Shown piece after piece: positions 1 to 64,000 of a stretch of 64,000 nucleotides of DNA. This DNA is from a virus, in IMG/VR virus record IMGVR_UViG_3300048580_000994, positions 18,430-82,429 of that record. One strand, given 5' to 3'. Positions within the stretch are counted from its first letter, which is position 1. Each line of letters begins with the position of its first letter. The translations under genes and the position numbers were made by a program. The notes below the pieces were generated by a model. That model ran no database searches. It was not told where the DNA came from and worked only from the letters and a program-made list of their open reading frames with translations.

Positions 1-26
1 GGGGTTCAATTCCCCGCAGTATCGCA
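1..26 (+). tRNA. 3' end of a tRNA truncated by the window edge
   Basis: T-arm GGGG-TTCAATT-CCCC followed by an acceptor-like 3' strand. Confidence 0.5.
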
Positions 27-93
27 TAAAGTAACTGTGGTACCCTGATGGGTTCCTTAATTAACCACCTTTAGTGTGGTAGCAGTTTTTAAT

Positions 94-162
94 GGGCTTT
101 CCGTATAGGACGGACCCTGCACTTGCAATGCGGGAGGGTCGGGGCAGTACCGACAAGGTCCA
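94..162 (+). tRNA. tRNA-Ala(TGC)
   Basis: Acceptor GGGCTTT/AAGGTCC with G3:U70; anticodon loop CT-TGC-AA. Confidence 0.75.
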
Positions 163-177
163 CAAAAATAAAATAAT

Positions 178-250
178 GGGTAGATGGTGAAGCTAGTGCT
201 CACATCGTTCTGAAAAAGCGAAGACCAAGGTGCGATCCCTTGTCTACCCA
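178..250 (+). tRNA. tRNA-Phe(GAA)
   Basis: Acceptor GGGTAGA/TCTACCC; anticodon arm TCGTT-CTGAAAA-AGCGA. Confidence 0.85.
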
Positions 251-255
251 CTTAT

Positions 256-326
256 GGTCTGTTAGTTCAAAGGAAGAACAAACGCTTGATAAGCGTTAGA
301 TGGGATATCGTAATTCTCACGGACCA
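256..326 (+). tRNA. tRNA-Ile(GAT)
   Basis: Cloverleaf; anticodon arm AACGC-TTGATAA-GCGTT. Confidence 0.85.
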
Positions 327-331
327 CTTAT

Positions 332-402
332 AGGAGCGACTCAGGGCTAGTAAGCACGGCCGATAACCGTGTGATGTTGGAGTTCAAATCTCCCCGTTCC
401 TA
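332..402 (+). tRNA. tRNA-Ile(GAT)
   Basis: Anticodon arm CACGG-CCGATAA-CCGTG; T loop TTCAAAT. Confidence 0.75.
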
Positions 403-407
403 CTTAT

Positions 408-478
408 GCCATCTTAGTACAACAGTAGTATTACCGGTTGAAGCCCGGTCGATCTTGGGGCGGGACCAAGGGGTGGCA
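408..478 (+). tRNA. tRNA-Phe(GAA)
   Basis: Anticodon arm ACCGG-TTGAAGC-CCGGT; acceptor GCCATCT/GGGTGGC. Confidence 0.8.
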
Positions 479-483
479 CTTAT

Positions 484-556
484 GGGCTTATAGGCTAATT
501 GGATAAACCTTTGGACTACGAATCCGAAATTCCAGATTCGAATTCTGGTAAGCCCG
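484..556 (+). tRNA. tRNA-Arg(ACG)
   Basis: Anticodon arm TTGGA-CTACGAA-TCCGA; canonical arms. Confidence 0.9.
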
Positions 557-687
557 CTACACACTGGACTATATTAGCAATAATATAAAATAACAGTGTT
601 TCTACCCATAATATTAGTATAATAGTAATGCAACCAGCCAAAAGGGTTGGGTGATATCAAGGCAGGATTGATATATTATGGTTAAAT

Positions 688-761
688 GCTTCCATAGTGA
701 TAATTGGTTAACACGATTCTTTGGTAAGGAATAAATCTCGGATCATTCCCGGGTGGAAGCT
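688..761 (+). tRNA. tRNA-Thr(GGT)
   Basis: Anticodon arm ATTCT-TTGGTAA-GGAAT; acceptor GCTTCCA/TGGAAGC. Confidence 0.85.
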
Positions 762-773
762 CTTAAACGATAT

Positions 774-856
774 GGAGAATGCCGGGGTTGGCTCCCCAAA
801 CAGTCTTGAAAACTGTGGTGACCGCAAGGTCAATAGTTCGATGCTATCATTCTCCG
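774..856 (+). tRNA. tRNA-Ser(TGA)
   Basis: Anticodon arm ACAGT-CTTGAAA-ACTGT; long variable arm; G73. Confidence 0.85.
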
Positions 857-871
857 CTTAACTTATTTTAT

Positions 872-952
872 GCCCGAGTGATGTAACAGCAGCCATGCAA
901 CGCTAAGAACGTTGTGCCGAAAGGCGTGCAGGTGCAATTCCTGTCTCGGGTA
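872..952 (+). tRNA. tRNA-Leu(AAG)
   Basis: Anticodon arm CAACG-CTAAGAA-CGTTG; long variable arm GCC-GAAA-GGC. Confidence 0.85.
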
Positions 953-1223
953 CTAAAAATTTTCAACGTAGGGACCAGTACCATGGCGAACACGAACAAA
1001 ATGGACAATATCAAGATAGTGATCATAGGCTTGATATTCGTTGAAAATTTTTTGATATGTCGGGTATGGCATGGTGCCTTCGAAGGGATTGGCCGTCTGG
1101 AGAAGAATGGGGTTCAAATCCACCGCCCGATACGAAAATTTTTTGATATTTTTGAAAAAAGTATTTGACAACATGGTTAAAAGTGGATATATTGTATAAA
1201 TAGAAAGTGATTAACGCACTTAT

Positions 1224-1302
1224 GCCCATGTGGTGGAATGGCAGACACGCCTGACTCAAAATCAGGTTCGAAAGAGTGGGGGTTCAAGTCCCTCCATGGG
1301 CA
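1224..1302 (+). tRNA. tRNA-Leu(CAA)
   Basis: Anticodon arm CCTGA-CTCAAAA-TCAGG; canonical Leu D arm. Confidence 0.9.
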
Positions 1303-1335
1303 CTAAAAGTTTATTGATTCTTTTTAAAAATCAAT

Positions 1336-1503
1336 TGGCGTCCCCGGTGAAAGGTCTGCTCATGGACCTCCAGTAATGGTGTCCGAATGGACATAAGATG
1401 TTGACCTTTGTGGCGATTGGTTAGTAACAAACATCGAAAAGGACAGAAGCCTCTGGTGCCCAACGTAAGTGTTGGGCTGGGCAGTCAAGAGCCAAGTAAT
1501 CTT
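1336..1503 (+). ncRNA. Unclassified structured RNA inside the tRNA array
   Basis: GC-rich island with hairpins TGTCC-GAAT-GGACA and GCCCAAC-GTAAGT-GTTGGGC; no credible ORF. Confidence 0.4.
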
Positions 1504-1508
1504 GATAT

Positions 1509-1581
1509 GCGGGCATAGCTCAGTTGGTAGAGTACAAGTTTTCCAAACTTGGTGTCGTCGGTTCAAGCCCGTCTGCCCGCT
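1509..1581 (+). tRNA. tRNA-Gly(TCC)
   Basis: Anticodon arm CAAGT-TTTCCAA-ACTTG; acceptor GCGGGCA/TGCCCGC. Confidence 0.9.
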
Positions 1582-1617
1582 CAAAACATTGAAATAGCAC
1601 AATTTTTAAAAATTGTG

Positions 1618-2337
1618 CTATTTGTTTATATAAATTGGCATTGATGAATTATACCAATTATTATTATATTCAGAGTATTTGGTATTCCATTCGTCAATTT
1701 CTAATAATAATTGTTCTAAAGTAACTGATGAATTTCCACACTTGGAACAATTGTCCTTTTTTAATAAATATTCACAGTTGGCAGGATGTGACAATATCAT
1801 TGGATTTATATTGTTTTTATAACCATTAACGACTGAATAACGATGGTCTTTATCATAGTTGTTTCCTTCAATAATATTATTAAAACCTAATAAACAATGC
1901 TTAATATTGTCGTGTATTTTTTTAAATCTGGATAATGTTCTGTAGTTTTTAAATGGCTCGACATCTGCAATAGTTAGTCCAAATTTTTTGAGTAATGTGT
2001 TTCTTTGTTGTTCCCTTGATTTTTCTGAACGATTTTTATTAGAGTTATCTCCAGAACAAGTTTGTGAACAAAAAGAATTTCGTCTTTGTTCATAAGGAAT
2101 ATTGTTGCCACATACCAAACATTTTTTGACAAATGAAGCTGTTGATATTGCCAATCGTTCTTTATTGGTTAAAAATCCTGCTTCTTTAATTGCGTTACTC
2201 CAACTACCAAATGTTCTTTCAAAGTGTCCATAATGAATGCTTGGTGAAAAAGTAAAATCGTTTCTTGATGGTATTTTATTATGTTGATTATAAAAATTTT
2301 TTAGTTCTGAAATTAAAAAGTCTTTAGTATATTTCAT
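1618..2337 (-). CDS. Free-standing HNH-type endonuclease with Zn-ribbon
   Basis: N-terminal FGSWSNAIKEAG homing-associated repeat, CxxC..FCSxxC, C-terminal DH-x-YS...HPANC...DN motif. Confidence 0.75.
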   Translation of the reverse strand: MKYTKDFLISELKNFYNQHNKIPSRNDFTFSPSIHYGHFERTFGSWSNAIKEAGFLTNKERLAISTASFVKKCLVCGNNIPYEQRRNSFCSQTCSGDNSNKNRSEKSREQQRNTLLKKFGLTIADVEPFKNYRTLSRFKKIHDNIKHCLLGFNNIIEGNNYDKDHRYSVVNGYKNNINPMILSHPANCEYLLKKDNCSKCGNSSVTLEQLLLEIDEWNTKYSEYNNNWYNSSMPIYINK

Positions 2338-2373
2338 TTGACATAATCTCCGGTTTCGGGTTATAAATAAAGG

Positions 2374-2432
2374 AGTGGGACAAGCCCTCCTCCGGTTGGG
2401 TTTCTATTGCCGCCACAGCAATGGATACCACT
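2374..2432 (+). ncRNA. Nuclease-divergent three-way-junction sRNA, copy 1
   Basis: AGTGG-GAC-AAGCCC-loop-GGGTTT-hairpin-GATA-CCACT downstream of TATAAATA; 7 copies in window. Confidence 0.75.
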
Positions 2433-2745
2433 AATTCTTTATATTATTTATCATTTTAGTTGTAAAAGTCAATATTATTTTTATCTTTCTATAGTTTAAT
2501 TAGAAAATCAAGTATATCATTCCAGTACAACGTAAGAAAATTTCAGGAAATCATCAGCTAACAAATCGCAAGGCTATAAAAACATTGAGCCAAGGGAAGT
2601 GCTTGGACAGGGCGAAATGATGAAATGAAATTAGTAAGACGTTTGAAAAAATGATTGAAAGATGAGTATTAGGTAAAACACCGGCATAGCATTGCGATTG
2701 GAGCCGGAGATTCTGTTCAAGTCAGACATGAAAGGCTAATTTAAT

Positions 2746-2826
2746 GGAAGGGCTGGGTACGAGTGAACCCAAGAGTCTGTAAAACTCCCCTTAACTGTGT
2801 GATGGTGCAAATTCCGTCCCCTTCCA
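2746..2826 (+). tRNA. tRNA-Tyr(GTA)
   Basis: Anticodon arm AGAGT-CTGTAAA-ACTCC; acceptor GGAAGGG/CCCTTCC. Confidence 0.8.
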
Positions 2827-2835
2827 CAAACAGAA

Positions 2836-2912
2836 CAACTTGATATGGTGTAATGGCTGCACGGACCACATGGAGTGGTCAGGTATTGGTTCAAATCCTT
2901 TCTCATTGTTGA
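2836..2912 (+). tRNA. Degenerate tRNA-Pro(TGG)
   Basis: D arm and anticodon arm GACCA-CATGGAG-TGGTC present; weak T and acceptor stems. Confidence 0.45.
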
Positions 2913-3034
2913 AGTTAAATCAAATCTGCAGGTTTGGTACTTCGTGTTCAGGGACGCTTGAACATTGTTCTGAAGATTTCCAGAGAGGTTTGTAAGTAGA
3001 CCCTGTAAGCGTTGACTGGGGAAACTTTCATTAT

Positions 3035-3120
3035 TCCGGGGTCGTCTAATTTGGTAGGACACCTGACTTTGAATCAGGGAGATTAACATCTCTGTGCAGG
3101 TTCGACTCCTGCTCCCGGAT
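3035..3120 (+). tRNA. tRNA-Gln(TTG) with long variable arm
   Basis: Anticodon arm CCTGA-CTTTGAA-TCAGG; extra arm GAGAT-TAAC-ATCTC. Confidence 0.9.
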
Positions 3121-3180
3121 CAAAAACAATAAGCGGTTGTAGGTGTAGACGTGTTAGATAGGAACCTTCATTTTTATTAT

Positions 3181-3256
3181 ATCGGTATAGTGTTAACGGT
3201 TAGCACGATGGTCTCCAAAACCACAAGTCAGGGTTCGAATCCTTGTACCGATGCCA
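3181..3256 (+). tRNA. tRNA-Trp(CCA)
   Basis: Anticodon arm ATGGT-CTCCAAA-ACCAC; encoded CCA. Confidence 0.9.
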
Positions 3257-3263
3257 AATTCAT

Positions 3264-3337
3264 ACTTCCGGATGGTGTGGGCACCTGTTATCCTTGACTC
3301 GGATGATGTTAGAGTTCAATTCTCTACGGAAGTACCA
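3264..3337 (+). tRNA. tRNA-Val(GAC), atypical
   Basis: Acceptor ACTTCCG/CGGAAGT-ACCA; anticodon loop TTGACTC. Confidence 0.65.
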
Positions 3338-3431
3338 AAATTGCATTCGTTAGGGTACCTTGATTATGTTGGTAAAAAATCTTGAGTATCTCAAAGCAAT
3401 ACCATCCAACAATGGTTAGTAAGGTTCGAAC

Positions 3432-4253
3432 TTACTTGATATATCTGGGTAATGTGTGGTTGCCAAATTCCCATAATACTATTCGAAGAAATAGTTCATT
3501 CAATGTTATAGTTGATGATATTCTTCTGTTAAAATTTTCTTTATATGGAACCATTTCTGCGTTTGCAGGATGTTTTATTAATTCAAATGATATATTATTT
3601 TTATATCCTTCTTGTATTTGGTATAAATGGTCCCAAGTAACTCCGGTGGGGTTTGGGTTCATTGCTGAATGTGGTCTATACCACCCATAGTTTTTGATCA
3701 TTTCAAAATCAAATAATTCACTATGTTTTTTGGAAGATAATGAAAACCTGCAACTTTTTCTGTAAAATGTTTTATTTTCATATCTACATTTTGTGCAATA
3801 ACAAGAACTTCTTGATGCTGGACTGATAAATATAATATTACATTTTTCACATTGTTTGTATTTAATATTTGTGGTTGGGTATTCTTTTGGTGCTTTATAT
3901 GTTGGTGATTTTGTTCTTGGATTTTGTTGGAAATATATTTTTAATTTTTTAGAAACAGTTAATCCAATTTGTTGTTTAGAAACATCTGATAGTGTCCAGC
4001 CATTTTCAATTCGTTTTTTATTAGTATAAGTAGCAGAACAAGAATGATTGCAGAAATCTTTTCTTTTATTATCATAATCAATAATTATACCGCAGCACAA
4101 ACATTTTTTAGGGTTTTGGTTGTATAGTTTGATGTTTTCGTTTTTAGTATGGTTGCCCAAACATTGTTTTGAGCAATAAGTCATTGATCTTTTATCTTTG
4201 ATTATAAATTCTTTTTTACATTCTTGGCATATAGCAGTTTTTTTAATTTTCAT
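3432..4253 (-). CDS. Free-standing HNH-type endonuclease with Zn-ribbon repeats
   Basis: Repeated CxxC..YCS/FCN..C motifs; C-terminal WDHLY...HPANA...EN motif. Confidence 0.75.
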   Translation of the reverse strand: MKIKKTAICQECKKEFIIKDKRSMTYCSKQCLGNHTKNENIKLYNQNPKKCLCCGIIIDYDNKRKDFCNHSCSATYTNKKRIENGWTLSDVSKQQIGLTVSKKLKIYFQQNPRTKSPTYKAPKEYPTTNIKYKQCEKCNIIFISPASRSSCYCTKCRYENKTFYRKSCRFSLSSKKHSELFDFEMIKNYGWYRPHSAMNPNPTGVTWDHLYQIQEGYKNNISFELIKHPANAEMVPYKENFNRRISSTITLNELFLRIVLWEFGNHTLPRYIK

Positions 4254-4289
4254 TTGACATAATCTCCGGTTTCGGGTTATAAATAAAGG

Positions 4290-4348
4290 AGTGGGACAAG
4301 CCCTCCTCCGGTTGGGTTTCCATTATCCGCTAAGTAATGGATACCACT
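4290..4348 (+). ncRNA. Nuclease-divergent sRNA, copy 2
   Basis: Near-identical to copy 1 except the second hairpin (CATTA-TCCGCTAAG-TAATG). Confidence 0.75.
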
Positions 4349-4400
4349 AATTCTTTATATTATTTATCATTTTGGTTGTAAAAGTCAATATTTAAATTAT

Positions 4401-4475
4401 GCTCGGTAGATCGCTGGGGCGACGATGATCCTTACAAGATTGTTGTGGTGGGTCCAATCCCCACACCGAGTACCA
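4401..4475 (+). tRNA. tRNA-Val(TAC)
   Basis: Anticodon arm TGATC-CTTACAA-GATTG; encoded CCA. Confidence 0.75.
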
Positions 4476-4564
4476 AATAAAAATTAAACTTCAATGGACA
4501 ATGGCGTATCCCGACATTGTGGGAAGTTTATACAGTTTTGTGGTATCTGTGTCAAACCACTTTT

Positions 4565-4644
4565 GGCCTGTGGGACTGCATGGTGTAGTCGCCCGCCTGT
4601 CACGCGGGAGGTTCAGAGGGGATCGTTACCCCTACAGGTCGCCA
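4565..4644 (+). tRNA. tRNA-Asp(GTC)
   Basis: Anticodon arm CCCGC-CTGTCAC-GCGGG; GCCA end. Confidence 0.85.
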
Positions 4645-4650
4645 AACCAT

Positions 4651-4790
4651 CGCAGAGCAAGTCCTTTCATTTGGGACGAAAGAGGGAGTAGGCACTTGAA
4701 GTCGAAACCGTGAGTGGTGCTGCAACCAATTTCCGAAAGGACTGGACAATAAAAGTCCAAGACTCGCAGCGATTCCCACCTCTGCAACCA
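4651..4790 (+). ncRNA. 140-nt initiator-tRNA-like RNA ending in ACCA
   Basis: Acceptor CGCAGAG/CTCTGCA-ACCA with C1:A72 mismatch; GTCCT-TTCATTT-GGGAC arm; expanded interior. Confidence 0.55.
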
Positions 4791-4793
4791 ATT

Positions 4794-4865
4794 CAGGGTG
4801 TAGCTTAAAAGAAAAGTGCTGGTCTCGGAAACCAGAGACTGGGTTTGCAAGATACCCCATCCTGA
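4794..4865 (+). tRNA. tRNA-Pro(CGG)
   Basis: Anticodon arm CTGGT-CTCGGAA-ACCAG. Confidence 0.85.
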
Positions 4866-4878
4866 CAAAATGTTTTAT

Positions 4879-4952
4879 GGGCTGTGTAATGGGGTTACGG
4901 GTGACTTTTGCAAAGTTGCTGATTCAGGAGGGTTCGATTCCCCCACGGTCCA
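4879..4952 (+). tRNA. tRNA-Ala(TGC)
   Basis: G3:U70; anticodon arm TGACT-TTTGCAA-AGTTG; T loop TTCGATT. Confidence 0.75.
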
Positions 4953-4958
4953 CTTAAT

Positions 4959-5030
4959 GGGGAATGGGCGAGGTACCCGGATAATCATGGCATGATTATA
5001 GCCTGATCGGAGCGTTACCGATATTCTCCA
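4959..5030 (+). tRNA. tRNA-Ala(GGC)
   Basis: Acceptor GGGGAAT/ATTCTCC with G3:U70; anticodon arm TAATC-ATGGCAT-GATTA. Confidence 0.7.
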
Positions 5031-5147
5031 CAAACAATTACCAAGATTGTATCGGTGAAAAAGTCTACGTAAAGTCGGGACGAATCGAACAAAAAGGTGT
5101 TAGAATATTGTTCATTTTGGTTAAAGACTGTGACCAAAAATATTAAT

Positions 5148-5221
5148 GCGGGTATGATGTAAAGGTTGCCTGAAGCGTTGCCAACGCTTACTTGGGATTT
5201 CGATTCCATCTAGGTACTCCA
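5148..5221 (+). pseudogene. Degenerate tRNA-Gly(GCC)
   Basis: Anticodon arm AAGCG-TTGCCAA-CGCTT intact but acceptor and T stems mispaired. Confidence 0.5.
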
Positions 5222-5260
5222 CTCATATAAATACTAAGTACAATTACGGAGGATAATTTT

Positions 5261-5785
5261 ATGAAAATACATGAAATCATATATGAGACACTTGGTGCTA
5301 CGTCATATCCATGGAAGTTAGTGGATCGATCAGCATCTAGCAATACCTATGAGTTTTTCAACGCACAACAGATAAAGTATATTGTAGACTTAATGCACAG
5401 TACTCAATTCTCAGAATTAGTTAAAGCTAAAATCGATATTGCTCGTGTTGTTTTTAGAAATCAAGTTTCAATTGATTCGAGTAAAGAAAATCTACACATC
5501 ACCAATACTGGTGATGCTTGGGGAGTATTCTCTACAGTAATAGATATTATAAAACACGCAATAAACGAGTCAAACTTTGATATTATTGTTTTTGAAGCCG
5601 ACAAGAAAGAGCCTAGTAGGGTTAGGTTGTATTCTACATTTATGTCACGTGTACAGCAAGTCCTGCCTAATTATATTGCAGCACCAGCAGTTGATGCAGA
5701 CTGGCTAATCAGATACAGGCTTGTGAAAAAAGATTCACCTTTGAATACTCCACTATTCATGTCCCCAAAGAAGAAAAAGAAGTAA
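5261..5785 (+). CDS. Hypothetical late protein (MKIHEI leader)
   Basis: GGAGG RBS and upstream TATAAATA. Confidence 0.7.
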   Translation: MKIHEIIYETLGATSYPWKLVDRSASSNTYEFFNAQQIKYIVDLMHSTQFSELVKAKIDIARVVFRNQVSIDSSKENLHITNTGDAWGVFSTVIDIIKHAINESNFDIIVFEADKKEPSRVRLYSTFMSRVQQVLPNYIAAPAVDADWLIRYRLVKKDSPLNTPLFMSPKKKKK

Positions 5786-5845
5786 TTTAAGCCGCTGGTG
5801 TTGGTTCGATTCCCTTCTGGTCCACGGAAAGATAAATAATATAAT

Positions 5846-5930
5846 GCGGGTGTCGCATAGCGGCTATTGCGCTTGCTTGCCAAGCAAGAGACCCTAAAGG
5901 TCATCACGGATTCGAGTTCCGTCACCCGCT
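5846..5930 (+). tRNA. tRNA-Gly(GCC) with long variable arm
   Basis: Anticodon arm CTTGC-TTGCCAA-GCAAG; extra arm GACC-CTAAA-GGTC. Confidence 0.85.
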
Positions 5931-5952
5931 CCTAATAATATTTAAAGTTTGA

Positions 5953-6023
5953 TTGGGTATCGTCTAGTGGTAAGACAAACGGCTGTTAACCGTTCAACCG
6001 AAGTTCGAATCTTCGTACCCGAA
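5953..6023 (+). tRNA. tRNA-Asn(GTT)
   Basis: Anticodon arm AACGG-CTGTTAA-CCGTT. Confidence 0.9.
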
Positions 6024-6045
6024 CTGAAAAGATAAATACAATAAT

Positions 6046-6117
6046 GGATCGTTAGCAAATCAACTAATGCGGCCGGCTGCAACCCGGCAGGACTCAGGGT
6101 AGCACTGAGACGGTCCT
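6046..6117 (+). tRNA. tRNA-Cys(GCA)
   Basis: Anticodon arm GCCGG-CTGCAAC-CCGGC; U73. Confidence 0.8.
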
Positions 6118-6153
6118 CTACAATTTTTAAATAAATAAATTGACATTTGATGA

Positions 6154-6792
6154 ATGAATATGATAAATAATAATATGACAAACTGTTATCAATATTATTA
6201 TTTATATCAAATCACTAATTTATTAGATGGTAAAATTTACATAGGAGTTCATAAAACAAATAATCTTGGTGATGGTTATTTGGGGTCTGGTACCCTTTTA
6301 TTGAGGGCATATAATAAGTATGGTGTTGAAAATTTTGAAAAACAAATTTTAGAATTTTTTGATAATGCTGATGATATGTTAATGAGAGAAAGTGTGGTTG
6401 TTAATTTGGATTTTATTAATAGGGATGATACTTATAATATTAAAACTGGTGGATTGCAGGGAATACTTGACCAACATACATTAAATAAAATAAAAGAAAC
6501 CTTTAAACTTAAAAAAATAAGTCATGGTGAGACAAATACACAGTTTGGTACAATGTGGATAACCAATGGGGTTGACAATAAAAAAATTAAAAAAGATGAT
6601 GAAATACCTTTTGGTTGGAAAAAGGGGAGGGTCATGCCATCTGATTGGGGTAAAAATATTGGGGATAAATTGAGGGGTAGAACTTTAGAGGATATTCAGG
6701 GTTATGAAAAAGCCCAACAAACTAAAAAACGTATTTCAAATTTTCAAAAAAATAAATATGCGTTGATTAAAAATAAAAATGATCTGGAGTGA
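6154..6792 (+). CDS. GIY-YIG homing endonuclease (T4 Seg-like)
   Basis: YLYQITNLLDGKIYIGVH...YLGSG...KYGVENF...YNIKTGG; located in a tRNA cluster like T4 segB. Confidence 0.9.
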   Translation: MNMINNNMTNCYQYYYLYQITNLLDGKIYIGVHKTNNLGDGYLGSGTLLLRAYNKYGVENFEKQILEFFDNADDMLMRESVVVNLDFINRDDTYNIKTGGLQGILDQHTLNKIKETFKLKKISHGETNTQFGTMWITNGVDNKKIKKDDEIPFGWKKGRVMPSDWGKNIGDKLRGRTLEDIQGYEKAQQTKKRISNFQKNKYALIKNKNDLE

Positions 6793-6922
6793 ATACCAGG
6801 GAGGACGATTACAAGATCGTAGATGAATGTCAGGATAATACAGAACCCCGGCTATAGGATGTTAAAAATATTTGTAAATACTATATAATCATATTATAAT
6901 AATGAATGATGGAGAATAAAAA

Positions 6923-7576
6923 ATGCGATTGCGAGAATTTTTACCGGGCAAATCATCTATTCAATTAATCTCTGAAGCCAGAGCGATGAAGGGTGATTAT
7001 GCTGCAGATGAACAATTCAAGGAAACGTTTTTATCACCATTGAGTAAAATAGTTTTTGAAAATAATTGGGAAGATTGTGATAATATTGATATTGATGGGC
7101 AAATAATGAAAATTATTGCCAGTAAATCGGATGACACTTATGCTGTTGGATATTGGAGAAATGATGAAAATCAGAAAACCATTTTTCAAAGAATTTGTGT
7201 TATACAACTTATTGATTGTTTGTATTTGGCGTCTAAGTTAAAAACTTATCCAGAAATGCGCCAAGTGACCATGATTTTTGTCACAGAAAGTTTTAGGAGT
7301 ACTAAAATTGCAAAAAAGATGTATCAATGGTTTGTTCAGCAAGGATTTTCATTAATAGGTGATGTTGAGCAATATTTTGGTGCAAGAAAATTGTGGTGTG
7401 CATTGTCAAAAATTTCCACTTTGCGTGTTGATGTTGTGAATAGGAACACAGGAACTATTATTCAACAAGGTAGAATTATAGAGCATGGTGAATTGGACCA
7501 TGAATTTGATAATGAGATATGGGCTTATGATAGTAGTAAAAATGATATTGGTTTGATATTGATTGATATTAGGTAA
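6923..7576 (+). CDS. Putative GNAT-fold protein (MRLREF leader)
   Basis: IFVTESFRSTKIAKKMY resembles acetyl-CoA motif A; GARKLW motif. Confidence 0.55.
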   Translation: MRLREFLPGKSSIQLISEARAMKGDYAADEQFKETFLSPLSKIVFENNWEDCDNIDIDGQIMKIIASKSDDTYAVGYWRNDENQKTIFQRICVIQLIDCLYLASKLKTYPEMRQVTMIFVTESFRSTKIAKKMYQWFVQQGFSLIGDVEQYFGARKLWCALSKISTLRVDVVNRNTGTIIQQGRIIEHGELDHEFDNEIWAYDSSKNDIGLILIDIR

Positions 7577-7583
7577 AAATTAT

Positions 7584-7658
7584 GGTGGTCGTGGCGGAAT
7601 TGGTAAACGCAACGGATTGTGATTCCGTAAACTGGGGGTTCGAGTCCCCTCGATCACC
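7584..7658 (+). tRNA. tRNA-His(GTG)
   Basis: G-1:C73; anticodon arm ACGGA-TTGTGAT-TCCGT. Confidence 0.92.
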
Positions 7659-7670
7659 CGGATAAAAAAT

Positions 7671-7759
7671 GGTGTAGTCCCATAATGGTATTGGAGCGGA
7701 TTGCTAATCCGTCGGACGTTAATAGCGTCTTCAGAGTTCGAGTCTCTGCTACACCGCCA
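7671..7759 (+). tRNA. tRNA-Ser(GCT)
   Basis: Anticodon arm GCGGA-TTGCTAA-TCCGT; long arm; GCCA end. Confidence 0.92.
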
Positions 7760-7767
7760 ATAATAAT

Positions 7768-7840
7768 GGCTCGTCTGTTGGTTTTTACAGCACAAGGTCT
7801 TCGAAACCATGATGGAAATGTTCGATTCATTTACGGGTCA
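7768..7840 (+). tRNA. tRNA-Arg(TCG)
   Basis: Anticodon arm GGT-CTTCGAA-ACC; acceptor GGCTCGT/ACGGGTC. Confidence 0.65.
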
Positions 7841-7893
7841 CTAAAAATTTTGGGCGATGGAAACGGGATTCGATTTCCCACAGGTCCACTTAT

Positions 7894-7983
7894 GGGTAGT
7901 AAAGTAGCTGGGAGCTACACAGGTTTGGAAAACCTGTTGGCGTTGAAAAACACGCTGGGGATCGAGACCTCTGCTACCCGCCA
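7894..7983 (+). tRNA. tRNA-Ser(GGA)
   Basis: Anticodon arm CAGGT-TTGGAAA-ACCTG; long arm; GCCA end. Confidence 0.85.
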
Positions 7984-8003
7984 ACAACAACTGAGGTACT
8001 ATC

Positions 8004-8201
8004 ATGATAGAAATAATTGGTGGTATATTAATAGTATTATTGATATTATTAAACATTCGTTTTAGAAATTTATTGAAAGATGCAAGAGATACCAGTCTTA
8101 AACTTTTAGAACAATTGGAAGAAAGTAAAAAACAAGTCATTGAATTACATAAACAAAATTCCCTATTAATGGGAGAAAACGTAAAGTTAAAATCAAAATA
8201 A
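8004..8201 (+). CDS. Small membrane-anchored coiled-coil protein
   Basis: N-terminal TM helix followed by heptad-rich tail; GAGG RBS. Confidence 0.6.
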   Translation: MIEIIGGILIVLLILLNIRFRNLLKDARDTSLKLLEQLEESKKQVIELHKQNSLLMGENVKLKSK

Positions 8202-8206
8202 ATTAT

Positions 8207-8288
8207 GCCGGTGTGATGTAATGGTAGCCTTGCCTCGCTTAAAACGAGGTGTCCTTGAGACGTGCAGGTTCAAATCCTGTCGCCGGTA
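8207..8288 (+). tRNA. tRNA-Leu(TAA)
   Basis: Anticodon arm CCTCG-CTTAAAA-CGAGG. Confidence 0.9.
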
Positions 8289-8361
8289 CTTAAAAAATAT
8301 TGACAATACCCAATCTATCATGCAAAGATGATAATCTAATTTAATAAAAGGAACCAATTGA

Positions 8362-9099
8362 ATGGAAGATATGATTAATCGTGTATATTTGGGTAGTTGT
8401 TTAGATTTAATGGCTAAAATTCCAGATGGTAGTATTGATTTGGTAGTCACCGACCCGCCTTATGGCATTTTATTTGTGAACAACCATTCGAAAGAACAAT
8501 TTGAAGAAATATCAAATGATGATTTCGCAAGCACAAAACCATTGTTAGAAGAATATTTTAAAGAGTGCTATCGTATTTTAAAAGAAGATTCTGCTATTTA
8601 TAGTTTTTGTTCTTGGCATAAGGTTGATTTTTTTAAACAAGAAATTGAAAAATATTTTACAATGAAAAATTTATTATTATGGTCTAAAAAGGATGGTGAT
8701 ACCCCAACATCGAAGCCAATTCATACTACAGGTGATTTGGCTGGTGCATATGGAGTAAGTACCGAGTTGATAGTTTATGCCCATAAAGGTAGGTGTTTGA
8801 ATCGTGGGAAGCGTTATATTGATTTATTGTCATTTCCAAGGGAAAACACTAAATTAATAGGACACCCGACACCAAAACCACCATTGTTGCTAAAATTATT
8901 GATTGAAAATTCAAGTGATAAAGATGCAATTATTTTTGATGGATTCGCTGGTTCTGGGTCGACAGGGGTTGCCTGTGCAATGTCTGGAAGAAGATTTATA
9001 GGTGCAGAATTAAATGATGGTTATCATAAAATTGCCACAAAAAGAATTAATGATGAATTTGAAAAAATGAGTAACCCGTTAATTCAATGGGGGGATTAA
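8362..9099 (+). CDS. DNA N6-adenine/N4-cytosine methyltransferase (beta class)
   Basis: TDPPY, HPTPKP and DGFAGSGST motifs. Confidence 0.92.
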   Translation: MEDMINRVYLGSCLDLMAKIPDGSIDLVVTDPPYGILFVNNHSKEQFEEISNDDFASTKPLLEEYFKECYRILKEDSAIYSFCSWHKVDFFKQEIEKYFTMKNLLLWSKKDGDTPTSKPIHTTGDLAGAYGVSTELIVYAHKGRCLNRGKRYIDLLSFPRENTKLIGHPTPKPPLLLKLLIENSSDKDAIIFDGFAGSGSTGVACAMSGRRFIGAELNDGYHKIATKRINDEFEKMSNPLIQWGD

Positions 9100-9119
9100 T
9101 CCCCCATTGCTGGTTAATT

Positions 9120-10193
9120 TTATGGTATAAAATCACATTCCCATATGGTAATTAAATTAAATCCATCAGATAATAATTTATTTTCTCTTATTAATGTTGA
9201 TGTATATAGTTCACCGAATGTTTTCTTATTATTTGAATTAATATCTGATGGATTAAATTTAGATGGATTGCCGTGCCAATAATCACCATAAAATTCATAT
9301 ATAGTATTTGTTTCTGGGTTAAAGCCATCAACTTTTATTATTGATTTATCTGATAAAACTAATTCGATCTGTCTCATATTTTTTGGGATACCAATTGTGT
9401 CAAGCCATAAATTTTCTTTTTTACTTTGCAAACAATTTGGGCAATTCGAACCTGTCAAATGTAAGTCAGCTCTTTGTTGAAAAACACCATGTTTTTTACA
9501 AATTATATTGATTTTTGTTCTGGTGTTTATATATTCAACTAATGTGTAGTCATATTTATCACCATGAATTTTCTTGGCTTGTTCGATATATTCTGTTGTA
9601 GTTTTTCTGTTATTACCATAACATTTACTGCAACCAATACCAAGTAAATGTGTCCCAGGTGGTTGTTCAAAGTCGCCATGAATTGGGCAAGTTATTATTA
9701 TTTTTGTGGCTGCATTTATATATATAGTTTTATCATAATTATAAAAATTGTTGTGAATTGTTGATGCCTCTTTAATAAATTGTTCTTTTGTTTTTGTTTT
9801 ATTATCTGATGAGCACTTTGGGCATCCATGTCCACTAATATGATTGTCTGGTGTTTGTTCAAAATCACCATGAGTTGGGCATGTTATTACAATTTTATTA
9901 TCTGTTGATGTATAATTTATTTTATCATAATTATAAAAATTGTTGTGAATTGATGATGCTTCTTTAATAAATTGTTCTTTTGTTTTTCTACAACGTTGTG
10001 AGTTTTTTGCTCCTTTACATTTAGGACAACCATAACCTCTAGAATGGTTATCTGGTGTTTGTAAAAATATACCATGAGTTTTACAAATAATTTTTACTTT
10101 TTCTCTGGCTTTTTCATAAATGACAGATGTATAATCATATTTATTATTATGAATTTTTGATGATTTTTCTATAAATTTTAATAATTTTGACAT
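9120..10193 (-). CDS. Homing-type nuclease with tandem Zn-binding repeats (DUF723-like) and C-terminal PD-(D/E)xK/Vsr-like domain
   Basis: Four IICxxHGxFxQxPxxH..GCPKC repeats; VDGF...IYEFYGDYWHG...IWE. Confidence 0.8.
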   Translation of the reverse strand: MSKLLKFIEKSSKIHNNKYDYTSVIYEKAREKVKIICKTHGIFLQTPDNHSRGYGCPKCKGAKNSQRCRKTKEQFIKEASSIHNNFYNYDKINYTSTDNKIVITCPTHGDFEQTPDNHISGHGCPKCSSDNKTKTKEQFIKEASTIHNNFYNYDKTIYINAATKIIITCPIHGDFEQPPGTHLLGIGCSKCYGNNRKTTTEYIEQAKKIHGDKYDYTLVEYINTRTKINIICKKHGVFQQRADLHLTGSNCPNCLQSKKENLWLDTIGIPKNMRQIELVLSDKSIIKVDGFNPETNTIYEFYGDYWHGNPSKFNPSDINSNNKKTFGELYTSTLIRENKLLSDGFNLITIWECDFIP

Positions 10194-10366
10194 AATTTGT
10201 ATCCTTTTTGTATTAATTATATATTATATAATAGTATTTATCTTTTTGTCAATTTTAATGGTGGTTATGGTGCTAAAAACGAACTTTTTTAATCTTTTTG
10301 AATTTTAGTCCTTGACATCTAAGAAAAATCCAGCTATACTATGTGGACAATTTAGGAGTAACGACG

Positions 10367-10594
10367 ATGAACATTCATGTTATTGCGAAGAGCGCCAAGC
10401 AGAACCCCATCACTGAATGGGACGTTAGGATTGTTGGAAGCAATGAAGGAGAGCCTCTTGCCACCATTCGCAAGACTGATGAGGGGATTTTCATTCTTGA
10501 AGGTTTCGCTGAAGTGAAGGTTGGCAATAGTCTCAATGAAGTTAGGGACGAAGCCCAGTTTATTCTTGATAAGATGAGTGTGTTGATTAATTAA
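10367..10594 (+). CDS. Hypothetical early protein
   Basis: TTGACA..TATACT promoter and AGGAG RBS; start moved to MNIHV. Confidence 0.6.
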   Translation: MNIHVIAKSAKQNPITEWDVRIVGSNEGEPLATIRKTDEGIFILEGFAEVKVGNSLNEVRDEAQFILDKMSVLIN

Positions 10595-10602
10595 AAGGTT
10601 AT

Positions 10603-10683
10603 GCCGGAGTGATGTAATGGTAGCCTTGACGGTTTTAGAAACCGTTGTCGAAAGACGTGCAGGTTCAAGTCCTGTCTCCGGTA
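10603..10683 (+). tRNA. tRNA-Leu(TAG)
   Basis: Anticodon arm ACGGT-TTTAGAA-ACCGT; long arm. Confidence 0.9.
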
Positions 10684-10684
10684 C

Positions 10685-11860
10685 TTATTTTTTGTGTCTT
10701 GTCATTCCTCGCCAGAAACCTTCTGGTATTGTATCGTTATGATTTAATCTTGTATTAATTATTCCATTGGTTATATAAATTTTTCCAGACATAGATGCAC
10801 TTATTTTTTCTTTGTGTTCTTGGGTTTTTGATAAATGTTTGGATGTTATTACTATTGGTTGGATATTATTTTTATCCCAAGTTTGAATTTTTTTTATTAA
10901 TTCTTCGATGGACATTCCGATTCCAGTACCTTTAGTGATATTATCTAAATTGGATAATAATTGACAATTCGCTGGGTGTGATATAATTTTTGGGTCAATA
11001 TTATTTCTCCAGCCATATTCGACTGATATTATATGGTCTCTACAAACACCTTGTTTGTTATTAGTTGAATTGTAGAACCCATATTTTAATAATAAATCAT
11101 AGCCTTGTATATTTGGGTATAAGAAAACATCGAATAAAAATTTACATTCTTTTTTATAGATTTTTTTCTTATCTGTCATTTTTGTACCAGATTGTATTCT
11201 GTAATTTTGGTTTGCTATGGTTAATGTTCTTAAATTAATTCCTATTATTTTTAAAAACATTCCAAAATCACTATATTGGATTTTTAGATAGTTTTTAATT
11301 TCTTTTGCAGACATTTTTTCATTTGTGTATAGTCTATCTAATTCTTTTATTGAATTATTAATGTTTATTTGTGTTTGTTGATTGCCTAATTGAAAATTAA
11401 ATATATTAGCTAATTTTTTTGCAATCGGGAGTTTTGTTGGGTTATCCCACCCTGTGGCTGGTTTTAATTTAGGATGGTATATATTGCCTGTGATTGGGGA
11501 ATATTTAATTTTGGTATGTTGGTATTTGTTTTTTATTTTAATTGGGTTTTGTTTATTAATTTTTAATTTTTCAGATATTTGTTTTTTTGCGGTTTCAGGC
11601 ATTGCCCACCCGGTTTCTTTTCGTTTTTTATTATTATATTTAGCAGAACAAGAACTACTACAAAAATTGTTTGATTTATTATCATATTTTATCAAAATTC
11701 CACAATATAGACATTTTTTTGGGTTTTGGTTATATGTTTTGATGTTTTCATTTTTGGTATGATCGCCATAACATTTTGGTGAACAAAAAGTTGATGTTGT
11801 TTTTGCTGGTATAAATTCTTTTTTACATTCTGGGCATATAGCAGTTTTTTTCATTTGCAT
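10685..11860 (-). CDS. HNH-type endonuclease (Zn ribbons, HTH-like region, HPANC domain, NUMOD-like tail)
   Basis: RDHIIS...HPANC...DN motif; start moved to MQMKK after the CGGAGA RBS. Confidence 0.78.
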   Translation of the reverse strand: MQMKKTAICPECKKEFIPAKTTSTFCSPKCYGDHTKNENIKTYNQNPKKCLYCGILIKYDNKSNNFCSSSCSAKYNNKKRKETGWAMPETAKKQISEKLKINKQNPIKIKNKYQHTKIKYSPITGNIYHPKLKPATGWDNPTKLPIAKKLANIFNFQLGNQQTQININNSIKELDRLYTNEKMSAKEIKNYLKIQYSDFGMFLKIIGINLRTLTIANQNYRIQSGTKMTDKKKIYKKECKFLFDVFLYPNIQGYDLLLKYGFYNSTNNKQGVCRDHIISVEYGWRNNIDPKIISHPANCQLLSNLDNITKGTGIGMSIEELIKKIQTWDKNNIQPIVITSKHLSKTQEHKEKISASMSGKIYITNGIINTRLNHNDTIPEGFWRGMTRHKK

Positions 11861-11890
11861 TTTCTCCGAATAAAGTATATAAATAAAAGG

Positions 11891-11949
11891 AGTGGGACAA
11901 GCCCTTCTCCGATGGGTTTCCAATACTTCCGACGGTGTTGGATACCACT
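11891..11949 (+). ncRNA. Nuclease-divergent sRNA, copy 3
   Basis: AGTGG..AAGCCC-TTCTCCGAT-GGGTTT..CAATAC/GTGTTG..CCACT. Confidence 0.75.
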
Positions 11950-12002
11950 ACTATTTATATTATTTATCATTTTAGTTGTAATTGTCAATATTTAATTTTT
12001 AT

Positions 12003-12078
12003 GGGTGTGTGAAGGGAATTTGGTATACCTTGTGTTCTTAGAAATCACAGTTTGCAGGTTCGATGCCTGTCGCACCCA
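12003..12078 (+). tRNA. tRNA-Leu(TAG) with short variable region
   Basis: Anticodon arm GTGTT-CTTAGAA-ATCAC; acceptor GGGTGTG/CGCACCC. Confidence 0.75.
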
Positions 12079-12093
12079 CTAAAATGTTTTTAT

Positions 12094-12167
12094 GGTCTTA
12101 TAGTGAAATTGGATATAACATCAGTCTACGAAACTGAAGATGGTGGGTTCAAATCCTCCTAAGACCG
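12094..12167 (+). tRNA. tRNA-Arg(ACG)
   Basis: Anticodon arm TCAGT-CTACGAA-ACTGA. Confidence 0.9.
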
Positions 12168-12176
12168 CTTATATTA

Positions 12177-12248
12177 TGGCTGGGCTGCAAGGTGCAGGGC
12201 TGTCTCTCATAAGGACGGATGCGTGGATTCGATTTCCATACCAGCCAC
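12177..12248 (+). tRNA. tRNA(CAT) Met or Ile2
   Basis: Anticodon arm TGTCT-CTCATAA-GGACG. Confidence 0.7.
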
Positions 12249-12259
12249 TACTAAAAAGT

Positions 12260-12368
12260 TTTTGAGCCGTTTATAAAACGTTATCTTTTTTTGTCAAAAA
12301 GACCTGTCAGTTCGACTCTGGCGATGGGCGGATTCCCGGTTTACATGTTTTATTACCATTTGTTCAAA
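12260..12368 (+). ncRNA. Permuted-tRNA scaffold element A
   Basis: TTTGAGC-CG..ATAAAACG-TTATC..[anticodon-like arm, T arm GTCAG-TTCGACT-CTGGC]..TGTTTTAT-TACC-ATTT-GTTCAAA. Confidence 0.7.
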
Positions 12369-12372
12369 AAAT

Positions 12373-12458
12373 GCGGGTAGCAGACATCTGGGGGTGTCAC
12401 CGGTCTTCCAAACCGGCTACTGTAAAAGGTATTTTGGATTCGATTTCCACTACCCGCT
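12373..12458 (+). tRNA. tRNA-Gly(TCC) with long variable arm
   Basis: Anticodon arm CCGGT-CTTCCAA-ACCGG; acceptor GCGGGTA/TACCCGC. Confidence 0.8.
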
Positions 12459-12460
12459 CT

Positions 12461-12593
12461 AAATTTGTGCCGAATAAGGAAGATTATCTCAAAACTGTGT
12501 GTTGTGATTTTCGAATGTCACCATCTTTTCGAAGATGTAGCTCAATGGTAGAGCAATAGTCAAAAACACTTCTTTAACACCTTGCATAAATTT
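12461..12593 (+). ncRNA. Permuted-tRNA scaffold element B (acceptor closed by TTCG)
   Basis: T arm, then CATCTT-TTCG-AAGATG, then D arm TAGCTCAATGGTAGAGCA inside the conserved scaffold. Confidence 0.8.
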
Positions 12594-12600
12594 AAAATTT

Positions 12601-12735
12601 AAGAGCCGTATGAAAAATGTTATCCTGTTAAGATCGAAGTCGTGAGTTCGATTCTCACTTACCCCGCTAAAAATATATTATGGGGTAATAACTCAGTGGT
12701 AGAGTGCGTAAAGTGTTTTTCAACCATTTGCTCTT
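12601..12735 (+). ncRNA. Permuted-tRNA scaffold element C: circularly permuted tRNA-Asn(GTT)
   Basis: 3' half 12622-12666 precedes 5' half 12682-12708; joined they give anticodon arm CGATC-CTGTTAA-GATCG and acceptor GGGGTAA/TTACCCC-G. Confidence 0.85.
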
Positions 12736-12739
12736 ATAT

Positions 12740-12812
12740 CACCCTATCGTATAATTGGATAGTACCACACACTCTCAATGTGTAAATACGGGATCATAGC
12801 CCGTTAGGGTGA
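12740..12812 (+). tRNA. tRNA-Glu(CTC)
   Basis: Anticodon arm ACACA-CTCTCAA-TGTGT. Confidence 0.8.
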
Positions 12813-12815
12813 CGA

Positions 12816-12945
12816 AATCGTTATAGGGAACAACAACCTTTCGCAAGAATGGGTTGCCCTATGACGTAATAGGTCAACGACGACCAAGTTCAAGTGTTTA
12901 TCGTGCTTTGGAAAATCCCACTATACCGGTTGTGTGGGAACGATT
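12816..12945 (+). ncRNA. Unclassified multi-hairpin RNA between tRNAs
   Basis: AATCGTT/AACGATT closure with internal hairpins; no ORF. Confidence 0.4.
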
Positions 12946-12950
12946 ATTTT

Positions 12951-13023
12951 TGCCCCTTGGCGCAACTGGTAGCGCAGCGCACTCTGAATGCGAAGGTTCC
13001 AATTTCGAATATTGGAGGGGCAG
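12951..13023 (+). tRNA. tRNA-Gln(CTG)
   Basis: Anticodon arm CGCA-CTCTGAA-TGCG; acceptor TGCCCCT/AGGGGCA. Confidence 0.85.
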
Positions 13024-13028
13024 CTAAA

Positions 13029-13099
13029 ATAAGCCGAAGGTAAATGGTTATCGCAAACATCAACTTTGAAAAAACATCATTCACCAACCCTTGCTTATT
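13029..13099 (+). ncRNA. Scaffold element D (minimal insert)
   Basis: ATAAGC-CG-AA-GGTAAATGG-TTATC...TCATTCACC-AACC-CTT-GCTTAT. Confidence 0.7.
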
Positions 13100-14135
13100 T
13101 TATTATTTTTTGTTTTGATAGAATTATATATCCTTTTATAGCTAATTTATCATAGCTTATCTTTGTAAAAATATTATGATTTTTTAGGAATTCTCTCATA
13201 TTATTTGTTGTTATAATTGATTTGTCAGGTAATTGAATTTTATACAGGAATTGTGGGTTAGGTTTTCTGGTTGTTGGTGATATATAATTTGGATTTTGTT
13301 GTTTAAGAAATTCTCTGGATTCTTTGGGTGTTCTTATTGATATATTTAATAATCTTAATAATTTATGCAAACCACCAGTGTTTTTATGATTAACTAACCT
13401 ACTAAGTTCTATAGAACTATATTTATTATATAAATTTTTGGCATAGTTTTTACATAATTCCCAATCAGTAATAAAGTTTGGTGTGCCTAAATTTGCCAGA
13501 TTCAAATTAAAATATTTGTTTAATCCTGGTAATGCTTGTTTACTCATATCTATTTTGCATATTTGGCATAGTGTTTTTGATTTATGTCTTGTGCCGCAAA
13601 ATGGACAGATCGTTAATTTTAATTTTTTTTCTTCTAATGATAATTTTGGTTGATAACCGTTTTTTGGCCCATACCATCCTTGTCCTATATATTCTTCTAT
13701 TAATGTTTTTGGGACTTGTTTTTGTAAGTTTATTATCCAAGAATGTGTGACCCAGCACATTCCATATCTTGGGTTTTTGCTACCTGTAAATTGTTGCATT
13801 GTTTTGCTCATGTTTTTTCTGGCATATTCATATAAATGGGAATTAAAATATCTATGATTATTTACAGTTGTTTTCATCATATTAAAAGCTCTGACCATAC
13901 TATACCAATTCTCTGTATTAATTGGTAACATTTTACAAAGAAGATAGTGGCATATAAAATGTTCTCTGGCAGTTAATAGAACTAAATTTTCTTTGGTGTT
14001 ATCCCCTTTCAATGATTTTGGTAATATATGGTGTTTTTCATAATATTGGGTTTTGGATTTAACCCTTGGTTGTGATTTGGCATTAGTAATAATATTATAA
14101 TACCAGTTGTAGTATTTATTTTTTATAAAAATCAT
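13095..14135 (-). CDS. HNH homing endonuclease (Mob-like, N-terminal HNH)
   Basis: YYEKHHILPKSLKGDNTKENLVLLTAREHFICHYLL. Confidence 0.88.
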   Translation of the reverse strand: MIFIKNKYYNWYYNIITNAKSQPRVKSKTQYYEKHHILPKSLKGDNTKENLVLLTAREHFICHYLLCKMLPINTENWYSMVRAFNMMKTTVNNHRYFNSHLYEYARKNMSKTMQQFTGSKNPRYGMCWVTHSWIINLQKQVPKTLIEEYIGQGWYGPKNGYQPKLSLEEKKLKLTICPFCGTRHKSKTLCQICKIDMSKQALPGLNKYFNLNLANLGTPNFITDWELCKNYAKNLYNKYSSIELSRLVNHKNTGGLHKLLRLLNISIRTPKESREFLKQQNPNYISPTTRKPNPQFLYKIQLPDKSIITTNNMREFLKNHNIFTKISYDKLAIKGYIILSKQKIIK

Positions 14136-14170
14136 TTTGACTTATCTCCAGTCTAAAGTTATAAATAGAT

Positions 14171-14230
14171 GAGCGGGACAAGCCCTACTCCAGTTGGGTT
14201 TCAATTATCGTCAAATAATTGATACCGCTC
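14171..14230 (+). ncRNA. Nuclease-divergent sRNA, copy 4
   Basis: Covariant P1 GAGCGG/CCGCTC; loop TACTCCAGTT. Confidence 0.75.
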
Positions 14231-14299
14231 CTAATCTTATTTATCTTTTTGTTTCAGAATTGCGTATTTTATTTTTTTACCAATAAAGGAGGGACTATC

Positions 14300-14524
14300 A
14301 TGACCAATACACATACACAATGCGAGCTAAGACGTGGAAATTTCACACAAGTTGCTTGGATACCAAGCGAATATGCTACAGTCGGGAAGTATCTCAAATT
14401 GAAATATAATGGTACTTGGAACGATGGATGGAAAGTGGAACAATTGGGTTCATCCCAAGACAGTGACTTTACCAGAGAACGTTCACAAGATTATAAAAAT
14501 ATGAGAAAGATGACCGATATCTAG
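14300..14524 (+). CDS. Hypothetical protein
   Basis: AAGGAGG RBS before MTNTHTQC. Confidence 0.6.
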   Translation: MTNTHTQCELRRGNFTQVAWIPSEYATVGKYLKLKYNGTWNDGWKVEQLGSSQDSDFTRERSQDYKNMRKMTDI

Positions 14525-14703
14525 GATATCGGTCTTTTTTTATGACCAAAATTACAATTTTTAATTGTGGTTTGATAGTGTTGGAAATTCTAAGAATTTC
14601 TGTAACCATTAAAAACTATCACAACATTGCACCAATGGTCCAGTTGACGGGCATTGTTAGGAAACGTGCGAATCGTTCTTGGTGTACAACATGGAGAAAT
14701 ATC

Positions 14704-14979
14704 ATGGTAGGAAGAATCGAAAACTATATCCATTCGGATTCACAAATCACCCATAAGGGTGGGGTAATAGTCAAAGTAACAGCCCAAACAGATTTCGCTG
14801 CGAGAACGTTAGAGTTTATCCAGTTCGTTCAATTTATTCCAAAATATTGCTATGCTTGTGGGGGCGAAACATGGAATGACGTGATCGAAATGTTCCCAGA
14901 GTTGGAAGACAAACGTATCGCAGTTGAAAAAATCTTGAAAGAAACCATTCAGGTATCCTTCAAGACACTTCAAGTATAA
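14704..14979 (+). CDS. Mini EF-Ts-like protein (single core subdomain)
   Basis: GRIENYIH...GGVIVKVTAQTDFAARTLEF matches the EF-Ts G-I-sYIH..G.lve..ETDFVAR segment; GGAG RBS. Confidence 0.7.
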   Translation: MVGRIENYIHSDSQITHKGGVIVKVTAQTDFAARTLEFIQFVQFIPKYCYACGGETWNDVIEMFPELEDKRIAVEKILKETIQVSFKTLQV

Positions 14980-15018
14980 AATAACCCGACACACAGTTAT
15001 CGCAACGATAATATCTGT

Positions 15019-15537
15019 TCAGTGTGTCGGGTCATTTTTAATGAAAAAATTCTTGATCCTTTCTTTCGTTGAAAGTATCATAATCTTAAAATTATATGCA
15101 ATTTTTTTAACAATATTCCACACTGAAAGTGATGTGATATAATTGTGAATTCGTTGCTTTATGTTTTTAATATGGGTATATAAAAATAAAAACCATTTGA
15201 TACTTAAAAGCTTTTCTTTGGTTTGTTGAAATATCCAAACAGTGGGTATAAAACCAAATAATTTTGAACATACCCATATTATAGAGCCATTTATAAAATC
15301 ACCACCAGCTATTAATAAATATGCCCAACCAGCAACAATCTCACTAATACCAAATGGTATGGCAAATAATGTTAAAATAACATATGCATGAAATGTTTGT
15401 AGAAATAATCCAAACGCTATCATGTATGGATGATTGGATATGAATTTTAAAATCTGTCTTGAAGTATACCAAACAAATTCATATACCAAAAACAAAATCG
15501 CTGAAATGTATTTTATTAATAACGTAATTTTCTTCAT
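15019..15537 (-). CDS. Multi-pass membrane protein
   Basis: Several hydrophobic helices. Confidence 0.65.
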   Translation of the reverse strand: MKKITLLIKYISAILFLVYEFVWYTSRQILKFISNHPYMIAFGLFLQTFHAYVILTLFAIPFGISEIVAGWAYLLIAGGDFINGSIIWVCSKLFGFIPTVWIFQQTKEKLLSIKWFLFLYTHIKNIKQRIHNYITSLSVWNIVKKIAYNFKIMILSTKERIKNFFIKNDPTH

Positions 15538-16243
15538 AATAAATTATTTAGCATTTATTAAATGGTGTTTTCAAATTAAAAATGATAATATGATAAATGG
15601 AAATAAATTGTGTTTCCATAATAAAGGAAACCCATATTATGAAAAAACCATTCGTGTCATGCTTCGCAGATATCGGGACTACCAGAGAACAATCACCAGA
15701 AATGAAAGCAGCCAAAGCCCATTATGCTAAAATGGTCAATGATCTAAGAATTAAAAATGAAAAGAAAGACCTTAAACCATTGGGTGAAGAAACTAAAAAA
15801 GAATGATGGATATGGGGACTAAAATCCCCCATATTTTTTTTAAAAACGTTGAAAATAATTTGACACAAGTTGGATTATAGGGTATAAATAAAAGAATGGA
15901 AAGCGACGTTGGAAGGATTTTTGGAGATTTTTTAATGATAAATAGTTTGGACCAAAAAATAAAATTACCAGATGGTGTATATACTTTAAAATTTTTATTT
16001 GATAATGGTAGAGCAGAATATTATCTTTGTCCATCTTTAGGTAGACCTTGGGGGATAACAACCCCAGCACACTTTATAGATTTTGATGGGTCAAAATTAT
16101 GTATCGAAATTAGTGAAAAATTAAAAAATAAATTAAAAATAATTTGACAAAAACGTTGGAGTAGAGTATAAATAAAGAATAGAAAGAAACGTTGAAGAAA
16201 AAAGTTAGACAGAAGTGTTAAATGGAATTTTAGAACACTTTAT

Positions 16244-16363
16244 GCCGGATTAGCAAAGCGGTCGAATGCACCGGTTTTGTTAAGCACAGAGGGCGTGGTA
16301 ATTCACGATGTGTGCTTTACAAACCGGTATCCCACAACGCAGGTTCGAATCCTGTGTCCGGCA
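16244..16363 (+). tRNA. tRNA-Thr(TGT) with 40-nt anticodon-loop intron (about 16281-16320)
   Basis: Removing the hairpin insert restores CCGGT-TTTGTAA-ACCGG; acceptor GCCGGAT/GTCCGGC. Confidence 0.8.
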
Positions 16364-16420
16364 CTACACCTTATTGAAAAATAAGGATAATTTTCATTCA
16401 TCAATGATGAATGAAACCTC

Positions 16421-16593
16421 GGGGCTAAAGTGTTGACGGGGGCACGATAGATTTTTCCGTGGCGGGTAACGCTTCGGGTGGATTATGAAAAATTATAATC
16501 CTACTGATGGACAAGGGTTGAAGCCCCTTTATGTGCAAGTCATATAGTCCAAGTGGCATTCTATAAGGCGGGTTTCGATTACCCGTAGCTCCA
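16421..16593 (+). tRNA. tRNA-Ala(GGC or TGC) with about 101-nt anticodon-loop intron
   Basis: Acceptor GGGGCTA/TAGCTCC with G3:U70; anticodon arm ATAGA-TT[insert]GGCAT-TCTAT. Confidence 0.78.
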
Positions 16594-16625
16594 CTAAGTA
16601 ATTTGTATTAAAGGACTCTATTAAT

Positions 16626-17492
16626 TTAGAGTCCTTTTTCTTTTTTAACATACTCCCAATTTAGATTTTCATATTTGTCTATGATAAGAAAATTCTTATT
16701 GTATATTTTTAACCATTTATCGATCCTAACCATTTGTTCTGGATTTTTCCAAGCCTTTGGGTCAAGATATAAATTAAAATCTGGTAAGAAAAAATCTGGT
16801 GTGTATGAACTGCCGCCACCAATCCAAAAATGATATGCTCGTTTCCATTTTATTCCTGCTTTATCAAGTTCATTTGCCATTTTCCATTCCCAAGTAGAAT
16901 CTAACTGGCATTCCCTTCCAAAAGAATCTATATATTGAATTTTTTTGGACCAACCACTGGCTGATCTCCATTCTGGGTGTAGTGCAATCCCGCTTGGGTT
17001 TGCCAAACAGCGTTGTCTGAGTTTTTCTTTTGTTTCGTCTGAGTGTGTGGTTTGTAATCCAGATGTAAATTGATTACCAAAAGATTCGTGGGTTGAACCT
17101 AATTTATATAAATGAGTATCTTGGTGTTGTATACCATTTTCAGTATGAGATAGCCAATAATGTGATAATAACGATGTTCTTGAATTAAAATTTTGTTGGC
17201 AATTCGGACATACCCATAAATTATTAATTAGACAATCATTTGTTATTATAGATGCAACATTAGTTTTTAATTTGTTTGGTCCAGTAAAATAAGTCCCGTC
17301 ACAGGAGTCATTGTGTTTTTTAAAATTGCTTTTAGATATTTCTCTGTTGCATTTTTCGCAGCATTTTGTTGCTTTTAATGCAGTTGATAAATTTTCGCTT
17401 CTGCATTTATCTGAACAATAATTTTTTCTTCTATTGGTTGTTGTGAATGCTGTTTTGCAGTGCTGGCATATTTTAGTTTTTTCTTTGCTCAT
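16626..17492 (-). CDS. Zn-finger PD-(D/E)xK homing-type nuclease
   Basis: STWE...YTPDFFLPDFNLYLDPK; N-terminal CxxC/C2H2 fingers; HSDETKEKL NUMOD3-like motif. Confidence 0.78.
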   Translation of the reverse strand: MSKEKTKICQHCKTAFTTTNRRKNYCSDKCRSENLSTALKATKCCEKCNREISKSNFKKHNDSCDGTYFTGPNKLKTNVASIITNDCLINNLWVCPNCQQNFNSRTSLLSHYWLSHTENGIQHQDTHLYKLGSTHESFGNQFTSGLQTTHSDETKEKLRQRCLANPSGIALHPEWRSASGWSKKIQYIDSFGRECQLDSTWEWKMANELDKAGIKWKRAYHFWIGGGSSYTPDFFLPDFNLYLDPKAWKNPEQMVRIDKWLKIYNKNFLIIDKYENLNWEYVKKEKGL

Positions 17493-17532
17493 TTTATTGA
17501 CCTCTCTAAAATTAAATGTTATAAATAAGAAT

Positions 17533-17596
17533 TAGCGGGACAAGCCCATTCACTCTTGGTGGGTTTTCCGAACCTCAGAAATTTGGAATACCGCTA
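17533..17596 (+). ncRNA. Nuclease-divergent sRNA, copy 5
   Basis: P1 TAGCGG/CCGCTA; P2 AAGCCCA..TGGGTTT; P3 TCCGAA/TTTGGA. Confidence 0.72.
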
Positions 17597-17662
17597 CTAT
17601 TATTATTTATCAATTATGAATTAAAAAGTGTAATAAAGTCAATATAATAAGGAGAAATATAT

Positions 17663-18049
17663 ATGGAATTAATATCATTAACGCAGTTATTTAAACCAAT
17701 TATTGGGTTGTTTGAAACATTTAATAAGCCTTCATTTGATATAAACAAGCCCTCTGTATTAAATGTTAGTATTAAGGAAATTGATGTGTATAAAAAATAT
17801 GAATTGAATATTAAAAATAATGGGAATGGTTTGGCTACTAAAATAAATATCAAAGTTGGTGTCCATAGTCCATTTGAACAATTTATTGAAAATATGAATC
17901 CACAAGACAATAGAAATTTTGAATTTGTGCTAAAAGAAAGTAGGGATATAAAACAAGAAAAACGCAAACGTTATTTTGAATTTGAGATGACGTATATTGA
18001 ACCAAAAGCAGGAAAAAAAGAAATTACAGAAAGAATTTTTATCGAATAA
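17663..18049 (+). CDS. Hypothetical protein flanked by a 22-bp direct repeat
   Basis: AATAAAGTCAATATAATAAGGA at 17632-17653 and 18045-18066. Confidence 0.65.
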   Translation: MELISLTQLFKPIIGLFETFNKPSFDINKPSVLNVSIKEIDVYKKYELNIKNNGNGLATKINIKVGVHSPFEQFIENMNPQDNRNFEFVLKESRDIKQEKRKRYFEFEMTYIEPKAGKKEITERIFIE

Positions 18050-18076
18050 AGTCAATATAATAAGGAAAACCCTCCA

Positions 18077-18316
18077 ATGAAAACTCATATTAGTATCCCT
18101 CGTTTAGAACTTTGGGAATTTTTGGAATGGATGACTGATAATAATGTTGTATATAATGTTACAGATGAAGATTTTTTAATGAATGTTGTTTCTGCGTCTG
18201 ATTCAAAATATGGTAGATTTTTTGGTTCAACATCCACTTTTAAGTTTCCCATTGAGATATTATCTAATGAGGTATTATTTAGATTGCGCTGGGGTGGGTA
18301 TGAATATTTGGAATAA
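18077..18316 (+). CDS. Small protein with C-terminal LFRLRWG motif
   Basis: ORF with RBS; C-terminal motif shared with other ORFs. Confidence 0.6.
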   Translation: MKTHISIPRLELWEFLEWMTDNNVVYNVTDEDFLMNVVSASDSKYGRFFGSTSTFKFPIEILSNEVLFRLRWGGYEYLE

Positions 18317-18583
18317 AATTGATAAATACTCTTATGATAATACTTTACCCTCTTGACCCATTTAAAACACAATTCATTAAAGATGAATATGAAAGGGGAG
18401 TGTCTTGTGTTGAATCTGCGAAAGAATGGGATAGAATATTAAACGAGAGCACTACTGATTATACAGAATTAATTAATGATTTAAAAGATATTATTAAAAA
18501 AGTTGATCTTTAACAAAACCTTCTTGACAAAAAATTAAAATCTGGTATAGTGGATAAAGTTAAACAATTGAGGAGTGCTGGTT

Positions 18584-19021
18584 ATGTATGCTATTGAGTC
18601 TTTTGATTTTAATGACACTTTTGAAAAATGCAAGAACATTGGTTGGGAGAGCTACGTTACAAAGGTGGAAAGTATTAAGGCTGCCAATAGTCGTCCTACT
18701 CGTGCGTTGACTTTTGGTGATATTACCAAGCGTTTGAAGAGGAATAATGTGGTTATTGTTTATTCTGCATCTCGTCATTTTCGGTCTGTTACTAAAGAGG
18801 TGATTATTGGTACTGGTGTTCATTATTTCAATAATGGCAGCAAGGATGCTTTTCTTAATAAGAAGGTTGTTTATTCTGGTGGTCTTGTGGACACTCTGCA
18901 TTTGTTTGTTGGTGATCGGAATCTTCGGGCTGGTATTGTTAATGGATATAATGATTGGTTTTTGTTTGCCAATCTGTATGATGCTGAACAGTGGTCCAAC
19001 AAGGAACATGTTGTTTGTTAA
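18584..19021 (+). CDS. Hypothetical early protein
   Basis: TTGACA..TATAGT promoter and GAGGAG RBS. Confidence 0.6.
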   Translation: MYAIESFDFNDTFEKCKNIGWESYVTKVESIKAANSRPTRALTFGDITKRLKRNNVVIVYSASRHFRSVTKEVIIGTGVHYFNNGSKDAFLNKKVVYSGGLVDTLHLFVGDRNLRAGIVNGYNDWFLFANLYDAEQWSNKEHVVC

Positions 19022-19090
19022 ATTGAGACTGATAATGGAAAATAGAATTCCTAAAGGAATTCTATTTTCAAGAAATTATTTTAGATAATC

Positions 19091-19663
19091 TCAATTAATG
19101 TTTGAGTACTCATTTTTGACTTGTTCAAATATTGTATTTGGCAATTCTACTTGTAATAAATTTTTTAAATGTTTGATACATTCTTTTACTACTGCTACTG
19201 TTTCTACCAAATGTCCATTATTGCCTCTAACATCTGTTGGTGTGTATTCTCTCCAATATTTAATTAAAGTTTCTCCGTGTGTTGTTTTCAATTTGTTATT
19301 TACTGCGAAACCGAGTATGGATGCTTTATTGTTGGAATTATAAATTTTCCCTGTTACGTAGAATTTAAATTTTGTTTTTCTTTGACGGTTTGGGTTATTG
19401 CGTAATACATCATTATTATCAAAGGTATCATATGAAGCATCATTTCTTACCATTTCCACTTGAAAGTTTGGTTTTATTAATTTATTAAGTTTGTTTGCGA
19501 CTATTTTTAATTTATTGATTGTGTATATATATTCTTTACCTTCTTCTTCGAATGGTTCATCGAACAATGTGTTTTTGGCTGCAATGACTGATTTTTTGAT
19601 TGCATTGAAATCTTCGTTTATTTTGGTAGCTTCCATTAATTTTCTCATATCTGTGGCTGACAT
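19091..19663 (-). CDS. Hypothetical late protein (DMRKLME leader)
   Basis: AAGGAGA RBS and upstream TAAATA. Confidence 0.7.
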   Translation of the reverse strand: MSATDMRKLMEATKINEDFNAIKKSVIAAKNTLFDEPFEEEGKEYIYTINKLKIVANKLNKLIKPNFQVEMVRNDASYDTFDNNDVLRNNPNRQRKTKFKFYVTGKIYNSNNKASILGFAVNNKLKTTHGETLIKYWREYTPTDVRGNNGHLVETVAVVKECIKHLKNLLQVELPNTIFEQVKNEYSNIN

Positions 19664-19776
19664 AATAATTTCTCCTTAAAATTTGTTATATAAATATATT
19701 TATTTTTTCCATAAAATCGCTTGACTAAAAATTAAAATCTGTTATACTGATTTAATCAAATGATGGAGTGACTATT

Positions 19777-20073
19777 ATGAACATCGCCCGAGAAATTTTT
19801 CGTCAGCTTGGTGGGAATCGTTTTTCTGTTATGACTGGTTCGAAGAATTATACCAGCATTGGGAATGGGCTGCAGTTTAGCCTCCCCAAGCGATATAATG
19901 GTATTAATAAGATTTCCATTACTCTTGAAGGGGATGACACTTACACTGTGCGGGGATATTATTTTAGTGTGTCCAAGTTGACCTGTGATATGGTTCAAGA
20001 AGTTTCTGGGGTATATTGTGAAAATCTGCAGGAGGTATTTACTTCCATGACTGGATTGTATACTAGGCTTTAA
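19777..20073 (+). CDS. Conserved-looking small phage protein
   Basis: IFRQLGGNRFSVMTG...DDTYTV...YCENLQEVFTSMTGL; own promoter. Confidence 0.65.
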   Translation: MNIAREIFRQLGGNRFSVMTGSKNYTSIGNGLQFSLPKRYNGINKISITLEGDDTYTVRGYYFSVSKLTCDMVQEVSGVYCENLQEVFTSMTGLYTRL

Positions 20074-20091
20074 AGAAAAATTTAAATATTG

Positions 20092-20117
20092 AAAAGCACC
20101 CTTGTGGTGCTTTTTTT
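20092..20117 (+). terminator. Repeated intrinsic terminator (also 20877-20902 and 22019-22044)
   Basis: AGCACC-CTTGT-GGTGCT followed by a T run, identical in three copies. Confidence 0.85.
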
Positions 20118-20255
20118 GTGAGTAATTTCTGAGTATAAAAATATATTATCTGAGTGTTGTGGAGATAATAAATTTGCATTGGTGTGCTCTGAGTGGTATA
20201 TTGGTGTTATAGAGTGAAGTTTTGCACTCACAACCATTATGGATAGGAGATTGCT

Positions 20256-20867
20256 ATGGGGAAAAATTTTATATTAAAAGTTGCTACTACATTATCTGAT
20301 GGTGGGGTTGATATTAAGAGTTTTAATTCTGAAGTAAATGAATTGATTTTGCGAGATTCAACTGGTGAAGAATACGTACTGATTAAAAAGTCTAATTTGC
20401 CTGTAACAATTATTCCAAGGATTCAGGCTCCTGTATTACAGCCAACACAGACCGCTGCACCAATTACTAGGAATACAAATGGTAGATTTGTTATTAATGG
20501 GCAGCTTGTTCGTTATACAAAGAAAAGGGTTATTAATGGTATTAATGTTGAACTTACTGCTAATGGTAGGACAACGTATAATTCAAATGGTAAACGTGGT
20601 GGGACTAACGGTATTACACTACTTGCGGGTTCGATGATTTTGGTTCATCATAGTAAAAATATGGGGGATAATATTATTGAAATAAAGAATGAATTATTAA
20701 ATGTTGGGTGGTTGAAACTTTGTCAGAATAATAATCTTGTTTATATTCTTGATAATGATGTTTATTTTGATAAAATATCATCAGCCACTACTCTTATCAA
20801 TGGGCAGCGAATGGATGGTTATCGGGCTAAAGTAATGTATAAACCAGATAATTGGCAATGTGTATAA
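20256..20867 (+). CDS. DUF4357-like domain protein, paralog 1
   Basis: LLAGS...DVYFDKISSATTLINGQRMDG. Confidence 0.55.
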   Translation: MGKNFILKVATTLSDGGVDIKSFNSEVNELILRDSTGEEYVLIKKSNLPVTIIPRIQAPVLQPTQTAAPITRNTNGRFVINGQLVRYTKKRVINGINVELTANGRTTYNSNGKRGGTNGITLLAGSMILVHHSKNMGDNIIEIKNELLNVGWLKLCQNNNLVYILDNDVYFDKISSATTLINGQRMDGYRAKVMYKPDNWQCV

Positions 20868-21027
20868 AATATTAAAAAAAGCACCCTTGTGGTGCTTTTT
20901 TTGTGAGCAATTTTTAATCCTGAAAAAAAGTTAAAAAGAGTCGAAAAAGGTCTTGCAATAATTTCTAAACCTGCTATTATGATAATAACAGATGGATAGT
21001 CCAAATGTTCCAAAAGGAGATTATATT

Positions 21028-21561
21028 ATGGGTAACGAAATGATGTTGACTGTTGCGAAGCTTTTCTCCAACAGTGGTATTTCTTGGAGCGTTAATGAGG
21101 AACGGGATAGGATGACTGTTTTTGGTTCTGATGGTTCTGAGTATGTTTTTCAGAAAATTTCCAGTGACCTTCGCAATGAACAAGGTCGGTTTGTCGTTAA
21201 TGGGCAGAATGTTGTGATGAACAGTAAGCGCAAGATTAACGGGAAGATGGTTTCCTTTACTGCGACTGGTATTACCATGTATAATGGGTCGAAGAATTCT
21301 GATAATGGTGGTGCCAACTCTATTATGCTTGAAGCTGGGACGTTGGTGTGTAATGTTGAGCATCATGCTCGTGGGCTTCATGGGATTGGTGCTGACGTTG
21401 AAGCTCAGAAGATGATGTTTATCAATAATGATATTTTGGGTGAGTTTGATGAATATCGGATGATTCTTCGGGAAGATATTCATTTTGTGTCGATTTCAGC
21501 TGCTACTACTTTCATCCTTGGGAGGTTTGCCAACGGGTATGAGCATTGGGATTTGGTTTGA
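21028..21561 (+). CDS. DUF4357-like domain protein, paralog 2
   Basis: EDIHFVSISAATTFILGRFANGYEHW; shares RNxxGRFV(I/V)NGQ with paralog 1. Confidence 0.6.
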   Translation: MGNEMMLTVAKLFSNSGISWSVNEERDRMTVFGSDGSEYVFQKISSDLRNEQGRFVVNGQNVVMNSKRKINGKMVSFTATGITMYNGSKNSDNGGANSIMLEAGTLVCNVEHHARGLHGIGADVEAQKMMFINNDILGEFDEYRMILREDIHFVSISAATTFILGRFANGYEHWDLV

Positions 21562-21658
21562 TGGTTTTTGAGAAAAAAACCAGGGATTTACAGGAATTCA
21601 GTTGACAAGTGGTTTGAGTGTGATATAGTAAATTATAAATCAACAATAGGAGGTATCA

Positions 21659-22009
21659 ATGACTACAAAAATTCAGAATGGTGATTTTGTGAAAACCAGC
21701 GCAAATCGCAAAATTGTTGGGGCACCAAATGGTGAAGTACATGTGTCGAGTGGTGGTAGGGCAACTATCATTGGTAAAAAATATTTGGTTGAAGTGTTTG
21801 AGAGTAGTACTGCGATTCATGAGAATCATCACACCAGTATTGACCCTAAAGAAGCAATTCTAAAGCAACGTCTTCTTGCTAATGGGGTTATTATCCCAGA
21901 TGGACCATTTAAATATGTTTTTGTCAAGCGATATGTTTTTGATAGCTTGAGTGCATACTCAAGGTTCATATCTGGTATTAGTTCCAATGGACATACCCAA
22001 GTAAAGTAA
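21659..22009 (+). CDS. DUF4357-like domain protein, paralog 3
   Basis: LLANGVI...YVFDSLSAYSRFISGISSNG. Confidence 0.55.
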   Translation: MTTKIQNGDFVKTSANRKIVGAPNGEVHVSSGGRATIIGKKYLVEVFESSTAIHENHHTSIDPKEAILKQRLLANGVIIPDGPFKYVFVKRYVFDSLSAYSRFISGISSNGHTQVK

Positions 22010-22080
22010 ATATTAAAAAAGAGCACCCTTGTGGTGCTTTTTTTCTTGATTAAAAGTATAAATATGATAGTATAAAGAAT

Positions 22081-22155
22081 GCTTTGATAGGTTAAGTGGC
22101 AAACCGCATTTCTCGTAAAAATGAGTCCCAGCTTCGACCGCTGGTCAAAGCACCA
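22081..22155 (+). tRNA. tRNA-Thr(CGT)
   Basis: Acceptor GCTTTGA/TCAAAGC-ACCA; anticodon arm CATTT-CTCGTAA-AAATG. Confidence 0.88.
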
Positions 22156-22171
22156 CTACAAGAAAGGTTTT

Positions 22172-22834
22172 ATGATGTTTACGTTTAATAACAAGACCAA
22201 CGAAGTTCCATGGGATGAATATTTTGACATGGCTCATCAGCTTGGTATTACTCCGAATATGTTTGAATTTGATTGGCAATTTGACAAAGAAAGTGTCAAG
22301 GAGCATTTGGAAAAATACTCCCGAGATTATTGGACTATTAATGGTTGTTATGTTGGGTTAGCATCCAATGCAGACGCTATGATGTTGGTGTTGAAATATT
22401 CTTGTAAGAAGATTGACGCCAAGGTATATTTTGGTGATATTAAGGATAGATTATCTTATAAAACCCATCCAAGAATTTTGGATAAATGCTCTGAAAAATA
22501 TTTGAAGGGGTTAATTTCTGCAATGATTCGGAAGAAGACCAAAAGCATTACTCCTAACATTTGTCCCAACTATAGCTTTACCCTTGGGGAGATCGAGGCT
22601 ATTTTGGAAGATAAGATTTACGAACGAAATCGAAAAGAAACCATTGCGAGGAAAGCCCCAGAAGAACTAAAGCGTATTTCCACTCGAAAGCTTTTGAGAG
22701 CATATAGGGATTGGGCTGCTTATGAATATTATGAGGGGATTTATATTGAAGGTGTTCTGTATGGTTCTTTGGTTGTCAAGGCTGTTTTGGACGTAAGGGA
22801 ACATTTGAAGAAGAAACCGAAAATTAGGAGATAA
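22172..22834 (+). CDS. Hypothetical protein
   Basis: Start moved past the tRNA; AAAGG RBS. Confidence 0.65.
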   Translation: MMFTFNNKTNEVPWDEYFDMAHQLGITPNMFEFDWQFDKESVKEHLEKYSRDYWTINGCYVGLASNADAMMLVLKYSCKKIDAKVYFGDIKDRLSYKTHPRILDKCSEKYLKGLISAMIRKKTKSITPNICPNYSFTLGEIEAILEDKIYERNRKETIARKAPEELKRISTRKLLRAYRDWAAYEYYEGIYIEGVLYGSLVVKAVLDVREHLKKKPKIRR

Positions 22835-22899
22835 ATATTGCTATATATGATGGGATTAAGGTAGTATATGGTGATATTGGGGTGAAAAACCCCAACAAT

Positions 22900-22981
22900 G
22901 GAGGGTAGCATCCGAGGTGGATAACTGGCTTCGAACCCCAGGCCAACCGCAAGGTTGAAGTTTCGACTACTTTACCTTCCG
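22900..22981 (+). tRNA. tRNA-Ser(CGA)
   Basis: Acceptor GGAGGGT/ACCTTCC-G; loop TTCGAAC; long arm AACC-GCAA-GGTT. Confidence 0.75.
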
Positions 22982-23026
22982 CTAAAAATTTGATAAATAC
23001 TTTTAACTCTAAAATGGATTCCAATT

Positions 23027-23521
23027 ATGCGTTTAAATGATTTATCGGAAATTAAAATTTATTCCTTACAACCTGTTGATTTTTCACCAGAACAATTGGA
23101 TGAAATTTGTGACCTTATCTGTACTGGTGGTGAAGTGACAAAAGTAGGATTGGAGAAAAGAATTCGCCAAGCCAAATTAATCGCAGTTGCTGAAAAAGAT
23201 GGTAGATTTGTTGCTTGTTCATCCATAAAAGTCCCAGACCCAATGTATAGAGCTAAAATTATACAAAGGGCAGGTATAATATTTAAACCTCAACTTGAAT
23301 TAGGATGGGGTTTTACCCTACCAGAATATCGCAACCAAAAACTTGGGACAAAACTGAAAGAAGAATTGTTTAAAAACGTCCCCCCAACAAATGTTTATGC
23401 CACTGTTAGATTGAAGAATAAACCAGCCATCAAGGGCATCGAAAAATTTGGGTTTAAGGCTGTTGGAACACCATATCAGGGAATGAGTGGGGATTTGATC
23501 TCCATATTTTTAGTCAGATAA
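23027..23521 (+). CDS. GNAT acetyltransferase (MRLNDL leader)
   Basis: ELGWGFTLPEYRNQKLG motif A; NKPAIKGIEKFGF motif B. Confidence 0.8.
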   Translation: MRLNDLSEIKIYSLQPVDFSPEQLDEICDLICTGGEVTKVGLEKRIRQAKLIAVAEKDGRFVACSSIKVPDPMYRAKIIQRAGIIFKPQLELGWGFTLPEYRNQKLGTKLKEELFKNVPPTNVYATVRLKNKPAIKGIEKFGFKAVGTPYQGMSGDLISIFLVR

Positions 23522-23635
23522 AGGGCCGAATAAAATTGATTATCGGATAATAGAATTGTTAATGCAGTTTTTAGATGGTTCAAGCCCATCAATCAATCGC
23601 AAGATTGAAAAATTCAATTTTAAAACCTTGCCCTT
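23521..23635 (+). ncRNA. Scaffold element E with T arm and GNRA-closed stem
   Basis: AAGGGC-CG-AA-TAAAATTGA-TTATC..GATGG-TTCAAGC-CCATC..TCAATTTTA-AAACC-TT-GCCCTT. Confidence 0.75.
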
Positions 23636-23674
23636 TTGATTTTTTGTGATATGATGAATAAAAGGAGAATAATA

Positions 23675-23908
23675 ATGGATGCAACATTAGACATACCACT
23701 TCAAGTTACAGTTCGTTTGGGTAAAACAAAAATGTCCATCAAACAACTTTTGAAAATGGGTAGGGGTGCTGTATTGGAATTGGATAATTTAGTCACAGAC
23801 CCAATTGAACTATTAGTCAATGGAAAGGTTGTTGCATTGGGTGAAGTTGAAATTGTTGGTGATAATTATGGGATTAAGATAACTGAAGTTTTTGGGAAAA
23901 CAGCTTGA
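23675..23908 (+). CDS. fliN: FliN-like flagellar switch (SpoA) domain protein
   Basis: LDIPLQVTVRLGKTKMSIKQLL...GAVLELD...LVNGKVVALGEVEIVGDNYGIKITE. Confidence 0.88.
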   Translation: MDATLDIPLQVTVRLGKTKMSIKQLLKMGRGAVLELDNLVTDPIELLVNGKVVALGEVEIVGDNYGIKITEVFGKTA

Positions 23909-24106
23909 AAACTATAATGTGATATGATATGTTAATTAGACAAGCAGAAATTTCATTTTCGTTGTTTAGGAGAAGAAAATGTTTGAACAATTTAAAGAAG
24001 AATGGGATGAATTAGATTTTTCAGATAAGTGTGGGTTCATACTTGAAATCGCCCCATCATTAGTTTCGATCAGTGTTGCGTTGATGTTGGTTGGATATCT
24101 TGCAAT

Positions 24107-24439
24107 ATGAGTATTCAAGAAGCATATCAGAAAGCAAAACCAATATATGAAAAATCTGAAAAAGTTCGCAATATTAAAATTAAAGATCAATTGGATGATT
24201 TGGTATTTCTAATCCCAATTTCTGGTACTGCAGTTTCATCATCATATTACAATTGTATTAATCATTGGTGTAAGAAAAATTGTCAAGATATTTGGACTAT
24301 TGATTCTGGTACGCCAATAACAAATGTCATATATAGGGAAAACAGAGAACTATATGACAAAGGATATGATAATAATCATATTATAATAATCTTTGAAAAT
24401 CCCAGTGATGCAATGTTATTCAAAATGAGATGGGGATAA
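24107..24439 (+). CDS. Small protein ending AMLFKMRWG
   Basis: C-terminal motif family. Confidence 0.6.
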   Translation: MSIQEAYQKAKPIYEKSEKVRNIKIKDQLDDLVFLIPISGTAVSSSYYNCINHWCKKNCQDIWTIDSGTPITNVIYRENRELYDKGYDNNHIIIIFENPSDAMLFKMRWG

Positions 24440-24775
24440 TGATGTTATTTGTTCTTCAAAAACCAAGACAAGAAATAAATGAAATAATATTATGGTTAGG
24501 GAAGAATCTTGGGGAAGATTGGAAAATTGCGAACACGTCAAACCTATTTTGGAATGGCGAACTATATCTTGGGTTCGTTCTTGCCCCCAATACCTGGTAA
24601 AGCCATACATGATAAACTTTGTCATTTACGAGAAATTAATCAACCAATATTAAATTCAAATGTTAAAACGCTTGTCACGTTTGAAATCCCCAACGACAAA
24701 GCTTTATTATTTAAATTAAAATTCTGTTGACAAATTCTTTATATCTGATATGATGGTTTTTTAGAAGGAGAAGCT

Positions 24776-25048
24776 ATGTTCTGTTATGATGAAAATCCAA
24801 TCAGAGGTAAGAATTTTTCGATGCCCGCTTGTGATCCCCATACCCAATGGGAGAAACATTATCGCAACATGATGTTTTTGGAATTTCTTGCGAAAAATCC
24901 GAAGGCGACTTTTGATGAAAAAAACCAAGCAGAGCGTGAATTGCTCATTGCCCATCGTAAATTGATTTGGTGGGAACGTTATCATGGGTTTTCGCATGAA
25001 ATTGCTAGTACCATCGCTGGAAAGGTTAAAAAGGAGTGGGGAAAATGA
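24776..25048 (+). CDS. Hypothetical protein
   Basis: Own promoter and AGGAG RBS. Confidence 0.6.
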   Translation: MFCYDENPIRGKNFSMPACDPHTQWEKHYRNMMFLEFLAKNPKATFDEKNQAERELLIAHRKLIWWERYHGFSHEIASTIAGKVKKEWGK

Positions 25049-25310
25049 CAGATTCATTGTATGACCAAATAGAAAAACAATTAAATAACAAATACCCGAA
25101 ACGTCTTTTTGGGATATTTGTCTTGATTTTGTGTGCCATTGGAATTTTCGCAATCGTTCAGCGCAACAACGTAATTAACATCAAAGAACGTTGTGTCCAA
25201 GAAAAATTGAATTATATTGAATGTAATACTGTTGTGAGACTTATGAAGCATGGCAATAGCTGGAACATTGATGCTATGTCCTTTGAAGAATCGTTGTTGG
25301 TGATTAAAAA

Positions 25311-25433
25311 ATGAAAATTAGAAATTCACTAAAATCAGCCAAGACGAGGGATAAAAATTGCAAAATCGTCAAACGTCGTGGTAAAGTATATGTCATAAAC
25401 AAACAAAACCCAAGGTTCAAGGCAAGACAATAG
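25311..25433 (+). CDS. rpmJ: Ribosomal protein bL36 (zinc-free type)
   Basis: Manual translation [40 protein letters not shown]; below the ORF-track size cutoff. Confidence 0.92.
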
Positions 25434-25439
25434 GAGTAT

Positions 25440-25820
25440 ATGATGAAAACGCCAAAAGTTAGGGGTACTGATTGTAGAAAACAAAAACGCTATGTGAATG
25501 GACTTTTTAAAAAACTCAAAGTTGGTGGTTATTATACCAATTGCAACTATCATCCAGTTAGGTTGACTGAAAAAGTTTGGGAATGGCGTTTTGGTGCTGA
25601 AATTTCAGGTATTGATTTGATTACCAATGGACCAACGTCATGTTCAATGGTTCACTGTGGACCAACACCAATTTCTGAAAAATATGCCAACGAATTGGTT
25701 GAAACTTGGAAAGAAGGTGGTGACAAAGCCCTTGCGATTAAAGTTGGTGGATGGACACCAGAGGCGTATGATGAGTTTGAAAAAACTTGGAGAACCCCTG
25801 TGGAGGAAGGACGATTTTAA
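25440..25820 (+). CDS. Hypothetical protein
   Basis: AGGAG RBS; operon-coupled. Confidence 0.6.
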   Translation: MMKTPKVRGTDCRKQKRYVNGLFKKLKVGGYYTNCNYHPVRLTEKVWEWRFGAEISGIDLITNGPTSCSMVHCGPTPISEKYANELVETWKEGGDKALAIKVGGWTPEAYDEFEKTWRTPVEEGRF

Positions 25821-26140
25821 TGATTCAAGAAGCCTTCAAAATCGTTGAACTGGAAAACGGGGAAATCAAAACCCTATTCCATGGCATCAACAACTCCCGA
25901 ACAATGCCGACGGGGGTTTGGTTAGAAGCAGACGAGAAAATTGTTCGTGACGGTTCTGGGGATCGCTATTATATTTCTGGTTGGCACACTTTACCAACGT
26001 ATGAGGATTGTGTAAAATATATGTCCAGATTTAAAAACAGGACAGACATCCTTACCATCGTCCCATGCGAAATTAAAGACATTAGACTAAAGGACCATTC
26101 CAAATCACCAGTGAATTTGTCCAAGTATATAAAATTTTAG
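25820..26140 (+). CDS. Hypothetical protein
   Basis: TAATG stop/start overlap with the previous gene. Confidence 0.6.
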   Translation: MIQEAFKIVELENGEIKTLFHGINNSRTMPTGVWLEADEKIVRDGSGDRYYISGWHTLPTYEDCVKYMSRFKNRTDILTIVPCEIKDIRLKDHSKSPVNLSKYIKF

Positions 26141-26646
26141 GAGATTGATATGCCAAGAATGTTAGACGAAGAAACATCAGCGAAAATGATTTGTCCCTAC
26201 CTTCAAGATAAATGCCACACCCGCACTTGTATGGCTTGGCGTTTTGAAGACAAACCAATTCCAGAAGACGAGAAGAACCCTAAATTTAGAGGGTATTGTG
26301 TTATAATGGAAAAATAAGAGTTGAATTCATTCTCATGTTGCCCAGCAGTGCAACATAAATGATAAAATCGCTAATTTAATATGCTCTATTGCGCTTTCAA
26401 GTATTAAATGTGCGTAAACCGGAATTCGTAAAATATTAAGGAAATTTTATCAACTGCACCATCTTATCCTTGACACCAACTAAATATCTTGCTAATATAT
26501 CCTGATGACGTTAGAAAGGATTGTATGATGATTATCACCAGTGGGGTCATTTTTTTGATTTGGCTTCTTAGCTTATTTTCCAGTAAAGCACCAAGTGGAT
26601 TCATTTTCGTCATTTGGTTCTTTAGTCTTTTTTGTCTGTGAATCAA

Positions 26647-27474
26647 ATGAAACAAAAAACATTAACCAAAACAATATCGTTCTCAGGTGTAGGACTTCAC
26701 AATGGTAAACAGGTTAATGTTTTACTCTTACCAGCCCCACTAAACACCGGAATTATTTTTCAGCGAACAGACGTTGGGGGAAATAATATCATCCCAGCCT
26801 TGTGGAACCTTGTCCACACAACCAACCTAAACACTTGTTTGAAAAATGACAACGACGTTACCATTTCCACAATTGAACACTTGATGGCAGCATTATCAGC
26901 CTCTAACGTCACCAATTGTCATATCCAAGTCAACGGACCAGAAATTCCAATTTTGGATGGCTCTGCAGATATTTTTTACCAGACAATCAAACCCGATACC
27001 ACAGAACAAAAACTGAACCAAAAATCCATCAAGATTTTGAAACCAATAACCACCCAAACAGTGTCTTTGATTCCGGCTGACGAATTTTCCATTGAACTTT
27101 TTATTGATTTCCCAGCCAAAATCATAGGGACACAATCATTCCACTATCGAGACAACTTCCCTGAAATCTCCCAAGCCAGAACCTTTGGGTTTGGGAACGA
27201 GATTGACTACCTTCGGAAAAATAACCTTGCCTTGGGTGGGAGTTTGGATAACGCTATCGTTGTGGCTAACGATGGGGAAACGATTTTGAACGATGGTGGG
27301 CTGAAATACAATGATGAATTCGTCCGTCATAAAGTCATCGATGCTATCGGGGATTTGTATCTCGCTGGTTACCCAATCATTGGTAAATTCATTGGGGTAG
27401 GTTCTGGACATTCAATGAATAACGCCCTATTGCGGGAACTTTTCAAAAACCAAGATTGTTGGGAGATGGTATGA
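26647..27474 (+). CDS. lpxC: UDP-3-O-acyl-GlcNAc deacetylase
   Basis: GVGLH, TIEHLMAAL, PILDGSA, ARTFGF, HKVIDAIGDL and GSGH motifs. Confidence 0.95.
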   Translation: MKQKTLTKTISFSGVGLHNGKQVNVLLLPAPLNTGIIFQRTDVGGNNIIPALWNLVHTTNLNTCLKNDNDVTISTIEHLMAALSASNVTNCHIQVNGPEIPILDGSADIFYQTIKPDTTEQKLNQKSIKILKPITTQTVSLIPADEFSIELFIDFPAKIIGTQSFHYRDNFPEISQARTFGFGNEIDYLRKNNLALGGSLDNAIVVANDGETILNDGGLKYNDEFVRHKVIDAIGDLYLAGYPIIGKFIGVGSGHSMNNALLRELFKNQDCWEMV

Positions 27475-27911
27475 AACCTGAAATAACATATTTTCCCAGT
27501 GGTCCAAAACATCAAGAAACTTGGTATTTGGATGATTATGACACTGTGCATCGTATTGGTGGACCTGCAAATCAACAATGGTACACAAATGGGTTATTAT
27601 TTAGCGAGGCATGGATGGAATATGGTTTGCTTCATCGTGTTGATGGACCTGCAATAAGATTTTGGTTTAGAAATGGGCAGTTGCGTTCGATTAGATGGGC
27701 TATCAATGGAAAAACACATCGTATTGGTGGTCCAGCATTTCAAACTTGGGATGAAAATTGGCAAAAACAAAAAGAACAATGGTGGGTGAATGACATTGAA
27801 AAAACCAATGAAATCCTTCAATGGATAGAAAAAGATAATATTGAGTTGGATGAAAATCACAGCATCGTCAAGAAGAACGATTTAATGATTTTTAAATTGA
27901 AATTTGGCTGA
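27471..27911 (+). CDS. HRxxGPA-repeat (MORN-like) protein
   Basis: Three HR(I/V)xGPA repeats; ends IFKLKFG. Confidence 0.75.
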   Translation: MKPEITYFPSGPKHQETWYLDDYDTVHRIGGPANQQWYTNGLLFSEAWMEYGLLHRVDGPAIRFWFRNGQLRSIRWAINGKTHRIGGPAFQTWDENWQKQKEQWWVNDIEKTNEILQWIEKDNIELDENHSIVKKNDLMIFKLKFG

Positions 27912-28497
27912 GTTATGTTATAATGAGAATTATCTATGTGTGTGCTGGGGAAGATTTTTCCCATTCGTATGTGACCCTGCTTTATTCTCAATCCGAGCAG
28001 GAGTGTACCCGAGACCAGCAGCAGTGTTCTTTAGTGAGCATCAGTCCCCAAATTTGAGACACTGGGAACGGTAGATAATAAACTAAATACCTTTATAACC
28101 CCTTTGAGAATTTTAATTATGGATAAAGATTTTGAAGATCATATAAAAAGTGTTAAAGAAAGTTCTGAAAAATTTAGAGAAGAACATGAGGAAGAACTGC
28201 TTGAACGATGCAGAAATGTATTAACAGATGATTTTGAAACAAGGGCTGCAGAATTGCAAATTCGTTCAAAAATTTTTAGAGAAGAAAATAAAGAAAAATT
28301 AAAATATATGCTTTTGAAAGCCAACGAAGGTCTTAAAAATATGGGAAAATAATAAAAATAATTATTGACTGTAATGACATTTTAGGATATATTGGGAAAA
28401 TAAGAAGTAGGAAATAATTTTTTGAGAATCGTTGAAAAAAATTAAACGGATTTTGAAATGGACGATAAATAAAAATATGAAGTAAAGGTTACAATTT

Positions 28498-28569
28498 GCG
28501 TCGTTAGTTCAGCGGTAGAACTCTGTCTTTACACGGCAGCTGTCGGTGGTTCGATCCCATCACGACGCA
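28498..28569 (+). tRNA. tRNA-Val(TAC)
   Basis: Anticodon arm CTGTC-TTTACAC-GGCAG. Confidence 0.92.
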
Positions 28570-28579
28570 CTTATAATTT

Positions 28580-28651
28580 TGGGGTATAGTTCAGCGGTAG
28601 AACACCGGTCTGTTAAACCGGGAGCCATTGGTTCGAATCCAATTTCCCCAG
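28580..28651 (+). tRNA. tRNA-Asn(GTT)
   Basis: Anticodon arm CCGGT-CTGTTAA-ACCGG. Confidence 0.9.
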
Positions 28652-28674
28652 CTGATATGATAAATAAAGAGATT

Positions 28675-28748
28675 CGGAGTGTGGGCCAAAGGCTGGCCGC
28701 CAGTTTTGGGAACTGGACATCGAGTGAGTTCGATTCTCACCACTCCGA
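28675..28748 (+). tRNA. tRNA-Pro(TGG)
   Basis: Anticodon arm CCAGT-TTTGGGA-ACTGG; acceptor CGGAGTG/CACTCCG. Confidence 0.85.
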
Positions 28749-28786
28749 CTTACTAATAAAATCAATAGGTTAGCAGAAATGTTAGC

Positions 28787-29389
28787 CTATTTTTTATATT
28801 TTTCTTCCCACAATCTTACTCTTTCAAATAACTCGTCTATCGTTATGGATGAATTATGGTTCTTGCGTGAATTATCAGATTGTGAAATTAATTTACAATT
28901 CGCTGGGTGACTTATAAAAAACGGGTCTATTTTATTTTTAAAACCATCAGCCATGCTATACATGTGATCCCTTGATATTCCCCCTTTATTTGTCAGAGAA
29001 TTAAACATCCCATGTTGTATTAATAATTTAAAATCAAATTCTTCTGGATAATCTTTGATGTTAAATAAAAACTTTGATTGTTCTTTGTATTGTTTTTTAT
29101 CGTTCATAAAATCAATTGGTTTAACACGTAATTCATTGTTGAATTTTGCAGCACAAGAACTTGAGCAGAACTTTCTTTGGTGCCATACTGTTAAATAATT
29201 ATCACAACAAATACATTTTCGTAGCTTTGATTGGTATTTTATTAATAAATCTGCAGCTATAATTCGTTTGGTTAAAATACAAGAACATTTTGGTCTTGTG
29301 ATTGTACCATTTGATAATCCATGCATTCTCATATGCCCAGATAGAGCATTTTGGTTTTTAAATTCTTTTTGGCATATATCACATTTCAT
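28787..29389 (-). CDS. C2H2/Zn-ribbon HNH-type endonuclease
   Basis: CDICQKEF...HMRMH finger; RDHMYS...HPANC...DN. Confidence 0.78.
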   Translation of the reverse strand: MKCDICQKEFKNQNALSGHMRMHGLSNGTITRPKCSCILTKRIIAADLLIKYQSKLRKCICCDNYLTVWHQRKFCSSSCAAKFNNELRVKPIDFMNDKKQYKEQSKFLFNIKDYPEEFDFKLLIQHGMFNSLTNKGGISRDHMYSMADGFKNKIDPFFISHPANCKLISQSDNSRKNHNSSITIDELFERVRLWEEKYKK

Positions 29390-29426
29390 CTTGCGTTTTC
29401 TCCGGTATAAGTGTATAAATAATGAA

Positions 29427-29485
29427 AGTGGGACACCCCATCCTCCGGTGGACTTCAGTTGTCAACAATACTCCTGATCACCACT
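29427..29485 (+). ncRNA. Nuclease-divergent sRNA, copy 6 (divergent)
   Basis: AGTGGGACA..CCA-TCCTCCGG-TGG..TCAG/CTGA..CCACT downstream of TATAAATA. Confidence 0.65.
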
Positions 29486-29575
29486 ATTAGTATTATTTAT
29501 CATTATGGTTATAAAAGTCAATAATTATGTTGACATGATTGCTAAATAAGTGTAGTATCTAAAAGTAAGATTAAT

Positions 29576-29650
29576 GGATCGGCCAGCGGTATTTACTGGA
29601 GGGTTTTCTTCTAAAAAACTCATATGCGGGTTCAACTCCCCAACGGTCCT
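29576..29650 (+). tRNA. tRNA-Arg(TCT), atypical
   Basis: Anticodon arm GTTTT-CTTCTAA-AAAAC. Confidence 0.6.
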
Positions 29651-29700
29651 CTGAAAATGTTTGACAAAGTATGGAGAAAAAGGTATATTAATAAAATCAA

Positions 29701-29772
29701 CTGCCCATAGTAAAAGGGATATTACAGGAGTCTTCTAAACTCTTAGTCCAGGTTCGAATCCTGGTGGGCAGG
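29701..29772 (+). tRNA. tRNA-Arg(TCT)
   Basis: Anticodon arm GGAGT-CTTCTAA-ACTCT. Confidence 0.9.
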
Positions 29773-29959
29773 CTAAATTCTCCAACAATATCAATGACTT
29801 ACAACTAAAATCCCCCATAAAATTCCAAGAATTATTTCTTGGAATTTTTTTTATTGACAAATCATCAAAAATGGGACAAGATGATAAATAATAGTATGGA
29901 AAGAAATTCCATTGGGATTTTTAGAAGTTCCATATTAATCCAAGAAGGAGGATACAATT

Positions 29960-30208
29960 ATGGTAAGTGCAATATCTGGTGTTAGTCATTCTGCTCAACG
30001 GGCATATGCTGTTCAAATGCAGAGTATTTTATCACAAAACCGTCAAGAAGAGCGTCAAGCTGTAGCGGCGATTTCTGGTGTTTCGTCTGTATTATCTGGA
30101 CAAGTTCAAGCTGAACAAAAGCCAAAGGAAGAAAAGAAAACTGAACAACCAACCACACAATATGCTTCGGCTGAAGGTCGGGGTAAGAGTGTTAATATAG
30201 TGGTGTAA
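29960..30208 (+). CDS. Small low-complexity protein, YjfB/motility-protein-like C terminus
   Basis: Ala/Gln-rich helix ending GRGKSVNIVV; AAGGAGG RBS. Confidence 0.5.
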   Translation: MVSAISGVSHSAQRAYAVQMQSILSQNRQEERQAVAAISGVSSVLSGQVQAEQKPKEEKKTEQPTTQYASAEGRGKSVNIVV

Positions 30209-30211
30209 GAA

Positions 30212-30451
30212 ATGGCAACAGAGAATGATTTTGTAAATTATCCGAGAATGGTTAGTGGATATTGGGTTCACAATGCTGCTGCAGATGCTGTAGCATCGAG
30301 GGGGCTTGATCCAAAGACTACACCACCAACACAAGATTATAGTTTACCTGTGACTGCATCATTTGCCAATACAGGATTAAACAATCGTTTATCTGGTGGG
30401 TTGAATAGTTTTATCAATGAACTATCGACTTCATATTCTAAAAAAGAGTAA
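30212..30451 (+). CDS. Hypothetical protein
   Basis: Coupled to the previous gene. Confidence 0.55.
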   Translation: MATENDFVNYPRMVSGYWVHNAAADAVASRGLDPKTTPPTQDYSLPVTASFANTGLNNRLSGGLNSFINELSTSYSKKE

Positions 30452-30599
30452 TTTATTCTTTTTTGATAAATAGTCATACTATGGATGAATTTGACAAAAG
30501 ATTAAGACAGAAGATTAAAGAATATATAAGAAAAAACAAGGAGCGTTTGAAGAAGCTTTTCAAGCGCAAGAAACCTGTGTCTGAATCTGGTGAAAAGAA

Positions 30600-31187
30600 A
30601 TGAGATTGTATGAAATAACACGAATAACAAAAAACTCCCAAGCCACCAGAATATTAAAAAGATCTGGGTGGGAAATTGCTGGTGAAGGCGCGAACGCTAC
30701 TGTGTATTTTCGTGAGGACAAACCATATGTTTTAAAAATATTTACTCCTTATGATAGTGCGTTTGTTGCTTATATAAAATTTTGTCAAAAAAATTCAAAC
30801 CCGCATTTCCCTAAATTTTATAAGGATATTGTTAAAATAACTAAAAATTTGTGTGCTATTAGAATGGAGAGGTTGTATCCATTGGATGAAACAGAAGAAA
30901 TTATAACAGGGTTAGAAATATTGGCTTCGTATATTTCAAAATATTCTATTGATCCATCGTTTCTTTCGCATTCACCAGAAAAATTAGAAAATTTTTTGAA
31001 AGAAGTGGTTGAAAAACGAAATGATGTTCTTAATTATTTTGATGAATCTGTGGTGGCAGCTGCAGAATTGGTACCTGATATTGCTAAAAATAGAGGACAT
31101 TTAGATATGCATCCACGTAATTTTATGCAACGATTGGATGGTACATTAGTTTTTTCTGACCCTATTACTACTTTTTTTGGGAGATAG
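30600..31187 (+). CDS. Ser/Thr protein kinase-like protein (MRLYEI leader)
   Basis: GEGANATVY Gly loop, VLK, MERL, DMHPRN catalytic loop, SDP. Confidence 0.8.
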   Translation: MRLYEITRITKNSQATRILKRSGWEIAGEGANATVYFREDKPYVLKIFTPYDSAFVAYIKFCQKNSNPHFPKFYKDIVKITKNLCAIRMERLYPLDETEEIITGLEILASYISKYSIDPSFLSHSPEKLENFLKEVVEKRNDVLNYFDESVVAAAELVPDIAKNRGHLDMHPRNFMQRLDGTLVFSDPITTFFGR

Positions 31188-31189
31188 AA

Positions 31190-31615
31190 ATGAGATTGTA
31201 TGAACTATCATTAGTTTCCAAAAAATGGTTAAATTCACCCACTGAAGGATTTTTGGAACCAACTGTGGAAAACATTTCGAAGGCGAAAGAGTTTGTATTT
31301 CGTAAATGGAAGGAGCGTGCTATTGAGCGAATGGAACGTGAACCATTAGATTTATCCACTGCTTGTAAATTCAGTTCATTATTTGTGAAGATGGTATTTG
31401 GCGGGACGATAAAGGGGACATGGGAGCATCAATACAATGACATTAATGGGGTAGTGGTTGACCTAAACAGCGATGCTGGGGACGTTTTAAGGCTACTGGA
31501 GCCACATAAGCATGATAGAAGGTTCATTGGTAACAGGGAGCATAATGAGTCGTTAGAGTCTTGCATTCCAAGGGTGAAACGTTGGGTAGAAGAATTTCAT
31601 AATAGTGTCAGTTAA
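31190..31615 (+). CDS. Hypothetical protein (MRLYEL leader), possible papain/transglutaminase-like fold
   Basis: ACKFSS...EHQYN...VVDL spacing suggests a Cys-His-Asp triad. Confidence 0.5.
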   Translation: MRLYELSLVSKKWLNSPTEGFLEPTVENISKAKEFVFRKWKERAIERMEREPLDLSTACKFSSLFVKMVFGGTIKGTWEHQYNDINGVVVDLNSDAGDVLRLLEPHKHDRRFIGNREHNESLESCIPRVKRWVEEFHNSVS

Positions 31616-31693
31616 TGGTCTGATTGTGGTGATAAATACTTTTGTGGAATAATCTTTCCACAAAAATCCCAACAATTTAGGAGTGATTTAATT

Positions 31694-31837
31694 ATGGTCA
31701 CCACAATAGCCAAGAACTACATTAATGAAATATTAAAAGGCGAGCGTCAACTTCAAAAGATTGAGAAGACTGAGCAGAAGGTTGAGCAGGAAAAATTCCG
31801 CAAAGACGAGTCAAAAAATATTGATATTTTGGTGTGA
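31694..31837 (+). CDS. Small protein ending KNIDILV
   Basis: Manual translation; AGGAG RBS and upstream GATAAATA. Confidence 0.5.
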   Translation: MVTTIAKNYINEILKGERQLQKIEKTEQKVEQEKFRKDESKNIDILV

Positions 31838-31845
31838 TTTAAGTT

Positions 31846-32646
31846 TTATTTTTTGATAGCACTAAACCCCAACCTATTTAATAGGGAGTATACAGTCCCT
31901 ATGTTATCGTGTTTTATGATTTTAGTTATTTCTGAAACAGTATAATTATCACAAAGATTTTTTATATGTTGTTTCATGGAGTTCCAATCATTAATAAATT
32001 CTTTTGTTTTTAGGTTATCCAAACGTAATCCAAAATATTTATTACAACCTTTCATTATTTGGATTGAATAGTTTATATTACAAGAACAATCCTTTTTATG
32101 TTCTCCGCAGCAGTGACAAATTTTTATTTTCTCCCAAGATAATTTTGGGGTCCATGGTCCTTTTGGTCCTATCCACCCTTGACCAATATATTCTTCGATT
32201 AAATGTTTTGGGATTTTGATTCGTAAATTATCTATCCAAGAATGAACCATCCAAGTGGTTCCGAATTGGGAATTTAATTTTCCGCCTTGTGAGTTATTCA
32301 TTGTGACAGGCATATTTTTTCTGGCATATTCATAAAGATGAGAATTAAAATATCTATTTTGGTTGTGAGATATAGATGAACTTTTCATCATATTAAGTGC
32401 TTTAACCATACTATACCATTCTATGGATTTTTCAGGTAACATTTTACAGAGTAGATAGTGACAAATAAAATGTTCTCTGGCTGTTAATAAGATTAAATTA
32501 TTTGTATTATCCAATCCACCTAATGACCTTGGTAGTATATGGTGTTTTTCATAATAAGTTTCTTTGGATTTAATTCTTTGTTGTGATTTGGCGTTTTGGA
32601 TAATTCCATAATACCAGTTATAATATTTGTTTTTTATAAAAATCAT
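31846..32646 (-). CDS. HNH homing endonuclease, paralog of 13095-14135
   Basis: YYEKHHILPRSLGG...LTAREHFICHYLL. Confidence 0.88.
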   Translation of the reverse strand: MIFIKNKYYNWYYGIIQNAKSQQRIKSKETYYEKHHILPRSLGGLDNTNNLILLTAREHFICHYLLCKMLPEKSIEWYSMVKALNMMKSSSISHNQNRYFNSHLYEYARKNMPVTMNNSQGGKLNSQFGTTWMVHSWIDNLRIKIPKHLIEEYIGQGWIGPKGPWTPKLSWEKIKICHCCGEHKKDCSCNINYSIQIMKGCNKYFGLRLDNLKTKEFINDWNSMKQHIKNLCDNYTVSEITKIIKHDNIGTVYSLLNRLGFSAIKK

Positions 32647-32682
32647 TTTGACTTATCTCCAGTCTAAAGTTATAAATAGATG

Positions 32683-32742
32683 AGCGGGACAAGCCCTACT
32701 CCAGTTGGGTTTTTCAGATGGTCGAATCTCTGAAATACCGCT
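32683..32742 (+). ncRNA. Nuclease-divergent sRNA, copy 7
   Basis: Identical to copy 4 up to P2, different P3 (TCAGA-TGGTCGAATC-TCTGA). Confidence 0.75.
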
Positions 32743-32824
32743 ACTATTATTTATCTTTTTCTTTCATTTTTGTGTAAAAATAATTTGACAAAATGATAAA
32801 TAAAGTTTACTATATAATTAATAT

Positions 32825-32998
32825 TCGGGGATCATCTAACGGTAGGATCGCAGACTTTGAGTGTGAATTTTTAATAAAATTCCAATATCCATTTATAAAT
32901 AAATGGATAATTGTGGGAGGAGGATTTAAGTCCTAAAGAGTGCAAATCTCAGCCCTCCACATTATCTGCTTGTCGGGGTTCGAATCCCTGTCCCCGAT
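32825..32998 (+). tRNA. tRNA-Gln(TTG) with 103-nt intron near position 37/38 (32861-32963)
   Basis: Anticodon arm GCAGA-CTTTGA[insert]A-TCTGC; acceptor TCGGGGA/TCCCCGA. Confidence 0.82.
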
Positions 32999-33017
32999 CT
33001 TATTTTTATCTAACCAT

Positions 33018-33091
33018 GGTCCTATGGTGAAATTGGATATCACGATAGCCTCCTAAGCTTTAATCCCAAGGTTCGAATCCTGGTAGGACCA
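33018..33091 (+). tRNA. tRNA-Arg(CCT)
   Basis: Anticodon arm AGC-CTCCTAA-GCT; acceptor GGTCCTA/TAGGACC. Confidence 0.85.
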
Positions 33092-33122
33092 CTCACAATC
33101 CCCATAAAATCATAAATACAAT

Positions 33123-33195
33123 TGATCTATAGGCTAATTGGACAAACCCTCTGAATCCGATTCAGATATTCCAGATTCGAGTTCTGGTAGGTCCG
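33123..33195 (+). tRNA. tRNA-Arg(CCG)
   Basis: Anticodon arm TCTGA-ATCCGAT-TCAGA. Confidence 0.8.
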
Positions 33196-33257
33196 CTTTA
33201 TTTTTGTTGTAATTATTATTCATTTATGTTACAATGAATAATGAAGAGAGGTGTATT

Positions 33258-33716
33258 ATGTTACCTGTAATAAAATGGGACGACCAATATAGTGTTGGTA
33301 TTGATGCCATCGACAATGATCATCGAATGTTTTTTGAGATCACTGAAATGTTGAGTTGTATGGAAACATATGAAGAGGTATTGGTGATTCGTTGTTTGTC
33401 TATGTTCAACGAATGTCTTCATGGACATTTTTTACGGGAAGAATTGGCGATGGAGAAAGCCAACCATGATAATTATGCTGAACATAAGAGACAACATGAC
33501 GCTTTTAAAGAAAAGATTGCAGATATAATGGATTCATATTATAGTGGAAATTTAAATGCTATTGTTGGTTTTCCACAATTGATTTGTGATTGGGCATTAA
33601 CCCACATACCAAATAATGATTTATTATTCAAGGGTGCCATTTTACCAGAGCATGTTGACAATCGTTCCATTGCCGCATTAGCGATGGAAAGTTTTAAAAA
33701 ATCGATAAAGGGATAG
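33258..33716 (+). CDS. Bacteriohemerythrin
   Basis: WDDQYSVGIDAIDNDH...HFLREE..M...HKRQH...HIPNND iron ligands. Confidence 0.92.
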   Translation: MLPVIKWDDQYSVGIDAIDNDHRMFFEITEMLSCMETYEEVLVIRCLSMFNECLHGHFLREELAMEKANHDNYAEHKRQHDAFKEKIADIMDSYYSGNLNAIVGFPQLICDWALTHIPNNDLLFKGAILPEHVDNRSIAALAMESFKKSIKG

Positions 33717-34674
33717 TTTCTATAAATTGTTTGACAATGCCACAAAATCTGCTATACTCTATATATGAATTTGTGAGGAGAGAAAGTGGAAATTTTTATG
33801 ATCATTGTCATATTTTTTGTTGCTGATACCATTTCCAAGGTTCGCAACAAGTAATCAGGAGAGATGCCATGGGAAAATTTGTAGTGTCGGTTGAATGGTC
33901 ACAGACTGATTCCACCAATTATTTAGTTTGTGCTGATAATAGGAAACAAGCTGAGATGAAGGTTAGGGAGCATCTTGTTGGGAAACGTTTTAGATATATT
34001 TGTGTTCGGGAAAAAATTGATATTGAACTTTTATAGGAGAATGAAATGGGTGCAGTAATGTTTATAGTATCTACTAAAATTGGGTTAATGATTGATTATA
34101 TTTTGGGGATGTTCATTGCAGGATTTGTTGCTGCAGATACTATTTCAAATGACACTCCGAATTACAAAATGAAGCGTCTTGGTATGATATTATTTTGGCC
34201 ATTTTATGTTGTTCGTTGGTTTTTTAGGACTGTGCTAAGATAACCATTTGATAAAATCTGTTATTATGATGGAAATTGGAGAGTTTGAAATGAATAATGA
34301 TGCACGAAAACAATGTGAAAAATTGGCGAATATTTTACTTGAACTTTTCGCAAATGCAGACCCTGATCCTGAAAGTGGTATGACATTCAAACAAGAATAT
34401 GAGCGTTGTGCTGGGGATGGCGAATTTGAAAAAATGGTTAGAAAGAATGTTGAGGGATATTTTGGGATTGAAGGAGAAAAAGAATGACTTGTAGGCATTG
34501 TGAAGCGAACAATGGGGTTAGGATTGTGGCATTGATTACCAATGGTGAATCTGTTGTTGCGCCTGTGGCTGTGACTTGTTCTCATATGTCTGATAAGGAT
34601 TGGCATAAGACGAGGCGAAAGCCCAAACCCAGACCAGTATTTACCCTTATTAAAAACCCAGATTAATCTGGGTT

Positions 34675-35976
34675 TTACTGTGAAATAGACCATCCTTTAT
34701 TTTTGCCACGAGTTGTGGGGGTGGTATTTTTTGTGTCTAACCTATCTAATAAACCACATGGAGTTAAATTATGGTCTATGCTAAATTGTTTTAATTGTTT
34801 TCTGGATAGTTCAAATTTATTATTGAATGGATCTGTAATAATAATTGGGGTCATTTTTCCATTGTTTCCTCTACCAATTTCCCATCCGTTATTTAAATAT
34901 TGGTCTAATTCTGTTGATTGAATCATTTTTGATTTTTGTGATGGGTGTTTGACCCATATAGTGTTCAATGCGTTGATGTTTGGTTTTCCTTTTGTTGGTG
35001 TTATTATTTCTCCTGTAATCCAACGAGGATCGTTTGTATTAATCCTTCCTAATTTTTCTCCTGTTTTAGTGTTAATTGCTGGACAGGTGTTTTTTAATTT
35101 TTTATTGGATGTCCCCTTGGATGAGTGAACTAATTCCCCACTTATATATCTTGGGTCTGTCGTATCAACCATCATATGTTTTCCTTCTTTGTCTTTCACT
35201 ACTACTTTTCCTGTAGTAGAGCCAATCAAGTTTGTGTTAGTCTCAAATTCTTCTTTTGATACAATTAAATGTTCACCTGTTGAATTTTTGGCTACAACCT
35301 TACCTTTGTTTGCCTTGCTTAAATTTTCACAATGTGTTTTTGATTTTCTTTTTCCTTTGGATGATGTAGATATTTTTTCTTTTATTTCAGGGCGAGATTG
35401 GTGGTGTTCAACATTATATAATGATAAACATTCAGTTTTTAGGTTTTCTTTGAAATCCTCTGATTTAAAATAATTATCAACTCCATAAATGGCTAAACAA
35501 CCTTTTTTATTGGCTTCTTTTCCTTCATCTGATTGTATGAAATAATCTGTTCCGTATAATTCTCTGTTGTTTTGTTTTATTTTTGGGTGTTCAAATCCTG
35601 TCGCAGATCCTTTAAAATTATTTGATATATTTATATAGGATAAATCGTTGACGCAATTATTTTCCATTATATATTTTGTTTCATAAACATATGCTAATGG
35701 TTGATTTTTGAACAAAGGATTTTCGTTGATGAAATTTTGTAAATCTCCAAAATCAGTTATTATTGATATTATTTCGAATGCAGAAATTCCTTTTTTCTGT
35801 ATAATTGATTTAATATATTTTGATGAAGTAAAATAACCATATTTGTGGTGTGAATTAAAAAATAAATCTGGGTGGGCATGGTTCCCCCATTTTGCTCCAA
35901 CATATAATCGTGAAGTGCTTTTTTCTTTTATTATATAAAAATATGGTGTATGTTGATAAATAATGTTGCTGGACAT
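34675..35976 (-). CDS. GIY-YIG-like homing endonuclease with NUMOD repeats
   Basis: PYFYII...LYVG...YFTSS; repeated DPRY/W..GE and KEKIS motifs. Confidence 0.8.
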   Translation of the reverse strand: MSSNIIYQHTPYFYIIKEKSTSRLYVGAKWGNHAHPDLFFNSHHKYGYFTSSKYIKSIIQKKGISAFEIISIITDFGDLQNFINENPLFKNQPLAYVYETKYIMENNCVNDLSYINISNNFKGSATGFEHPKIKQNNRELYGTDYFIQSDEGKEANKKGCLAIYGVDNYFKSEDFKENLKTECLSLYNVEHHQSRPEIKEKISTSSKGKRKSKTHCENLSKANKGKVVAKNSTGEHLIVSKEEFETNTNLIGSTTGKVVVKDKEGKHMMVDTTDPRYISGELVHSSKGTSNKKLKNTCPAINTKTGEKLGRINTNDPRWITGEIITPTKGKPNINALNTIWVKHPSQKSKMIQSTELDQYLNNGWEIGRGNNGKMTPIIITDPFNNKFELSRKQLKQFSIDHNLTPCGLLDRLDTKNTTPTTRGKNKGWSISQ

Positions 35977-36106
35977 TTTGCGTTTTCCTTTGTCTAGAGC
36001 AAGTGGAAATTGGCGTTTCGCGACTTGCGTTATTTTGTGCTTGACTTTTTTTAGTCATCTGCTATAATCTATTTATCATTTAAATTAAAAAAGAAGGATT
36101 TTAATT

Positions 36107-37123
36107 ATGGGCGGAAATATCTGGAAGAATCCACCGACTGTTAGATTGGAAAAAGTAGGATATGAGGTATTAACTAATAAGATTCTTTCTGTGTTGGGGA
36201 AGAAATTTGGGGAGGAAAAATTTTTTCTGTTACCTTCTTTTCGTTCCAAGGAAGACTTTGGCGATGCTGATATCCTTGTGAAGAACGAGGGATATGTTAA
36301 TTTCAGTCAATTTGTTGAATTTGTGAAGGAGTCCTTTGGATTAACCAAAGATGATGTGTCTCGCAATGGACATTTCATTTCTGTTCGTATTGAAAATTTT
36401 CAGGTGGATTTCATTTTTCATCTGCCTGAAAACTGGGAAACTGCGAAGAACTATTATCGTTATTCTGACTTGGGTAATTTTATTGGGAGAATTTCGCATA
36501 AATGTTCGTTCAAGTTTGGGCATGACGGATTGAGCTTTATCTTCCGTGATGGCAACTACCAGTATGGCGAAGTGAATGTTTCCAAGGACACCAGTAAAAT
36601 CTTGCGTTTTCTTGGTTTCAATCCTGTAACTTTTTTTGAAGGATTTGAGACTTTGGAAGATATTTATCGTTATGCAGCGAGTTCCAAATATTTCAACAAG
36701 AGCATCTTTGCATATGAGAATCGTAATCATATCGCTCGTGTTCGTGATGAGAAGCGGGCTGCATATCGTGGATTTTTGGAATGGCTTGAGACTGAACAGA
36801 ACTTGACTGCTTATCCATGGGAGGATACTTCTGAACTTGGTGGGCGGGTTGAGAAGCCTGAATTCGTCCAGAAGGCTTTTGAATTTTTCCCAGAATTTGT
36901 GGAAAAGTACAATGCCATGAAGGCAGAGCACGCAGTTTGGAAACGTTCCAAAGAAGTTTTCAATGGTGAGCTTGTGTCCAAGTTGACAGGTTTTGTTGGA
37001 ACTGAGCTTGGTGGTTTTATGCAGCACCTAAAGAGGAACGCTCCAGAAAATTTTGCAGCTTGGGTTGTTGAAAAACCTGATGTTGCAGAATGGGTATTAA
37101 GTGAATTGTCCACATTTAAATAA
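36107..37123 (+). CDS. Pol-beta-superfamily nucleotidyltransferase
   Basis: PSFRSKEDFGDADILV (DxD) and FQVDFI third Asp. Confidence 0.75.
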   Translation: MGGNIWKNPPTVRLEKVGYEVLTNKILSVLGKKFGEEKFFLLPSFRSKEDFGDADILVKNEGYVNFSQFVEFVKESFGLTKDDVSRNGHFISVRIENFQVDFIFHLPENWETAKNYYRYSDLGNFIGRISHKCSFKFGHDGLSFIFRDGNYQYGEVNVSKDTSKILRFLGFNPVTFFEGFETLEDIYRYAASSKYFNKSIFAYENRNHIARVRDEKRAAYRGFLEWLETEQNLTAYPWEDTSELGGRVEKPEFVQKAFEFFPEFVEKYNAMKAEHAVWKRSKEVFNGELVSKLTGFVGTELGGFMQHLKRNAPENFAAWVVEKPDVAEWVLSELSTFK

Positions 37124-37170
37124 GAGGTGTAATATACCTCTTATTTAAATAAAAAGATAAATATTCTATT

Positions 37171-38586
37171 ATGGATATTATTTTAAAAAAAGCCAGATTT
37201 ATATCATTTTTTATTATTGCCAGTATAACGTTGGTAATAGTTATTAGTTTTTATTTCATGACCATGAATAATATTGACCAAGATCGTTTGGTTAAGATGA
37301 CTAATATTTATGGTCGAGGGGAAAGTGTTATAAAAGTATTAGATAGACATGTTCATAACTCAATCGAAGATGTTTATTGGGCATTGCGAGTATATGAAAA
37401 TAAATGGGTTGACACACCAGATGATGAATTTGTTGTTTGGGTTAGTAAGAATACTGTGAACACTTTTTATGCATCTAAGATAATAATCAATAGTGTTAGT
37501 GGTGTCTCTTATAGATATGAAGACAATAAAATAACCAAACAAAAAAGTGATAATAATTTTAATCAAAGTAGTATTATTGTTGGAACTAATTTGGTTATGG
37601 AAAATTCAAATGATGGGTTGGAAATAATTTTTAAATATACTATTAAGGGGAAGGGTGTTATTAATATTCATGTACCACAAAATTATTTGGTTGATATTTT
37701 TTCAAATCTTAGGCATCATTGGGAAATTTTGATAATAGATGTTACAAATAATATATATTCTGATTTAGTTAATGAAATTGATAAATCAATTTCTTCGTTT
37801 GATAAAAATAAAATATTAAATGATTATAAATGTAATACCAAACTGCTAATAAAAAATGAAAATGATGATTTTTCGTTTCTTGGTAATTGTTATAAATCTG
37901 TTTATTATAATTTATATTATGTGGTATTATATGATTATACTTATGAAATGTCTGGCTTTGTTGATAGAAGTAAGAAAACATTATCATCATTTTCATTGTT
38001 TGTTTTTATGATATTATTAATTGGTATAGCGTTATTAATAGTTTCTGATAAACAAATTAGAGTATATGTTGAGTTAAAACAAATGAAAGACGAGTTTGAG
38101 GAATTGTCGAGTATTGATGAATTAACTTCTGTTACCAATCGCAGGGCTGTTATGAAAAGGTTGGTTCAAGAAATGACCAGAATGTCTCGTCATGGTCGCC
38201 CACTATCCATTATGTCATTTGATATAGATTTTTTCAAAAAAATCAATGATACTTATGGGCATAATGTTGGAGATATAGTTTTGAAGAATTTGGTGATTGA
38301 GGTACAAAAATGCCTTCGTCAAACAGATTTGCTTGGTAGAATGGGTGGTGAAGAATTTTTGATATTGTTGGGCGATACCAAATTAGATGGTGCTACTATA
38401 TTGGCTGAACGTATTCGTGAAACTATACAAAACATACAGATAGTTAAAGACATTAACATCACCATTAGTGTTGGTGTTGGTGAATTTAAAAAGGGAGAGA
38501 TTACCAGTCAATTATTAGCACGTGTTGATTTGGCATTATATAGAGCTAAAAATGAGGGAAGAAATAAGGTTTGTATATCCATTTAA
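37171..38586 (+). CDS. Membrane-anchored sensor diguanylate cyclase
   Basis: Two TM helices; DELT..NRR, DIDFFKKINDTYGH, RQTD I-site, RMGGEEF. Confidence 0.93.
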   Translation: MDIILKKARFISFFIIASITLVIVISFYFMTMNNIDQDRLVKMTNIYGRGESVIKVLDRHVHNSIEDVYWALRVYENKWVDTPDDEFVVWVSKNTVNTFYASKIIINSVSGVSYRYEDNKITKQKSDNNFNQSSIIVGTNLVMENSNDGLEIIFKYTIKGKGVINIHVPQNYLVDIFSNLRHHWEILIIDVTNNIYSDLVNEIDKSISSFDKNKILNDYKCNTKLLIKNENDDFSFLGNCYKSVYYNLYYVVLYDYTYEMSGFVDRSKKTLSSFSLFVFMILLIGIALLIVSDKQIRVYVELKQMKDEFEELSSIDELTSVTNRRAVMKRLVQEMTRMSRHGRPLSIMSFDIDFFKKINDTYGHNVGDIVLKNLVIEVQKCLRQTDLLGRMGGEEFLILLGDTKLDGATILAERIRETIQNIQIVKDINITISVGVGEFKKGEITSQLLARVDLALYRAKNEGRNKVCISI

Positions 38587-38790
38587 ATGTATGGTATTAT
38601 CATTTGATAATAAATAATGATTGCAAAGGAGAATTGGAATGACACACAAAAATTTGTTACATAAAATAATATCATGGGTTGCTGAAAAATTTATGTCAAG
38701 GGACCATATTTTTTATCTTATTGAAGAACTTCAAATAATATCCTTGTCCAAAAGAATTTCTTGATTGCAACGCACAATAAATATGTTACA

Positions 38791-38913
38791 ATGTGGCTTA
38801 TTTTTGGGGAATTTAAAAAGGGAGAGTCTACCAGTCAATTATTAGAACGTATTGATTTGGTATTATATAAAGCAAAGAATGATGGGCGTAATAGGGTGTG
38901 TAAATCTGTTTGA
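38791..38913 (+). repeat. Diverged duplicate of the GGDEF C-terminal ~35 codons
   Basis: GEFKKGESTSQLLERIDLVLYKAKNDGRNRVC versus GEFKKGEITSQLLARVDLALYRAKNEGRNKVC. Confidence 0.8.
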
Positions 38914-38966
38914 CAATTTTACTTGACTTTTGATTTGATGATGTTATTATACCTCTGTAACATTTA

Positions 38967-40082
38967 ATGGAGGTTTTCGTGGGGTATTTTTGGGTAATCG
39001 TATTGTTTCCGTTGGTTTGGCCATGGATTGCAAGGGCAATTTTTAATACAGAATTGACCTATGCAGAAATGTCGTTGAACATCGTGATCGCATTTTTGCT
39101 ATCTGCAGGTATTTATTATGGTGGGCGATATTCTTCCATGGCAGATTATGAGGTATTGAATGGTGAGGTGATTGGGAAGTCCAGGGAAATCACTTCTTGT
39201 GAACATTCCTATTCTTGTAACTGTAGGACTGTTCAGAGTTGTAGTGGTTCTGGCAAAAACCGTTCATGTTCAACTTCCACAGTTTGCGATACCTGTTATG
39301 AGCATTCCAATGATTATGACTATAGGGTTAAAAGTAATGTTGGAGATTTTTTGATTAATAGGGTTGATCGTCAGGGTGTTAGTTATCCAAAACGTTGGGT
39401 TAGCGTTAAAAATGGTGATACAGTTGCCATGCTTCATGAATATGTCAATTATGTGAAGGCAGCATCTGACAGTCTTTTTCATAATGAACTGTCGATTTTG
39501 TCCACCTTCAATGGGAAGCTACCTGCATATCCCTTGGATATCAAGGACTATCAGTATATTGACAGGGTTTTGGTTGATGGTATCACCATTCCAAATATTT
39601 CTGAATGGAACGCCAAGTTGGCTAATATTTTGAAAACATTGGGACCACAACGTCAAATGAACGTTGTTCTTGTGATTACCACTAACACCAACCCTGAGTA
39701 TGCTCAAGCATTGAAGGCATATTGGCAAGGTGGTAAGAAGAACGACGCCATTATTGTGGTAGGGGTATCTGACTATCCAACGATTGGTTGGGTTCGGGTT
39801 CTTAGTTGGTCATCTGATGATATGTTCAACGTATCCTTGCGTGACAAGATTTGGGATTTGAAGACCCTTGCTGTTGACGAAGTTATGCGGGTCATCGAGA
39901 ATGAGTCTATGACGTATTTCAAACGTCGTCCAATGGCAGAGTTTGAATACTTGAAAGACGCCATTGAGCCATCAACTTGGGTGATTGTTCTTGCTGGTGT
40001 GCTTGGTGTGGTTGTGAGTTTGGGATTAACTGTTTTATTTTGTAGGCGTGATATTGATATCAAATTTCCTTGGCAGAGATAA
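38967..40082 (+). CDS. Membrane protein with Cys-rich loop and TPM-like domain
   Basis: N- and C-terminal TM helices; CEHSYSCNC...CDTCYEH; WQGGKKND. Confidence 0.7.
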   Translation: MEVFVGYFWVIVLFPLVWPWIARAIFNTELTYAEMSLNIVIAFLLSAGIYYGGRYSSMADYEVLNGEVIGKSREITSCEHSYSCNCRTVQSCSGSGKNRSCSTSTVCDTCYEHSNDYDYRVKSNVGDFLINRVDRQGVSYPKRWVSVKNGDTVAMLHEYVNYVKAASDSLFHNELSILSTFNGKLPAYPLDIKDYQYIDRVLVDGITIPNISEWNAKLANILKTLGPQRQMNVVLVITTNTNPEYAQALKAYWQGGKKNDAIIVVGVSDYPTIGWVRVLSWSSDDMFNVSLRDKIWDLKTLAVDEVMRVIENESMTYFKRRPMAEFEYLKDAIEPSTWVIVLAGVLGVVVSLGLTVLFCRRDIDIKFPWQR

Positions 40083-40232
40083 TTTTGCCCTTGACAATTT
40101 GTAAAATATGTGCTATGGTTTGGTATAATAGTTTAGGGGATTTTATGGCTACGATTTTTGAGTTTGCTGCATAAAATTTCACCTAATGATGGGTGTGATT
40201 GATATTTTTGACATACAGAAAAGGAGAACTAA

Positions 40233-40790
40233 ATGAGTAAAGGTTTGATTGTTGCATTGAGTATTTTGGCTGTGGTATTACTTGGTGTTGGTGTTGTTGC
40301 GACGAGCTATATTGGTGCTTACAACGCTGGTAATCGTTATGAGAACCTTCTTGAAGGTTTCAATCGGAACAATGAGAATATTTTGGCTCAGTATGGGCAG
40401 AAAATTGCTGAAGCTGCTCAGGTTCCAAAGATGCAGTCTCAAGATTTGAAGGATTTGTTTTCTGGTGCAAATGCTGCAAGGTATGGGGCTGATGGTTCCA
40501 AGGCTGCGATGCAATGGTTAAAGGAGCAGAATCCAAATCTTGACCAGAGCACCTACGTTCAACTTCAGCGTATGATTGAGGCTGGGAGAAACGAGTTCAC
40601 TGTTTCCCAAACGAAGCTGGTGGATGTTCGTCGCCAATATGAGACAGAGTTGGGGAGTTTTTATCGAGGGTTTTGGCTTGGTGTTGCTGGATACCCGAAG
40701 AAAGACCTTTCAAAGTTTGATATTGTGTCGACCGACCGTGCATCTGAAGCTTTTAGGACGAAGAAAGAAGCACCATTGCAATTGCGATAG
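40233..40790 (+). CDS. LemA-like membrane-anchored helical protein
   Basis: N-terminal TM; QLQRMIEAGRNEF...RRQYE pattern; next to the TPM-like gene. Confidence 0.6.
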   Translation: MSKGLIVALSILAVVLLGVGVVATSYIGAYNAGNRYENLLEGFNRNNENILAQYGQKIAEAAQVPKMQSQDLKDLFSGANAARYGADGSKAAMQWLKEQNPNLDQSTYVQLQRMIEAGRNEFTVSQTKLVDVRRQYETELGSFYRGFWLGVAGYPKKDLSKFDIVSTDRASEAFRTKKEAPLQLR

Positions 40791-41442
40791 TGAATATTAA
40801 AAGAAAAGCCCCCAATGGGGGCTTTTTCGTATTATATGATAAATAAAATTGTGACTTATTTTTGGGGAATGAAATGCCGTATCGTTTTATTCTATTGGAT
40901 TCATTGGAATCATTATCGAAGGGTAATCTATTAGTTAGATTCTCCACCATATCTTGCACACAACATTTAGAAGGTGTCCCGTTAGTTAGTTTGGTATCGG
41001 ATAGGTTGGTTCGTGATGGATTAGTTGAGCCTTATCAACTGCCAATATATGATTTAATAAATCACAGCAGTACAATTTATTATAAATTATCCCACGATGG
41101 CGAACGAGTATATCGTGAAGGGATGTGGCGATATAGTAAAATGACGATGCGTGATAAAATATTGGGGAGACTTGGGATAATTTAAAAACTGCGATTTTTT
41201 AGTCATATCAGCCATGATTTTGGGAAAATGACTAAATATTAGTAACAATGAATGAATTCTTTGTTGGGGTCGTGCCCAACCATTGTTGCGTAGAAAATGT
41301 TGGTACATGTCCTGCCTATCCTGGCGACAAGAATTTTGCTACACAATCTCCTTGACCAACATTTAAGATTGTTTTCGGAACAATTCAAAACCGAGTAGCT
41401 GAAAAGCCCCTTCTTTATTCTTAGAAGGGGCTTTTTTAATTT

Positions 41443-41775
41443 TCAACCAAAGTCGTGACGATCTCGTTCTTCATCGTCCATCAGCCCATATTCTCCATCA
41501 TCCCGAATAAAGGCGTCTGAACCATACATGGGCTGGATTGCAGCCCAATCCTTGGTATTGGGGGAATATTCTGATAGGGTGTGTAGGAACCGTCCAGCTT
41601 CATCGTTAGTCTTGAATGATGGTTCTGACAAAACCTTACGTTCACCTCGATCATTTGTGGCACGAATATAGAATAGCGAGCCATAAATTTCCCCACGAGG
41701 ATTATCATAATCTGCGAATTCAGGATCGGTCCTGACGCAAACAATATCCTCCATGACTTCAAAATTCCACTTCAT
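41443..41775 (-). CDS. Hypothetical protein
   Basis: GGAGG RBS; coupled to the upstream gene. Confidence 0.6.
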   Translation of the reverse strand: MKWNFEVMEDIVCVRTDPEFADYDNPRGEIYGSLFYIRATNDRGERKVLSEPSFKTNDEAGRFLHTLSEYSPNTKDWAAIQPMYGSDAFIRDDGEYGLMDDEERDRHDFG

Positions 41776-41777
41776 GA

Positions 41778-42095
41778 TTAGTCCTCCATTTCGTCATTAA
41801 TGCGGTCATAATATCTCTGCTCATCAAGCCAATTCTCAAAATGCTCGTTCTCGGTCAACCCTTCACGATCAACCCCCTGCCCGATACCAATATAATCACC
41901 ATTTGCATTATAGGCAGAGTAACCATAACTATCAAAACCATCAGAGTCATAGTTGCCGAACATAGTCTCAGTATCATACTCGATACCAGCAGCCTTCATT
42001 TCTGGGTTCCACTCAGTGGGAATCTCACCCTTGGCGTTATAGATAAACTCACGCTCATGGCGGGGAAGGGTGGGGCTATATTTCCCATAAGACAT
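41778..42095 (-). CDS. Hypothetical protein with YDxxG repeats
   Basis: Own sigma70-like promoter at 42123-42150 (-). Confidence 0.65.
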   Translation of the reverse strand: MSYGKYSPTLPRHEREFIYNAKGEIPTEWNPEMKAAGIEYDTETMFGNYDSDGFDSYGYSAYNANGDYIGIGQGVDREGLTENEHFENWLDEQRYYDRINDEMED

Positions 42096-42259
42096 TTTGG
42101 TTACTCCCTAAATTGTCCTTACAGTATAACAGGATTTTTCATAAAGTCAACAGGTATTTTGTCTGCATACCATCTATCCATTTTTGATGATAGATTTCTC
42201 TTGCACTGCAACATAAATAGATATATAATAACCAAAGTTAAATAGAGAGGTTTTTTAAA

Positions 42260-42832
42260 ATGACAACTATTGTGTTTTTACATGGCGCGAATTCCAGTGA
42301 TAAATCGTTTAATTATATCAGGGCAAGATTGCCTAAACATACATCTGTACCATTAGAGTATGATACTAAGACTCCATTGGTGGAAAATATTGAACGAATA
42401 AAAGAGTCCATACTGGCTGTATCAAAGGATGATATTTCGATTGTTTCCCATAGCCTTGGGGGTGTTATAGCTGTGTCTGTGGCGAAAGAAATACCTGCCA
42501 TTAAAAAAATAGTTACAATGTCTACCCCATTTGGTGGGAGTCAATCTGCAGACATTTTAAAGTGGATGTTCCACAATAGCCAGTTATTAAAGGATATCTC
42601 TACCACAAATCCAGTCATATCCAATTTATCTAAGCGTGAAGATTTGGAAGTGTTGTCGTTTGTGTCTACCCTTGGTGCCAGTGATTTTATCAAGGGTGAG
42701 AACGATGGTGTGGTGACTTTGGAAAGTATGAAGTCATTATCTGGACCAACATATAAAGAAGTACCAACCAATCACTTTGAGATATTGTTAGACGATAGTG
42801 TTGTTGACGATATTAAAAAATTCTTATTTTGA
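42260..42832 (+). CDS. Alpha/beta hydrolase (lipase/esterase-like)
   Basis: FLHG, SHSLGG nucleophile elbow, NDGVV, NH. Confidence 0.88.
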   Translation: MTTIVFLHGANSSDKSFNYIRARLPKHTSVPLEYDTKTPLVENIERIKESILAVSKDDISIVSHSLGGVIAVSVAKEIPAIKKIVTMSTPFGGSQSADILKWMFHNSQLLKDISTTNPVISNLSKREDLEVLSFVSTLGASDFIKGENDGVVTLESMKSLSGPTYKEVPTNHFEILLDDSVVDDIKKFLF

Positions 42833-44067
42833 AAAGGAGACTATTATGAAAGAGAATAATACAGAAAGTTCATTTGACCTTGAGGTTAAGACTTTGTTTG
42901 ACAACATGTTAAAATATGCCCAATTGACATTGGATGAAAAGTATGACAAGATTCTTTATGAATTTGACAAGGAACAACCAACCTTGGAAAAATAACATTT
43001 GACATTTCCCCATTAACTTGGTATGTTGGGTTAGTATAACGAACGTGGAGTATCTGACATGAATATGTGGTCTGAACGAGAAGATGCAGAGAGAGAAGCC
43101 CTTTGGAAGAAAGTGGCTGAATTAGCTTCAATGCTTGGTGTGAAAATTCATCCAAATCTTGGGCTGAATGTTGAACCAAAATCCACTGATGAATTTGGGC
43201 ATTCAATGTCTGGGCGATATGACAATGGTGGTTGGCGATAATGGCAATGAAATATGGCTGGTATTCCCCAGCAGCATTCAAAAAATTTTCGTCAAAAAGG
43301 CAGCATGACTTGGATAAAGTTTTATATGACCTCATGGTAACGTTGACTTCTGATATGTCAGAAGTAGAACACACCATTATAGGACATGGGCATTATATCC
43401 AAATTGGACCAAACAACGAGCGAGTAACTTGTTGGACTGATGATGAAGAAGGTGCTGACTATAAATGGGAAGACAAGATTTTGGTTGGATATTTTGAACC
43501 AAATTCTTTCAAATCTGTAAAAATCCCTATTGACAAACGCAGCTAAACCAACTATAATCTTTTCATAAACATTGGAAGGGAAATCAAAATGTCTAACACA
43601 GTTTCTGTTCTTTGCCCAGATGGCAAGACCCGCCAAGCCACAATCACTTCTGTCGATTGTCTCCACACCAATATCTCGTTGCGTTTGGGGCACAACCAAA
43701 AGTCTTATAAGGGCATCCTTGTTGATGGCAAGTTCATGCCTCGTGCTGGTGGGACCAATGGTATGTTTTTCAAAAACATTCCTGTCGAGTTCAGGCACTG
43801 GATTTAGTTTTAAAATTGGTACAAACGATTTAGTAAAAATGGGATGGGGGTAATGGATTTTTCACCTGATTATGCAAGAAAATATTCATCGAGATATCTA
43901 ACTGAAAAACAATTTAATCAAAAATATGTTAGGGAAACCATCCCTATTAAAAAAGAAGATTTGGTTGTTTTGAAACCTGTCAATAAGATAGATATTCCGA
44001 CGAAAGATGAAATGGACCCAACTGCTTTACCGGGGACGTATGTGAACGTTCAGATTTGATATCTTGA

Positions 44068-44943
44068 TTATTTGTTAATCCACCCATCTGATAAGGTTCC
44101 ATCTTCGTACATGACTTTCTGTGGGGTAGCTTTGAAATATTTTTTAAAAACATGTCTAAATAATACTTTACAAAAATCAAAAAATCCAGCTTCACGTTGA
44201 CCTTCTGGTTGAACATTAAAACAAGAACGTTTTAATAACACTTTTGACTTTACATTCCAATGGTGGGAAATATCTGTTTGACAACCAAATGCGAAAGGTG
44301 ATTTCATTTTTATTCCCATTATTTTTTCATATGGTATAAATTCATCGCCGGGAACATTTTGGAGTTCGTTTAATTTAATTTCCCCTACACCAAAAGATGA
44401 CAATAACTCTATAGCTTTTCTCAATTCTTCTTTAGTGTCGAGTTCCCCTTTAACGATGTTGAGATTGATTCGTATTTTATGCCCATATTTTTCAGAAATT
44501 TCTTTTAATTGTTGGATTCGATTATGTTTGGACGATGCTTTTAGGATTTCGTTATTTCGTCCCCAATCATAATGTTGGATTGAAACGTTTATACCATCAA
44601 TCAATTCCAACACCCCTTGAACATCTGGATTCCAAATCATGGCTGCTTTTGGTAGGGAAGTTGTCATGAAAATTTCTTTCAAACGTGGACGAACACCTTG
44701 GACATAATGGAGTAATTTTTTTGGGTTGAGAAAAGGTTCACCACCAAGGATCAAAATGGTTTCACAGCCACTTTTCAAAGTGTTGTTGATCATATTTTCA
44801 ACATCTTGTCCTTGATTATCAATTCCATCTCGTTCAATACAAAATGAACAATCGTTATCACAAGATTTGATAAATCTTATGTCTAATGAATTATAGAATT
44901 TACCATCACAAGAATTAATCTTGAGGGGGTTTTTTAGTGGCAT
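44068..44943 (-). CDS. Radical SAM protein
   Basis: CDNDCSFC (CxxxCxxC), LGGEP, INVS. Confidence 0.9.
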   Translation of the reverse strand: MPLKNPLKINSCDGKFYNSLDIRFIKSCDNDCSFCIERDGIDNQGQDVENMINNTLKSGCETILILGGEPFLNPKKLLHYVQGVRPRLKEIFMTTSLPKAAMIWNPDVQGVLELIDGINVSIQHYDWGRNNEILKASSKHNRIQQLKEISEKYGHKIRINLNIVKGELDTKEELRKAIELLSSFGVGEIKLNELQNVPGDEFIPYEKIMGIKMKSPFAFGCQTDISHHWNVKSKVLLKRSCFNVQPEGQREAGFFDFCKVLFRHVFKKYFKATPQKVMYEDGTLSDGWINK

Positions 44944-45269
44944 CCACCACTCCAGCCCATTCTGCTACTTTTGGTTTGATGACAAGCTACAGCTTTTTTC
45001 TTTTTATCTATGGCTGGTTTTTTTGGTTTTGGACTATTTTCAAGTTCTTCATCATCTTCTTCGATTAGTTCGTCTTTGTCTAATCTACCATGACAACCAC
45101 CACCATGACAACCTGCAGATTCATTAATAAGGTCAATTAAATTGATCCACAATTTTTTATCTTTCTTGGTATAAGCTTCTGTTAAAGCATTGATGATTTT
45201 GTCTTTTAAAGATGGTTGTGTTTCAACGTCAACACTTTCCATTAATTTTCTCATATCTTGTGAACCCAT
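44934..45269 (-). CDS. Protein with repeated GCH/ACH motifs, candidate radical SAM substrate
   Basis: AGCHGGGCHG, VACHQ, C-terminal GWSGGCH; overlaps the rSAM start; AGGAG RBS. Confidence 0.65.
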   Translation of the reverse strand: MGSQDMRKLMESVDVETQPSLKDKIINALTEAYTKKDKKLWINLIDLINESAGCHGGGCHGRLDKDELIEEDDEELENSPKPKKPAIDKKKKAVACHQTKSSRMGWSGGCH

Positions 45270-45371
45270 AATTAATCTCCTAAATAGTTGGTATAATTTA
45301 TTTATCATTTTGTTGACATATTGTGATTCTTATTATAGGATAATATATTATAGATGATGGAGGCAATATTT

Positions 45372-45845
45372 ATGTGTATGCAATGTATAGTGAACCCGTT
45401 ATATTGGTATGATGTTTTGCCAGGTTGGACGTTGATTCGTGCCAGACGTAAAGATGATGGTGAAATGAATGTTGGTGATTGGGGATTAGTGACAATCAAC
45501 GACCCTGATTTTATTTGGAAATCAACACCAAAAATGGACCCGAAATTCGAAATGACTGAAGAGGAAGAAGATAAATTTTGGGACCAAAACCCCGACTACG
45601 ATTCTATGCTACCGGATGATTTTTTGGATGCATTTGATAATTCTAGTGTTATGACTTCTTGGGAGTTGGTCGATGCAGCTATAAAGGCTGGGTATAATCA
45701 AGAAAAACATGGATGTGATGTTAAAAATTGGTTATTTCATTATTTGGCTTGTTGGATTCGAGATCATGAGCCAACTGTTGAAGAAGACCCATTTCCAAAT
45801 TTGGATGGAATGGTTGAACATAATTATGATTTAGGAAAGGAATAA
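45372..45845 (+). CDS. Hypothetical protein
   Basis: GGAGG RBS before MCMQC. Confidence 0.6.
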   Translation: MCMQCIVNPLYWYDVLPGWTLIRARRKDDGEMNVGDWGLVTINDPDFIWKSTPKMDPKFEMTEEEEDKFWDQNPDYDSMLPDDFLDAFDNSSVMTSWELVDAAIKAGYNQEKHGCDVKNWLFHYLACWIRDHEPTVEEDPFPNLDGMVEHNYDLGKE

Positions 45846-45848
45846 CAA

Positions 45849-46286
45849 ATGGCTAATTATACAACAGCACATTTTAGAAAAAATAAAAAAATTACAGAAC
45901 AACAAATTGAACAAACTTTGTTGGATGCTATCAAATGGAAAGAAATAACTTTGAAGGATAGTGGTGTTGGTGTTTGGGAAATCCAATATAACGGAGAGTA
46001 TGCAGGAAGAATTTCATTTGGGAATAATGAATTGACTTGGCCACATCGAGGGGAAATGATAATTGAATGGTTGTTAGGGTATATTGGGGAATATACAGCT
46101 GAAAAAATGGGTGCTTATAAGATGACAGATGAGGGGGTTGATGATGTTTGGAAACCTAAATTTCATAATGAATATCCAGTATACTCTAAATATTATAACA
46201 TGATGCATTCTTTTATTATTAAAAAACGCCCATTTTTGAAATTTATGTTTATACCAGAAAAAGAATATGTGAAAATTTTTGGATAG
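45849..46286 (+). CDS. Hypothetical protein
   Basis: AAGGA RBS; operon-coupled. Confidence 0.6.
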   Translation: MANYTTAHFRKNKKITEQQIEQTLLDAIKWKEITLKDSGVGVWEIQYNGEYAGRISFGNNELTWPHRGEMIIEWLLGYIGEYTAEKMGAYKMTDEGVDDVWKPKFHNEYPVYSKYYNMMHSFIIKKRPFLKFMFIPEKEYVKIFG

Positions 46287-46928
46287 TGAGGTAATTAATA
46301 TGAAGATAACATTTCATCAATCTGTCGTATCATTGGTAAATTTTTGATGGGACGAAAAAGATTGGACATATTTTCAAATCAAATGATTTATACAATGCTC
46401 ATTTGTATGAAGATGGTTCTGTGATTTCTGGAAAACTTTTAAGAGATGTTAAATCACAAGTTAGAGATAAATATAAATATAAATATAAATATAAAGATAA
46501 ATAACGTTTTATAATGGAGATATGATTATGAGATATAATGAATTTGGTGGTGAAATAGCTAAAAAAGAAAAAAGGTCTTTCTTGATTAACCAATATAATA
46601 ATGAATTTGATGATATGGTTTCTTTTATAGGTTGCGTCGAAGATGTTGAAAGATTGTTCGGTATAGAGTTTGCTTGTGCTGTTGAAAATGGTGTTCCATT
46701 GTTTTTATCACAAAGCGACGAAATCATTGACAAATATGATGGGGAAGTTATTGACACGATTTTTAAATACAACGGGAAAGTGGTTGATACTTCTGTAAAC
46801 CCTTGTAGGTTTGAATTTTTATACAATGCAGACGCCCACAGGGATGGTAGTGAAGAGTTCACCAAGCCAAAAATTATTATTACAGGCAAAGGTTCTCGTT
46901 CTTAATACAGAAATGATTTTTATTTTCG

Positions 46929-46956
46929 TTGACATTTCCAAAAATCCTGTTATACT
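46929..46956 (+). promoter_or_regulatory. Repeated early promoter TTGACW-N16-TATACT (also 49414, 56501, 57096, 57325, 57611 on +; 42123-42150 on -)
   Basis: Shared spacer AAATCCTG(C/T) giving an extended -10. Confidence 0.8.
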
Positions 46957-46976
46957 TTACCTAACAATTAGGGAAG

Positions 46977-47510
46977 ATGGGAAAAATGTCGACTGGTGAT
47001 TTCAAAATTCGTGATGGAAAGATGCTCATGGTTCGCCTTGGACCAATGAATGGGCAGGTGCAGGTCCATCGTGAAGGGCATGTTGCCCCTTGCCGTCGTG
47101 GGATTTGGGCTTTTCCGTTCCCCTTCCATGATGCCTTTTTCTATCACCACATTTGGGAGCGTATGCTTCCGAAGGCTTTCACCTACCCCAAGTGCCCAGA
47201 ACGTGACGAAGAAAATTATGACCAAAAGTATCAGGAATGGACTGACAAGTGCAACGCCATTGATTATGAAGCTCGTGACAAGAAGCTTCGTGAAATCATG
47301 AAGTCCAACCCTGAAACCAAGTTTTGGTATGGTGGCGGTTTTTATTCATACATCAAGCCCCACAAGAACATGGCTGACGCTGAATGGTATTGGTACGATA
47401 GTCATCGTGAATTCATCGCTGTTGCGAAGAAGCATATCCTTTACCATTATGATGGAAAAATGCCAATCAAGTATTCTTCTGACCACCTTCAGCTTTTCAT
47501 CCCCTGCTAA
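46977..47510 (+). CDS. Hypothetical early protein
   Basis: Directly follows the repeated promoter. Confidence 0.65.
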   Translation: MGKMSTGDFKIRDGKMLMVRLGPMNGQVQVHREGHVAPCRRGIWAFPFPFHDAFFYHHIWERMLPKAFTYPKCPERDEENYDQKYQEWTDKCNAIDYEARDKKLREIMKSNPETKFWYGGGFYSYIKPHKNMADAEWYWYDSHREFIAVAKKHILYHYDGKMPIKYSSDHLQLFIPC

Positions 47511-47651
47511 AAATTTTATATAATGGTGGGGATTATTAGTTTTTCCCCACTCATTTTATTTTTTACAACCCACTCTTTTATTTTGACAAAATAATACTAT
47601 TTTGTTATTATTACTATTAATAGTAATTTTAACATTTAGGAGGATAATATT

Positions 47652-49367
47652 ATGACAAGAAGACAAGCAATACCAGATGCGAAAGGGTTGGTTCATAGTT
47701 TAACAGCATCAAATTTAAAACCATATGATGCGATGAAAGAATTTGTTGACAATAGCATTGATGCTGGAGCTGACAAAGTTTGTGTATTAGTTCCACAATA
47801 TGATAGTAAAAATAATCCAGATTTGTTTAATGTTATAGAAATATTGGATAATGGTGTTGGTATGACAGACATGGAATTAAATAATGCTTGGAGATTGGGT
47901 GCAACCAGAAAATATAATAATAGTGAGCATGGAAAGTTTGGTATGGGTATGACAACAGCTACTTATAAAATCGCAAATACTATTAAAATAATTTCAACAA
48001 AAGATGGATATAATTTTAATACGTTATTTTGGTCACATGATATTGATAATTGGGAATATGATGGGTATGAATCAACTACTGATGAAATTGATGATTATAA
48101 AACCAAATCCAAAAAATTTAATATATCTGCGTTAAATCATGGAACATTAATTTCATTAGGCATTAAGGTAGAACATTTAGAATCAAAATCATTGGATACT
48201 TTACGAGAAAACGTGAGAAAAATTTTTGGGCAAACATATAGTGCTTATTTAAAAGGTGAGCGGGTGCGGTCTGATTCTTTAATTAATGAGCAATTGAGAA
48301 AAGTTGATATATATTTTAATACAATATTGATTGAACCATTTGATCCTTTTGATACAGAACAAGATGAATTTTATGATAGTCTTGTAAATAATGATCCATT
48401 GGTTACTTTGCCAGGGGCAAGATTGCGGGTTATTTTAGTAAAGGATTATCCATTAGAACGTTCAGAAAAAAAGATAACGTCAGAATATAAAGGTTTTTAT
48501 TGTAATAGAAATGGTAGATATATTGTGTGGGCAGATGCAACAAGATTTTTATTGCGTTATCATCATATATTTTTGCGTTTTGAATTAATTTGGGAACCAT
48601 CTGCTGATTGTAATATAGGTCTTACTTATAATAAAAATGAAGTTCAATTTACCAAAGAACAAATAAATGAAATGTCAGATAGAATTGCTCCTGCCAAGGC
48701 TAAAGCTATGGAGTTATATTATAAAAATAATAAAGATGTTAAATTGGGTAATAATCAACAAAAATTGTTGGATGCTTCAAAAACTGCGATAAACACCATT
48801 GGTGTTTGTATTGCTACTGGTGTGATTGATCCTGTTGAGGGTGAAATTATTAAAGAAACTAGAAAAACTGGTAATGGGAGTTCTGCAGGTTCAAAGCCAT
48901 CAGATAGTTCAGAAAGTTCTGGCAAATCAAGAACACCAAAAAATGTTGCTATTAATAAATGTAAGAGTGAGGTTGAGTTTGAATACATCAATCTTGATCC
49001 AGACGCTGGGTTTTTTGAATCAAGGCACGAAAATGGTAAATTTATTATATCAATAAATAAGGGGACAAGATTTTTTAAGACAATGTATTCAAGTTTGATG
49101 GATGAACCAAAATTAGTTGATGTTTTGAATTTGATGTTTTATTCAATGGCAGATGCTCAATATCGCATGAGGGATACTGAGTCTATTGCATATAGACAAG
49201 GCGCTGATAGAATGCTATCAAAAATGAATGCTACATTGGAAACTTTAATTAGAAATGCTGAGACAGATATAAAAGATAATACCACTGAATCAGATATGGT
49301 TGTTAATGTTGGTGTTCCAAAAACAACATCAGGGCAAACCAACAGTGATTTGTTTTTGATTGATTGA
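47652..49367 (+). CDS. MORC-like GHKL ATPase
   Basis: AMKEFVDNSIDAGA, DNGVGM, GKFGMG, HGT, GFYCNRNGRYI. Confidence 0.88.
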   Translation: MTRRQAIPDAKGLVHSLTASNLKPYDAMKEFVDNSIDAGADKVCVLVPQYDSKNNPDLFNVIEILDNGVGMTDMELNNAWRLGATRKYNNSEHGKFGMGMTTATYKIANTIKIISTKDGYNFNTLFWSHDIDNWEYDGYESTTDEIDDYKTKSKKFNISALNHGTLISLGIKVEHLESKSLDTLRENVRKIFGQTYSAYLKGERVRSDSLINEQLRKVDIYFNTILIEPFDPFDTEQDEFYDSLVNNDPLVTLPGARLRVILVKDYPLERSEKKITSEYKGFYCNRNGRYIVWADATRFLLRYHHIFLRFELIWEPSADCNIGLTYNKNEVQFTKEQINEMSDRIAPAKAKAMELYYKNNKDVKLGNNQQKLLDASKTAINTIGVCIATGVIDPVEGEIIKETRKTGNGSSAGSKPSDSSESSGKSRTPKNVAINKCKSEVEFEYINLDPDAGFFESRHENGKFIISINKGTRFFKTMYSSLMDEPKLVDVLNLMFYSMADAQYRMRDTESIAYRQGADRMLSKMNATLETLIRNAETDIKDNTTESDMVVNVGVPKTTSGQTNSDLFLID

Positions 49368-49849
49368 CTTTGTTTATGTTAACGGAAAGACCATCGGTCT
49401 TTCCGTTTTCCCATTGACAATTCTAAAAATCCTGTTATACTAATCAGATAATCAAGGAGAAAATCAATGGCTACTGTTGCTGAACTGATTGCATTTCTGG
49501 GACAGTTCCCCCCTGACACACAGGTTGAGGTTCTGGCTGGGAGTACTGGGCGCAACTACTCCCCCGATAGTTTTGGTAGGGTTGATATGAGTCTGGAAGA
49601 AGGCTATCGTTCCCCTGAAGGTGCTTGGCGTCAGAATGTTTCTGGTACGTCGTTTGAATTTGGTGGTGCCTATGAACATAATGGTATCCATCATGGGGCG
49701 ACTCTGTTTCTTGGTGAAGAAGATTAAACAACAGAAGGAGAAACTATCATGTGTCTACGATCAAAAATTTCAGTTGAAGAATTGGTTTGTGGGTCTTTGA
49801 TTGATATTAAAAAGTATGATTGTGATATTTTACCAAACATCATTGATGC

Positions 49850-49892
49850 TGGTATTACCAACAATTATGTTGGTATTACCAACAATTATGTT
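49850..49892 (+). repeat. 21-bp in-frame tandem duplication
   Basis: TGGTATTACCAACAATTATGT twice, encoding GITNNYV twice in ORF 49749-50147. Confidence 0.85.
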
Positions 49893-50420
49893 GTCCTCGC
49901 CACAAAAAAAGTTGGTAATGTTTCCCTTTATGTGGTGAGGTTTGATGAAGGAACGTTTTGGTATTTTGGATATACAAAACTAACTGGTGTTCTTCTTATT
50001 GATGTTTCTCGTGATGTTAATAGAATTGTCAATAATTATATTGAAAATGTTCGTATTGGTTGGATCAATGAACAATTTGACTATAGAAATGAACGAGAAA
50101 AAGAAAAAGAAAAACTTGCCAATTCATATTGGTGGTGGTGTGTGTAAAGGAGAAATGGAATGTTTGGAAGGACTATGGGTGATTTGAACGAAAACGAACT
50201 TGAACTTTATCATCAAGCCCATGATGAAGGGTATCTTGCTGGTATGGAGTTTCATATGGGGAATGGTGAACGAGCCGATAACCCATTTGATTATGAGTCA
50301 TTCCTTTATGTCGCTTGGGAAGATGGTTTCTGTGATGCTGGAATGGATAGTTAAATTAATTTTTGACAACCATGAAATATATGGTATGGTTATATATGAT
50401 TTAAAAGAAAGGAAAAATAA

Positions 50421-51179
50421 ATGGGAGATTTAACAACTGCTGATTGTAAGGAAATGCTTGAAAATTTGGTTGATGGTGTTGAAGGCAAAGCTTGGAAACG
50501 AACCAGAAAATGGAATGAAGGTAAAACAGGCGTTGTTCGTTCGTTCAATAACATTCAAAATAATACCACAGCATTGATTGTGGACGAGGGTAATGGTAAT
50601 ACACATTGTCTTGCATATGAACCATCACGCCCATCATTTTGTATTGATTATGCAAGTATGAACCAAGCATATTCACACCTTGGATTTACCATTATTACCA
50701 ATAAAAAAGTATCATTTTCAGGATTTGAAGAAGAACGTAATTATAAAGATGATGGTTACAGTGATGGGGTTGGAATTGAGTACTCTGTTAAAGATTTAAA
50801 AACCGCCAAGGCGACATTATTGGCGAATGGTTTTATTGAAAGTCCAATGCTATTAGTTAATTATTGTGCATGGCCAAAATATTCAGCATTACAGGCGGCA
50901 AAATATTGGGAAGTAATGGATGGTAAAATTTCAATGCAATCGGTTGCTGGTCTTGGTTGGGTTTATGAAAAAATTGATGACGATGGTGATGTGATGTTCT
51001 TTGTTTTAGCAGCCAGAGATGTTGAATGTGATAATGACCAAGGTTTCCCATTTGATATTCAAGGGTTTGATGAATGTATGGAATGCACCTTGGAAGCAGA
51101 TTCTAATATTACAAATCCAGAAGCAGAATTAGAAAAAGTTGGTTTTGTAAAATCAAAGAAAAAAATGTCATTTTATTAA
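50421..51179 (+). CDS. Hypothetical protein
   Basis: Long ORF with RBS. Confidence 0.7.
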   Translation: MGDLTTADCKEMLENLVDGVEGKAWKRTRKWNEGKTGVVRSFNNIQNNTTALIVDEGNGNTHCLAYEPSRPSFCIDYASMNQAYSHLGFTIITNKKVSFSGFEEERNYKDDGYSDGVGIEYSVKDLKTAKATLLANGFIESPMLLVNYCAWPKYSALQAAKYWEVMDGKISMQSVAGLGWVYEKIDDDGDVMFFVLAARDVECDNDQGFPFDIQGFDECMECTLEADSNITNPEAELEKVGFVKSKKKMSFY

Positions 51180-51194
51180 GAAAGGATTTTAATA

Positions 51195-52220
51195 ATGGGT
51201 TCATTCAACACAACTTGTTTCGTTACCAACCAAACCATTGCCAGTGAAGATCGAGTTAGACTCTTCCCTATCGCCCAACAAACTTCATATAATCCAGTCA
51301 AATTATCTTATAAAGATAAAGAATGGGAACAATTCTCTTATTGTTCATCTACCTGTTATCCAACAAGATTTTGGGAATTTTGTGGACCATGTTTGACTGG
51401 TGAATATGATGATTATGGACAATTCATTTTGGATAACACCCCAAAAAATCAAGATAGCATTCGTCGTGTTTTTAATTATCTTTTAGGGAATGCTGCAATC
51501 ACTAAAAAGGGCAAAAATGAATGCCATGATATTGCATTTGATATGTCAAAAATTTATTCAAAAGATAAAAAATATACTTTCAAACAGCTTATTAACATTT
51601 GGGAGAAAATGTGGACTGCAGTGGTTCATGAATGTCGGGTTTTCGTTCGTGATTATCAAGGAGCTTTCCGCCCATTTGGGTTCTCGGTTATGCATGAAAG
51701 TACTGCCAAATATCTTATCGACTTTTCTGAAAATTCAAAAGATTGGAATGGATTGGTGGAAACACGCTATGATTTCATCAAAAACACCTACAATGAACAT
51801 CATGTTATTGATTTGGTTAAAGAATATCTTTCAGATAAAGAAGCCAATTTTATGTCTATGTTTAGGATTGAAGGCATTGTGAGGGATTATCTTCGTTGTG
51901 GTGAAGGAATGGATGTCGCTCGTCATTATAATATTGATTATGATGCTGTCATTGTAAAAATCGCCAATGGAATGCTTGCTGGGATGGCGTCGGAAATTAC
52001 AGATGGTATTGTCAAGGATATCATGCCTTTGTTTGATTCGTTGTTTGATGCCCACTATATTATGGGTGGATTGAACGAGTTAAATATTTCCATTTCTCCA
52101 ATCGTTTATGCCAGCCAAGACTATAGTAACGATGTTGGAAAACAATATACAGAATTAGTCACTAAAGTATGCCAAGAAGTATCAGCTTTTAGAAAACAAA
52201 AGTATGGCGACGATGAGTAA
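51195..52220 (+). CDS. Hypothetical protein
   Basis: MGSFNTTC...GEYDDYG; long ORF with RBS. Confidence 0.7.
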   Translation: MGSFNTTCFVTNQTIASEDRVRLFPIAQQTSYNPVKLSYKDKEWEQFSYCSSTCYPTRFWEFCGPCLTGEYDDYGQFILDNTPKNQDSIRRVFNYLLGNAAITKKGKNECHDIAFDMSKIYSKDKKYTFKQLINIWEKMWTAVVHECRVFVRDYQGAFRPFGFSVMHESTAKYLIDFSENSKDWNGLVETRYDFIKNTYNEHHVIDLVKEYLSDKEANFMSMFRIEGIVRDYLRCGEGMDVARHYNIDYDAVIVKIANGMLAGMASEITDGIVKDIMPLFDSLFDAHYIMGGLNELNISISPIVYASQDYSNDVGKQYTELVTKVCQEVSAFRKQKYGDDE

Positions 52221-52262
52221 AAATTTATTGACAGCGTTCCAAAATTTTTGATACCATAACGA

Positions 52263-53070
52263 ATGATGAATAATACAAAGGAGAATGGGGTAGGGCAACG
52301 ATTTCGTTTAATAAACGATGATTGTTTGGTCGCTTTGAGTCAGATCGAGGATAAATCCATCGATATGGTTCTTTGTGACTTGCCCTACGGTTAGCACCAC
52401 AGCATGTCAATGGGACTCTATAATCCCATTAGAACCACTTTGGGGGCACTATGATAGGGTTTGTAAGGATGATGGGGTGATAGTCCTCACAGCATCTCAA
52501 CCCTTCACAACCACCCTTATATCGTCCAACATTAAAAATTTCAGGTATGAATGGATATGGGAAAAGCCTCAAGGCACCAATCCATTACTGGTCAATCGTA
52601 TGCCACTAAAGAACCATGAGAGCATTTTGGTGTTCTATAAAAAAACCTCTCGCTATTATCCCCAGATGGAACAAGGGACTCCCTATGGAAGTTTTCATTC
52701 CAATGACGCAACGATTGGGGAAGCGTATGGGAGTTTGGCATCAACTCATCGTGACAATCCAGATGGTACCCGCTTCCCAAAGACAGTTCTGAAATTCCCC
52801 CAAGACAAGGGTTACCATCCCACCCAAAAACCAGTTTCCCTAATGGAGTACCTGATCAAAACTTATACCAAATTGGGCGAAATTGTTCTTGATAATACAA
52901 TGGGTTCTGGGACGACTGGTGTTGCTTGTATGAATGTTGGTAGGGAATTCATTGGGATAGAGAAGGACGAAAAATACTTCCAAATCGCCAAGGATAGGAT
53001 TGAAGAAGCCCAGCAGCTAACAGCCTTTTTGGAATTTGAAGAAGAGTCCTTGTTTGATTTTTCCACTTGA
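52263..53070 (+). pseudogene. DNA methyltransferase interrupted right after DLPYG by TAG and a +1 frameshift
   Basis: Frame 1 ..[14 protein letters not shown](52392-94)-C, then the +1 frame TTACQWD..HPTQKP..DNTMGSGTT. Confidence 0.8.
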
Positions 53071-53124
53071 CAAATTTTTGATTTCTGATATTATGGACAA
53101 AGTTAAACAAATGGAGTAACGATT

Positions 53125-53499
53125 ATGGGTGATAACGTTGTGACTTTTGAAAATGGGCTGGCTCGTCTTCTCCCCATTGATGAATCCAAGTTTGAAGATT
53201 TGGGTGTGAGTCCCTTGGGCTTTGACGATGAATACACTGAATTTATGGAAATGTGGGACGAAGAATTTATGGTTCGTCTAAACGAGCGTCGTGAAGCATA
53301 CGAGCATCTTCACCCAAGCCCTGAATGGGATGCTATGGACAAGATTGCCTACGATGAGGTTATTCTGCAGATGGACAAACTTCATGGTACCAACGTTTCT
53401 GGTAAAATGATAGAGCAGAAGATTGGGCGAGTTATGACCAATGGTGAATCACGAGATAATGTTATCCATGTTGATTTCACAAAGAAGAAGGGGAAATGA
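53125..53499 (+). CDS. Hypothetical protein
   Basis: Own promoter and GGAG RBS; ends NVIHVDF-K-rich. Confidence 0.65.
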   Translation: MGDNVVTFENGLARLLPIDESKFEDLGVSPLGFDDEYTEFMEMWDEEFMVRLNERREAYEHLHPSPEWDAMDKIAYDEVILQMDKLHGTNVSGKMIEQKIGRVMTNGESRDNVIHVDFTKKKGK

Positions 53500-53881
53500 A
53501 AATGAAAGTATCATCAATTATTTTTTTGCTTGGGTGTGTGTATATGGGGTTCATTCTTGGGGTAGCTGGTATCAACTATACCATGCCAATTTTTTATGCT
53601 ATCCTTGGACCAGTATGCGCGATTGGTGTAGTTGCGAAAGGATTTTTTGAACGAGAAATCCGTGCAGAATATGGGGATTAAAAATTCGCTTGACAACCTT
53701 TTGAAAAACCATTATAGTGTATGAATGAATTGGGAAGAAACCTTCCCTGCTTTTTGAAATGTGAATAAGATTGTCGTGTTAAATGGAAAGGAGGGTTCGA
53801 ATCCCTCGCCTACGAGCGTAACAGCCATGGAACGACCCCAGGTTGAGAGTGGGGCGCGGCAATTTTAATTTTTATTAGGGC

Positions 53882-54042
53882 TAATAGTTAAAACGGTGGG
53901 CTTAGAGGCAGCCATCCGATAATGAGTGAGACGAACCGCCCATCCCGCTTCAGGGGTGGGGATACAACGTGGATAGTAAAAGATCACCCCTTAACAGGTA
54001 AGGATCGATTTCTCTTTGGCGTAGCAGCACATTTAACTATTA
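53882..54042 (+). ncRNA. 23S rRNA L11-binding (H43/H44) mimic RNA
   Basis: GTGGGCTTAGAGGCAGCCATC..GGCGTAGCAGCAC enclosed by TAATAGTTAAA/TTTAACTATTA. Confidence 0.75.
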
Positions 54043-54153
54043 TAGATATTATAGTTTGAGAATATAGTTGGCGATAAGGCGGGGCATCCTGATAGTCTTA
54101 TCGTAAAAGCTGACAGGGATTGTTGGAACGGCAGTAGCAACTATTTTGAATAT

Positions 54154-54230
54154 GGGCCAAGTCTAGGGCGGCTTGGTAGGTTGGCCCGCAAGGGGCCTCC
54201 CAAGTTGGGTTTCGATTACCCATTGGTCCA
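54154..54230 (+). ncRNA. Ala-identity tRNA-like RNA without D stem or anticodon
   Basis: Acceptor GGGCCAA/TTGGTCC-A with G3:U70; T arm TGGGT-TTCGATT-ACCCA; central arm capped by GCAA. Confidence 0.6.
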
Positions 54231-54412
54231 CGAATTTTAGTTTGGGCATGGAAATGATTCGCCCACGATCTCTCTAACGTTTGCAGACTTGAAGGTCGCA
54301 GTAAATCGTTTGTCGTGGTCCCCGAAGAAGTGAAAATCTTCCCCAAAGCCAATGTAACGGGTTGATAGTGACTGAAGATAAGGAACTATTCAAAATATGA
54401 AAGGAAAATAAT

Positions 54413-54760
54413 ATGGCAAAAGCACCAAAACCAAAATTTCATTTAAAATTCAAACCATATAGTGATGATGAAATCCCAAACCCAGATAATTTTAACGCTT
54501 ATCGTCAACCATTAGCGAGACTTGGGGATTTGGTTTATTGTGGTTCGAATAGGGTAATGAGTGCAGGAACAGTTGGAAGATTGGTTGGGTTTAAATCACA
54601 ATTTAATGAAGTATGGGCAGAAATCGAATGCCTTGATGGTGAAACCCGCCAGTTTCGAACATACTATCCTGGTGTGATTGATGAAACCCAGCTTCAAGAA
54701 GTGAAAGATTATTATATCAACGTTGAACAACGACCAGAACGAATTAAAGTGTCTTGGTAA
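54413..54760 (+). CDS. Hypothetical protein
   Basis: AAAGGA RBS. Confidence 0.6.
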   Translation: MAKAPKPKFHLKFKPYSDDEIPNPDNFNAYRQPLARLGDLVYCGSNRVMSAGTVGRLVGFKSQFNEVWAEIECLDGETRQFRTYYPGVIDETQLQEVKDYYINVEQRPERIKVSW

Positions 54761-54762
54761 TT

Positions 54763-55107
54763 TCACCAAGAATGCCCATAAGTTTCAAATTGTGTTCTCG
54801 CCCAAATCATCGCAGGATGGTTTGGGTGCCATTCCATTCCATGTTCAAATGCAATACCAAGTCCAATTTCCCAAGCAAGCCCTTCCCTTGATAACATTGA
54901 GAAAAAATGGGCACGACCTTTAATAACAGTGTCGCTTAGAGCGTGCCCAAGTTCGTGGAAAAATGCCAAGGTTTCTTTATCTGGTTCATCAAAACTGCCC
55001 ATACGAATGGTTTTACCTTCACAAAATGCTTGGTTTAAAATTGAGCTATCATTGATTACAGTCACCCCATGATGGTTTGCGATGTCGAGCATAATTTGTG
55101 TTACCAT
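54763..55107 (-). CDS. HExxH metallopeptidase-like protein
   Basis: FFHELGHA...REGLAW. Confidence 0.65.
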   Translation of the reverse strand: MVTQIMLDIANHHGVTVINDSSILNQAFCEGKTIRMGSFDEPDKETLAFFHELGHALSDTVIKGRAHFFSMLSREGLAWEIGLGIAFEHGMEWHPNHPAMIWARTQFETYGHSW

Positions 55108-55355
55108 AATGATATTTATTCGTTTGATGTTGACTTTTTCAAATTTTTTATATACTATAATTAAATAGCAGTCACCCCCGACCGAACGAGCGGTGACATG
55201 GTGATGGGGCTTCGGAACCCACGATCATCGGGGTCAGGCTGCAAGGGCTTGACAAAGTGTGGAGGAACGCATACTCGGGCGATTGGTCTCCGGACGCAAC
55301 CTGAAAGATGTGTTCAAGGGTGGTGGCACCACACAATTTTTTGAAAGGGAACCTT

Positions 55356-55757
55356 ATGACGAGAATCAACTCTAACATCCCACCTATGGAACTAAAACGA
55401 GTCCATTTAGTGGCTGAACTTCGTGAAATCACAATGGTCCCTGCCGCCTTGCGTCGTTCACTAAAAACGAAACGCCCAACAGAAATATTGACAACGATTC
55501 CAAAAACCTTTACCCTAAATGCTGGGCATGTGAAATTTTTTTATAACAAACTGGAATTTTTACGCAAACGCTTCAGCGAATTATCCAACGAGATGGAACG
55601 CAGGGGATATATTCCAAACCGCTCAAGGATCATTGCCTTTGATGGCTTTGACAAAATTTGGTATGGCGATTGGGACTCGTCAAGGGCAGACGATGATTTG
55701 GTTCGTGAACGAATCGCCCTCAGAATTTCCCAAAAACCACACCTTTATAATGAATAA
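55356..55757 (+). CDS. denV: Pyrimidine-dimer DNA glycosylase (endonuclease V)
   Basis: MTRIN...HLVAELREI...FTLNAGHVKFFYNKL. Confidence 0.9.
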   Translation: MTRINSNIPPMELKRVHLVAELREITMVPAALRRSLKTKRPTEILTTIPKTFTLNAGHVKFFYNKLEFLRKRFSELSNEMERRGYIPNRSRIIAFDGFDKIWYGDWDSSRADDDLVRERIALRISQKPHLYNE

Positions 55758-55797
55758 ATTTGACACCAACAGTTAAATAGAGTATGTTTTAATAAAT

Positions 55798-55887
55798 GGG
55801 AGGGTGGGTGAGTGGTTATAAACCAGCTGTCTACTAAACAGCCATACGTCTTAAAGCGTATCAAGAGTTCGAATCTCTTTCCTCCCG
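55798..55887 (+). tRNA. tRNA-Ser(ACT)
   Basis: Anticodon arm GCTGT-CTACTAA-ACAGC; long arm ATACG/CGTAT; G73. Confidence 0.88.
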
Positions 55888-56058
55888 CTTATAGTATTTT
55901 TTGGTTAAAGAGAAAGACGACTAACCATCGACCCCACTGTGTAGGGGCAGACACTGCCAAGGATGTTATCTGTGGTGGATAATATCGCAAGGTGGGAAGC
56001 CAATATGGGAACCCTTAAAATTGAACACAGACCAAAAATTATTAAATAGCGAGGAATA

Positions 56059-56493
56059 ATGACTGAAACTTTGCATTGTGTTATATATATGAGTTCTTCT
56101 TGGAATAAAATGAACAACGCCGAACTTGTTTCCCTTACAGAAAAAGCATCTATGAAAAATAAAATATTGGATGTTAGTGGTGTGTTACTTTATCATGATA
56201 TGCATTTTTTACAAGTCCTTGAAGGAAGTGAACCTTTATTAAATAAATTATATGAATTGATACAGAATGATAAACGTCATTATGGATTTATTACTTTGTA
56301 TGATGGGAAAATTAAAACAAGAAATTTCCAAAATTGGGGCATGGCATTGGTTAATGTGGATAATCTCAAAACAGAAAATGTAGAATTGTTCAAAACAATT
56401 GAAAATGCTACCCCTTGGGAAACCCCACAAACCACAATGAATTTTCGTGTTGATAATCTTATTAATGCATTCAAACAAGCTGTTGGATATTAA
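56059..56493 (+). CDS. BLUF-domain blue-light sensor
   Basis: IYMS...N...VSGVLLY..FLQVLEG...IQNDKRH...RNFQNWGM. Confidence 0.92.
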   Translation: MTETLHCVIYMSSSWNKMNNAELVSLTEKASMKNKILDVSGVLLYHDMHFLQVLEGSEPLLNKLYELIQNDKRHYGFITLYDGKIKTRNFQNWGMALVNVDNLKTENVELFKTIENATPWETPQTTMNFRVDNLINAFKQAVGY

Positions 56494-58058
56494 TTTCTCC
56501 TTGACTTCCCCATAAATCCTGCTACAATGGTCAAAGTTAAACAATTGGAGAAAAATCATGGAAACTCTTATCACAGTTGTTCTGGTTGTCGCCACCCTTT
56601 ATGGTACCTTTATGACTTTTAGAATTGAATCTTATACTTTTTTTGGGTGGTGTATTTATAAACTCCCTGCCCTTACCCTTATGGTTGGTGGTGCCTTGGC
56701 TGTCCTGTATAAGTTCGGGTTCGTCCTTGTTGTCGCAATCTAAGGAGAATTATTATGGGAGTTTCCAAAACTGACTTGAACAATATTTGTGTCAAAGTGT
56801 ATGGAGAAAAGGTGGCTAATAATCTCTTTAATTCTCTTGCAGCCCCAAAAATTGTGGAAATGGTAATCGTTGAAGATTGGGATAAGAATATTCTCAATAC
56901 TGCAGAACGAACTGCCATTCGTTTGGTGTGGAAAGGATTGCAGGTTGCTGGTGCTTTTCATTTTGACCCAGATGATATTAAACGCAATTGTAATAATTGT
57001 GCCAATGTTACTAAAGATGGAAAGGATTGTTCTGTATTCAGTTCCCAAGGCACCTGTCATCTATCAATCCCAAATTTGTGGGTTGCTAAAACTTCTTGAC
57101 TTTTCAATAAATCCTGTTATACTGTAAGGACAATTTAGGGAGTTAACATTATGGCATATATTAATATTCGTTCAGCAGAAACTGTTGATGGTGATATGAT
57201 TATGTTGGGAGTAGATGATACTACCCAAGTGTATGTTGTGACAAAATATGTTGGTGGGCATATGTTGGATGACCGCTATGACACCACAGATTTGGAATTC
57301 GCTAATAATTATTTTGAATCGCTATTGACTTCTCAATAAATCCTGCTATAATGGTTGGGTAATTAGGGAGTAACCAAAATGTCTTATGATCCTACCAAGA
57401 TTGAAGAATGGGTTGTGAGCAGCTCTGGCTTCTGGCACAAGGGTACAGTCAATACTACCAAATTTATTGTTCAGTTCACAGGGACTTGGGAGCAGGTCAA
57501 CTCCCGTATGTTGCAGATGCGTGAGATGGAAAAGCGTCATGCTCAGGAACGTGCTGAACTCGAAGCGAAACATCTTGAAGAGCGAAAGATGTTCTGGTAG
57601 TAATATCCTATTGACTTTTCCATAAATCCTGCTATACTATAAGGACAATTTAGGGAGAATGAAAATGTTTTACCATTTTGTTTGTGACGCTGAAGCCAAG
57701 GTGGATGAATTTGTCAAAGAAGGCAAGATCACTGAAGAAGCAGCCAATGAAATCAAAAAGATGTTTGATAACCTTACCGAATCATCTTATGAAAATGGTA
57801 TGGGTGATGCCATCCAATATGAACGCAGATATCAAGACGAATAAAAAATTTGGTATTGGGATTTTTGTAGTAGTTCAAAGAACTCCAGTGGGATGTTTCT
57901 TACCGTGTGACCCAAAATATGAACATAATTGTTTTGGGCTAACTGTATACCTAATGATAAGGTGAATTGATCATTGGGCGAAAGTCGGGTCTACAAAAAC
58001 TTTTTAAAATAATTCTTGACTTTGATAAATATTAATATATTTTTGGGAGAAAATTATT

Positions 58059-58412
58059 ATGGCAGATGAAATTATCAATAATGCTAAAACTGCAATGGAA
58101 GAAATTGAACAAATTTTAATCAGTGAAGCCAAGGATATGTCTTCCCCAGCATCAAGAGAAGAAGTATATCGATCAATGGAGTTAATTGATGGGAAAATAG
58201 ATAAAATCAATAGTAAGTTAGATTCACAACAAAAACAACTTCTTAAAATTACCAGAACAGTTGAACAACATGATGAACAATTTAAAAAAATTGACCAACG
58301 CTTTGAACAAGTCGACCAGCGTTTTGAACAGATGATGGAACAATTTAGAATTCAAAATGAAAATATGACGTTGGTAAATTCTAAATTAAATACTTTGTTG
58401 GCTAAAAAATAA
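58059..58412 (+). CDS. Coiled-coil protein
   Basis: FKKIDQRFEQVDQRFEQ heptad repeats. Confidence 0.65.
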   Translation: MADEIINNAKTAMEEIEQILISEAKDMSSPASREEVYRSMELIDGKIDKINSKLDSQQKQLLKITRTVEQHDEQFKKIDQRFEQVDQRFEQMMEQFRIQNENMTLVNSKLNTLLAKK

Positions 58413-58729
58413 TTCTTGAAAAAATTTGAAAAAAACGTTTGACTTTGATAGCCAATCCTGATACACTAATAAAGTAAAGAGTGAATGAAAGGTAAAGTGA
58501 ATTTTTGATATGTGTCCTTAGCGGGAGAGCGACGACCAGAGCGGAATGCCTATCGGTGTCTGGCAGTAGTTCGTAACACGTCCCCAAGAGTAAGATGGCA
58601 TGAGGGGCGTCCATATCAAAAACAATTTTGACTCAAAGTGACTAAATAATTCTTGACTTTGATGCAAAATACCTGTATAGTCGTTAAATAGTGAGGGAAA
58701 AGTAAAGGTAAGATAGATAAATAGTTAAT

Positions 58730-58803
58730 GCTCCTGTGTCCCAACTGGCAGAGGAATGCGACTTAAAATCGCAGTGTTATCGGTTCGAATCCGATCAGGA
58801 GCA
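58730..58803 (+). tRNA. tRNA-Leu(TAA) with short variable region
   Basis: Anticodon arm TGCGA-CTTAAAA-TCGCA. Confidence 0.85.
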
Positions 58804-58830
58804 CGAAATAAAAAGTATAAATAGAGTATT

Positions 58831-58902
58831 GCCTCTCTATCATAAAGGAAATGAACTCGTCTCATAAACGAGGCTATGCAGTGTCAGGATCTGCGGGAGG
58901 CA
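58831..58902 (+). tRNA. tRNA(CAT) Met or Ile2
   Basis: Anticodon arm CTCGT-CTCATAA-ACGAG. Confidence 0.8.
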
Positions 58903-58976
58903 CTTAAATTAAATATTGACATAAAAGGAAAATAAAGGTATAGTTTTTATAGTGAAAAGATAAATAAATATAACAT

Positions 58977-59048
58977 GCTCTGGTAACTCAAAGGAAGAGT
59001 ACTCGTCTCATAAACGAGCTGTTGGGATGTCGGGATTCCCCCGGAGCA
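58977..59048 (+). tRNA. tRNA(CAT) Met or Ile2
   Basis: Anticodon arm CTCGT-CTCATAA-ACGAG. Confidence 0.82.
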
Positions 59049-59063
59049 CTGAAAAAAAGGAGG

Positions 59064-60104
59064 CTATATAGCCTCCTTTTTATTTTTAGTTTCGATGCCT
59101 ATGTTTATTAAAAACATATTAAAACCTTTATATTCAACCCCGAACATTTCTTGGATTTTTTTAGGTGTTAAATTTTCTTTATGATATAATCTTGACAATT
59201 CATTGATTGCAGAAATTATGTTATTTTCTGTTTCATAAGGATTTCCCAACTCAAAATTAAACATTTTCGCCAATACTCTTGCTGACACCATATTTGGATT
59301 ATCCCATCCTGTTGCTGGTTTTAGTTTGGTGTTATAAATTTTTCCAGTTATAGATGAATATTTAATTGGGGTATAATCATATTTATTATTATCTGGTTTT
59401 GGTAACATAACAGGATCGATTTTAATGTTAAATAAATTTATATCAAAGTTGTCATTATATTTTTCATTCCATTGTATAATTCTGTTTTTTAATTCATCTA
59501 ATGTTATGTGCGATTCTGCTTGTTTTCTGCTATTATCAACATTCATTAAAAACTGACAATTTGCTGGATGTCCAATAATTGATGGGTGTATAAAATTATC
59601 AAACCCATTTTTTACAGAAAAAATGTGGTCTAATGTTGCTCCTTGGATATCAGGTGTTTTTGTGTCCCAAAAACCATATTTTAAATATAGTTCATACCCA
59701 TCAATTAAATGATATATATCTTTCATAAAAACGAAACGACATAATATCCTATAACTTTCATAATTAACCCGATAATCATCTGTTAATCCATTTGTCTTTA
59801 ATAGCGTTTCTCGTTGTTTCATTCTTGATTCTTTTGTTCTGTTTTCATTTGATTTTTTTGCAGCACAAGTCATCGAACAATATTTTTGTTTAGTTTCTCT
59901 GTCCTCATATTTGATGATTGTGTTGCATGTTGGGCATATTATTGGATTTTCATAATATAATTTTCTTGTTTTAATTGATTTATGTGTTTTAACACATTGG
60001 TCACAACAGTAAGATGTGAACCTTTTGTCCTTTGGTATAAAATCTTTTCCACAATCTGGATTTTGGCATTTAAATGTTTCTTTAATTTTTGTAGCCATAA
60101 TCAT
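59064..60104 (-). CDS. HNH-type endonuclease (HPANC family)
   Basis: LDHIFS...HPANC...DN; shares the KLKPATGWDNP domain with 10685-11860. Confidence 0.78.
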   Translation of the reverse strand: MIMATKIKETFKCQNPDCGKDFIPKDKRFTSYCCDQCVKTHKSIKTRKLYYENPIICPTCNTIIKYEDRETKQKYCSMTCAAKKSNENRTKESRMKQRETLLKTNGLTDDYRVNYESYRILCRFVFMKDIYHLIDGYELYLKYGFWDTKTPDIQGATLDHIFSVKNGFDNFIHPSIIGHPANCQFLMNVDNSRKQAESHITLDELKNRIIQWNEKYNDNFDINLFNIKIDPVMLPKPDNNKYDYTPIKYSSITGKIYNTKLKPATGWDNPNMVSARVLAKMFNFELGNPYETENNIISAINELSRLYHKENLTPKKIQEMFGVEYKGFNMFLINIGIETKNKKEAI

Positions 60105-60433
60105 ATCCTCCCCATATCTTTTTCCAAAAGTTCTTCGATCATAAGTGACTCATACCAAATCGAGGCAATCCTATCATAATCATCTTTTCTTCTTCTCAAT
60201 TCCAACGTTACTTTTTTAGTTTCTGCCTTTTGTTCTTCCAATAGATTTTTAATCATATCCTTATTTAAATTTGACATAATACTGTCCTCCATAATATAAA
60301 TATTGTTGTATAAGAAAGAAAAAGTGGATACCTCCATTTTCACTGATTAATAATGTTAGAGCATTATTAATCTCTTTCTTATATATCTATTTATCACTTT
60401 ACCCAAAAAAGTGGCTCAAATAGATGAAAAAAT

Positions 60434-60670
60434 TCATTTTTTTGATTTATATTTTTCCTTATTTTTGATGCTGATTTCTTCTTTATGGGTTTCATAATAT
60501 TTTTTCTTATATTCTTTTAATTTATCAGTGACATAATTAGCATTGACAACTCTTTGACATTGCACACAATTTCCATTTCCGGTATATCGGTCTGATATAT
60601 GTCCTTTTGGGCAAGGCTTTCCTGTATTATACTGTGAAAGCCCCAACGCTTTAGCTTCTCTCCTTTTCAT
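60434..60670 (-). CDS. Small Zn-binding protein
   Basis: YNTGKPCPKGHISDRY...CVQC motif. Confidence 0.65.
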   Translation of the reverse strand: MKRREAKALGLSQYNTGKPCPKGHISDRYTGNGNCVQCQRVVNANYVTDKLKEYKKKYYETHKEEISIKNKEKYKSKK

Positions 60671-61365
60671 CCTCTTCCTCCAAATTTCAACATAAAAATC
60701 ATTTTATCGTTTGGTTTAACGATGCAACGATTTTCGTCTAACTGAATTTTATGTTTTTCGATCCAATTTTCTATTTCTTTAGTTTTATCTTCGTCATTTA
60801 TGAACCAACCTTCTCTTATTATATGACTATCTCTATCAAATTTGGTTATTGCTGGTTCGAATAATTTATGAACATCTCCATTTTTGGTCCATACAATGAC
60901 TTCTAAATCACCGTTTTCGTACCAAGATGCATATGCTGGTTCGTTTTCTCTGTGTATCTCACCATTTTTATACCATGTTGCAGTGTGTACATCGCCGTTA
61001 TCATAACAGTCAATTGATGCTGGTTCGTCATTTTCTCTGTGAAGTCTACCATTTATATACCATAATTCTTTTTTTAACTGTCCATCTTGGCAATACTCCA
61101 ACCTTGCTGGGCCATTTTCTCTATGTAGAACATCATTTAGATACCAACTTTCTGATGCTTTTTTGCCATCATCATTGTAGAATATCATTGCAGGACCATC
61201 TTCTCTGTGGCGGCGTCCATCAATAAACCATTGTTCATACTTCCCGTTGGTGTGTTGGTCCCAACATTGATGGGCTGGACCATCTTCCCTGTGTAGAACA
61301 TCATTTAGAAACCATTCTTCGGATGCTTTTTTGCCATTTGGAAAATATATTATTTCTGGGTTCAT
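60667..61365 (-). CDS. HRExGPA-repeat (MORN-like) protein, paralog of 27471-27911
   Basis: About six HRE(D/N)xPA repeats; ends IFMLKFGG. Confidence 0.75.
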   Translation of the reverse strand: MNPEIIYFPNGKKASEEWFLNDVLHREDGPAHQCWDQHTNGKYEQWFIDGRRHREDGPAMIFYNDDGKKASESWYLNDVLHRENGPARLEYCQDGQLKKELWYINGRLHRENDEPASIDCYDNGDVHTATWYKNGEIHRENEPAYASWYENGDLEVIVWTKNGDVHKLFEPAITKFDRDSHIIREGWFINDEDKTKEIENWIEKHKIQLDENRCIVKPNDKMIFMLKFGGRG

Positions 61366-61710
61366 AATTAATCCTTTTTATATAATTTATCCCATTTTGT
61401 GACTGACTTTAGGAATGTTGATGCTTCAATGGATGATGGTGGTAATCCTTTTCGTCTTTTGATACTATGTTGTATAATTGATTCTAAAGATAAATGTGGT
61501 GGTTCATACAATGGGTGGTTTATTGGAAGTTCGTCTTCTTTAGTTTTTCCAAATACCCCTTTTAACCATGTTATAATATTCATCTCATTCACCTCAAATT
61601 AAAACTCCATTAATAGTATATAGGATATTTACCCATTGATGCAATAAAAAATCTCTTGACAAAATTTGAAAACGTGGTATTATCTATATATCAACTTTGG
61701 GGAAAACATC

Positions 61711-62163
61711 ATGAAGATCGAACTCAAGGGTTTCAAGTATGCTGCTTTTGCCAGTGACGAAACTCATTGTTATGAAGCGACTGTTTATGTGAATGGTAAG
61801 AAGGCATTTTATGCTTCCAATGAGGGTCGTGGTGGTCCTGATTTTTATCGTCCTATTGACAAGGGCTTGTATGAACAGGCTGTTGCGTATGTGAAGAGTC
61901 TCCCTCCCCATTCAGATAAGTATGGTGACATGGAAATGGACATGGAACTGTTCATTGGTGATTTGGTTGATGAAAAGTTGGCTGAGAAGGAAGTGAAGAA
62001 GCTATTGCGAAAGACTGTTATGGTTGATGGTGGGAAGCTTTACACTTTGAAGGCACCTTATTCTGCGGCACTTGAGGCTCAGATTATGAAGAAGTATCCC
62101 ACTGCGACTGTTCTGAATGCGATTCCTTTTGATGAAGCTGTGAAGGTATTTCTTTCGCTTTAA
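61711..62163 (+). CDS. Hypothetical early protein
   Basis: Own promoter; SDETHCYEA...NEGRGG. Confidence 0.65.
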   Translation: MKIELKGFKYAAFASDETHCYEATVYVNGKKAFYASNEGRGGPDFYRPIDKGLYEQAVAYVKSLPPHSDKYGDMEMDMELFIGDLVDEKLAEKEVKKLLRKTVMVDGGKLYTLKAPYSAALEAQIMKKYPTATVLNAIPFDEAVKVFLSL

Positions 62164-62255
62164 AGAAAAAATTGTTCAATGAAAGCACCATGAGAAATCG
62201 TGGTGCTTTTTTGTTTTTGTGCTAAATAGTATTGCAACAATTTAGGAAATTTAGA

Positions 62256-62903
62256 ATGAGATTATATGAATTAGACAAGATGAAATTCAATCATGCCAAA
62301 GAATTTCTTCAAGACATTGATCAAGGGCGTGGACGAATAAAGGAATTTATATCTGAATATCCTTGGTTGGTTGAACATTGTCGCAAGAAGGCTATAGAAG
62401 AATTGGGGAATGAAATTTCTGTTTATCGTGGGGTAACGTTATACAAGCCATTGCGAAAAGAAGCCATTGTTAGTACCACTTTGGATTGGCAAGTTGCGTA
62501 TGGGATTATAGATAGCAGTCCTGGTGTAATTTTTAGTCACAATGAAACGATAGTGACGAAGAAGGCGTTGTTGCGTTATAAAATTAGTCCAAATGATATA
62601 ATGATATGGATTGATGCTGCGTTACCATTTGTCAAGGCTGCGATTGGGAAGCGTGAAAATTATAGGATTGAGAATCGTTATTCTGAATTGGTTCGTATTA
62701 GGAGTGTTTTAGAATTTTTGGATAAGAATCCTGAGCGTGAAATTATAGCGAATGTCGGGCAACTATCTCCAAGGGTTTTGGAATTTGAGTCTCATATGGA
62801 TGGAAGGACGAAGATGGCAATGTTCAGGGAATTCATGGATGGAAAGAAGTCCAAAGAATTGACACCTGAAATGGAGATAGAGTTTCGGAATTTTCTTGAA
62901 TGA
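62256..62903 (+). CDS. Late protein (MRLYEL leader), possible ADP-ribosyltransferase-like fold
   Basis: VYRG...STT...ERE spacing resembles R-S-E ARTs; upstream TAAATA. Confidence 0.5.
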   Translation: MRLYELDKMKFNHAKEFLQDIDQGRGRIKEFISEYPWLVEHCRKKAIEELGNEISVYRGVTLYKPLRKEAIVSTTLDWQVAYGIIDSSPGVIFSHNETIVTKKALLRYKISPNDIMIWIDAALPFVKAAIGKRENYRIENRYSELVRIRSVLEFLDKNPEREIIANVGQLSPRVLEFESHMDGRTKMAMFREFMDGKKSKELTPEMEIEFRNFLE

Positions 62904-62952
62904 AATTGAATTTGTGGTATTATGAATTATCAATTTTAGAAAGGAGATTATC

Positions 62953-63324
62953 ATGAAACTTTATAGCGTTAAAAAAGGCAAGGAAAGTGTTGTCAATCCA
63001 AAAAAAGTAGACGATTATAATTTTCACCAAGATCATGATTATGATTGTGATGATGAAGAAATCAAAGGACCATCAAGGGTTGGTCTTATGAACTGTAGTA
63101 ACGATATACCTGATTATATTGTTGAACTTGAAAAAGGTGATACAATGATTTTTAATGATAGTAAAGGCAAGATTATTTGTAAGAATGGTGATATTTTTGG
63201 ATTTGGGAATGAGCCATGTCAATATGAAGTTGAAGATTATATTGAAATGTTAGAAGAAAATGGTGAATATAGTGCTAAAACTTTTAAAAAATTTAATCTT
63301 GATGTTGTCATTGATAATAGTTAA
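62953..63324 (+). CDS. Hypothetical protein
   Basis: AAGGAG RBS. Confidence 0.6.
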   Translation: MKLYSVKKGKESVVNPKKVDDYNFHQDHDYDCDDEEIKGPSRVGLMNCSNDIPDYIVELEKGDTMIFNDSKGKIICKNGDIFGFGNEPCQYEVEDYIEMLEENGEYSAKTFKKFNLDVVIDNS

Positions 63325-63556
63325 CGTTTAAATGGGGAAATAAAAAATGAAAAAATTTGCAGTTGCTGTATATTGGGGTAAAATGAACGAAACTGGTGTG
63401 CCTGATTCAATAATGTCAGTTAAAGCTGTTGACAGAAATTCTGTTTTTGAAATTGTTGATAAGTATATTACTACTTTTAATAGTGGTGTTCCTGTTAGGT
63501 ACCAGATTGATATTATTGGTGAAATTGACGTTGAAATCTAAGAAAGGGTTTTCGGA

Positions 63557-64000
63557 TTGAAAATTATCAAATGTCCAACTGAATATTCAGAATCTCACAA
63601 GTCAGTATTTTTGGCTGGTGGTATTTCAGGGTGTTGGGATTGGCAATCAAGAATTACTGATTTGGTTGAAGAAAAAGGGCTTGATATTGTTCTTTTAAAT
63701 CCTCGTCGTGAAAATTTTGATATAACTGACCCAACAATGTCAAGGCAACAGATTATTTGGGAACGGGAACATTTGATTAAAGCTGATATTATTTTGTTTT
63801 GGTTCCCAAGTGAAACGATGTGTCCTATTACTTTGTATGAGTTAGGTTTTTGGACGAACAGTGACAAACCATTAATTATTGGCTGTGATGAAAACTATCA
63901 GCGAAGGTTTGACGTTGAAATTCAGACGAGTTTGAGTCGTGATACTGTTGTTCATGATTCGTTAGAAAAATTGGTTGAAGAATTGGGGAGGATGATATGA
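63557..64000 (+). CDS. Nucleoside 2-deoxyribosyltransferase-like protein
   Basis: VFLAGGI..DWQ..LNPRR..QIIWE..PITLYELG. Confidence 0.85.
   Translation: MKIIKCPTEYSESHKSVFLAGGISGCWDWQSRITDLVEEKGLDIVLLNPRRENFDITDPTMSRQQIIWEREHLIKADIILFWFPSETMCPITLYELGFWTNSDKPLIIGCDENYQRRFDVEIQTSLSRDTVVHDSLEKLVEELGRMI

Follow-up and report, generated by a model that had tools for sequence, protein, structure and literature searches.

A cassette common to unrelated nuclease genes of a phage may encode an antisense RNA whose loop matches the ribosome-binding site that it faces

A cassette common to unrelated nuclease genes is supported in silico in the viral DNA analysed here, and its best explanation, to which we assign a probability of about 0.6, is that it constitutes the gene of an antisense small RNA blocking translation of the selfish gene that it faces, with a separately encoded anti-RBS (ribosome-binding site) loop and a hypervariable helix P3. 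An earlier note on this DNA had proposed either an antitoxin-like translational silencer or an RNA cofactor of the nucleases. This interpretation stands in part, the silencer being the best-supported reading in silico and the cofactor being disfavoured.

The window, i.e., the whole stretch of 64,000 nucleotides that was analysed, belongs to an 82,429-base record whose source is an uncultured lake phage. The core GYGGGACAMSCCC of the cassette lies on the + strand at 2375, 4291, 11892, 14173, 17535 and 32684 (exact) and at 29428 (one mismatch), so that all seven sites named previously are recovered. With up to two mismatches, the core matches 8 times against 1.8 expected, one match being a chance minus-strand occurrence at 11438, while the whole record has 8 matches in forward and 0 in reverse orientation, and the control has 0. 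The window also contains a divergent eighth cassette (c9), and two further ones are present in the 82-kb record before the window begins; copy 8, a core match, is located 640 bases upstream. Two other nuclease genes of the window (9120-10193 and 34675-35976) stand without a cassette.

The cassette is built from a + strand TTGACA-N17/18-TATAAATA promoter that overlaps a minus-strand gene at its ribosome-binding site, a three-way junction of 58-80 nt and a facing GATAAATA promoter-like motif (Table 1). TATAAATA precedes P1 by 4-6 nt in the seven window copies, and the junction is followed by an invariant TTATTTATC, whose complement GATAAATAA faces the nuclease gene. As described in the earlier note, P1 reads AGTGG/CCACT or AGCGG/CCGCT in each copy, P2 is AAGCCC/GGGTTT in six window copies, and P3 is different in every copy. 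The fourth site is likewise retained, its AGCGG starting at 14172 and not at 14171, and the third nuclease, previously given a start at 11860, has in-frame ATGs at 11860 and 11854, of which 11854 is likelier because its GGAG spacing is 9 nt instead of 3 nt. The proposal of two facing promoter-like motifs is also supported in silico, with 24 occurrences of TATAAATA against 9.3 expected and 35 of TATTTATC/GATAAATA against 7.1; the latter stands ahead of genes and tRNAs, in gene direction, on both strands. Minus-strand sigma-70-like sites are present at copies 1, 2, 3, 5 and 6.

Table 1. Positions of the cassettes, their partner genes and associated signals in the window
Feature	Position	Strand	Elements	Score or family match
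Copy 1	2339..2452	+	-35 TTGACA 2339-2344; TATAAATA 2362-2369; junction 2374-2432; TATTTATC 2445-2452	96.6 bits
Copy 2	4255..4368	+	TATAAATA 4278-4285; junction 4290-4348; TATTTATC 4361-4368	97.1 bits
Copy 3	11855..11968	+	-35 TTGCAT; spacer TTCTCCGA; TATAAATA 11878-11885; junction 11891-11949; TATTTATC 11961-11968	93.3 bits
Copy 4	14137..14245	+	-35 TTGACT; spacer CTCCAGT; TATAAATA 14160-14167; junction 14172-14229; TATTTATC 14238-14245	95.9 bits
Copy 5	17497..17611	+	-35 TTGACC; TATAAATA 17520-17527; junction 17534-17595; TATTTATC 17604-17611	85.6 bits
Copy 6 (divergent core)	29391..29501	+	TATAAATA 29414-29421; junction 29427-29485; TATTTATC 29494-29501	70.8 bits
Copy 7	32648..32755	+	TATAAATA 32671-32678; junction 32683-32742; TATTTATC 32748-32755	89.9 bits
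c9 (eighth window cassette)	60271..60395	+	TTGACA 60271-60276; spacer GTCCTCCAT; TATAAATA 60295-60302; junction 60307-60385; TATTTATC 60388-60395	17.7 bits only
Partner of copy 1	1618..2337	-	homing-endonuclease-like gene, 239 aa	Pfam HNH_repeat 7.5e-11; phrog_23051 C-terminal domain 1.1e-16
Partner of copy 2	3432..4253	-	nuclease-like gene, 273 aa	phrog_23051 6.6e-28
Partner of copy 3	10685..11860	-	HNH-type nuclease gene	phrog_23051 6.1e-26; phrog_1271 HNH endonuclease 9.2e-9
Partner of copy 4	13095..14135	-	MobE-like HNH homing endonuclease, 346 aa	phrog_655 4.2e-37
Partner of copy 5	16626..17492	-	nuclease, 288 aa, resolvase-like or PD-(D/E)xK-like C-terminus	phrog_9019 Holliday junction resolvase 5.7e-10; phrog_15137 endonuclease 3e-5
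Partner of copy 6	28787..29389	-	nuclease-like gene, 200 aa; N-terminal C2H2 zinc finger	phrog_23051 1.9e-37
Partner of copy 7	31846..32646	-	MobE-like HNH homing endonuclease, 266 aa	phrog_655 2.9e-33
ORF headed by c9	60101..60277	-	58 aa; overlaps start of HNH-like gene 59064-60104	
Promoter-like site facing nuclease gene 1	2443..2472	-	TTGACT-18-AATAAT, overlaps GATAAATA	
Like minus-strand promoter arrangement	4388-4359, 11988-11959, 29521-29492	-	motif	
Hairpin terminator	1592-1623		overlaps stop codon of copy 1 partner	
Terminator hairpin	16610-16637		copy 5 partner	
Terminator hairpin	28764-28791		copy 6 partner	

The structure was evaluated on 24 elements, comprising the copies of the record plus 14 taken from four other viral and three metagenome contigs; a further two copies came to light after this set was compiled. 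The searches for outside copies required the promoter motifs only and never a loop match, and in the copies retrieved by pattern scans TATAAATA and TATTTATC were required by the pattern, so that their conservation among those copies reflects how the copies were chosen. Two copies found by covariance model end in TATTTATT instead of TATTTATC. In the 8-copy alignment, 92.4% of cells pair, compared with 31-45% when the partners are slid, and all seven P3 pairs (7/7) are changed on both sides; an alignment of 11 copies to the model, a procedure biased in its favour, gives 93.9% pairing cells and two-sided changes at 13 of 18 pairs, with compensatory changes in all three helices. The junction topology is the minimum free energy (MFE) fold of 18/24 elements versus 9.7% of 4,800 shuffles, with a mean z-score of -4.0 over the 24 elements. 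It is the MFE of copy 4 and of c9 (z -8.2), and c9 and c10 are built from entirely different stems yet retain the architecture; all three stems of c9 are unlike those of copies 1-7, and two other phage contigs carry homologues of c9 in which P3 is swapped. Copies 1, 2, 3, 6 and 8 have instead a two-hairpin alternative as their MFE; in four of them (1, 2, 3 and 8) this alternative pairs the anti-SD (Shine-Dalgarno) segment with a 5' GGAG, and copy 6 has the weakest fold (z -0.83). The assignment of the structure to the + strand is supported in silico, this strand being the more stable in 20/24 elements (mean -4.1 kcal/mol, Wilcoxon p=0.0005) and having 59 G-U among its 571 pairs, versus 22 among 533 for the minus strand.

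In sequence, the P2 hairpin repeats the promoter spacer directly, with some divergence, which makes it antisense to a stretch of 8-20 nt surrounding the Shine-Dalgarno sequence in the nuclease mRNA. For instance, the spacer of copy 1 holds CTCCGGTT, the reverse complement of the nuclease SD, and the P2 loop of c9 contains CCTCCAT. Across 21 non-redundant elements, the duplex between P2 and its cognate start region has a mean energy of -14.1 kcal/mol versus -9.2 for non-cognate pairs (0/200,000 permutations), while the control region P3+P1' gives -8.1 for cognate pairs versus -8.5; a test on 11 elements had the same result. The proposal that the loop tracks its own ribosome-binding site thus holds in six of the seven copies (-20.6 kcal/mol in copy 1, -14.5 in copy 3, -15.0 in copy 6) and in other phages, but not convincingly in copy 5 (-5.4 kcal/mol, rank 18 of 21). 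The match is retained across all cassette sequence variants, three elements pairing weakly (copy 5, G1d at -7.9 and G1f at -6.0 kcal/mol), and the own start region is the single best target of the loop in only 6/21 elements. The strand test of this duplex was a tie (proposed orientation better in 11/22, worse in 11/22, p=0.56) and, thus, the direction is judged from the asymmetry of folding and from how the promoters are arranged.

By their family matches, the partners include at least four kinds of homing endonuclease; in other cassettes a short ORF takes this place. Matches to endonuclease-annotated families, including HNH, MobE-like, GIY-YIG and DUF723 types, were obtained for 19/26 partners, and the partner of copy 4 gave tblastn matches to genes annotated as MobE homing endonuclease. 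The 58-aa ORF headed by c9 matched no Pfam family, and the HNH-like gene downstream of it matches phrog_23051 and phrog_1271. In addition to the 19 partners with endonuclease matches, four cassettes head a short ORF, which precedes a nuclease or another gene. Hence, of the portable nuclease-plus-sRNA module proposed earlier, the sharing across unrelated nucleases is upheld and the strict pairing is not, since one subfamily heads a 58-64-aa ORF and the next gene varies. Copy 2 is the same as copy 1 apart from P3 (P1+P2 33/33, P3 18/24), and P1+P2 are identical in copies 1/2 and 3/8, with coding regions only ~50-56% alike. Recombination moves the regulatory cassette independently of the coding sequence.

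Under the antisense reading, the strong predicted + promoter, located directly over the nuclease Shine-Dalgarno and start codon, would initiate an RNA ~5 nt downstream, at helix P1, and the facing GATAAATA motif, with a TTGACT -35 in several copies, would give rise to the nuclease mRNA immediately beyond P1'. In that case the small RNA and the mRNA leader would be perfectly complementary. Pairing of the P2 loop with the ribosome-binding site would block 30S binding, and the leader duplex may add RNase III-type decay. However, if the mRNA starts at GATAAATA, its perfect 60-85-nt leader partner could out-compete the ribosome-binding site for the small RNA. Transcription into the following + strand gene or tRNA probably also comes from the + promoter, and the hypervariable P3 may make paralogous pairs distinguishable.

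In an alternative, unlikely as a full account, the nuclease gene was inserted against a + strand array of tRNAs and genes, its 3' terminator stops upstream transcription and the cassette promoter restarts it, while the junction only protects or processes the 5' end of the transcript and any effect on the nuclease is incidental. Hairpin terminators over the stop codons of 3/7 nuclease genes first reported fit this arrangement, as do the predicted 5' end paired in P1 and the next + strand feature past the cassette, a tRNA or an SD-bearing ORF (14300 for copy 4, 17663 for copy 5). Moreover, no canonical terminator was found 3' of the junction, and the cassette RNA may be no more than a leader to a longer transcript of the + strand. 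This alternative, which can coexist with antisense function, nevertheless leaves unexplained why P2 copies, and changes with, the ribosome-binding site of the opposite-strand gene, and the cassette promoter is not needed at copies 6 and 7 or at G001 a, b, c, g and L123, because a separate + strand TTGACA-N17-TATAAT promoter follows directly. It is quite improbable that the functional RNA is instead the minus-strand nuclease mRNA leader, a loop of its mirrored junction presenting a second SD-like sequence as a ribosome standby site or decoy, or the leader itself hiding the ribosome-binding site as in the endonuclease genes of T-even phages. That leader contains the SD region a second time in the same sense, 4/24 elements fold better on the minus strand and the tied direction test is compatible with it; the better folding and the excess of G-U pairs on the + strand argue against it, as does the fact that ribosome binding needs GGAG only and not the 3-5 co-varying flanking bases. 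In addition, the unpaired probability of the SD in the leader alone is 0.52 versus 0.47 with a shuffled leader, i.e., the leader does not hide the SD by itself and a second RNA is, therefore, the simplest repressor. TATAAATA is directed away from the nuclease gene and, thus, a late transcript cannot bypass the hairpin as in T4.

A DNA-level element, with spacer and P2 as sites of a protein repressor or as repeats kept alike by local gene conversion without RNA function, would accommodate a match that is a direct DNA repeat 40-50 bp apart, together with the tied direction test. We consider it very unlikely: three compensating helices and the strand asymmetry would be left unexplained, one protein could not read all the repeats because their sequence varies among copies within one genome, and the repeats (7-9 nt exact) are too short for ordinary conversion. 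The cofactor or guide function, with target specificity set by P3, is hardly credible. P3 is truly hypervariable against identical flanks, since copies 4 and 7 agree at 73/73 flanking positions and at 14/26 in P3 (differences 0/73 versus 12/26, Fisher p=1e-8), and its sequence may still matter. However, P3 is a fully self-paired hairpin, unlike a guide, and only 2 of the record's 10 P3 sequences have an 11-mer match elsewhere in the 82 kb, compared with 144/200 random genomic 24-mers; no link of P3 to a DNA target was found. Furthermore, one cassette serves HNH, MobE-like, GIY-YIG and DUF723-type enzymes as well as the 58-64-aa ORF, partners so varied that a single RNA-binding mode is unlikely, and the HEARO/omega RNA models in Rfam gave no match.

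The Rfam scan of the cassette RNA matched no family, in line with the earlier note, and a literature search for such a cassette found no description of one. Several known systems share some of its features. Homing endonuclease genes of T-even phages (I-TevI and relatives) carry an RBS-hiding hairpin with an embedded late promoter, so that translation of a homing endonuclease in a T4-type phage is delayed or limited, as it would be here, and, as in the cassette, a motif of the TATAAATA type adjoins the ribosome-binding site; in the cassette, however, TATAAATA reads away from the nuclease and the leader leaves the SD exposed. The phage c4 RNA is a folded RNA whose loops are complementary to a ribosome-binding region at another place; between P1 and P7, loop and target change together to yield new specificities, which resembles the co-variation seen here. 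Unlike the cassette RNA, c4 shares both strand and transcript with its target and controls an antirepressor, and the Rfam C4 family did not match the cassette. In phages P1 and P7, the trans-acting c4 RNA is described as repressing Ant synthesis (PMC8546580).

The RNA-OUT of IS10/Tn10 is described as a short, structured antisense RNA whose promoter points outwards, against that of the enzyme, its pairing blocking ribosome binding and its first 35 nt being the direct complement of the transposase start region (PMC5006887). The cassette would likewise place the enzyme gene of a mobile element under a structured antisense RNA from an outward promoter. In the cassette, however, the start-region DNA is taken up by the sRNA promoter, which puts the beginning of the RNA past it, and a separate, duplicated segment carries the anti-RBS sequence in a loop. 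The RNA folds into a three-way junction instead of one hairpin, and the targets are phage homing endonucleases. Similarly, art200 of IS200 is an sRNA that inhibits translation initiation and is encoded opposite the 5' UTR of an enzyme gene in a mobile element (PMC4513863); as described there, it belongs to a bacterial insertion sequence and overlaps the start region directly, without a loop duplicate or a variable arm. The cyanophage S-PM2 provides another T4-type phage antisense RNA adjoining a free-standing homing endonuclease gene, CfrI, located between psbA and that gene (PMC12197685), although it is a single RNA and, per its description, neither a repeated portable cassette nor equipped with an RBS-matched loop.

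Since a short loop would encode the proposed brake, one cassette could serve nuclease genes whatever their family. Thus, if the antisense reading is true, the brake on these selfish genes would be re-programmable through its loop.

The most economical reading of the repeated cassettes in this phage is that each encodes a predicted antisense small RNA that would block the ribosome-binding site of the gene it heads. The seven cassettes placed in the window by the earlier note (copies 1-7) were all confirmed on reading each copy, and each shows the same order of elements, namely TATAAATA, 4-6 nt, stem P1 (AGYGG), GAC, stems P2 and P3, ATA, and the closing strand P1' (CCRCT), followed after about 10 nt by TTATTTATC, which is invariant in all seven copies. 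The description of the stems also held, since P2 reads AAGCCC-loop-GGGTTT in every copy except copy 6, which deviates, and P3 (7-8 bp) is distinct in each of the seven. The sequence family has an eighth member just upstream of the window. Moreover, a covariance model built from copies 1-8 and searched with filters off, which scores its eight source copies at 71-97 bits, returned two divergent loci of the same record (c9 and c10 in the table). Both are three-way junctions by eye, with wholly different stems and the same layout. Thus, the record holds ten copies, eight of them in the window.

The junction itself is supported by compensatory change. In the eight-copy alignment, standard pairs occupy 92.4% of cells, compared with 31-45% after the partners have been shifted by 1-3 columns; two-sided changes occur in all seven P3 pairs and in one P1 pair, and the observed covariation score was reached by none of 500 shuffles. 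When three same-subfamily copies from two other phage contigs are added, pairing extends to 93.9% of cells, and two-sided changes are seen in 13 of 18 pairs (two in P1, four in P2, and seven in P3), in an alignment made with the model and therefore favouring it. Among 24 compiled elements, the mean folding z-score is -4.0 against dinucleotide shuffles, and the three-way junction is the topology of the minimum-energy fold (MFE) in 18, versus 9.7% of 4,800 shuffles; the MFE consists of two hairpins in the remaining six (copies 1, 2, 3, 6, and 8 and the element G1d). Whole-strand MFE favours the + strand over its complement in 20 of the 24 (mean -4.1 kcal/mol; Wilcoxon p=0.0005, with paralogues among the elements making their independence incomplete), and G-U pairs number 59 on the + strand versus 22 on the minus strand.

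The complementarity to the partner gene is written twice. The spacer of the + strand promoter is the reverse complement of the partner's Shine-Dalgarno (SD) region, and the same 7-9 nt appear again in the P2 loop: CTCCGGTT in copies 1 and 2, TTCTCCGA in copy 3, CTCCAGT in copies 4 and 7, CTCCGGT in copy 6, CCTCCAT in c9, and CCTAATG in c10. As a whole, the P2 hairpin repeats the stretch from the -35 element to the spacer in direct orientation, with some divergence, and its sequence is thus antisense to the part of the mRNA that runs from the SD to the start codon. Across 21 non-redundant elements, P2 pairs with its own start region at a mean of -14.1 kcal/mol, versus -9.2 kcal/mol for non-cognate start regions, a value as low being obtained in 0 of 200,000 permutations, while the control region P3+P1' has no cognate preference (-8.1 versus -8.5 kcal/mol). 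The proposal that the loop follows the cognate SD stands as a mean over these elements and is weak in copy 5, as is the cognate pairing of G1d and G1f; the cognate start region is the top target of its own loop in only 6 of the 21. As to which strands pair, duplex energy gives a tie (11 versus 11), the mirror orientation being equally good. Because this systematic test is a tie, no claim is drawn from four single would-be G-U differences (copy 8, L040, L063, and L073), which were dropped as a cue to direction.

In all ten copies of the record, promoter-like motifs are opposed across 68-85 bp. The motif KATAAATA, which resembles the T4 late promoter, is strongly enriched, stands ahead of genes and tRNAs of either strand and points the way they are read, and often has TTGACA 17-18 nt upstream; the post-cassette motif is its complement, directed toward the nuclease gene. 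In copies 1, 2, 3, and 6, this post-cassette motif overlaps a sigma-70-like TTGACT-18-AATAAT, and copy 5 has another such site nearby. The predicted start points would flank the junction on both sides, and the nuclease mRNA would carry an unusually long leader complementary to the small RNA. This leader alone does not hide the SD: in its presence the SD is unpaired with a probability of 0.52, and a shuffled leader gives 0.47. The cassette probably has a second role in driving transcription outward into the next + strand gene; together with the terminators at the ends of three nuclease genes, this outward promoter would shield the insertions from the array on the + strand.

The promoter motifs are not confined to the cassettes, their total counts being 24 versus 9.3 expected and 35 versus 7.1 expected. 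Several of them stand 6-9 nt before tRNA 5' ends; single tRNAs may own a T4-late-like promoter with almost no leader.

Cassettes and neighbouring features, in window positions unless a locus or record is named (G000, this record; G002 and G003, other viral records)
Feature	Position	Strand	Remarks
Copy 8	640 bases upstream of window	+	same sequence family as copies 1-7
Divergent cassette c9	60271-60395	+	heads a 58-aa ORF; model match 60309-60387, 18 bits, within noise
Divergent cassette c10	G000:1257-1346		28 bits, E=0.004; ahead of DUF723-type nuclease gene
Nuclease genes with ordinary promoters	9120-10193; 34675-35976	minus	no junction cassette
Hairpin terminators	1592-1623; 16610-16637; 28764-28791		long; overlap stop codons of three cassette-linked nuclease genes
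GATAAATA or TATAAATA before tRNAs	5831-5838; 28659-28666; 58716-58723; others
Tandem overlapping GATAAATA/TATAAATA	46466-46503		TAAATA repeated; immediately before a + strand ORF
tRNA-Sec match	12373-12457		Rfam model, 49.1 bits, just over gathering score 47
TnpB-like gene	L066:35-1288 (90-kb contig G003)	minus	417 aa; Cas12f1-like TNB domain, 3.9e-16
dUTPase-intein ORF	L064:728-1267 (74-kb contig G002)		dUTPase N-terminal part fused to intein splicing domain
HNH-like ORF	L064:1-723		follows the dUTPase-intein ORF

The genes headed by the cassettes are mostly, and not exclusively, nucleases. Among 26 elements, 19 face a gene matching endonuclease-annotated families (phrog_655/MobE-like HNH, phrog_23051 type, phrog_559/681 DUF723 type, GIY-YIG, DUF7487, and phrog_314), and the partner at locus L068 matches only the unannotated phrog_22677, which also matches the C-termini of four of the 19. 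Four elements face an ORF of 34-64 aa followed by an HNH-like gene, a phrog_559-type gene, a dUTPase with an intein, or a TnpB-like gene; a further element has a 26-codon remnant as its partner, and the last is cut off at the contig end. The earlier idea of a nuclease-plus-small-RNA module fits the 19 endonuclease-like partners and has to be loosened on account of the four short ORFs and of the exchange of the cassette apart from the enzyme. Copies 1 and 2 are identical at 33 of 33 positions of P1 and P2 and nearly so in promoter and tail, on coding regions alike at just 81 of 145 positions, and copies 3 and 8 follow the same pattern with partners from different nuclease families; such near-identical cassettes on dissimilar coding regions indicate that the cassette is exchanged independently of the enzyme. 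Within it, P3 is an island of change: copies 4 and 7 differ at 0 of 73 flanking positions and at 12 of 26 in P3 (p=1e-8), and three other pairs give the same contrast at p from 0.0004 to 0.025. Moreover, two nuclease genes of the window have ordinary promoters and no junction cassette, so that not every nuclease gene of the phage would be under this control.

Three arrangements in other contigs illustrate the range of settings. On the metagenome contig L123, an intact cassette with a 9-nt loop/spacer match heads a 26-codon ORF that starts like a GIY-YIG enzyme; the nuclease appears to have decayed here and its control cassette to have outlived it. At L066, the TnpB-like gene stands directly behind a c9-type cassette and a 59-aa ORF, the place held in the window by an HNH-like gene, and both ORFs of L064 likewise lie behind a c9-type cassette.

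Relatives were sought in viral contigs with a pattern requiring nothing more than TTGAC, TATAAATA, and TATTTATC at the spacings seen in the cassette. Of the 27 loci obtained, six, from four contigs, are true cassettes, each with its own loop/spacer match; on metagenomes, the pattern added three new elements among 108 distinct matches. In copies found in this way the promoter motifs are present by selection, which does not apply to their fold, loop match, or adjoining gene. Non-cassettes made up the bulk of what the promoter-only scans returned, at 21 of the 27 viral loci and 103 of the 108 distinct metagenome segments, and the locus L067, with no ORF and a weak fold, was rejected. A viral-contig pattern of the core plus GGGTTT gave 25 loci, all chance matches, one being a tRNA. 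Whole-record searches found at least nine copies in a related 359-kb, 94%-complete phage and two in a 90-kb contig; L197, a 22-bit match to the covariance model, is a candidate, and two model-found copies end in TATTTATT instead of TATTTATC. In the phage collection, no DNA match was obtained by megablast (4 kb) or blastn (copy 1), and in one cultured relative of the MobE-like partner, that of Sinorhizobium phage phiN3 (1 of 1 checked), 241 bases around the gene start contain no TATAAATA or cassette-like stretch.

Several other identities and mechanisms have to be weighed against an antisense RNA. The view that the RNA matches no existing Rfam family is upheld by an Rfam 15 scan of the whole window, whose 29 matches are all tRNA or tRNA-Sec with none at a cassette, and by scans of copy 1 and c10 at a permissive threshold (E up to 10), which gave only chance matches of 8-17 bits versus gathering scores of 46-91; the families covered include C4 (RF01695) and HEARO (RF02033). 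A tRNA or tRNA-like identity was rejected, as none of the 32 ARAGORN genes and no Rfam tRNA match overlaps a cassette. RNA-OUT of IS10 is directly complementary to the SD and start codon of its target, whereas the cassette carries the SD complement in the promoter spacer, ahead of the predicted + start, and the complementarity of the RNA resides in a separate P2 segment. The c4 RNA of P1/P7 shares with the cassette a loop that is complementary to the ribosome-binding region of the target and changes with it; however, c4 lies on the same strand as its target, upstream in the target's own transcript, and the structured strand of the cassette is opposite to the target gene. The leader hairpins of T-even endonuclease genes hide the SD and contain a late promoter in the gene's own direction, whereas in the cassette TATAAATA is on the opposite strand and the leader leaves the SD accessible. 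Type I toxin-antitoxin systems target small toxic peptide genes, in contrast to the partners here, which are nucleases of 197-391 aa or soluble-looking ORFs of 34-64 aa. The systems closest in kind are IS10 RNA-OUT (PMC5006887), art200 of IS200 (PMC4513863), and P1/P7 c4 RNA (PMC8546580), the last being the closest in how specificity is written; the cassette belongs to none of the three. Searches of the literature on homing endonucleases with antisense or small RNAs or three-way-junction motifs yielded no description of such a cassette, and the nearest published item found is the CfrI antisense RNA of cyanophage S-PM2 (PMC12197685).

Readings that place the function elsewhere in the cassette fare less well. 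The suggestion that P3 guides the nuclease or sets its specificity found no backing, as no P3 targets were found in the 82-kb record, which represents a third of the genome. An upstream ORF with a TTG start in the mirrored core (copies 1 and 4) was dropped since its frame and position are not kept across copies, and so was an mRNA-internal anti-SD switch, since the CUCC after the mirrored P1 is present only in copies 1, 2, 3, and 8. 

The proposed antisense small RNA acting on the ribosome-binding site may be part of something broader, namely a general, portable, and programmable brake on translation into whose P2 the start region is copied, with P3 as an address against cross-talk, for which we would give roughly three chances in ten. 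Any selfish gene arriving behind the cassette would then come under control once about 8-20 nt of its start region had been duplicated in the P2 loop. The hypervariable P3 would serve as the incompatibility loops do in antisense RNAs of plasmids, allowing a dozen paralogous RNA/mRNA pairs to operate side by side in one phage without cross-talk.

The source is an uncultured T4-related freshwater phage, probably of about 250 kb. The 82,429-base IMG/VR record is 33% complete according to CheckV, the window has a GC content of 35% and 32 tRNA genes (ARAGORN), every one on the + strand, and T4-type topoisomerase II genes are present, with Ralstonia phage RsoM2USA as the best tblastn match (44% identity). 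All 15 sequencing runs containing 9.9 kb of the window are of lake-water DNA, with no RNA run among them.

Homing endonucleases must be expressed sufficiently to spread and yet not harm the phage, a balance for which T4-type phages are known to use hairpins and the autorepression of single genes. A repeated and exchangeable RNA cassette serving at least four unrelated nuclease kinds suggests a common RNA-based solution, and its natural loop/target pairs, with covariation built in, are a ready set for testing the evolution of antisense specificity. The arrangement may also explain how antisense-oriented insertions are found inside tRNA arrays without silencing the genes behind. If the cassettes are indeed programmable brakes addressed by P3, they would form a family of orthogonal riboregulators that arose in nature, and would add a layer not seen before to the ways in which T4-type phages keep homing endonucleases in check.

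Follow-up and report, generated by a model that had tools for sequence, protein, structure and literature searches.

In an uncultured giant phage, seven proteins with no relation to one another, including several enzymes, open with a common six-residue peptide. Most likely it labels them for packaging into the virion, in the manner of the injected proteins of T4. We show here that the leader motif is real, modular, enriched and tied to an upstream TAAATA. The source is an 82-kb contig, about one third (33% estimate) of the genome of a T4-type jumbo phage; positions refer to the window, the 64,000-nt stretch that was analysed. A home-made caller gave 129 genes, including one that overlaps a tRNA-like match; the enrichment set comprised the 128 called genes with a length of 40 aa or more.

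A shared leader on unrelated proteins

Eight N-termini reported in an earlier note, six with this leader and two with DMRKLME, were all read at their positions (Table 1). The claim that unrelated proteins share a leader was borne out: M[RK][LI]x[ED] opens 6/128 called genes, with 0.27-0.62 expected from position-specific residue frequencies, and 0/20,000 column shuffles reached six. The bearers are non-paralogous, and BLASTP among these six first-found proteins gave no pair at E<1e-3. A six-frame scan of the full 82-kb contig, beyond the window, for M[RK][LIVFY]x[ED][LIFV] with 40 or more codons after it returned eight matches, seven of them called gene starts and one (12371) on a tRNA-like gene; it added a seventh bearer, MRYNEF at 46528, and revealed no internal copies of the motif. 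The leader codons vary among genes (AGA/CGA/CGT, TTG/TTA, GAA/GAT), thus indicating that the leader is conserved at the protein level.

Table 1. Leader genes and associated TAAATA motifs (window positions).
Feature	Position	Strand	N-terminus or context
DUF6934 protein, 174 aa	5261..5785	+	MKIHEIIYE; I-H-E at residues 3-5, I-Y-E at 7-9
TATAAATA	5226..5233	+	33 nt before ATG of 5261
GNAT-like protein, 217 aa	6923..7576	+	MRLREF; next I-x-E is I-S-E, residues 16-18
TAAATA as TGTAAATACT	6875..6880	+	48 nt before ATG of 6923; overlaps weak sigma-70-like site
GNAT acetyltransferase, 164 aa	23027..23521	+	MRLNDLSE; L-S-E at residues 6-8
GATAAATA	22992..22999	+	33 nt before ATG of 23027
Protein-kinase-like protein, 195 aa	30600..31187	+	MRLYEI
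Protein of no assigned family, 141 aa	31190..31615	+	MRLYEL
GATAAATA (TAAATA 29885-29890)	29883..29890	+	before gene 29960
Protein without family, 125 aa	46528..46905	+	MRYNEF; added by six-frame scan
Run of five TAAATA cores	46466..46503	+	last as GATAAATA, 30 nt before ATG of 46528
ADP-ribosyltransferase-like protein, 215 aa	62256..62903	+	MRLYELDKMK ahead of conserved core
TAAATA as GCTAAATAGT	62223..62228	+	33 nt before ATG of 62256
Basic protein without family, 190 aa, pI 9.3	19091..19663	-	MSATDMRKLME, then A; L-M-E at residues 9-11
TAAATA as AATAAATA	19697..19702	-	39 nt before ATG of 19663
Protein of no assigned family, 111 aa	44934..45269	-	MGSQDMRKLME, then S
GATAAATA	45299..45306	-	35 nt before ATG of 45269

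Pfam and Atlas domain matches start after the leader in three of the proteins. In the 5261 protein, DUF6934 is matched only from residue 23. In the 23027 protein, Acetyltransf_1 is matched from residue 46 with 32.3 bits, above the curated cut-off of 20.7, so that the earlier acetyltransferase label stands here; a single-sequence structure model was too poor in quality for use. The other earlier enzyme labels, namely GNAT-like for 6923, kinase for 30600 and ART-like for 62256, are weak. The 6923 protein matches phrog_15502, and its Atlas structure matches (TM 0.61-0.76, acetyltransferase-like clusters) start at residues 20-32. The kinase label rests on phrog_15752 (T7 gp0.7-type kinase; E 1.1e-12, residues 15-190), while an APH match is weak (E 0.047). 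For 31190, neither Pfam nor PHROG gave a family at E<=1e-3 and tblastn found no phage relative; 46528 has no Pfam family, and no family was found for 19663 in Pfam/PHROG searches. The pI of the cargo proteins ranges from 4.7 to 9.4. The DMRKLME pair may represent a second leader type, with an L-M-E end followed by A or S; the 45269 gene lies directly upstream of a radical-SAM gene (44068-44943).

Leader boundaries, I/L-x-E sites and TAAATA

The 62256 protein offers the clearest view of the leader as a separate module. Its frame begins at TTG 62232 in the ORF list, and ATG 62256 has AGGA 9 nt upstream. The family comprises 58 homologues, 10 of which start with the leader motif; others begin at the core. 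When the query was aligned with 31 of these homologues (32 rows), nine rows start no more than 5 residues from the conserved core and 23 are extended by at least 6 residues; 17 of these 23 contain [LI]xE, against 5.7 expected when the same residues are shuffled. Across the 32 sequences R58 and Y108 are invariant and S73, E160 and E162 near-invariant (>=90%), and the consensus has VSTSLD and ExEVIAD; the family thus shows the Arg, Ser-Thr-Ser and Glu-x-Glu conserved in R-S-E ADP-ribosyltransferases. The AlphaFold model has a mean pLDDT of 95.1, and its only low-confidence part is the leader (residues 1-10 at 64, coil; elsewhere >=92). Foldseek with this model gave no match at E<=1e-3. In VIA-align the top match was pertussis toxin S1 (Z 5.3, rmsd 4.3, 123 aligned), with many other ARTs at Z 3-5, which lies below the noise level stated for the tool, and the Atlas structure leads scored <0.9. 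The residue pattern and these weak fold matches suggest, weakly, an ART-like enzyme. Judged from alignments and models, the leader behaves as a detachable N-terminal module outside the predicted folded domain.

These data bear on the alternative that the leaders have no common function and are family-specific ancestral strands or helices, which would look alike because many proteins in AT-rich phage proteomes open with a short amphipathic stretch (basic, hydrophobic, acid, hydrophobic). The motif is a short one whose definition followed inspection of the data, and it could have been inherited in two families, since distant homologues have it too, namely in the ART family and in CP21_180 (N-terminus MMKFSDFLEEQ), the homologue of 6923 in Campylobacter phage CP21. 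We nevertheless regard this explanation as improbable: six to seven bearers are found where the proteome's own position-specific composition predicts fewer than one, and five of them have Arg at position 2, a residue outside the eight commonest there (Lys tops the list with 18/128). Furthermore, leaderless ART-family homologues begin at the core, residues 1-10 of 62256 lie outside the confident fold, and the virion association in phage PA5oct described below is specific to the full motif.

A tripeptide of the form [LI]xE, ending at residue 5-18, occurs in 8/9 leader proteins of both types; the exception is MRYNEF, which has no [LI]xE after the leader or within it. Across the proteome, the excess of [LI]xE close to the N-terminus is only mild (18/108 proteins, compared to 7-15 in later windows of equal size). 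The three MRLYE proteins have no second [LI]xE outside the conserved fold, and the MRLND leader has Asp at position 5 but L-S-E directly after it.

The earlier note had placed TAAATA before each leader gene or its operon. This holds for 5/7 leader genes, which have the motif 15-80 nt upstream, as opposed to 22/122 others (Fisher p=0.0045), mostly as GATAAATA. Genes 30600 and 31190 have none nearby (nearest about 710 nt upstream); the copy at 29883..29890 is the sole late-promoter candidate ahead of the gene row 29960-31615, to whose putative operon the two genes would belong. TAAATA is not enriched contig-wide (179 copies versus 194 expected). A hairpin and T-run (62185-62218) lie just ahead of the copy that precedes 62256, and the tail-fibre gene has AGATAAATACT 31 nt upstream.

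Leader motif and virion proteins of PA5oct

The homologue of 5261 in PA5oct, EST35_0349 (41% identity over 64 aa; N-terminus MHLFELF), is annotated 'structural protein, ESI-MS/MS'. PA5oct is distant from the present phage, with tblastn matches for only 5/129 contig proteins. Its record marks 93 CDS as ESI-MS/MS, the number also given in the paper's summary, and these served as the virion set. Seven of the nine ORFs that start with M[RKH][LIVFY]x[ED][LIFV] were detected in virions, compared to 84/416 others (p=4e-4). Omission of EST35_0349, the homologue that had led to PA5oct, left 6/8 (p=0.0015), and further omission of one member of the single paralogue pair left 5/7 (p=0.0055). Among decoys, 2/13 starts with no acid at position 5 and 2/9 with no basic residue at position 2 were detected. 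The motif is thus strongly associated with virion proteins in PA5oct, as judged by the mass spectrometry of others. The seven bearers, EST35_0150 (MKINDI), 0205 (MKLFEV), 0230 (MRLDEI), 0238 (MKIKDI), 0349 (MHLFEL), 0380 (MRLNEI) and 0381 (MKILEF), are all of unknown function and have the motif in common with the leaders of the present phage. In PA5oct, TAAATA precedes 37/93 virion genes and 35/334 others; for GATAAATA, which is found upstream of some of the seven bearers, the counts are 17/93 and 8/334. The part of the main text of the PA5oct paper that was available to us mentions no N-terminal motif ('N-terminal' and 'prohead protease' have 0 occurrences).

The same association could arise if the motif marked late or virion-associated proteins without being a cleaved head-loading tag, for example as an assembly or interaction helix elsewhere in the particle, or as an aid to expression or stability that leads to abundance and co-purification. 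The links to TAAATA and to mass spectrometry point to no more than late expression and co-purification, and the PA5oct list, in the part of the paper available to us, includes enzymes that its authors call virion-unrelated, so that detection does not show a head-internal location. However, the motif is absent from the majority of late or virion proteins, its bearers making up only 7/93 MS-positive proteins in PA5oct, and the annotations of the seven include no tail, baseplate, neck, portal or capsid protein. Decoys that have the same first three residues (M[RKH][LIVFY] alone) lack the virion link (11/41), the differing codons argue against an effect at the mRNA level, and EST35_0150 is flanked by the genes for the portal and the PF03420 protease, the place of the T4 core proteins gp67 and gp68. 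We therefore consider this explanation unlikely, although it is the strongest of the alternatives.

A further possibility is that the leader is a tag for regulated proteolysis or unfolding, for instance by phage Clp-type machines, and sets the lifetime of the enzymes and not their location. ClpX, ClpS, ClpP and ClpA genes are annotated in PA5oct, and another metagenome phage has, close to its leader genes, a ClpP-like gene and an ATP-dependent protease PHROG of 757 aa (locus L004). Cleavage after Glu-5 would leave Leu, Ile or Phe at the new N-terminus, and these are N-degron-type residues in bacteria. Pfam and PHROG searches found no Clp genes on the contig, though, and a proteolysis tag would leave both the bearers in purified PA5oct virions and the sites resembling those of prohead proteases unexplained. 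A known Clp tag of such form was not found in the portion of the literature accessible to us. We regard this as very unlikely and as the least probable of the alternatives.

The leader is not confined to these two phages. At a locus of another uncultured phage (L005), three consecutive unrelated genes have leader-like starts: MMISELLEE (RNA-ligase-like PHROG, match from residue 12), MKIHELTDN (120 aa, no family) and MKIHELLEA (an ART homologue of 62256). In phage X1, the closest cultured relative by topoisomerase, there are at most two plausible leader bearers. More tentatively, and as a possibility to which we give rather less than even credence, the motif could be a virion-cargo code that is shared across lineages of T4-type jumbo phages (PA5oct-like, Campylobacter-phage-like and several uncultured), 5-6 residues in length and movable between genes. 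If so, injected effectors such as ADP-ribosyltransferases, acetyltransferases, kinases and RNA-ligase-like enzymes could be read from genome sequence alone, and foreign proteins could be loaded into jumbo-phage heads.

Proposed packaging route and known systems

On balance we lean towards the reading of M-[R/K]-[L/I]-x-[E/D]-[L/I/F] as a short portable N-terminal address, comparable to the propeptides of T4 Alt, IPI-III, gp24, gp67 and gp68. For the leader proteins we infer core binding, cleavage, head-internal location, injection and host action. Promoters of the (G/T)ATAAATA type would drive late transcription of the genes. The leader would bind the assembling prohead core, leading to enclosure of the protein in the capsid, and a gp21-family prohead protease would cut after the Glu of I/L-x-E. 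This site may be part of the leader itself (L-Y-E, L-R-E, I-H-E) or follow it by a few residues (I-Y-E-9, L-S-E-8, I-S-E-18). The mature ART-like, two GNAT-type, kinase-like, DUF6934 and two unknown proteins would then be carried in the virion and pass with the DNA into the next host. A PF03420 prohead protease is encoded by each of the relatives X1, CP21 and PA5oct; on the 82-kb contig, itself about 33% of the genome, none was found, nor any head gene or scaffold.

The proposal of a packaging tag for injected enzymes, made in the earlier note with the T4 internal proteins as its model, gains from the modular leader, the I/L-x-E site, the promoter-like motif and the PA5oct virion link, but the register of the T4 IPs is not matched. 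The leader does not agree with the IP capsid-targeting sequence (CTS) MKTYQEFIAE and is closer to Alt (MELITEL) and gp24 (MAKINELL). In the T4 record (NC_000866), Alt starts MELITELFDE, gp24 MAKINELLRES, and ipII and ipIII MKTYQEFIAEA; I/L-x-E is found in the N-termini of gp24 (MAKINELLRE), gp67 (MEGLIE), gp68 (MLLIPE), gp21 (MNEPQLLIE) and gp22 (MLKEQLIAE). According to the portions of the T4 literature available to us, I/L-x-E is the preferred site of gp21 and of T4-type prohead proteases, and Asp at the cut position blocked processing, which counts against a cut after Asp-5 of the MRLND leader.

In giant phages of the phiKZ/SPN3US type, head-internal and ejection proteins are reported, in the accessible part of the relevant work, to be cut after Glu by a gp21-related protease. 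Their propeptides differ in being mostly longer than 100 residues with A/S-x-E, whereas the leader here, including the downstream sites, spans 5-18 residues with I/L-x-E. Among T4 proteins, gp24 contains K-I-N-E-L, which fits the leader motif when shifted by one residue, and the gene position of gp67/gp68 corresponds to that of the PA5oct bearer EST35_0150; gp24, gp67, gp68, gp21 and gp22 are, however, structural or core proteins of the head and not accessory enzymes.

The CTS of IPI, IPII and IPIII is likewise one N-terminal leader on otherwise unrelated proteins, with a Met-basic start, a hydrophobic or aromatic residue, an acid, a hydrophobic residue and an I/L-x-E end. IPI (MKTFKEF) and IPII/III (MKTYQEF) have no more than about seven initial residues in common, much like the six here. 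As far as the accessible parts of the published studies describe it, IP propeptides of 10-19 residues direct proteins to the core, 10 residues suffice in IPIII, and targeting depends on CTS residues 4 and 7 and processing on residues 8 and 10. The present leader differs in register (L/I at 3 and acid at 5, versus Thr at 3 and Glu at 6) and in length, its shared part being 5-6 residues, and three of its bearers have no site at 8-10. The IPs are also small basic proteins, whereas the cargo here looks enzymatic.

The closest T4 precedent, by comparison of the sequences, is instead the six-residue propeptide of Alt, the ten-residue IP sequence being less close. Alt is a packaged ADP-ribosyltransferase that, according to its record, resides in the head and passes into the host, and it is described, in the part of the source available to us, as losing six residues by a cut at ITE-6. 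Both Alt and the ART-like 62256 protein open with a very short peptide in which I/L-x-E is followed by Leu (MELITE/LFDE in Alt, MRLYE/LDKM in 62256). Alt differs in its size (682 aa), in also being cut at the C-terminus and in having no detectable homology to the 62256 family (hhalign probability 0.4%), whereas the leader described here is carried by at least seven unrelated proteins.

The leader as an N-terminal module

The eight N-termini on which the earlier note had based a leader shared by unrelated enzymes were all correct on re-reading. Of the 129 genes from a simple caller of our own making, 128 encode at least 40 aa, and 6 of these begin with M[RK][LI]x[ED], where 0.27-0.62 would be expected; none of 20,000 column shuffles reached six. 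Position 6 is Leu, Ile or Phe in all six bearers. A six-frame scan of the entire contig with M[RK][LIVFY]x[ED][LIFV] returned eight matches, namely seven gene starts and one on a tRNA-like gene, with no internal copies, and it added the MRYNEF gene at 46528 as a bearer. The bearers show no mutual similarity beyond the leader. A mobile DNA cassette as its origin was rejected because the codons for the shared residues vary among bearers and the upstream sequences are not alike. Across the proteome, [LI]xE is no more than mildly enriched near N-termini; L-Y-E is the sole such site in the three MRLYE proteins (30600, 31190 and 62256), while the MRYNEF protein has none and the MRLND protein (23027) carries Asp at position 5.

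The leader is a detachable N-terminal module. Family or structure matches begin at residue 23 in 5261, at 20-32 in 6923 and at 46 in 23027. An exhaustive HMMER search with the ART-like protein at 62256 found 58 homologues, 10 of which start with the leader motif (e.g., MRLSEI, MRIEDF, MKIHEL). When the query was aligned with 31 of the 58 (32 rows), nine rows started no more than five residues from the conserved core, and 17 of the 23 extensions of at least six residues contained [LI]xE, against 5.7 expected from the same residues shuffled. The AlphaFold model built from this family alignment has a mean pLDDT of 95.1, with residues 1-10 as coil (mean 64); a single-sequence model of the GNAT at 23027 was unusable (mean pLDDT 42.8).

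In the 32-row alignment R58 and Y108 are invariant and S73, E160 and E162 are conserved in at least 90%. Together these residues form an R / S-T-S / E-x-E pattern, which is typical of ADP-ribosyltransferases. The ART fold match of the model is weak, Foldseek gave no PDB match at E<=1e-3, and the family has no sequence relative in the PDB. No relatives emerged from a related-locus search of viral contigs, and the family profile matched nothing in the cultured phages PA5oct, X1 and CP21. Homology to T4 Alt was rejected (hhalign probability 0.4%).

The two proteins with the second leader type, DMRKLME, are alike over their first 28 residues only, and M[RK]xLME was found in none of PA5oct, X1 and CP21. 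A 90-aa gene on L004, a metagenome locus with leader genes, begins MSEMKQLMES, which resembles this type. The gene for the second DMRKLME protein (111 aa) shares 10 bases with the start of a radical-SAM gene, and the two may act together.

TAAATA-type upstream motifs

The claim that every leader gene or its operon follows a TAAATA motif held for most of them: among the leader genes, 5 of 7 have TAAATA at a distance of 15-80 nt upstream, versus 22 of 122 others (p=0.0045), but 30600 and 31190 have none close by and are only assumed to belong to the motif at 29885. Both DMRKLME genes have TAAATA upstream. The motif is not enriched across the whole contig, where upstream regions form two mostly separate classes, sigma-70-like (TTGACA-N16-18-TATAAT) and TAAATA-type. 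Its most frequent form is GATAAATA; the tail-fibre gene carries AGATAAATACT 31 nt upstream. A 38-base stretch just upstream of the MRYNEF gene holds five TAAATA cores, of which four follow one another head to tail at a 6-base spacing (GATAAATATAAATATAAATATAAATATAAAGATAAATA). In several small genes the ribosome-binding site lies within a recurring 5' leader, (G)GACAATTTAGG(G)AG; a sigma-70-like promoter accompanies five of these seven genes, with a TAAATA site in its place at 31694 and 62256.

In PA5oct, a cultured jumbo Pseudomonas phage distantly related to the contig, TAAATA precedes 37 of 93 virion-protein genes versus 35 of the 334 remaining ORFs (p=7e-10), and 17 of the 93 MS-detected virion genes have GATAAATA at a distance of 15-80 nt upstream, versus 8 of 334 others (MK797984.1, loci L009-L014). 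The available sections of the PA5oct paper give only TATAATA and TTGAC as promoter motifs. This distribution supports the view that the TAAATA-type motif is, in such phages, a putative promoter of late or structural genes, with GATAAATA as a candidate late/virion-gene promoter motif of PA5oct.

Relatives of the contig and the PA5oct virion

The window spans bases 18430-82429 of a single virus record of 82,429 bp. CheckV estimates the contig to be 33% complete, so the full genome is probably about 250 kb; at this completeness, neither head genes nor a prohead protease were found on its 82,429 bp. It encodes T4-type topoisomerase II subunits, a tail-fibre gene, dCMP deaminase, NAD-salvage-like genes and numerous HNH and GIY-YIG homing endonucleases. 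There is no near cultured phage: the best topoisomerase match is Xanthomonas phage X1 (50% identity), and megablast with the contig gave zero matches. At least one protein is common to the contig and each of X1, Campylobacter phage CP21 and PA5oct, all three of which encode PF03420, the T4 gp21-family prohead protease. Extension by the exact 39-base end pattern found no match in viral or metagenome contig collections; in the protein collection, the same proteins are recorded on a contig of 129 kb. Word-based protein searches with 30600, 23027 and 5261 returned only self or a 97% copy, and tblastn against cultured phages left 31190, 62256 and 19091 unmatched and gave a single partial match for 30600.

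Host-like accessory genes (FliN, LpxC, hemerythrin, GGDEF and BLUF) point to a Gram-negative, motile host. The window has at least 32 tRNA genes (32 by ARAGORN; 29 Rfam matches), the majority in an array interspersed with homing endonuclease genes of the HNH and GIY-YIG types, within which 5261 and 6923 are located. One Rfam tRNA-Sec match (49.1 bits; gathering score 47), where ARAGORN places no tRNA, may be a long-arm tRNA and not a true selenocysteine tRNA. The homing endonucleases include paralogous families of up to 60% identity, with identical 22-base stretches ahead of start codons (CCGAAACCGGAGATTATGTCAA and TTTAGACTGGAGATAAGTCAAA, twice each).

Coordinates of features in the window and in related loci
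Feature	Position	Match value or source
tRNA genes	window 178-13024, 22081-22155, 28498-29773, 33018-33196, 55798-55888, 58730-58804	ARAGORN/Rfam
tRNA-Sec model match	window 12373-12457	Rfam
(G)GACAATTTAGG(G)AG 5' leader	upstream of 10367, 31694, 42095 (minus), 57151, 57379, 57659, 62256	
Five TAAATA cores	window 46466-46503	
Second DMRKLME protein and radical-SAM gene	window 44068-45269, minus	
FliN C-terminal domain protein (FliN-like)	window 23675-23908	8e-24
LpxC	window 26647-27474	6e-89
Hemerythrin	window 33258-33716	
GGDEF diguanylate cyclase	window 37171-38586	5e-43
BLUF blue-light sensor	window 56059-56493	1e-25
Homing endonuclease paralogues	window 1618-4253, 13095-14135, 31846-32646; L001 16873-17751	
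ATP-dependent protease, ClpP-like, DnaJ-like and PhoH genes, metagenome phage	L004 5629-9968	
Clp, DnaJ and PhoH annotations, PA5oct	PA5oct 169742-195842	

The leader recurs in other phages. On metagenome contig L005, an ART homologue and its upstream neighbor (120 aa, family-less) both begin MKIHEL, and MMISELLEE begins the next gene further upstream, whose match to an RNA-ligase-like PHROG starts at residue 12. The 6923 protein has homologues in Campylobacter phages IBB_35 and CP21; the CP21 homologue adjoins the gp6 baseplate gene and begins MMKFSDFLEE. The text of the IBB_35 paper does not mention 'gene 2-4', nor that of the CP21 paper 'ORF180'. Plausible real starts among six-frame leader matches amount to about 2 of 8 in X1, where the match at 53640 differs from the annotated start, and 4 of 4 in CP21, both low counts. 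The phage of L004, which has MKIHEL genes, also codes for an ATP-dependent protease PHROG of 757 aa and ClpP-like, DnaJ-like and PhoH proteins, and PA5oct is annotated with ClpX, ClpS, ClpP, ClpA, DnaJ and PhoH; the two may belong to one broad lineage.

PA5oct, which also encodes a Gp23-family capsid protein, has a homologue of 5261, EST35_0349, that is annotated 'structural protein; ESI-MS/MS', begins MHLFELF and has AGATAAATA 28 nt upstream. The complete record carries an MS note on 93 CDS, the number also given in the paper's summary, and 91 of these are among the 425 ORFs used here. Of the 9 ORFs that open with M[RKH][LIVFY]x[ED][LIFV], 7 are MS-positive, versus 84 of 416 others (p=4e-4). 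The link persists without EST35_0349, the gene that led to PA5oct (6/8, p=0.0015), and without both EST35_0349 and one member of the only paralogous pair among the nine (5/7, p=0.0055). Decoy motifs are unlinked to MS detection, whether they lack the acid (2/13), lack the basic residue (2/9) or consist of positions 1-3 alone (11/41). None of the seven MS-positive motif proteins is annotated as tail, baseplate, neck, portal or capsid. EST35_0150 (MKINDIITE) sits between the portal and protease genes, which is the location of core proteins gp67 and gp68 in T4.

The main alternative is that the motif is a late or virion-associated mark, with no loading and cleavage. The PA5oct MS list includes enzymes termed virion-unrelated by its authors (PA5oct paper). 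We regard a mark of this kind as unlikely and lean, by a modest margin over even, towards the leader being a head-loading, protease-trimmed N-terminal peptide.

Proposed packaging and comparison with T4

The first minutes of an infection, in which a phage takes over host transcription and evades restriction and other defences, are decided by the proteins it brings into the cell; to our knowledge, the carried-in set of uncultured and jumbo phages is almost unknown. A short tag predictive of virion cargo would yield lists of candidate injected effectors from raw genomes, and its presence on an ART-like enzyme, two acetyltransferases and a kinase-like protein would broaden the repertoire past T4 Alt and the internal proteins. 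PA5oct is a cultured system that permits a direct test of the tag rule. For the leader proteins, we infer cleavage, a location inside the head, injection and host targets. In the limited selection of capsid-targeting literature examined in part (T4, SPN3US, P1, vaccine vectors), the motif is undescribed for PA5oct-type or uncultured phages; the addition of the present case is that the leader is tied to the virion proteome of a cultured phage.

The packaging tag proposed in the earlier note is supported in part, by the modular leader, the PA5oct virion link and a T4-like pattern, but not as a T4 internal-protein sequence. In T4 (NC_000866), ipII and ipIII begin MKTYQEFIAEA and ipI MKTFKEFTSTTTPVSTITEA; the other N-termini are MELITELFDE (Alt), MAKINELLRES (gp24), MEGLIEA (gp67), MLLIPET (gp68), MNEPQLLIET (gp21) and MLKEQLIAEA (gp22). 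Internal-protein propeptides of 10-19 residues direct proteins to the core, the first ten residues of IPIII being enough (PMC9026906), I/LxE is preferred by gp21 (PMC12991175), and cleavage of Alt at ITE-6 removes its first six residues (PMC5694885). From these N-termini and propeptides it follows that the leader fits the general T4 pattern but is not the T4 internal-protein sequence. The nearest likeness is T4 Alt, an ART that is packaged and whose six-residue propeptide precedes a Leu.

What the first reader, a model, noticed from the sequence alone, without database searches (positions are those of the whole stretch)
12260..23635. Conserved RNA scaffold enclosing circularly permuted tRNA halves or fragments (5 copies)
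Seen: elements at 12260-12368, 12461-12593, 12601-12735, 13029-13099 and 23521-23635 share one architecture. It runs outer stem ending GC, CG, 2-3 nt, 8-9-bp inner stem, TTATC, insert, inner stem, ACC, (A/C)0-1 TT(T), outer stem. Both stems differ in sequence in each copy but still pair (ATAAAACG/TGTTTTAT, TAAGGAAG/CTTCTTTA, TGAAAAATG/TGTTTTTCA, GGTAAATGG/TCATTCACC, TAAAATTGA/TCAATTTTA). The CG, TTATC and ACC nucleotides are invariant. The inserts are tRNA parts in permuted order (anticodon region, T arm, acceptor 3' strand, linker, acceptor 5' strand, D arm), ranging from complete (C, B) to partial (A, E) to minimal (D). Established: permuted tRNA genes are known in some algae and a crenarchaeon, where a splicing endonuclease acts on BHB motifs, which this scaffold does not resemble. 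Inference: an undescribed processing or ligation signal, a small ribozyme, or a family of tRNA decoys against host anticodon nucleases or sensors.
Basis: partly seen in the sequence, partly recalled or inferred. Interest (0 to 1): 0.9.

Follow-up and report, generated by a model that had tools for sequence, protein, structure and literature searches.

The report
Phage Y RNAs with tRNA-like inserts
The five elements are real and are best read as phage genes for Y RNAs, a known kind of small RNA whose conserved stem binds the ring protein Ro60 and whose variable middle often imitates a tRNA.

Summary
Five + strand elements share GCCG-N11-TTATC plus a 3' ACC..TTG(C/T), and two stems that covary (72 of 75 pair cells paired, 11 of 15 pairs with changes on both sides).

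The scaffold is not an unknown processing signal. A covariance model built only from these five copies finds the same scaffold beside Ro60 (TROVE) genes in other viral contigs. It gave 86 hits in 43 of 80 Ro60 loci, all 86 on the Ro60 strand. Rfam YrlA (Y RNA-like) matches B and C below its threshold and overlaps the model's hits in Vibrio phage BONAISHI.

The permuted tRNA order (T arm, closed acceptor, D arm) is the published YrlA layout. Element C is an extreme case: its halves rejoin into a perfect tRNA-Asn(GTT).

No Ro60 gene lies in this 82-kb fragment, estimated 33% complete. The one large kin contig carries Ro60 about 58 kb from its own copies.

Verdict: new members of a known kind. 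This scan has reported phage Ro60/handle-RNA arrays on other DNA before.

The parts
12259..12370 (+). Element A. Y RNA-like gene with a 9-bp outer stem, GCCG, an 8-bp inner stem and UUAUC. The insert holds a hairpin, a T arm (GTCAG/TTCGACT/CTGGC) and a 3-bp capped stem, with no D arm.
   Evidence: R1 72.6 bits
12461..12593 (+). Element B. Y RNA-like gene of YrlA type. The handle is at 12461-12488 and 12569-12593. ACTGT (12494-98) pairs with ATAGT (12556-60). The T arm is 12504-12521, the acceptor-like stem capped by UUCG is 12522-12537, and the D arm is 12540-12554.
   Evidence: YrlA 32.8 bits, E 4.8e-5; R1 90.9 bits
12601..12735 (+). Element C. Y RNA-like gene whose insert is a complete permuted tRNA-Asn(GTT). 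UUAUC is 12620-12624. The 3' half (anticodon arm, T arm, acceptor 3' strand, G73) is 12622-12666. A 15-nt AT-rich linker is 12667-12681. The 5' half (acceptor 5' strand, D arm, nt 26-28) is 12682-12708.
   Evidence: YrlA 34.3 bits, E 1.8e-5; R1 100.5 bits; ARAGORN tRNA-Asn on the halves rejoined in a script
13029..13099 (+). Element D. Minimal Y RNA-like hairpin: the handle with an exact GCCGAAG 5' motif and a 24-nt loop. It is the last gene of the tRNA block and is followed by a T-rich tail.
   Evidence: R1 62.9 bits
23521..23635 (+). Element E. Y RNA-like gene that fills the gap between a GNAT gene (ends 23521) and a FliN-like gene (starts 23636). The insert holds a hairpin, a T arm (GATGG/TTCAAGC/CCATC) and a 6-bp stem capped by GCAA, with no D arm. 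A T-rich tail follows.
   Evidence: z -3.4; R1 107.2 bits
12005..13024 (+). Context: a tRNA block in which A-D are interleaved 2-12 nt from tRNA genes at 12005-12078, 12094-12168, 12178-12247 (weak), 12373-12457, 12740-12813 and 12951-13024. HNH homing-endonuclease genes on the - strand flank it (10685-11923 and 13095-14135).

Best explanation
The five elements are genes for Y RNAs, the small non-coding partners of the ring protein Ro60 (Rsr), carried in the tRNA island of a T4-like jumbo phage from lake water.

The outer stem, the 4 x 7 nt internal loop (5' CG-NN, 3' A-ACC-UU), the inner stem and the UUAUC motif form the constant Ro60-binding handle. The variable insert is the effector module. 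It is a full tRNA mimic in C and B, a partial one in A and E, and absent in D, which resembles a YrlB or sbRNA-type minimal Y RNA.

Shown: the handle is conserved, covaries, and is genomically tied to Ro60 genes in many unrelated phages.

Inferred: the RNAs are cut out of the tRNA transcript by tRNA-processing enzymes. They bind a Ro60 that is probably phage-encoded in the unsampled two thirds of the genome, or else the host's. As in known systems, they would gate Ro60's cavity or tether it to another factor, such as PNPase or proteins that recognise the tRNA elbow.

Element C has a 7-bp acceptor stem, G73 and a spacer. It is predicted to be nicked by RNase P and given a CCA end, as M. smegmatis YrlA is.
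For: 1. A model (R1) built only from the five window copies hits 4 of 28 viral contigs picked by a loose pattern. All 4 encode TROVE/Ro60, against 0 of 23 pattern-only contigs; one further contig was not held. The hits lie within about 1 kb upstream of Ro60 on the same strand, apart from one unlinked copy each in G003 and G004.

2. In 80 viral Ro60 loci, R1 gives 86 hits at E<=0.1 in 43 loci, and 86 of 86 are on the Ro60 strand. Seventy-three are upstream (median 363 nt) and 13 downstream. A plain regex, CCGRA-N7-11-TTAYC, gives 113 hits on the Ro60 strand and 8 on the other.

3. Rfam YrlA matches C (34.3 bits, E 1.8e-5) and B (32.8 bits, E 4.8e-5). In Vibrio phage BONAISHI, YrlA (59.3 and 35.8 bits) overlaps R1 hits in the unannotated gap upstream of the Ro gene. 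In a Bxz1-type mycobacteriophage, YrlA (36.1 bits) lies inside a weak R1 hit upstream of the Ro gene.

4. The published Y RNA hallmarks are present. These are the 5' GNCGAAN0-1G motif (exact in D), the T arm / acceptor stem-loop / D arm order, and RNase P cleavage with CCA addition for a YrlA with a 7-bp acceptor stem (Chen 2014, passages). UUAUC at the 5' end of the loop is reported for sbRNAs (Kowalski 2015, passage). Phage Yrls with a CGAA motif bind a phage Ro60 (NAR 2025, passages).

5. The only large kin contig (topoisomerase II 44% identical, 164 kb) has an intact TROVE+vWA_Ro60 gene. Its three R1 hits lie next to tRNA genes about 58 kb from that gene.
Against: No TROVE/Ro60 gene is present in the 82,429-bp record, either by the Pfam model or with the kin's Ro60 as query. 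The partner is therefore unseen; CheckV estimates the record at 33% complete.

Rfam YrlA scores are about half the gathering score of 69, and D and E match no Rfam Y RNA family. A and C read GCCGUU and GCCGUA rather than GNCGAA, although these two positions also vary among the Ro60-linked hits.

Thirty-seven of 80 Ro60 loci gave no R1 hit. No binding or transcript-end data exist. The only expression hint is contigs from two RNA libraries that cover 12494-12667, and those libraries may contain DNA.
Confidence: 0.87

Rival explanations
1. The handle has been taken over by a different protein. On this reading the RNAs are Ro60-independent tRNA mimics or decoys, for example baits for host anticodon nucleases or tRNA sensors, and this phage has no Ro60.
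For: No Ro60, RtcB or Rnl1/Rnl2 family gene is in the 82 kb. Copies also occur far from Ro60 in G003, G004 and G052. C, and strictly 13 of 33 long relatives with a T arm, display an anticodon-like 7-nt loop.
Against: The same handle motifs are the ones conserved next to Ro60. Every contig where unlinked copies were seen (G003, G004, G052) also encodes Ro60. The record is only about one third of the genome.
Confidence: 0.07
2. These are true permuted tRNA genes. The scaffold would direct cleavage and ligation so that C, at least, matures into a functional linear tRNA-Asn.
For: The rejoined halves of C give a flawless 72-nt cloverleaf with anticodon GTT, a 7-bp acceptor stem, G73 and a spacer like those between tRNAs.
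Against: B is sealed by UUCG with no discriminator. A and E lack D arms and D has no tRNA part, yet all share the scaffold. The scaffold tracks Ro60 genes. No RNA ligase was found in the record. The window already has two standard tRNA-Asn(GTT) genes. The scaffold has an internal loop, not a bulge-helix-bulge motif.
Confidence: 0.04
3. The scaffold is a small self-cleaving or self-ligating ribozyme.
For: The only support is that a few nucleotides are invariant in an internal loop between covarying stems.
Against: No Rfam ribozyme family matches at E<=10. The conserved nucleotides coincide with published Ro60-contact and Y/sbRNA motifs.
Confidence: 0.01

Closest known systems
YrlA (Y RNA-like A; Rfam RF02553; S. 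Typhimurium, M. smegmatis and mycobacteriophages; Chen et al. 2014, PMC4201824; Wang et al. 2018, bioRxiv 10.1101/312249)
   Same: The 5' and 3' ends pair into a Ro60-binding stem with a GNCG(AA) motif. The effector module is a tRNA mimic in the order T arm, closed acceptor stem-loop, D arm. B has the S. Typhimurium layout, with the anticodon stem running on into the handle and no anticodon loop. C has the 7-bp acceptor stem that makes M. smegmatis YrlA an RNase P and CCA-adding substrate.
   Different: Scores are below the Rfam gathering value. Both strands of the handle are conserved, whereas Chen 2014 reports only the 5' strand as recognisable in S. Typhimurium and M. smegmatis. UUAUC is invariant. 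C carries a complete anticodon arm, which S. Typhimurium YrlA lacks. There are five paralogues, and none is next to a Ro60 gene.
Thermus phage phiLo Yrl1/Yrl2 with phage Ro60 (NAR 2025, PMC12135203)
   Same: Phage-encoded Y RNA-like hairpins with a CGAA-containing internal loop. They have been shown to bind a phage Ro60 and to form complexes with host PNPase (passages only).
   Different: Those RNAs lie directly upstream of the Ro60 gene. I did not compare their sequences. The passages I read do not describe a tRNA-like module.
Nematode stem-bulge RNAs and vertebrate Y RNAs (Kowalski 2015, PMC4450293; Kowalski and Krude 2015, PMC4726728; Rfam RF01656)
   Same: A lower stem, a bulge or internal loop, an upper stem, then UUAUC at the 5' end of a variable loop. 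Minimal relatives of D next to phage Ro60 score 37 bits on RF01656, against a gathering score of 38.
   Different: The review states that bacterial Y RNAs are not homologous with the vertebrate clades. D itself does not match RF01656 at E<=10. The eukaryotic RNAs are Pol III transcripts, and a role in DNA replication is reported for them.
Circularly permuted tRNA genes of red algae and an archaeon (recalled; alluded to in Wang 2018)
   Same: The 3' half lies upstream of the 5' half, joined by a spacer between the acceptor strands.
   Different: Those genes use a bulge-helix-bulge motif and the splicing endonuclease to make working tRNAs. Here the flanks form the Ro60 handle, and most copies cannot give a tRNA.

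Membership tests
Y RNA (Ro60-associated ncRNA) | 5' and 3' ends pair into a long stem interrupted by a bulge or internal loop | tested here: met
   All five fold this way. 96% of pair cells pair and 11 of 15 pairs covary.
Y RNA (Ro60-associated ncRNA) | Conserved 5' strand motif GNCGAAN0-1G (bacteria) or GGUCCGA (animals), as given by Chen 2014 | tested here: met
   GNCG is present in 5 of 5 copies. The motif is exact in D (GCCGAAG). B and E read GCCGAAU, and A and C read GCCGUU and GCCGUA. The same two positions vary among the Ro60-linked hits.
Y RNA (Ro60-associated ncRNA) | Gene lies near a Ro60/TROVE gene | tested here: not met
   No TROVE gene is in the 82-kb record. The feature is met for the RNA family elsewhere: 43 of 80 Ro60 loci, with 86 of 86 hits co-oriented. 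The kin contig G052 has Ro60 about 58 kb from its copies.
Y RNA (Ro60-associated ncRNA) | Physical binding to Ro60 | not testable with these tools
   This needs a gel shift or co-immunoprecipitation.
YrlA subfamily (RF02553) | tRNA-like module in the order T arm, closed acceptor stem-loop, D arm | tested here: met
   B and C have the full module. A and E have a T arm and a capped stem only, and D has none, so 2 of 5 are full YrlA-type.
YrlA subfamily (RF02553) | Score at or above the Rfam gathering threshold (69 bits) | tested here: not met
   The scores are 34.3 and 32.8 bits. None of 15 phage Ro60 loci reaches the threshold either, and BONAISHI's best is 59.3 bits.
Permuted tRNA gene (BHB-spliced) | Bulge-helix-bulge motif at the junction, and every copy able to yield a tRNA | tested here: not met
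   The two loop strands face each other as one internal loop. B is sealed by UUCG, A and E lack D arms, and D has no tRNA part.
Known self-cleaving ribozymes | Match to a curated ribozyme model | tested here: not met
   No ribozyme family appears at E<=10 over 12150-13200 or 23400-23750.

The most novel reading that the evidence does not exclude
In this phage Y RNA class the insert is not just an elbow mimic. It is a whole tRNA, permuted at position 26/27-28, with the handle's UUAUC serving as the 5' strand of the anticodon stem.

Element C would then be a Ro60-tethered, two-piece tRNA-Asn. After an RNase P cut at 12681/12682 and CCA addition it would present GUU and G73, so it could be charged by AsnRS or act as a specific bait for enzymes that read the Asn anticodon loop. 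It would also be a near-intact example of the proposed origin of YrlA from a tandem tRNA pair.

The UUAUC handle, shared with nematode sbRNAs, would argue that phage or bacterial Y RNAs and animal Y RNAs are homologous.
Probability: 0.15. Interest if true: 0.7.

Novelty: new member of a known kind. Interest (0 to 1): 0.4.

Why it matters
The finding turns an apparent new RNA-processing signal into an annotation. T4-like jumbo phages of lake water carry multi-copy Y RNA genes inside their tRNA islands.

It also yields a compact handle model that finds unannotated Y RNAs next to Ro60 in many phages, including the cultured Vibrio phage BONAISHI. At its gathering score, the curated Rfam YrlA model finds none in the 15 Ro60 loci I tested.

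Element C is a good test substrate for whether a Y RNA can be a complete, possibly chargeable tRNA.

The copies lying far from Ro60, here and in a kin contig, show that searching only next to Ro60 undercounts these RNAs.

Tried and rejected
- **Close relatives by DNA:** a blastn of the tRNA/Y RNA block against GenBank phages found only a tRNA-Gln match.
- **Relatives through neighbouring proteins:** the 412-aa neighbour gave none in viral contigs, and LpxC gave none in genome contigs. The host therefore remains unknown.
- **Kin among Ro60-bearing contigs:** 23 Ro60-bearing records, including BONAISHI, were tested for a close topoisomerase II. The best match was 27% identity, so none is close kin.
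- **Genes near Ro60 in G052:** ORFs of the three fetched stretches of kin G052 were compared with this record. Only topoisomerase II matched, so the test cannot place a Ro60 region in this genome.
- **Terminator scan of 11800-13300:** it found none. The T-rich tails after D and E are read directly from the sequence.
- **Hidden Ro60 next to the RNAs:** the flanking ORFs are HNH or homing endonucleases, a GNAT and a FliN-like protein.
- **Read laying:** all four runs are contigs. Two RNA-library contigs from two studies cover 12494-12667. The rest of the stretch has no RNA cover, which shows nothing either way.
- **Permutation test:** ARAGORN found a junction-spanning tRNA in 23 of 37 long elements, and in 0 of the reversed or shuffled controls. 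Those controls also destroy the T and D arms, so this does not prove an anticodon arm. Under the stricter test, 13 of 33 pass.
- **Papers not seen:** the reviews PMC10870794 and PMC6047535 were not held. They may already show parts of what I describe.
- **Claim of absence from print:** my only claim is narrow. The search 'UUAUC' + 'Y RNA' returned 5 papers, none on bacteria or phages.

Full report
**Observation.** The window is part of an 82,429-bp IMG/VR record (window = bases 18430-82429) that CheckV rates 33% complete. It carries 32 ARAGORN tRNA genes, and the 18 kb upstream carry 10 more.

The pattern GCCG-N{10,13}-TTATC occurs six times. Five are on the + strand, at 12266, 12469, 12605, 13033 and 23525, always with exactly 11 nt between the two motifs. 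The sixth is a - strand match at 6834. The expected number is 0.73, and 0 of 100 shuffles reach six.

I trimmed the copies to 6-bp outer stems, and they then align in register at both ends. For the outer (6 bp) and inner (9 bp) stems, 72 of 75 cells form standard pairs and 11 of 15 pairs change on both sides. None of 500 shuffles reaches any of the measures except one, which a single shuffle reached. Slid controls pair at only 39-51%.

RNAfold recovers both stems in every copy, plus T-arm, capped-stem and (in B and C) D-arm hairpins. The z-scores are unremarkable except for E, at -3.4. A covariance model of the five (R1) finds no further copy in the record at E<=1.

**What the scaffold is.** A permissive Rfam scan matched RF02553 YrlA ('Y RNA-like') to C (34.3 bits, E 1.8e-5) and to B (32.8 bits, E 4.8e-5). 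Both are below the gathering score of 69.

Y RNAs are the partners of the ring protein Ro60, so I tested linkage to Ro60. The test is independent of the RNA model's content. A loose pattern scan of IMG/VR returned 28 contigs, and R1 hit four of them.
- All four encode a TROVE-domain ORF of 534-588 aa.
- None of the 23 other contigs that could be searched does; one was not held.
- In those four, most R1 hits sit within about 1 kb upstream of the Ro60 gene on the same strand.
- One extra copy in G004 lies between two tRNAs 24 kb from Ro60, and a weak one in G003 lies about 83 kb from it.

I then collected 80 viral Ro60 loci with a profile of those four proteins. R1 gave 86 hits at E<=0.1 in 43 of the 80 loci, all 86 on the Ro60 strand. 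Seventy-three are upstream (median 363 nt) and 13 downstream. Thirty-seven loci had none. A bare regex for the 5' half gives 113 matches on the Ro60 strand against 8 on the other.

The hits keep G-C-C-G-(A/G)-A, GG-UUAUC and A...C-U-U-G. That conservation is partly circular, because the model contains these motifs.

**Cultured phages.** tblastn finds Ro60 in 361 GenBank phage records, mostly actinobacteriophages.
- In Vibrio phage BONAISHI, three R1 hits fill an unannotated 765-nt gap upstream of the 'RNA binding protein' gene. Rfam YrlA overlaps two of them, at 59.3 and 35.8 bits.
- In the Bxz1-type mycobacteriophage ErnieJ, weak R1 hits and a YrlA hit (36.1 bits) lie just upstream of the Ro gene.

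**Agreement with print.**
- Chen et al. 2014 (passages read) describe YrlA RNAs next to Ro60 in more than 250 bacteria and phages. They report a 5' GNCGAAN0-1G motif resembling the GGUCCGA that X. laevis Ro60 contacts, and a tRNA-like domain ordered T arm, acceptor stem-loop, D arm. They also show that M. smegmatis YrlA, which has a 7-bp acceptor stem, is cut by RNase P and receives CCA in vivo.
- Wang et al. 2018 (passages) show the L-shaped fold. They note that S. Typhimurium YrlA lacks an anticodon loop, and they discuss an origin from dimeric tRNA transcripts.
- Kowalski et al. 2015 (passage) report a highly conserved UUAUC at the 5' end of the sbRNA loop.
- A 2025 NAR paper (passages) shows that a Thermus phage Ro60 binds two phage Yrls with a CGAA motif and assembles with host PNPase.

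Minimal relatives of element D beside phage Ro60 almost reach the nematode sbRNA family RF01656, at 37 bits against a gathering score of 38. None of 15 phage Ro60 loci reaches the YrlA gathering score, so this phage class goes unannotated under Rfam's cut-offs.

**The inserts.**
- **B** is YrlA-like in the S. Typhimurium sense. ACTGT pairs with ATAGT and runs on into the handle. The acceptor stem is 6 bp, sealed by UUCG, with no discriminator.
- **C** is more complete. Joining 12682-12708 to 12622-12666 in a script gives a 72-nt ARAGORN tRNA-Asn(GTT) with a 7-bp acceptor stem, a 5-bp anticodon stem, the loop CUGUUAA and G73. The AUC of UUAUC supplies positions 29-31.
- **A and E** keep a hairpin, a T arm and a small capped stem, but no D arm.
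- **D** has only a 24-nt loop.

Among 36 distinct long elements (at least 95 nt; window plus relatives), 33 have a recognisable T arm. In 24 of those 33, UUAUC starts 21-26 nt before the T stem. That is the length of an anticodon arm plus a 5-nt variable loop. Under strict criteria, 13 of the 33 show a hairpin with a 7-nt loop with U at its second position and a purine at its sixth, ending 4-8 nt before the T stem.

A looser circular-permutation test with ARAGORN gave a junction-spanning tRNA in 23 of 37 long elements and in none of the reversed or shuffled controls. Those controls also remove the T and D arms, so they do not isolate the anticodon arm. I read this hairpin as an anticodon-arm homologue. 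Chen 2014 calls a stem-loop at this place 'V', and I could not see their figures.

**Genomic setting and the missing partner.**
- The record encodes T4-type topoisomerase II subunits, tail fibres and several homing endonucleases. The nearest GenBank topoisomerase II is 50% identical, from Xanthomonas phages X1 and BUDD.
- The record also carries FliN-like, LpxC and GGDEF genes.
- A-D lie 2-12 nt from tRNA genes. D and E are followed by T-rich tails.
- The 82 kb hold no TROVE, RtcB or Rnl2-type ligase gene. The Rnl1 search is uninformative, because its control also found nothing.
- Of four kin contigs found through topoisomerase II (43-55% identity), three are fragments of 8-19 kb. The 164-kb one has an intact TROVE+vWA_Ro60 gene, and its three R1 hits lie next to tRNA-Asp and tRNA-Gly about 58 kb from it. 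It has no hit at E<=1 in the 5 kb around Ro60.

In this lineage, then, the Y RNA genes live in the tRNA island rather than beside Ro60. The likeliest explanation for the missing partner here is the missing two thirds of the genome.

**Expression.** The stretch recurs in lake-water metagenomes. Two metatranscriptome libraries from two studies contain contigs identical, or nearly so, to 12494-12667, spanning the end of B and most of C. Contigs cannot show ends or strand, and RNA libraries can contain DNA.

**Mechanism.**
- *Shown:* a conserved, covarying handle that is tied to Ro60 genes across unrelated phages, and tRNA-like inserts of graded completeness.
- *Inferred from the named literature:* the handle binds Ro60. 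The RNAs gate Ro60's cavity or tether it to PNPase or to proteins that bind the tRNA elbow. They are released from the tRNA transcript by RNase P and 3' processing of their neighbours. C is nicked by RNase P and extended with CCA.

**Verdict.** These are new members of a known kind, so the interest is moderate. It rests on the five-paralogue set with graded tRNA mimicry, a perfect permuted tRNA-Asn, separation from Ro60, and a handle that links phage Y RNAs with animal sbRNA/Y RNA motifs. Earlier notes of this scan describe phage Ro60 with handle-tagged tRNA-mimic arrays on other DNA. They agree with this reading but are not independent evidence.

Noticed in passing
L128 (Vibrio phage BONAISHI MH595538.1) locus 3409-3820: Three Y RNA-like genes lie in an unannotated 765-nt gap upstream of ORF49c 'RNA binding protein' (Ro60). 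R1 scores 29.8, 20.6 and 32.7 bits, and Rfam YrlA scores up to 59.3 bits. The record annotates none of them.
   Followed up: partly
L129 (Mycobacterium phage ErnieJ KT365400.1) locus 2601-2942: R1 and YrlA hits upstream of the Ro gene overlap two annotated 'hypothetical protein' CDSs (2556-2792 and 2797-2970), which may be miscalled RNA genes.
   Followed up: no
window 11995-12371: One RNA-library contig (run X15) joins 11995 to 12371 with ATT in between. It skips 375 nt that hold three tRNA-like genes and element A. This is probably a strain variant of the array.
   Followed up: no
window 12373-12457: An 85-nt tRNA with a long extra arm scores just over threshold on Rfam tRNA-Sec (49.1 bits against 47), and ARAGORN does not call it. 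Another note on this genome reads it as Gly(TCC) with a long variable arm.
   Followed up: no
window 16244-16363: An Rfam tRNA hit (42.8 bits) spans 120 nt, which means a tRNA interrupted by a large insertion. Other first-reader notes on this genome discuss intron-like insertions in tRNAs here.
   Followed up: no
window 23636-23908, 26632-27474, 37171-38586: The phage carries host-like genes: a FliN C-terminal domain (E 1.3e-23), LpxC (E 6.8e-89) and a GGDEF diguanylate cyclase (E 4.8e-43).
   Followed up: no
L044 179-382, L045 150-822, L042 272-1016: Relatives carry three or more tandem minimal handles (58-65 nt) in a row directly upstream of Ro60. Some score 26-37 bits on the nematode sbRNA family RF01656, whose gathering score is 38.
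   Followed up: partly
L043 55-765 and L046 117-341 (contig G004): Y RNA-like genes alternate one-for-one with tRNA genes upstream of Ro60, and one copy sits between two tRNAs 24 kb away. Twenty-six of the 80 Ro60 loci hold three or more tRNA genes.
   Followed up: partly
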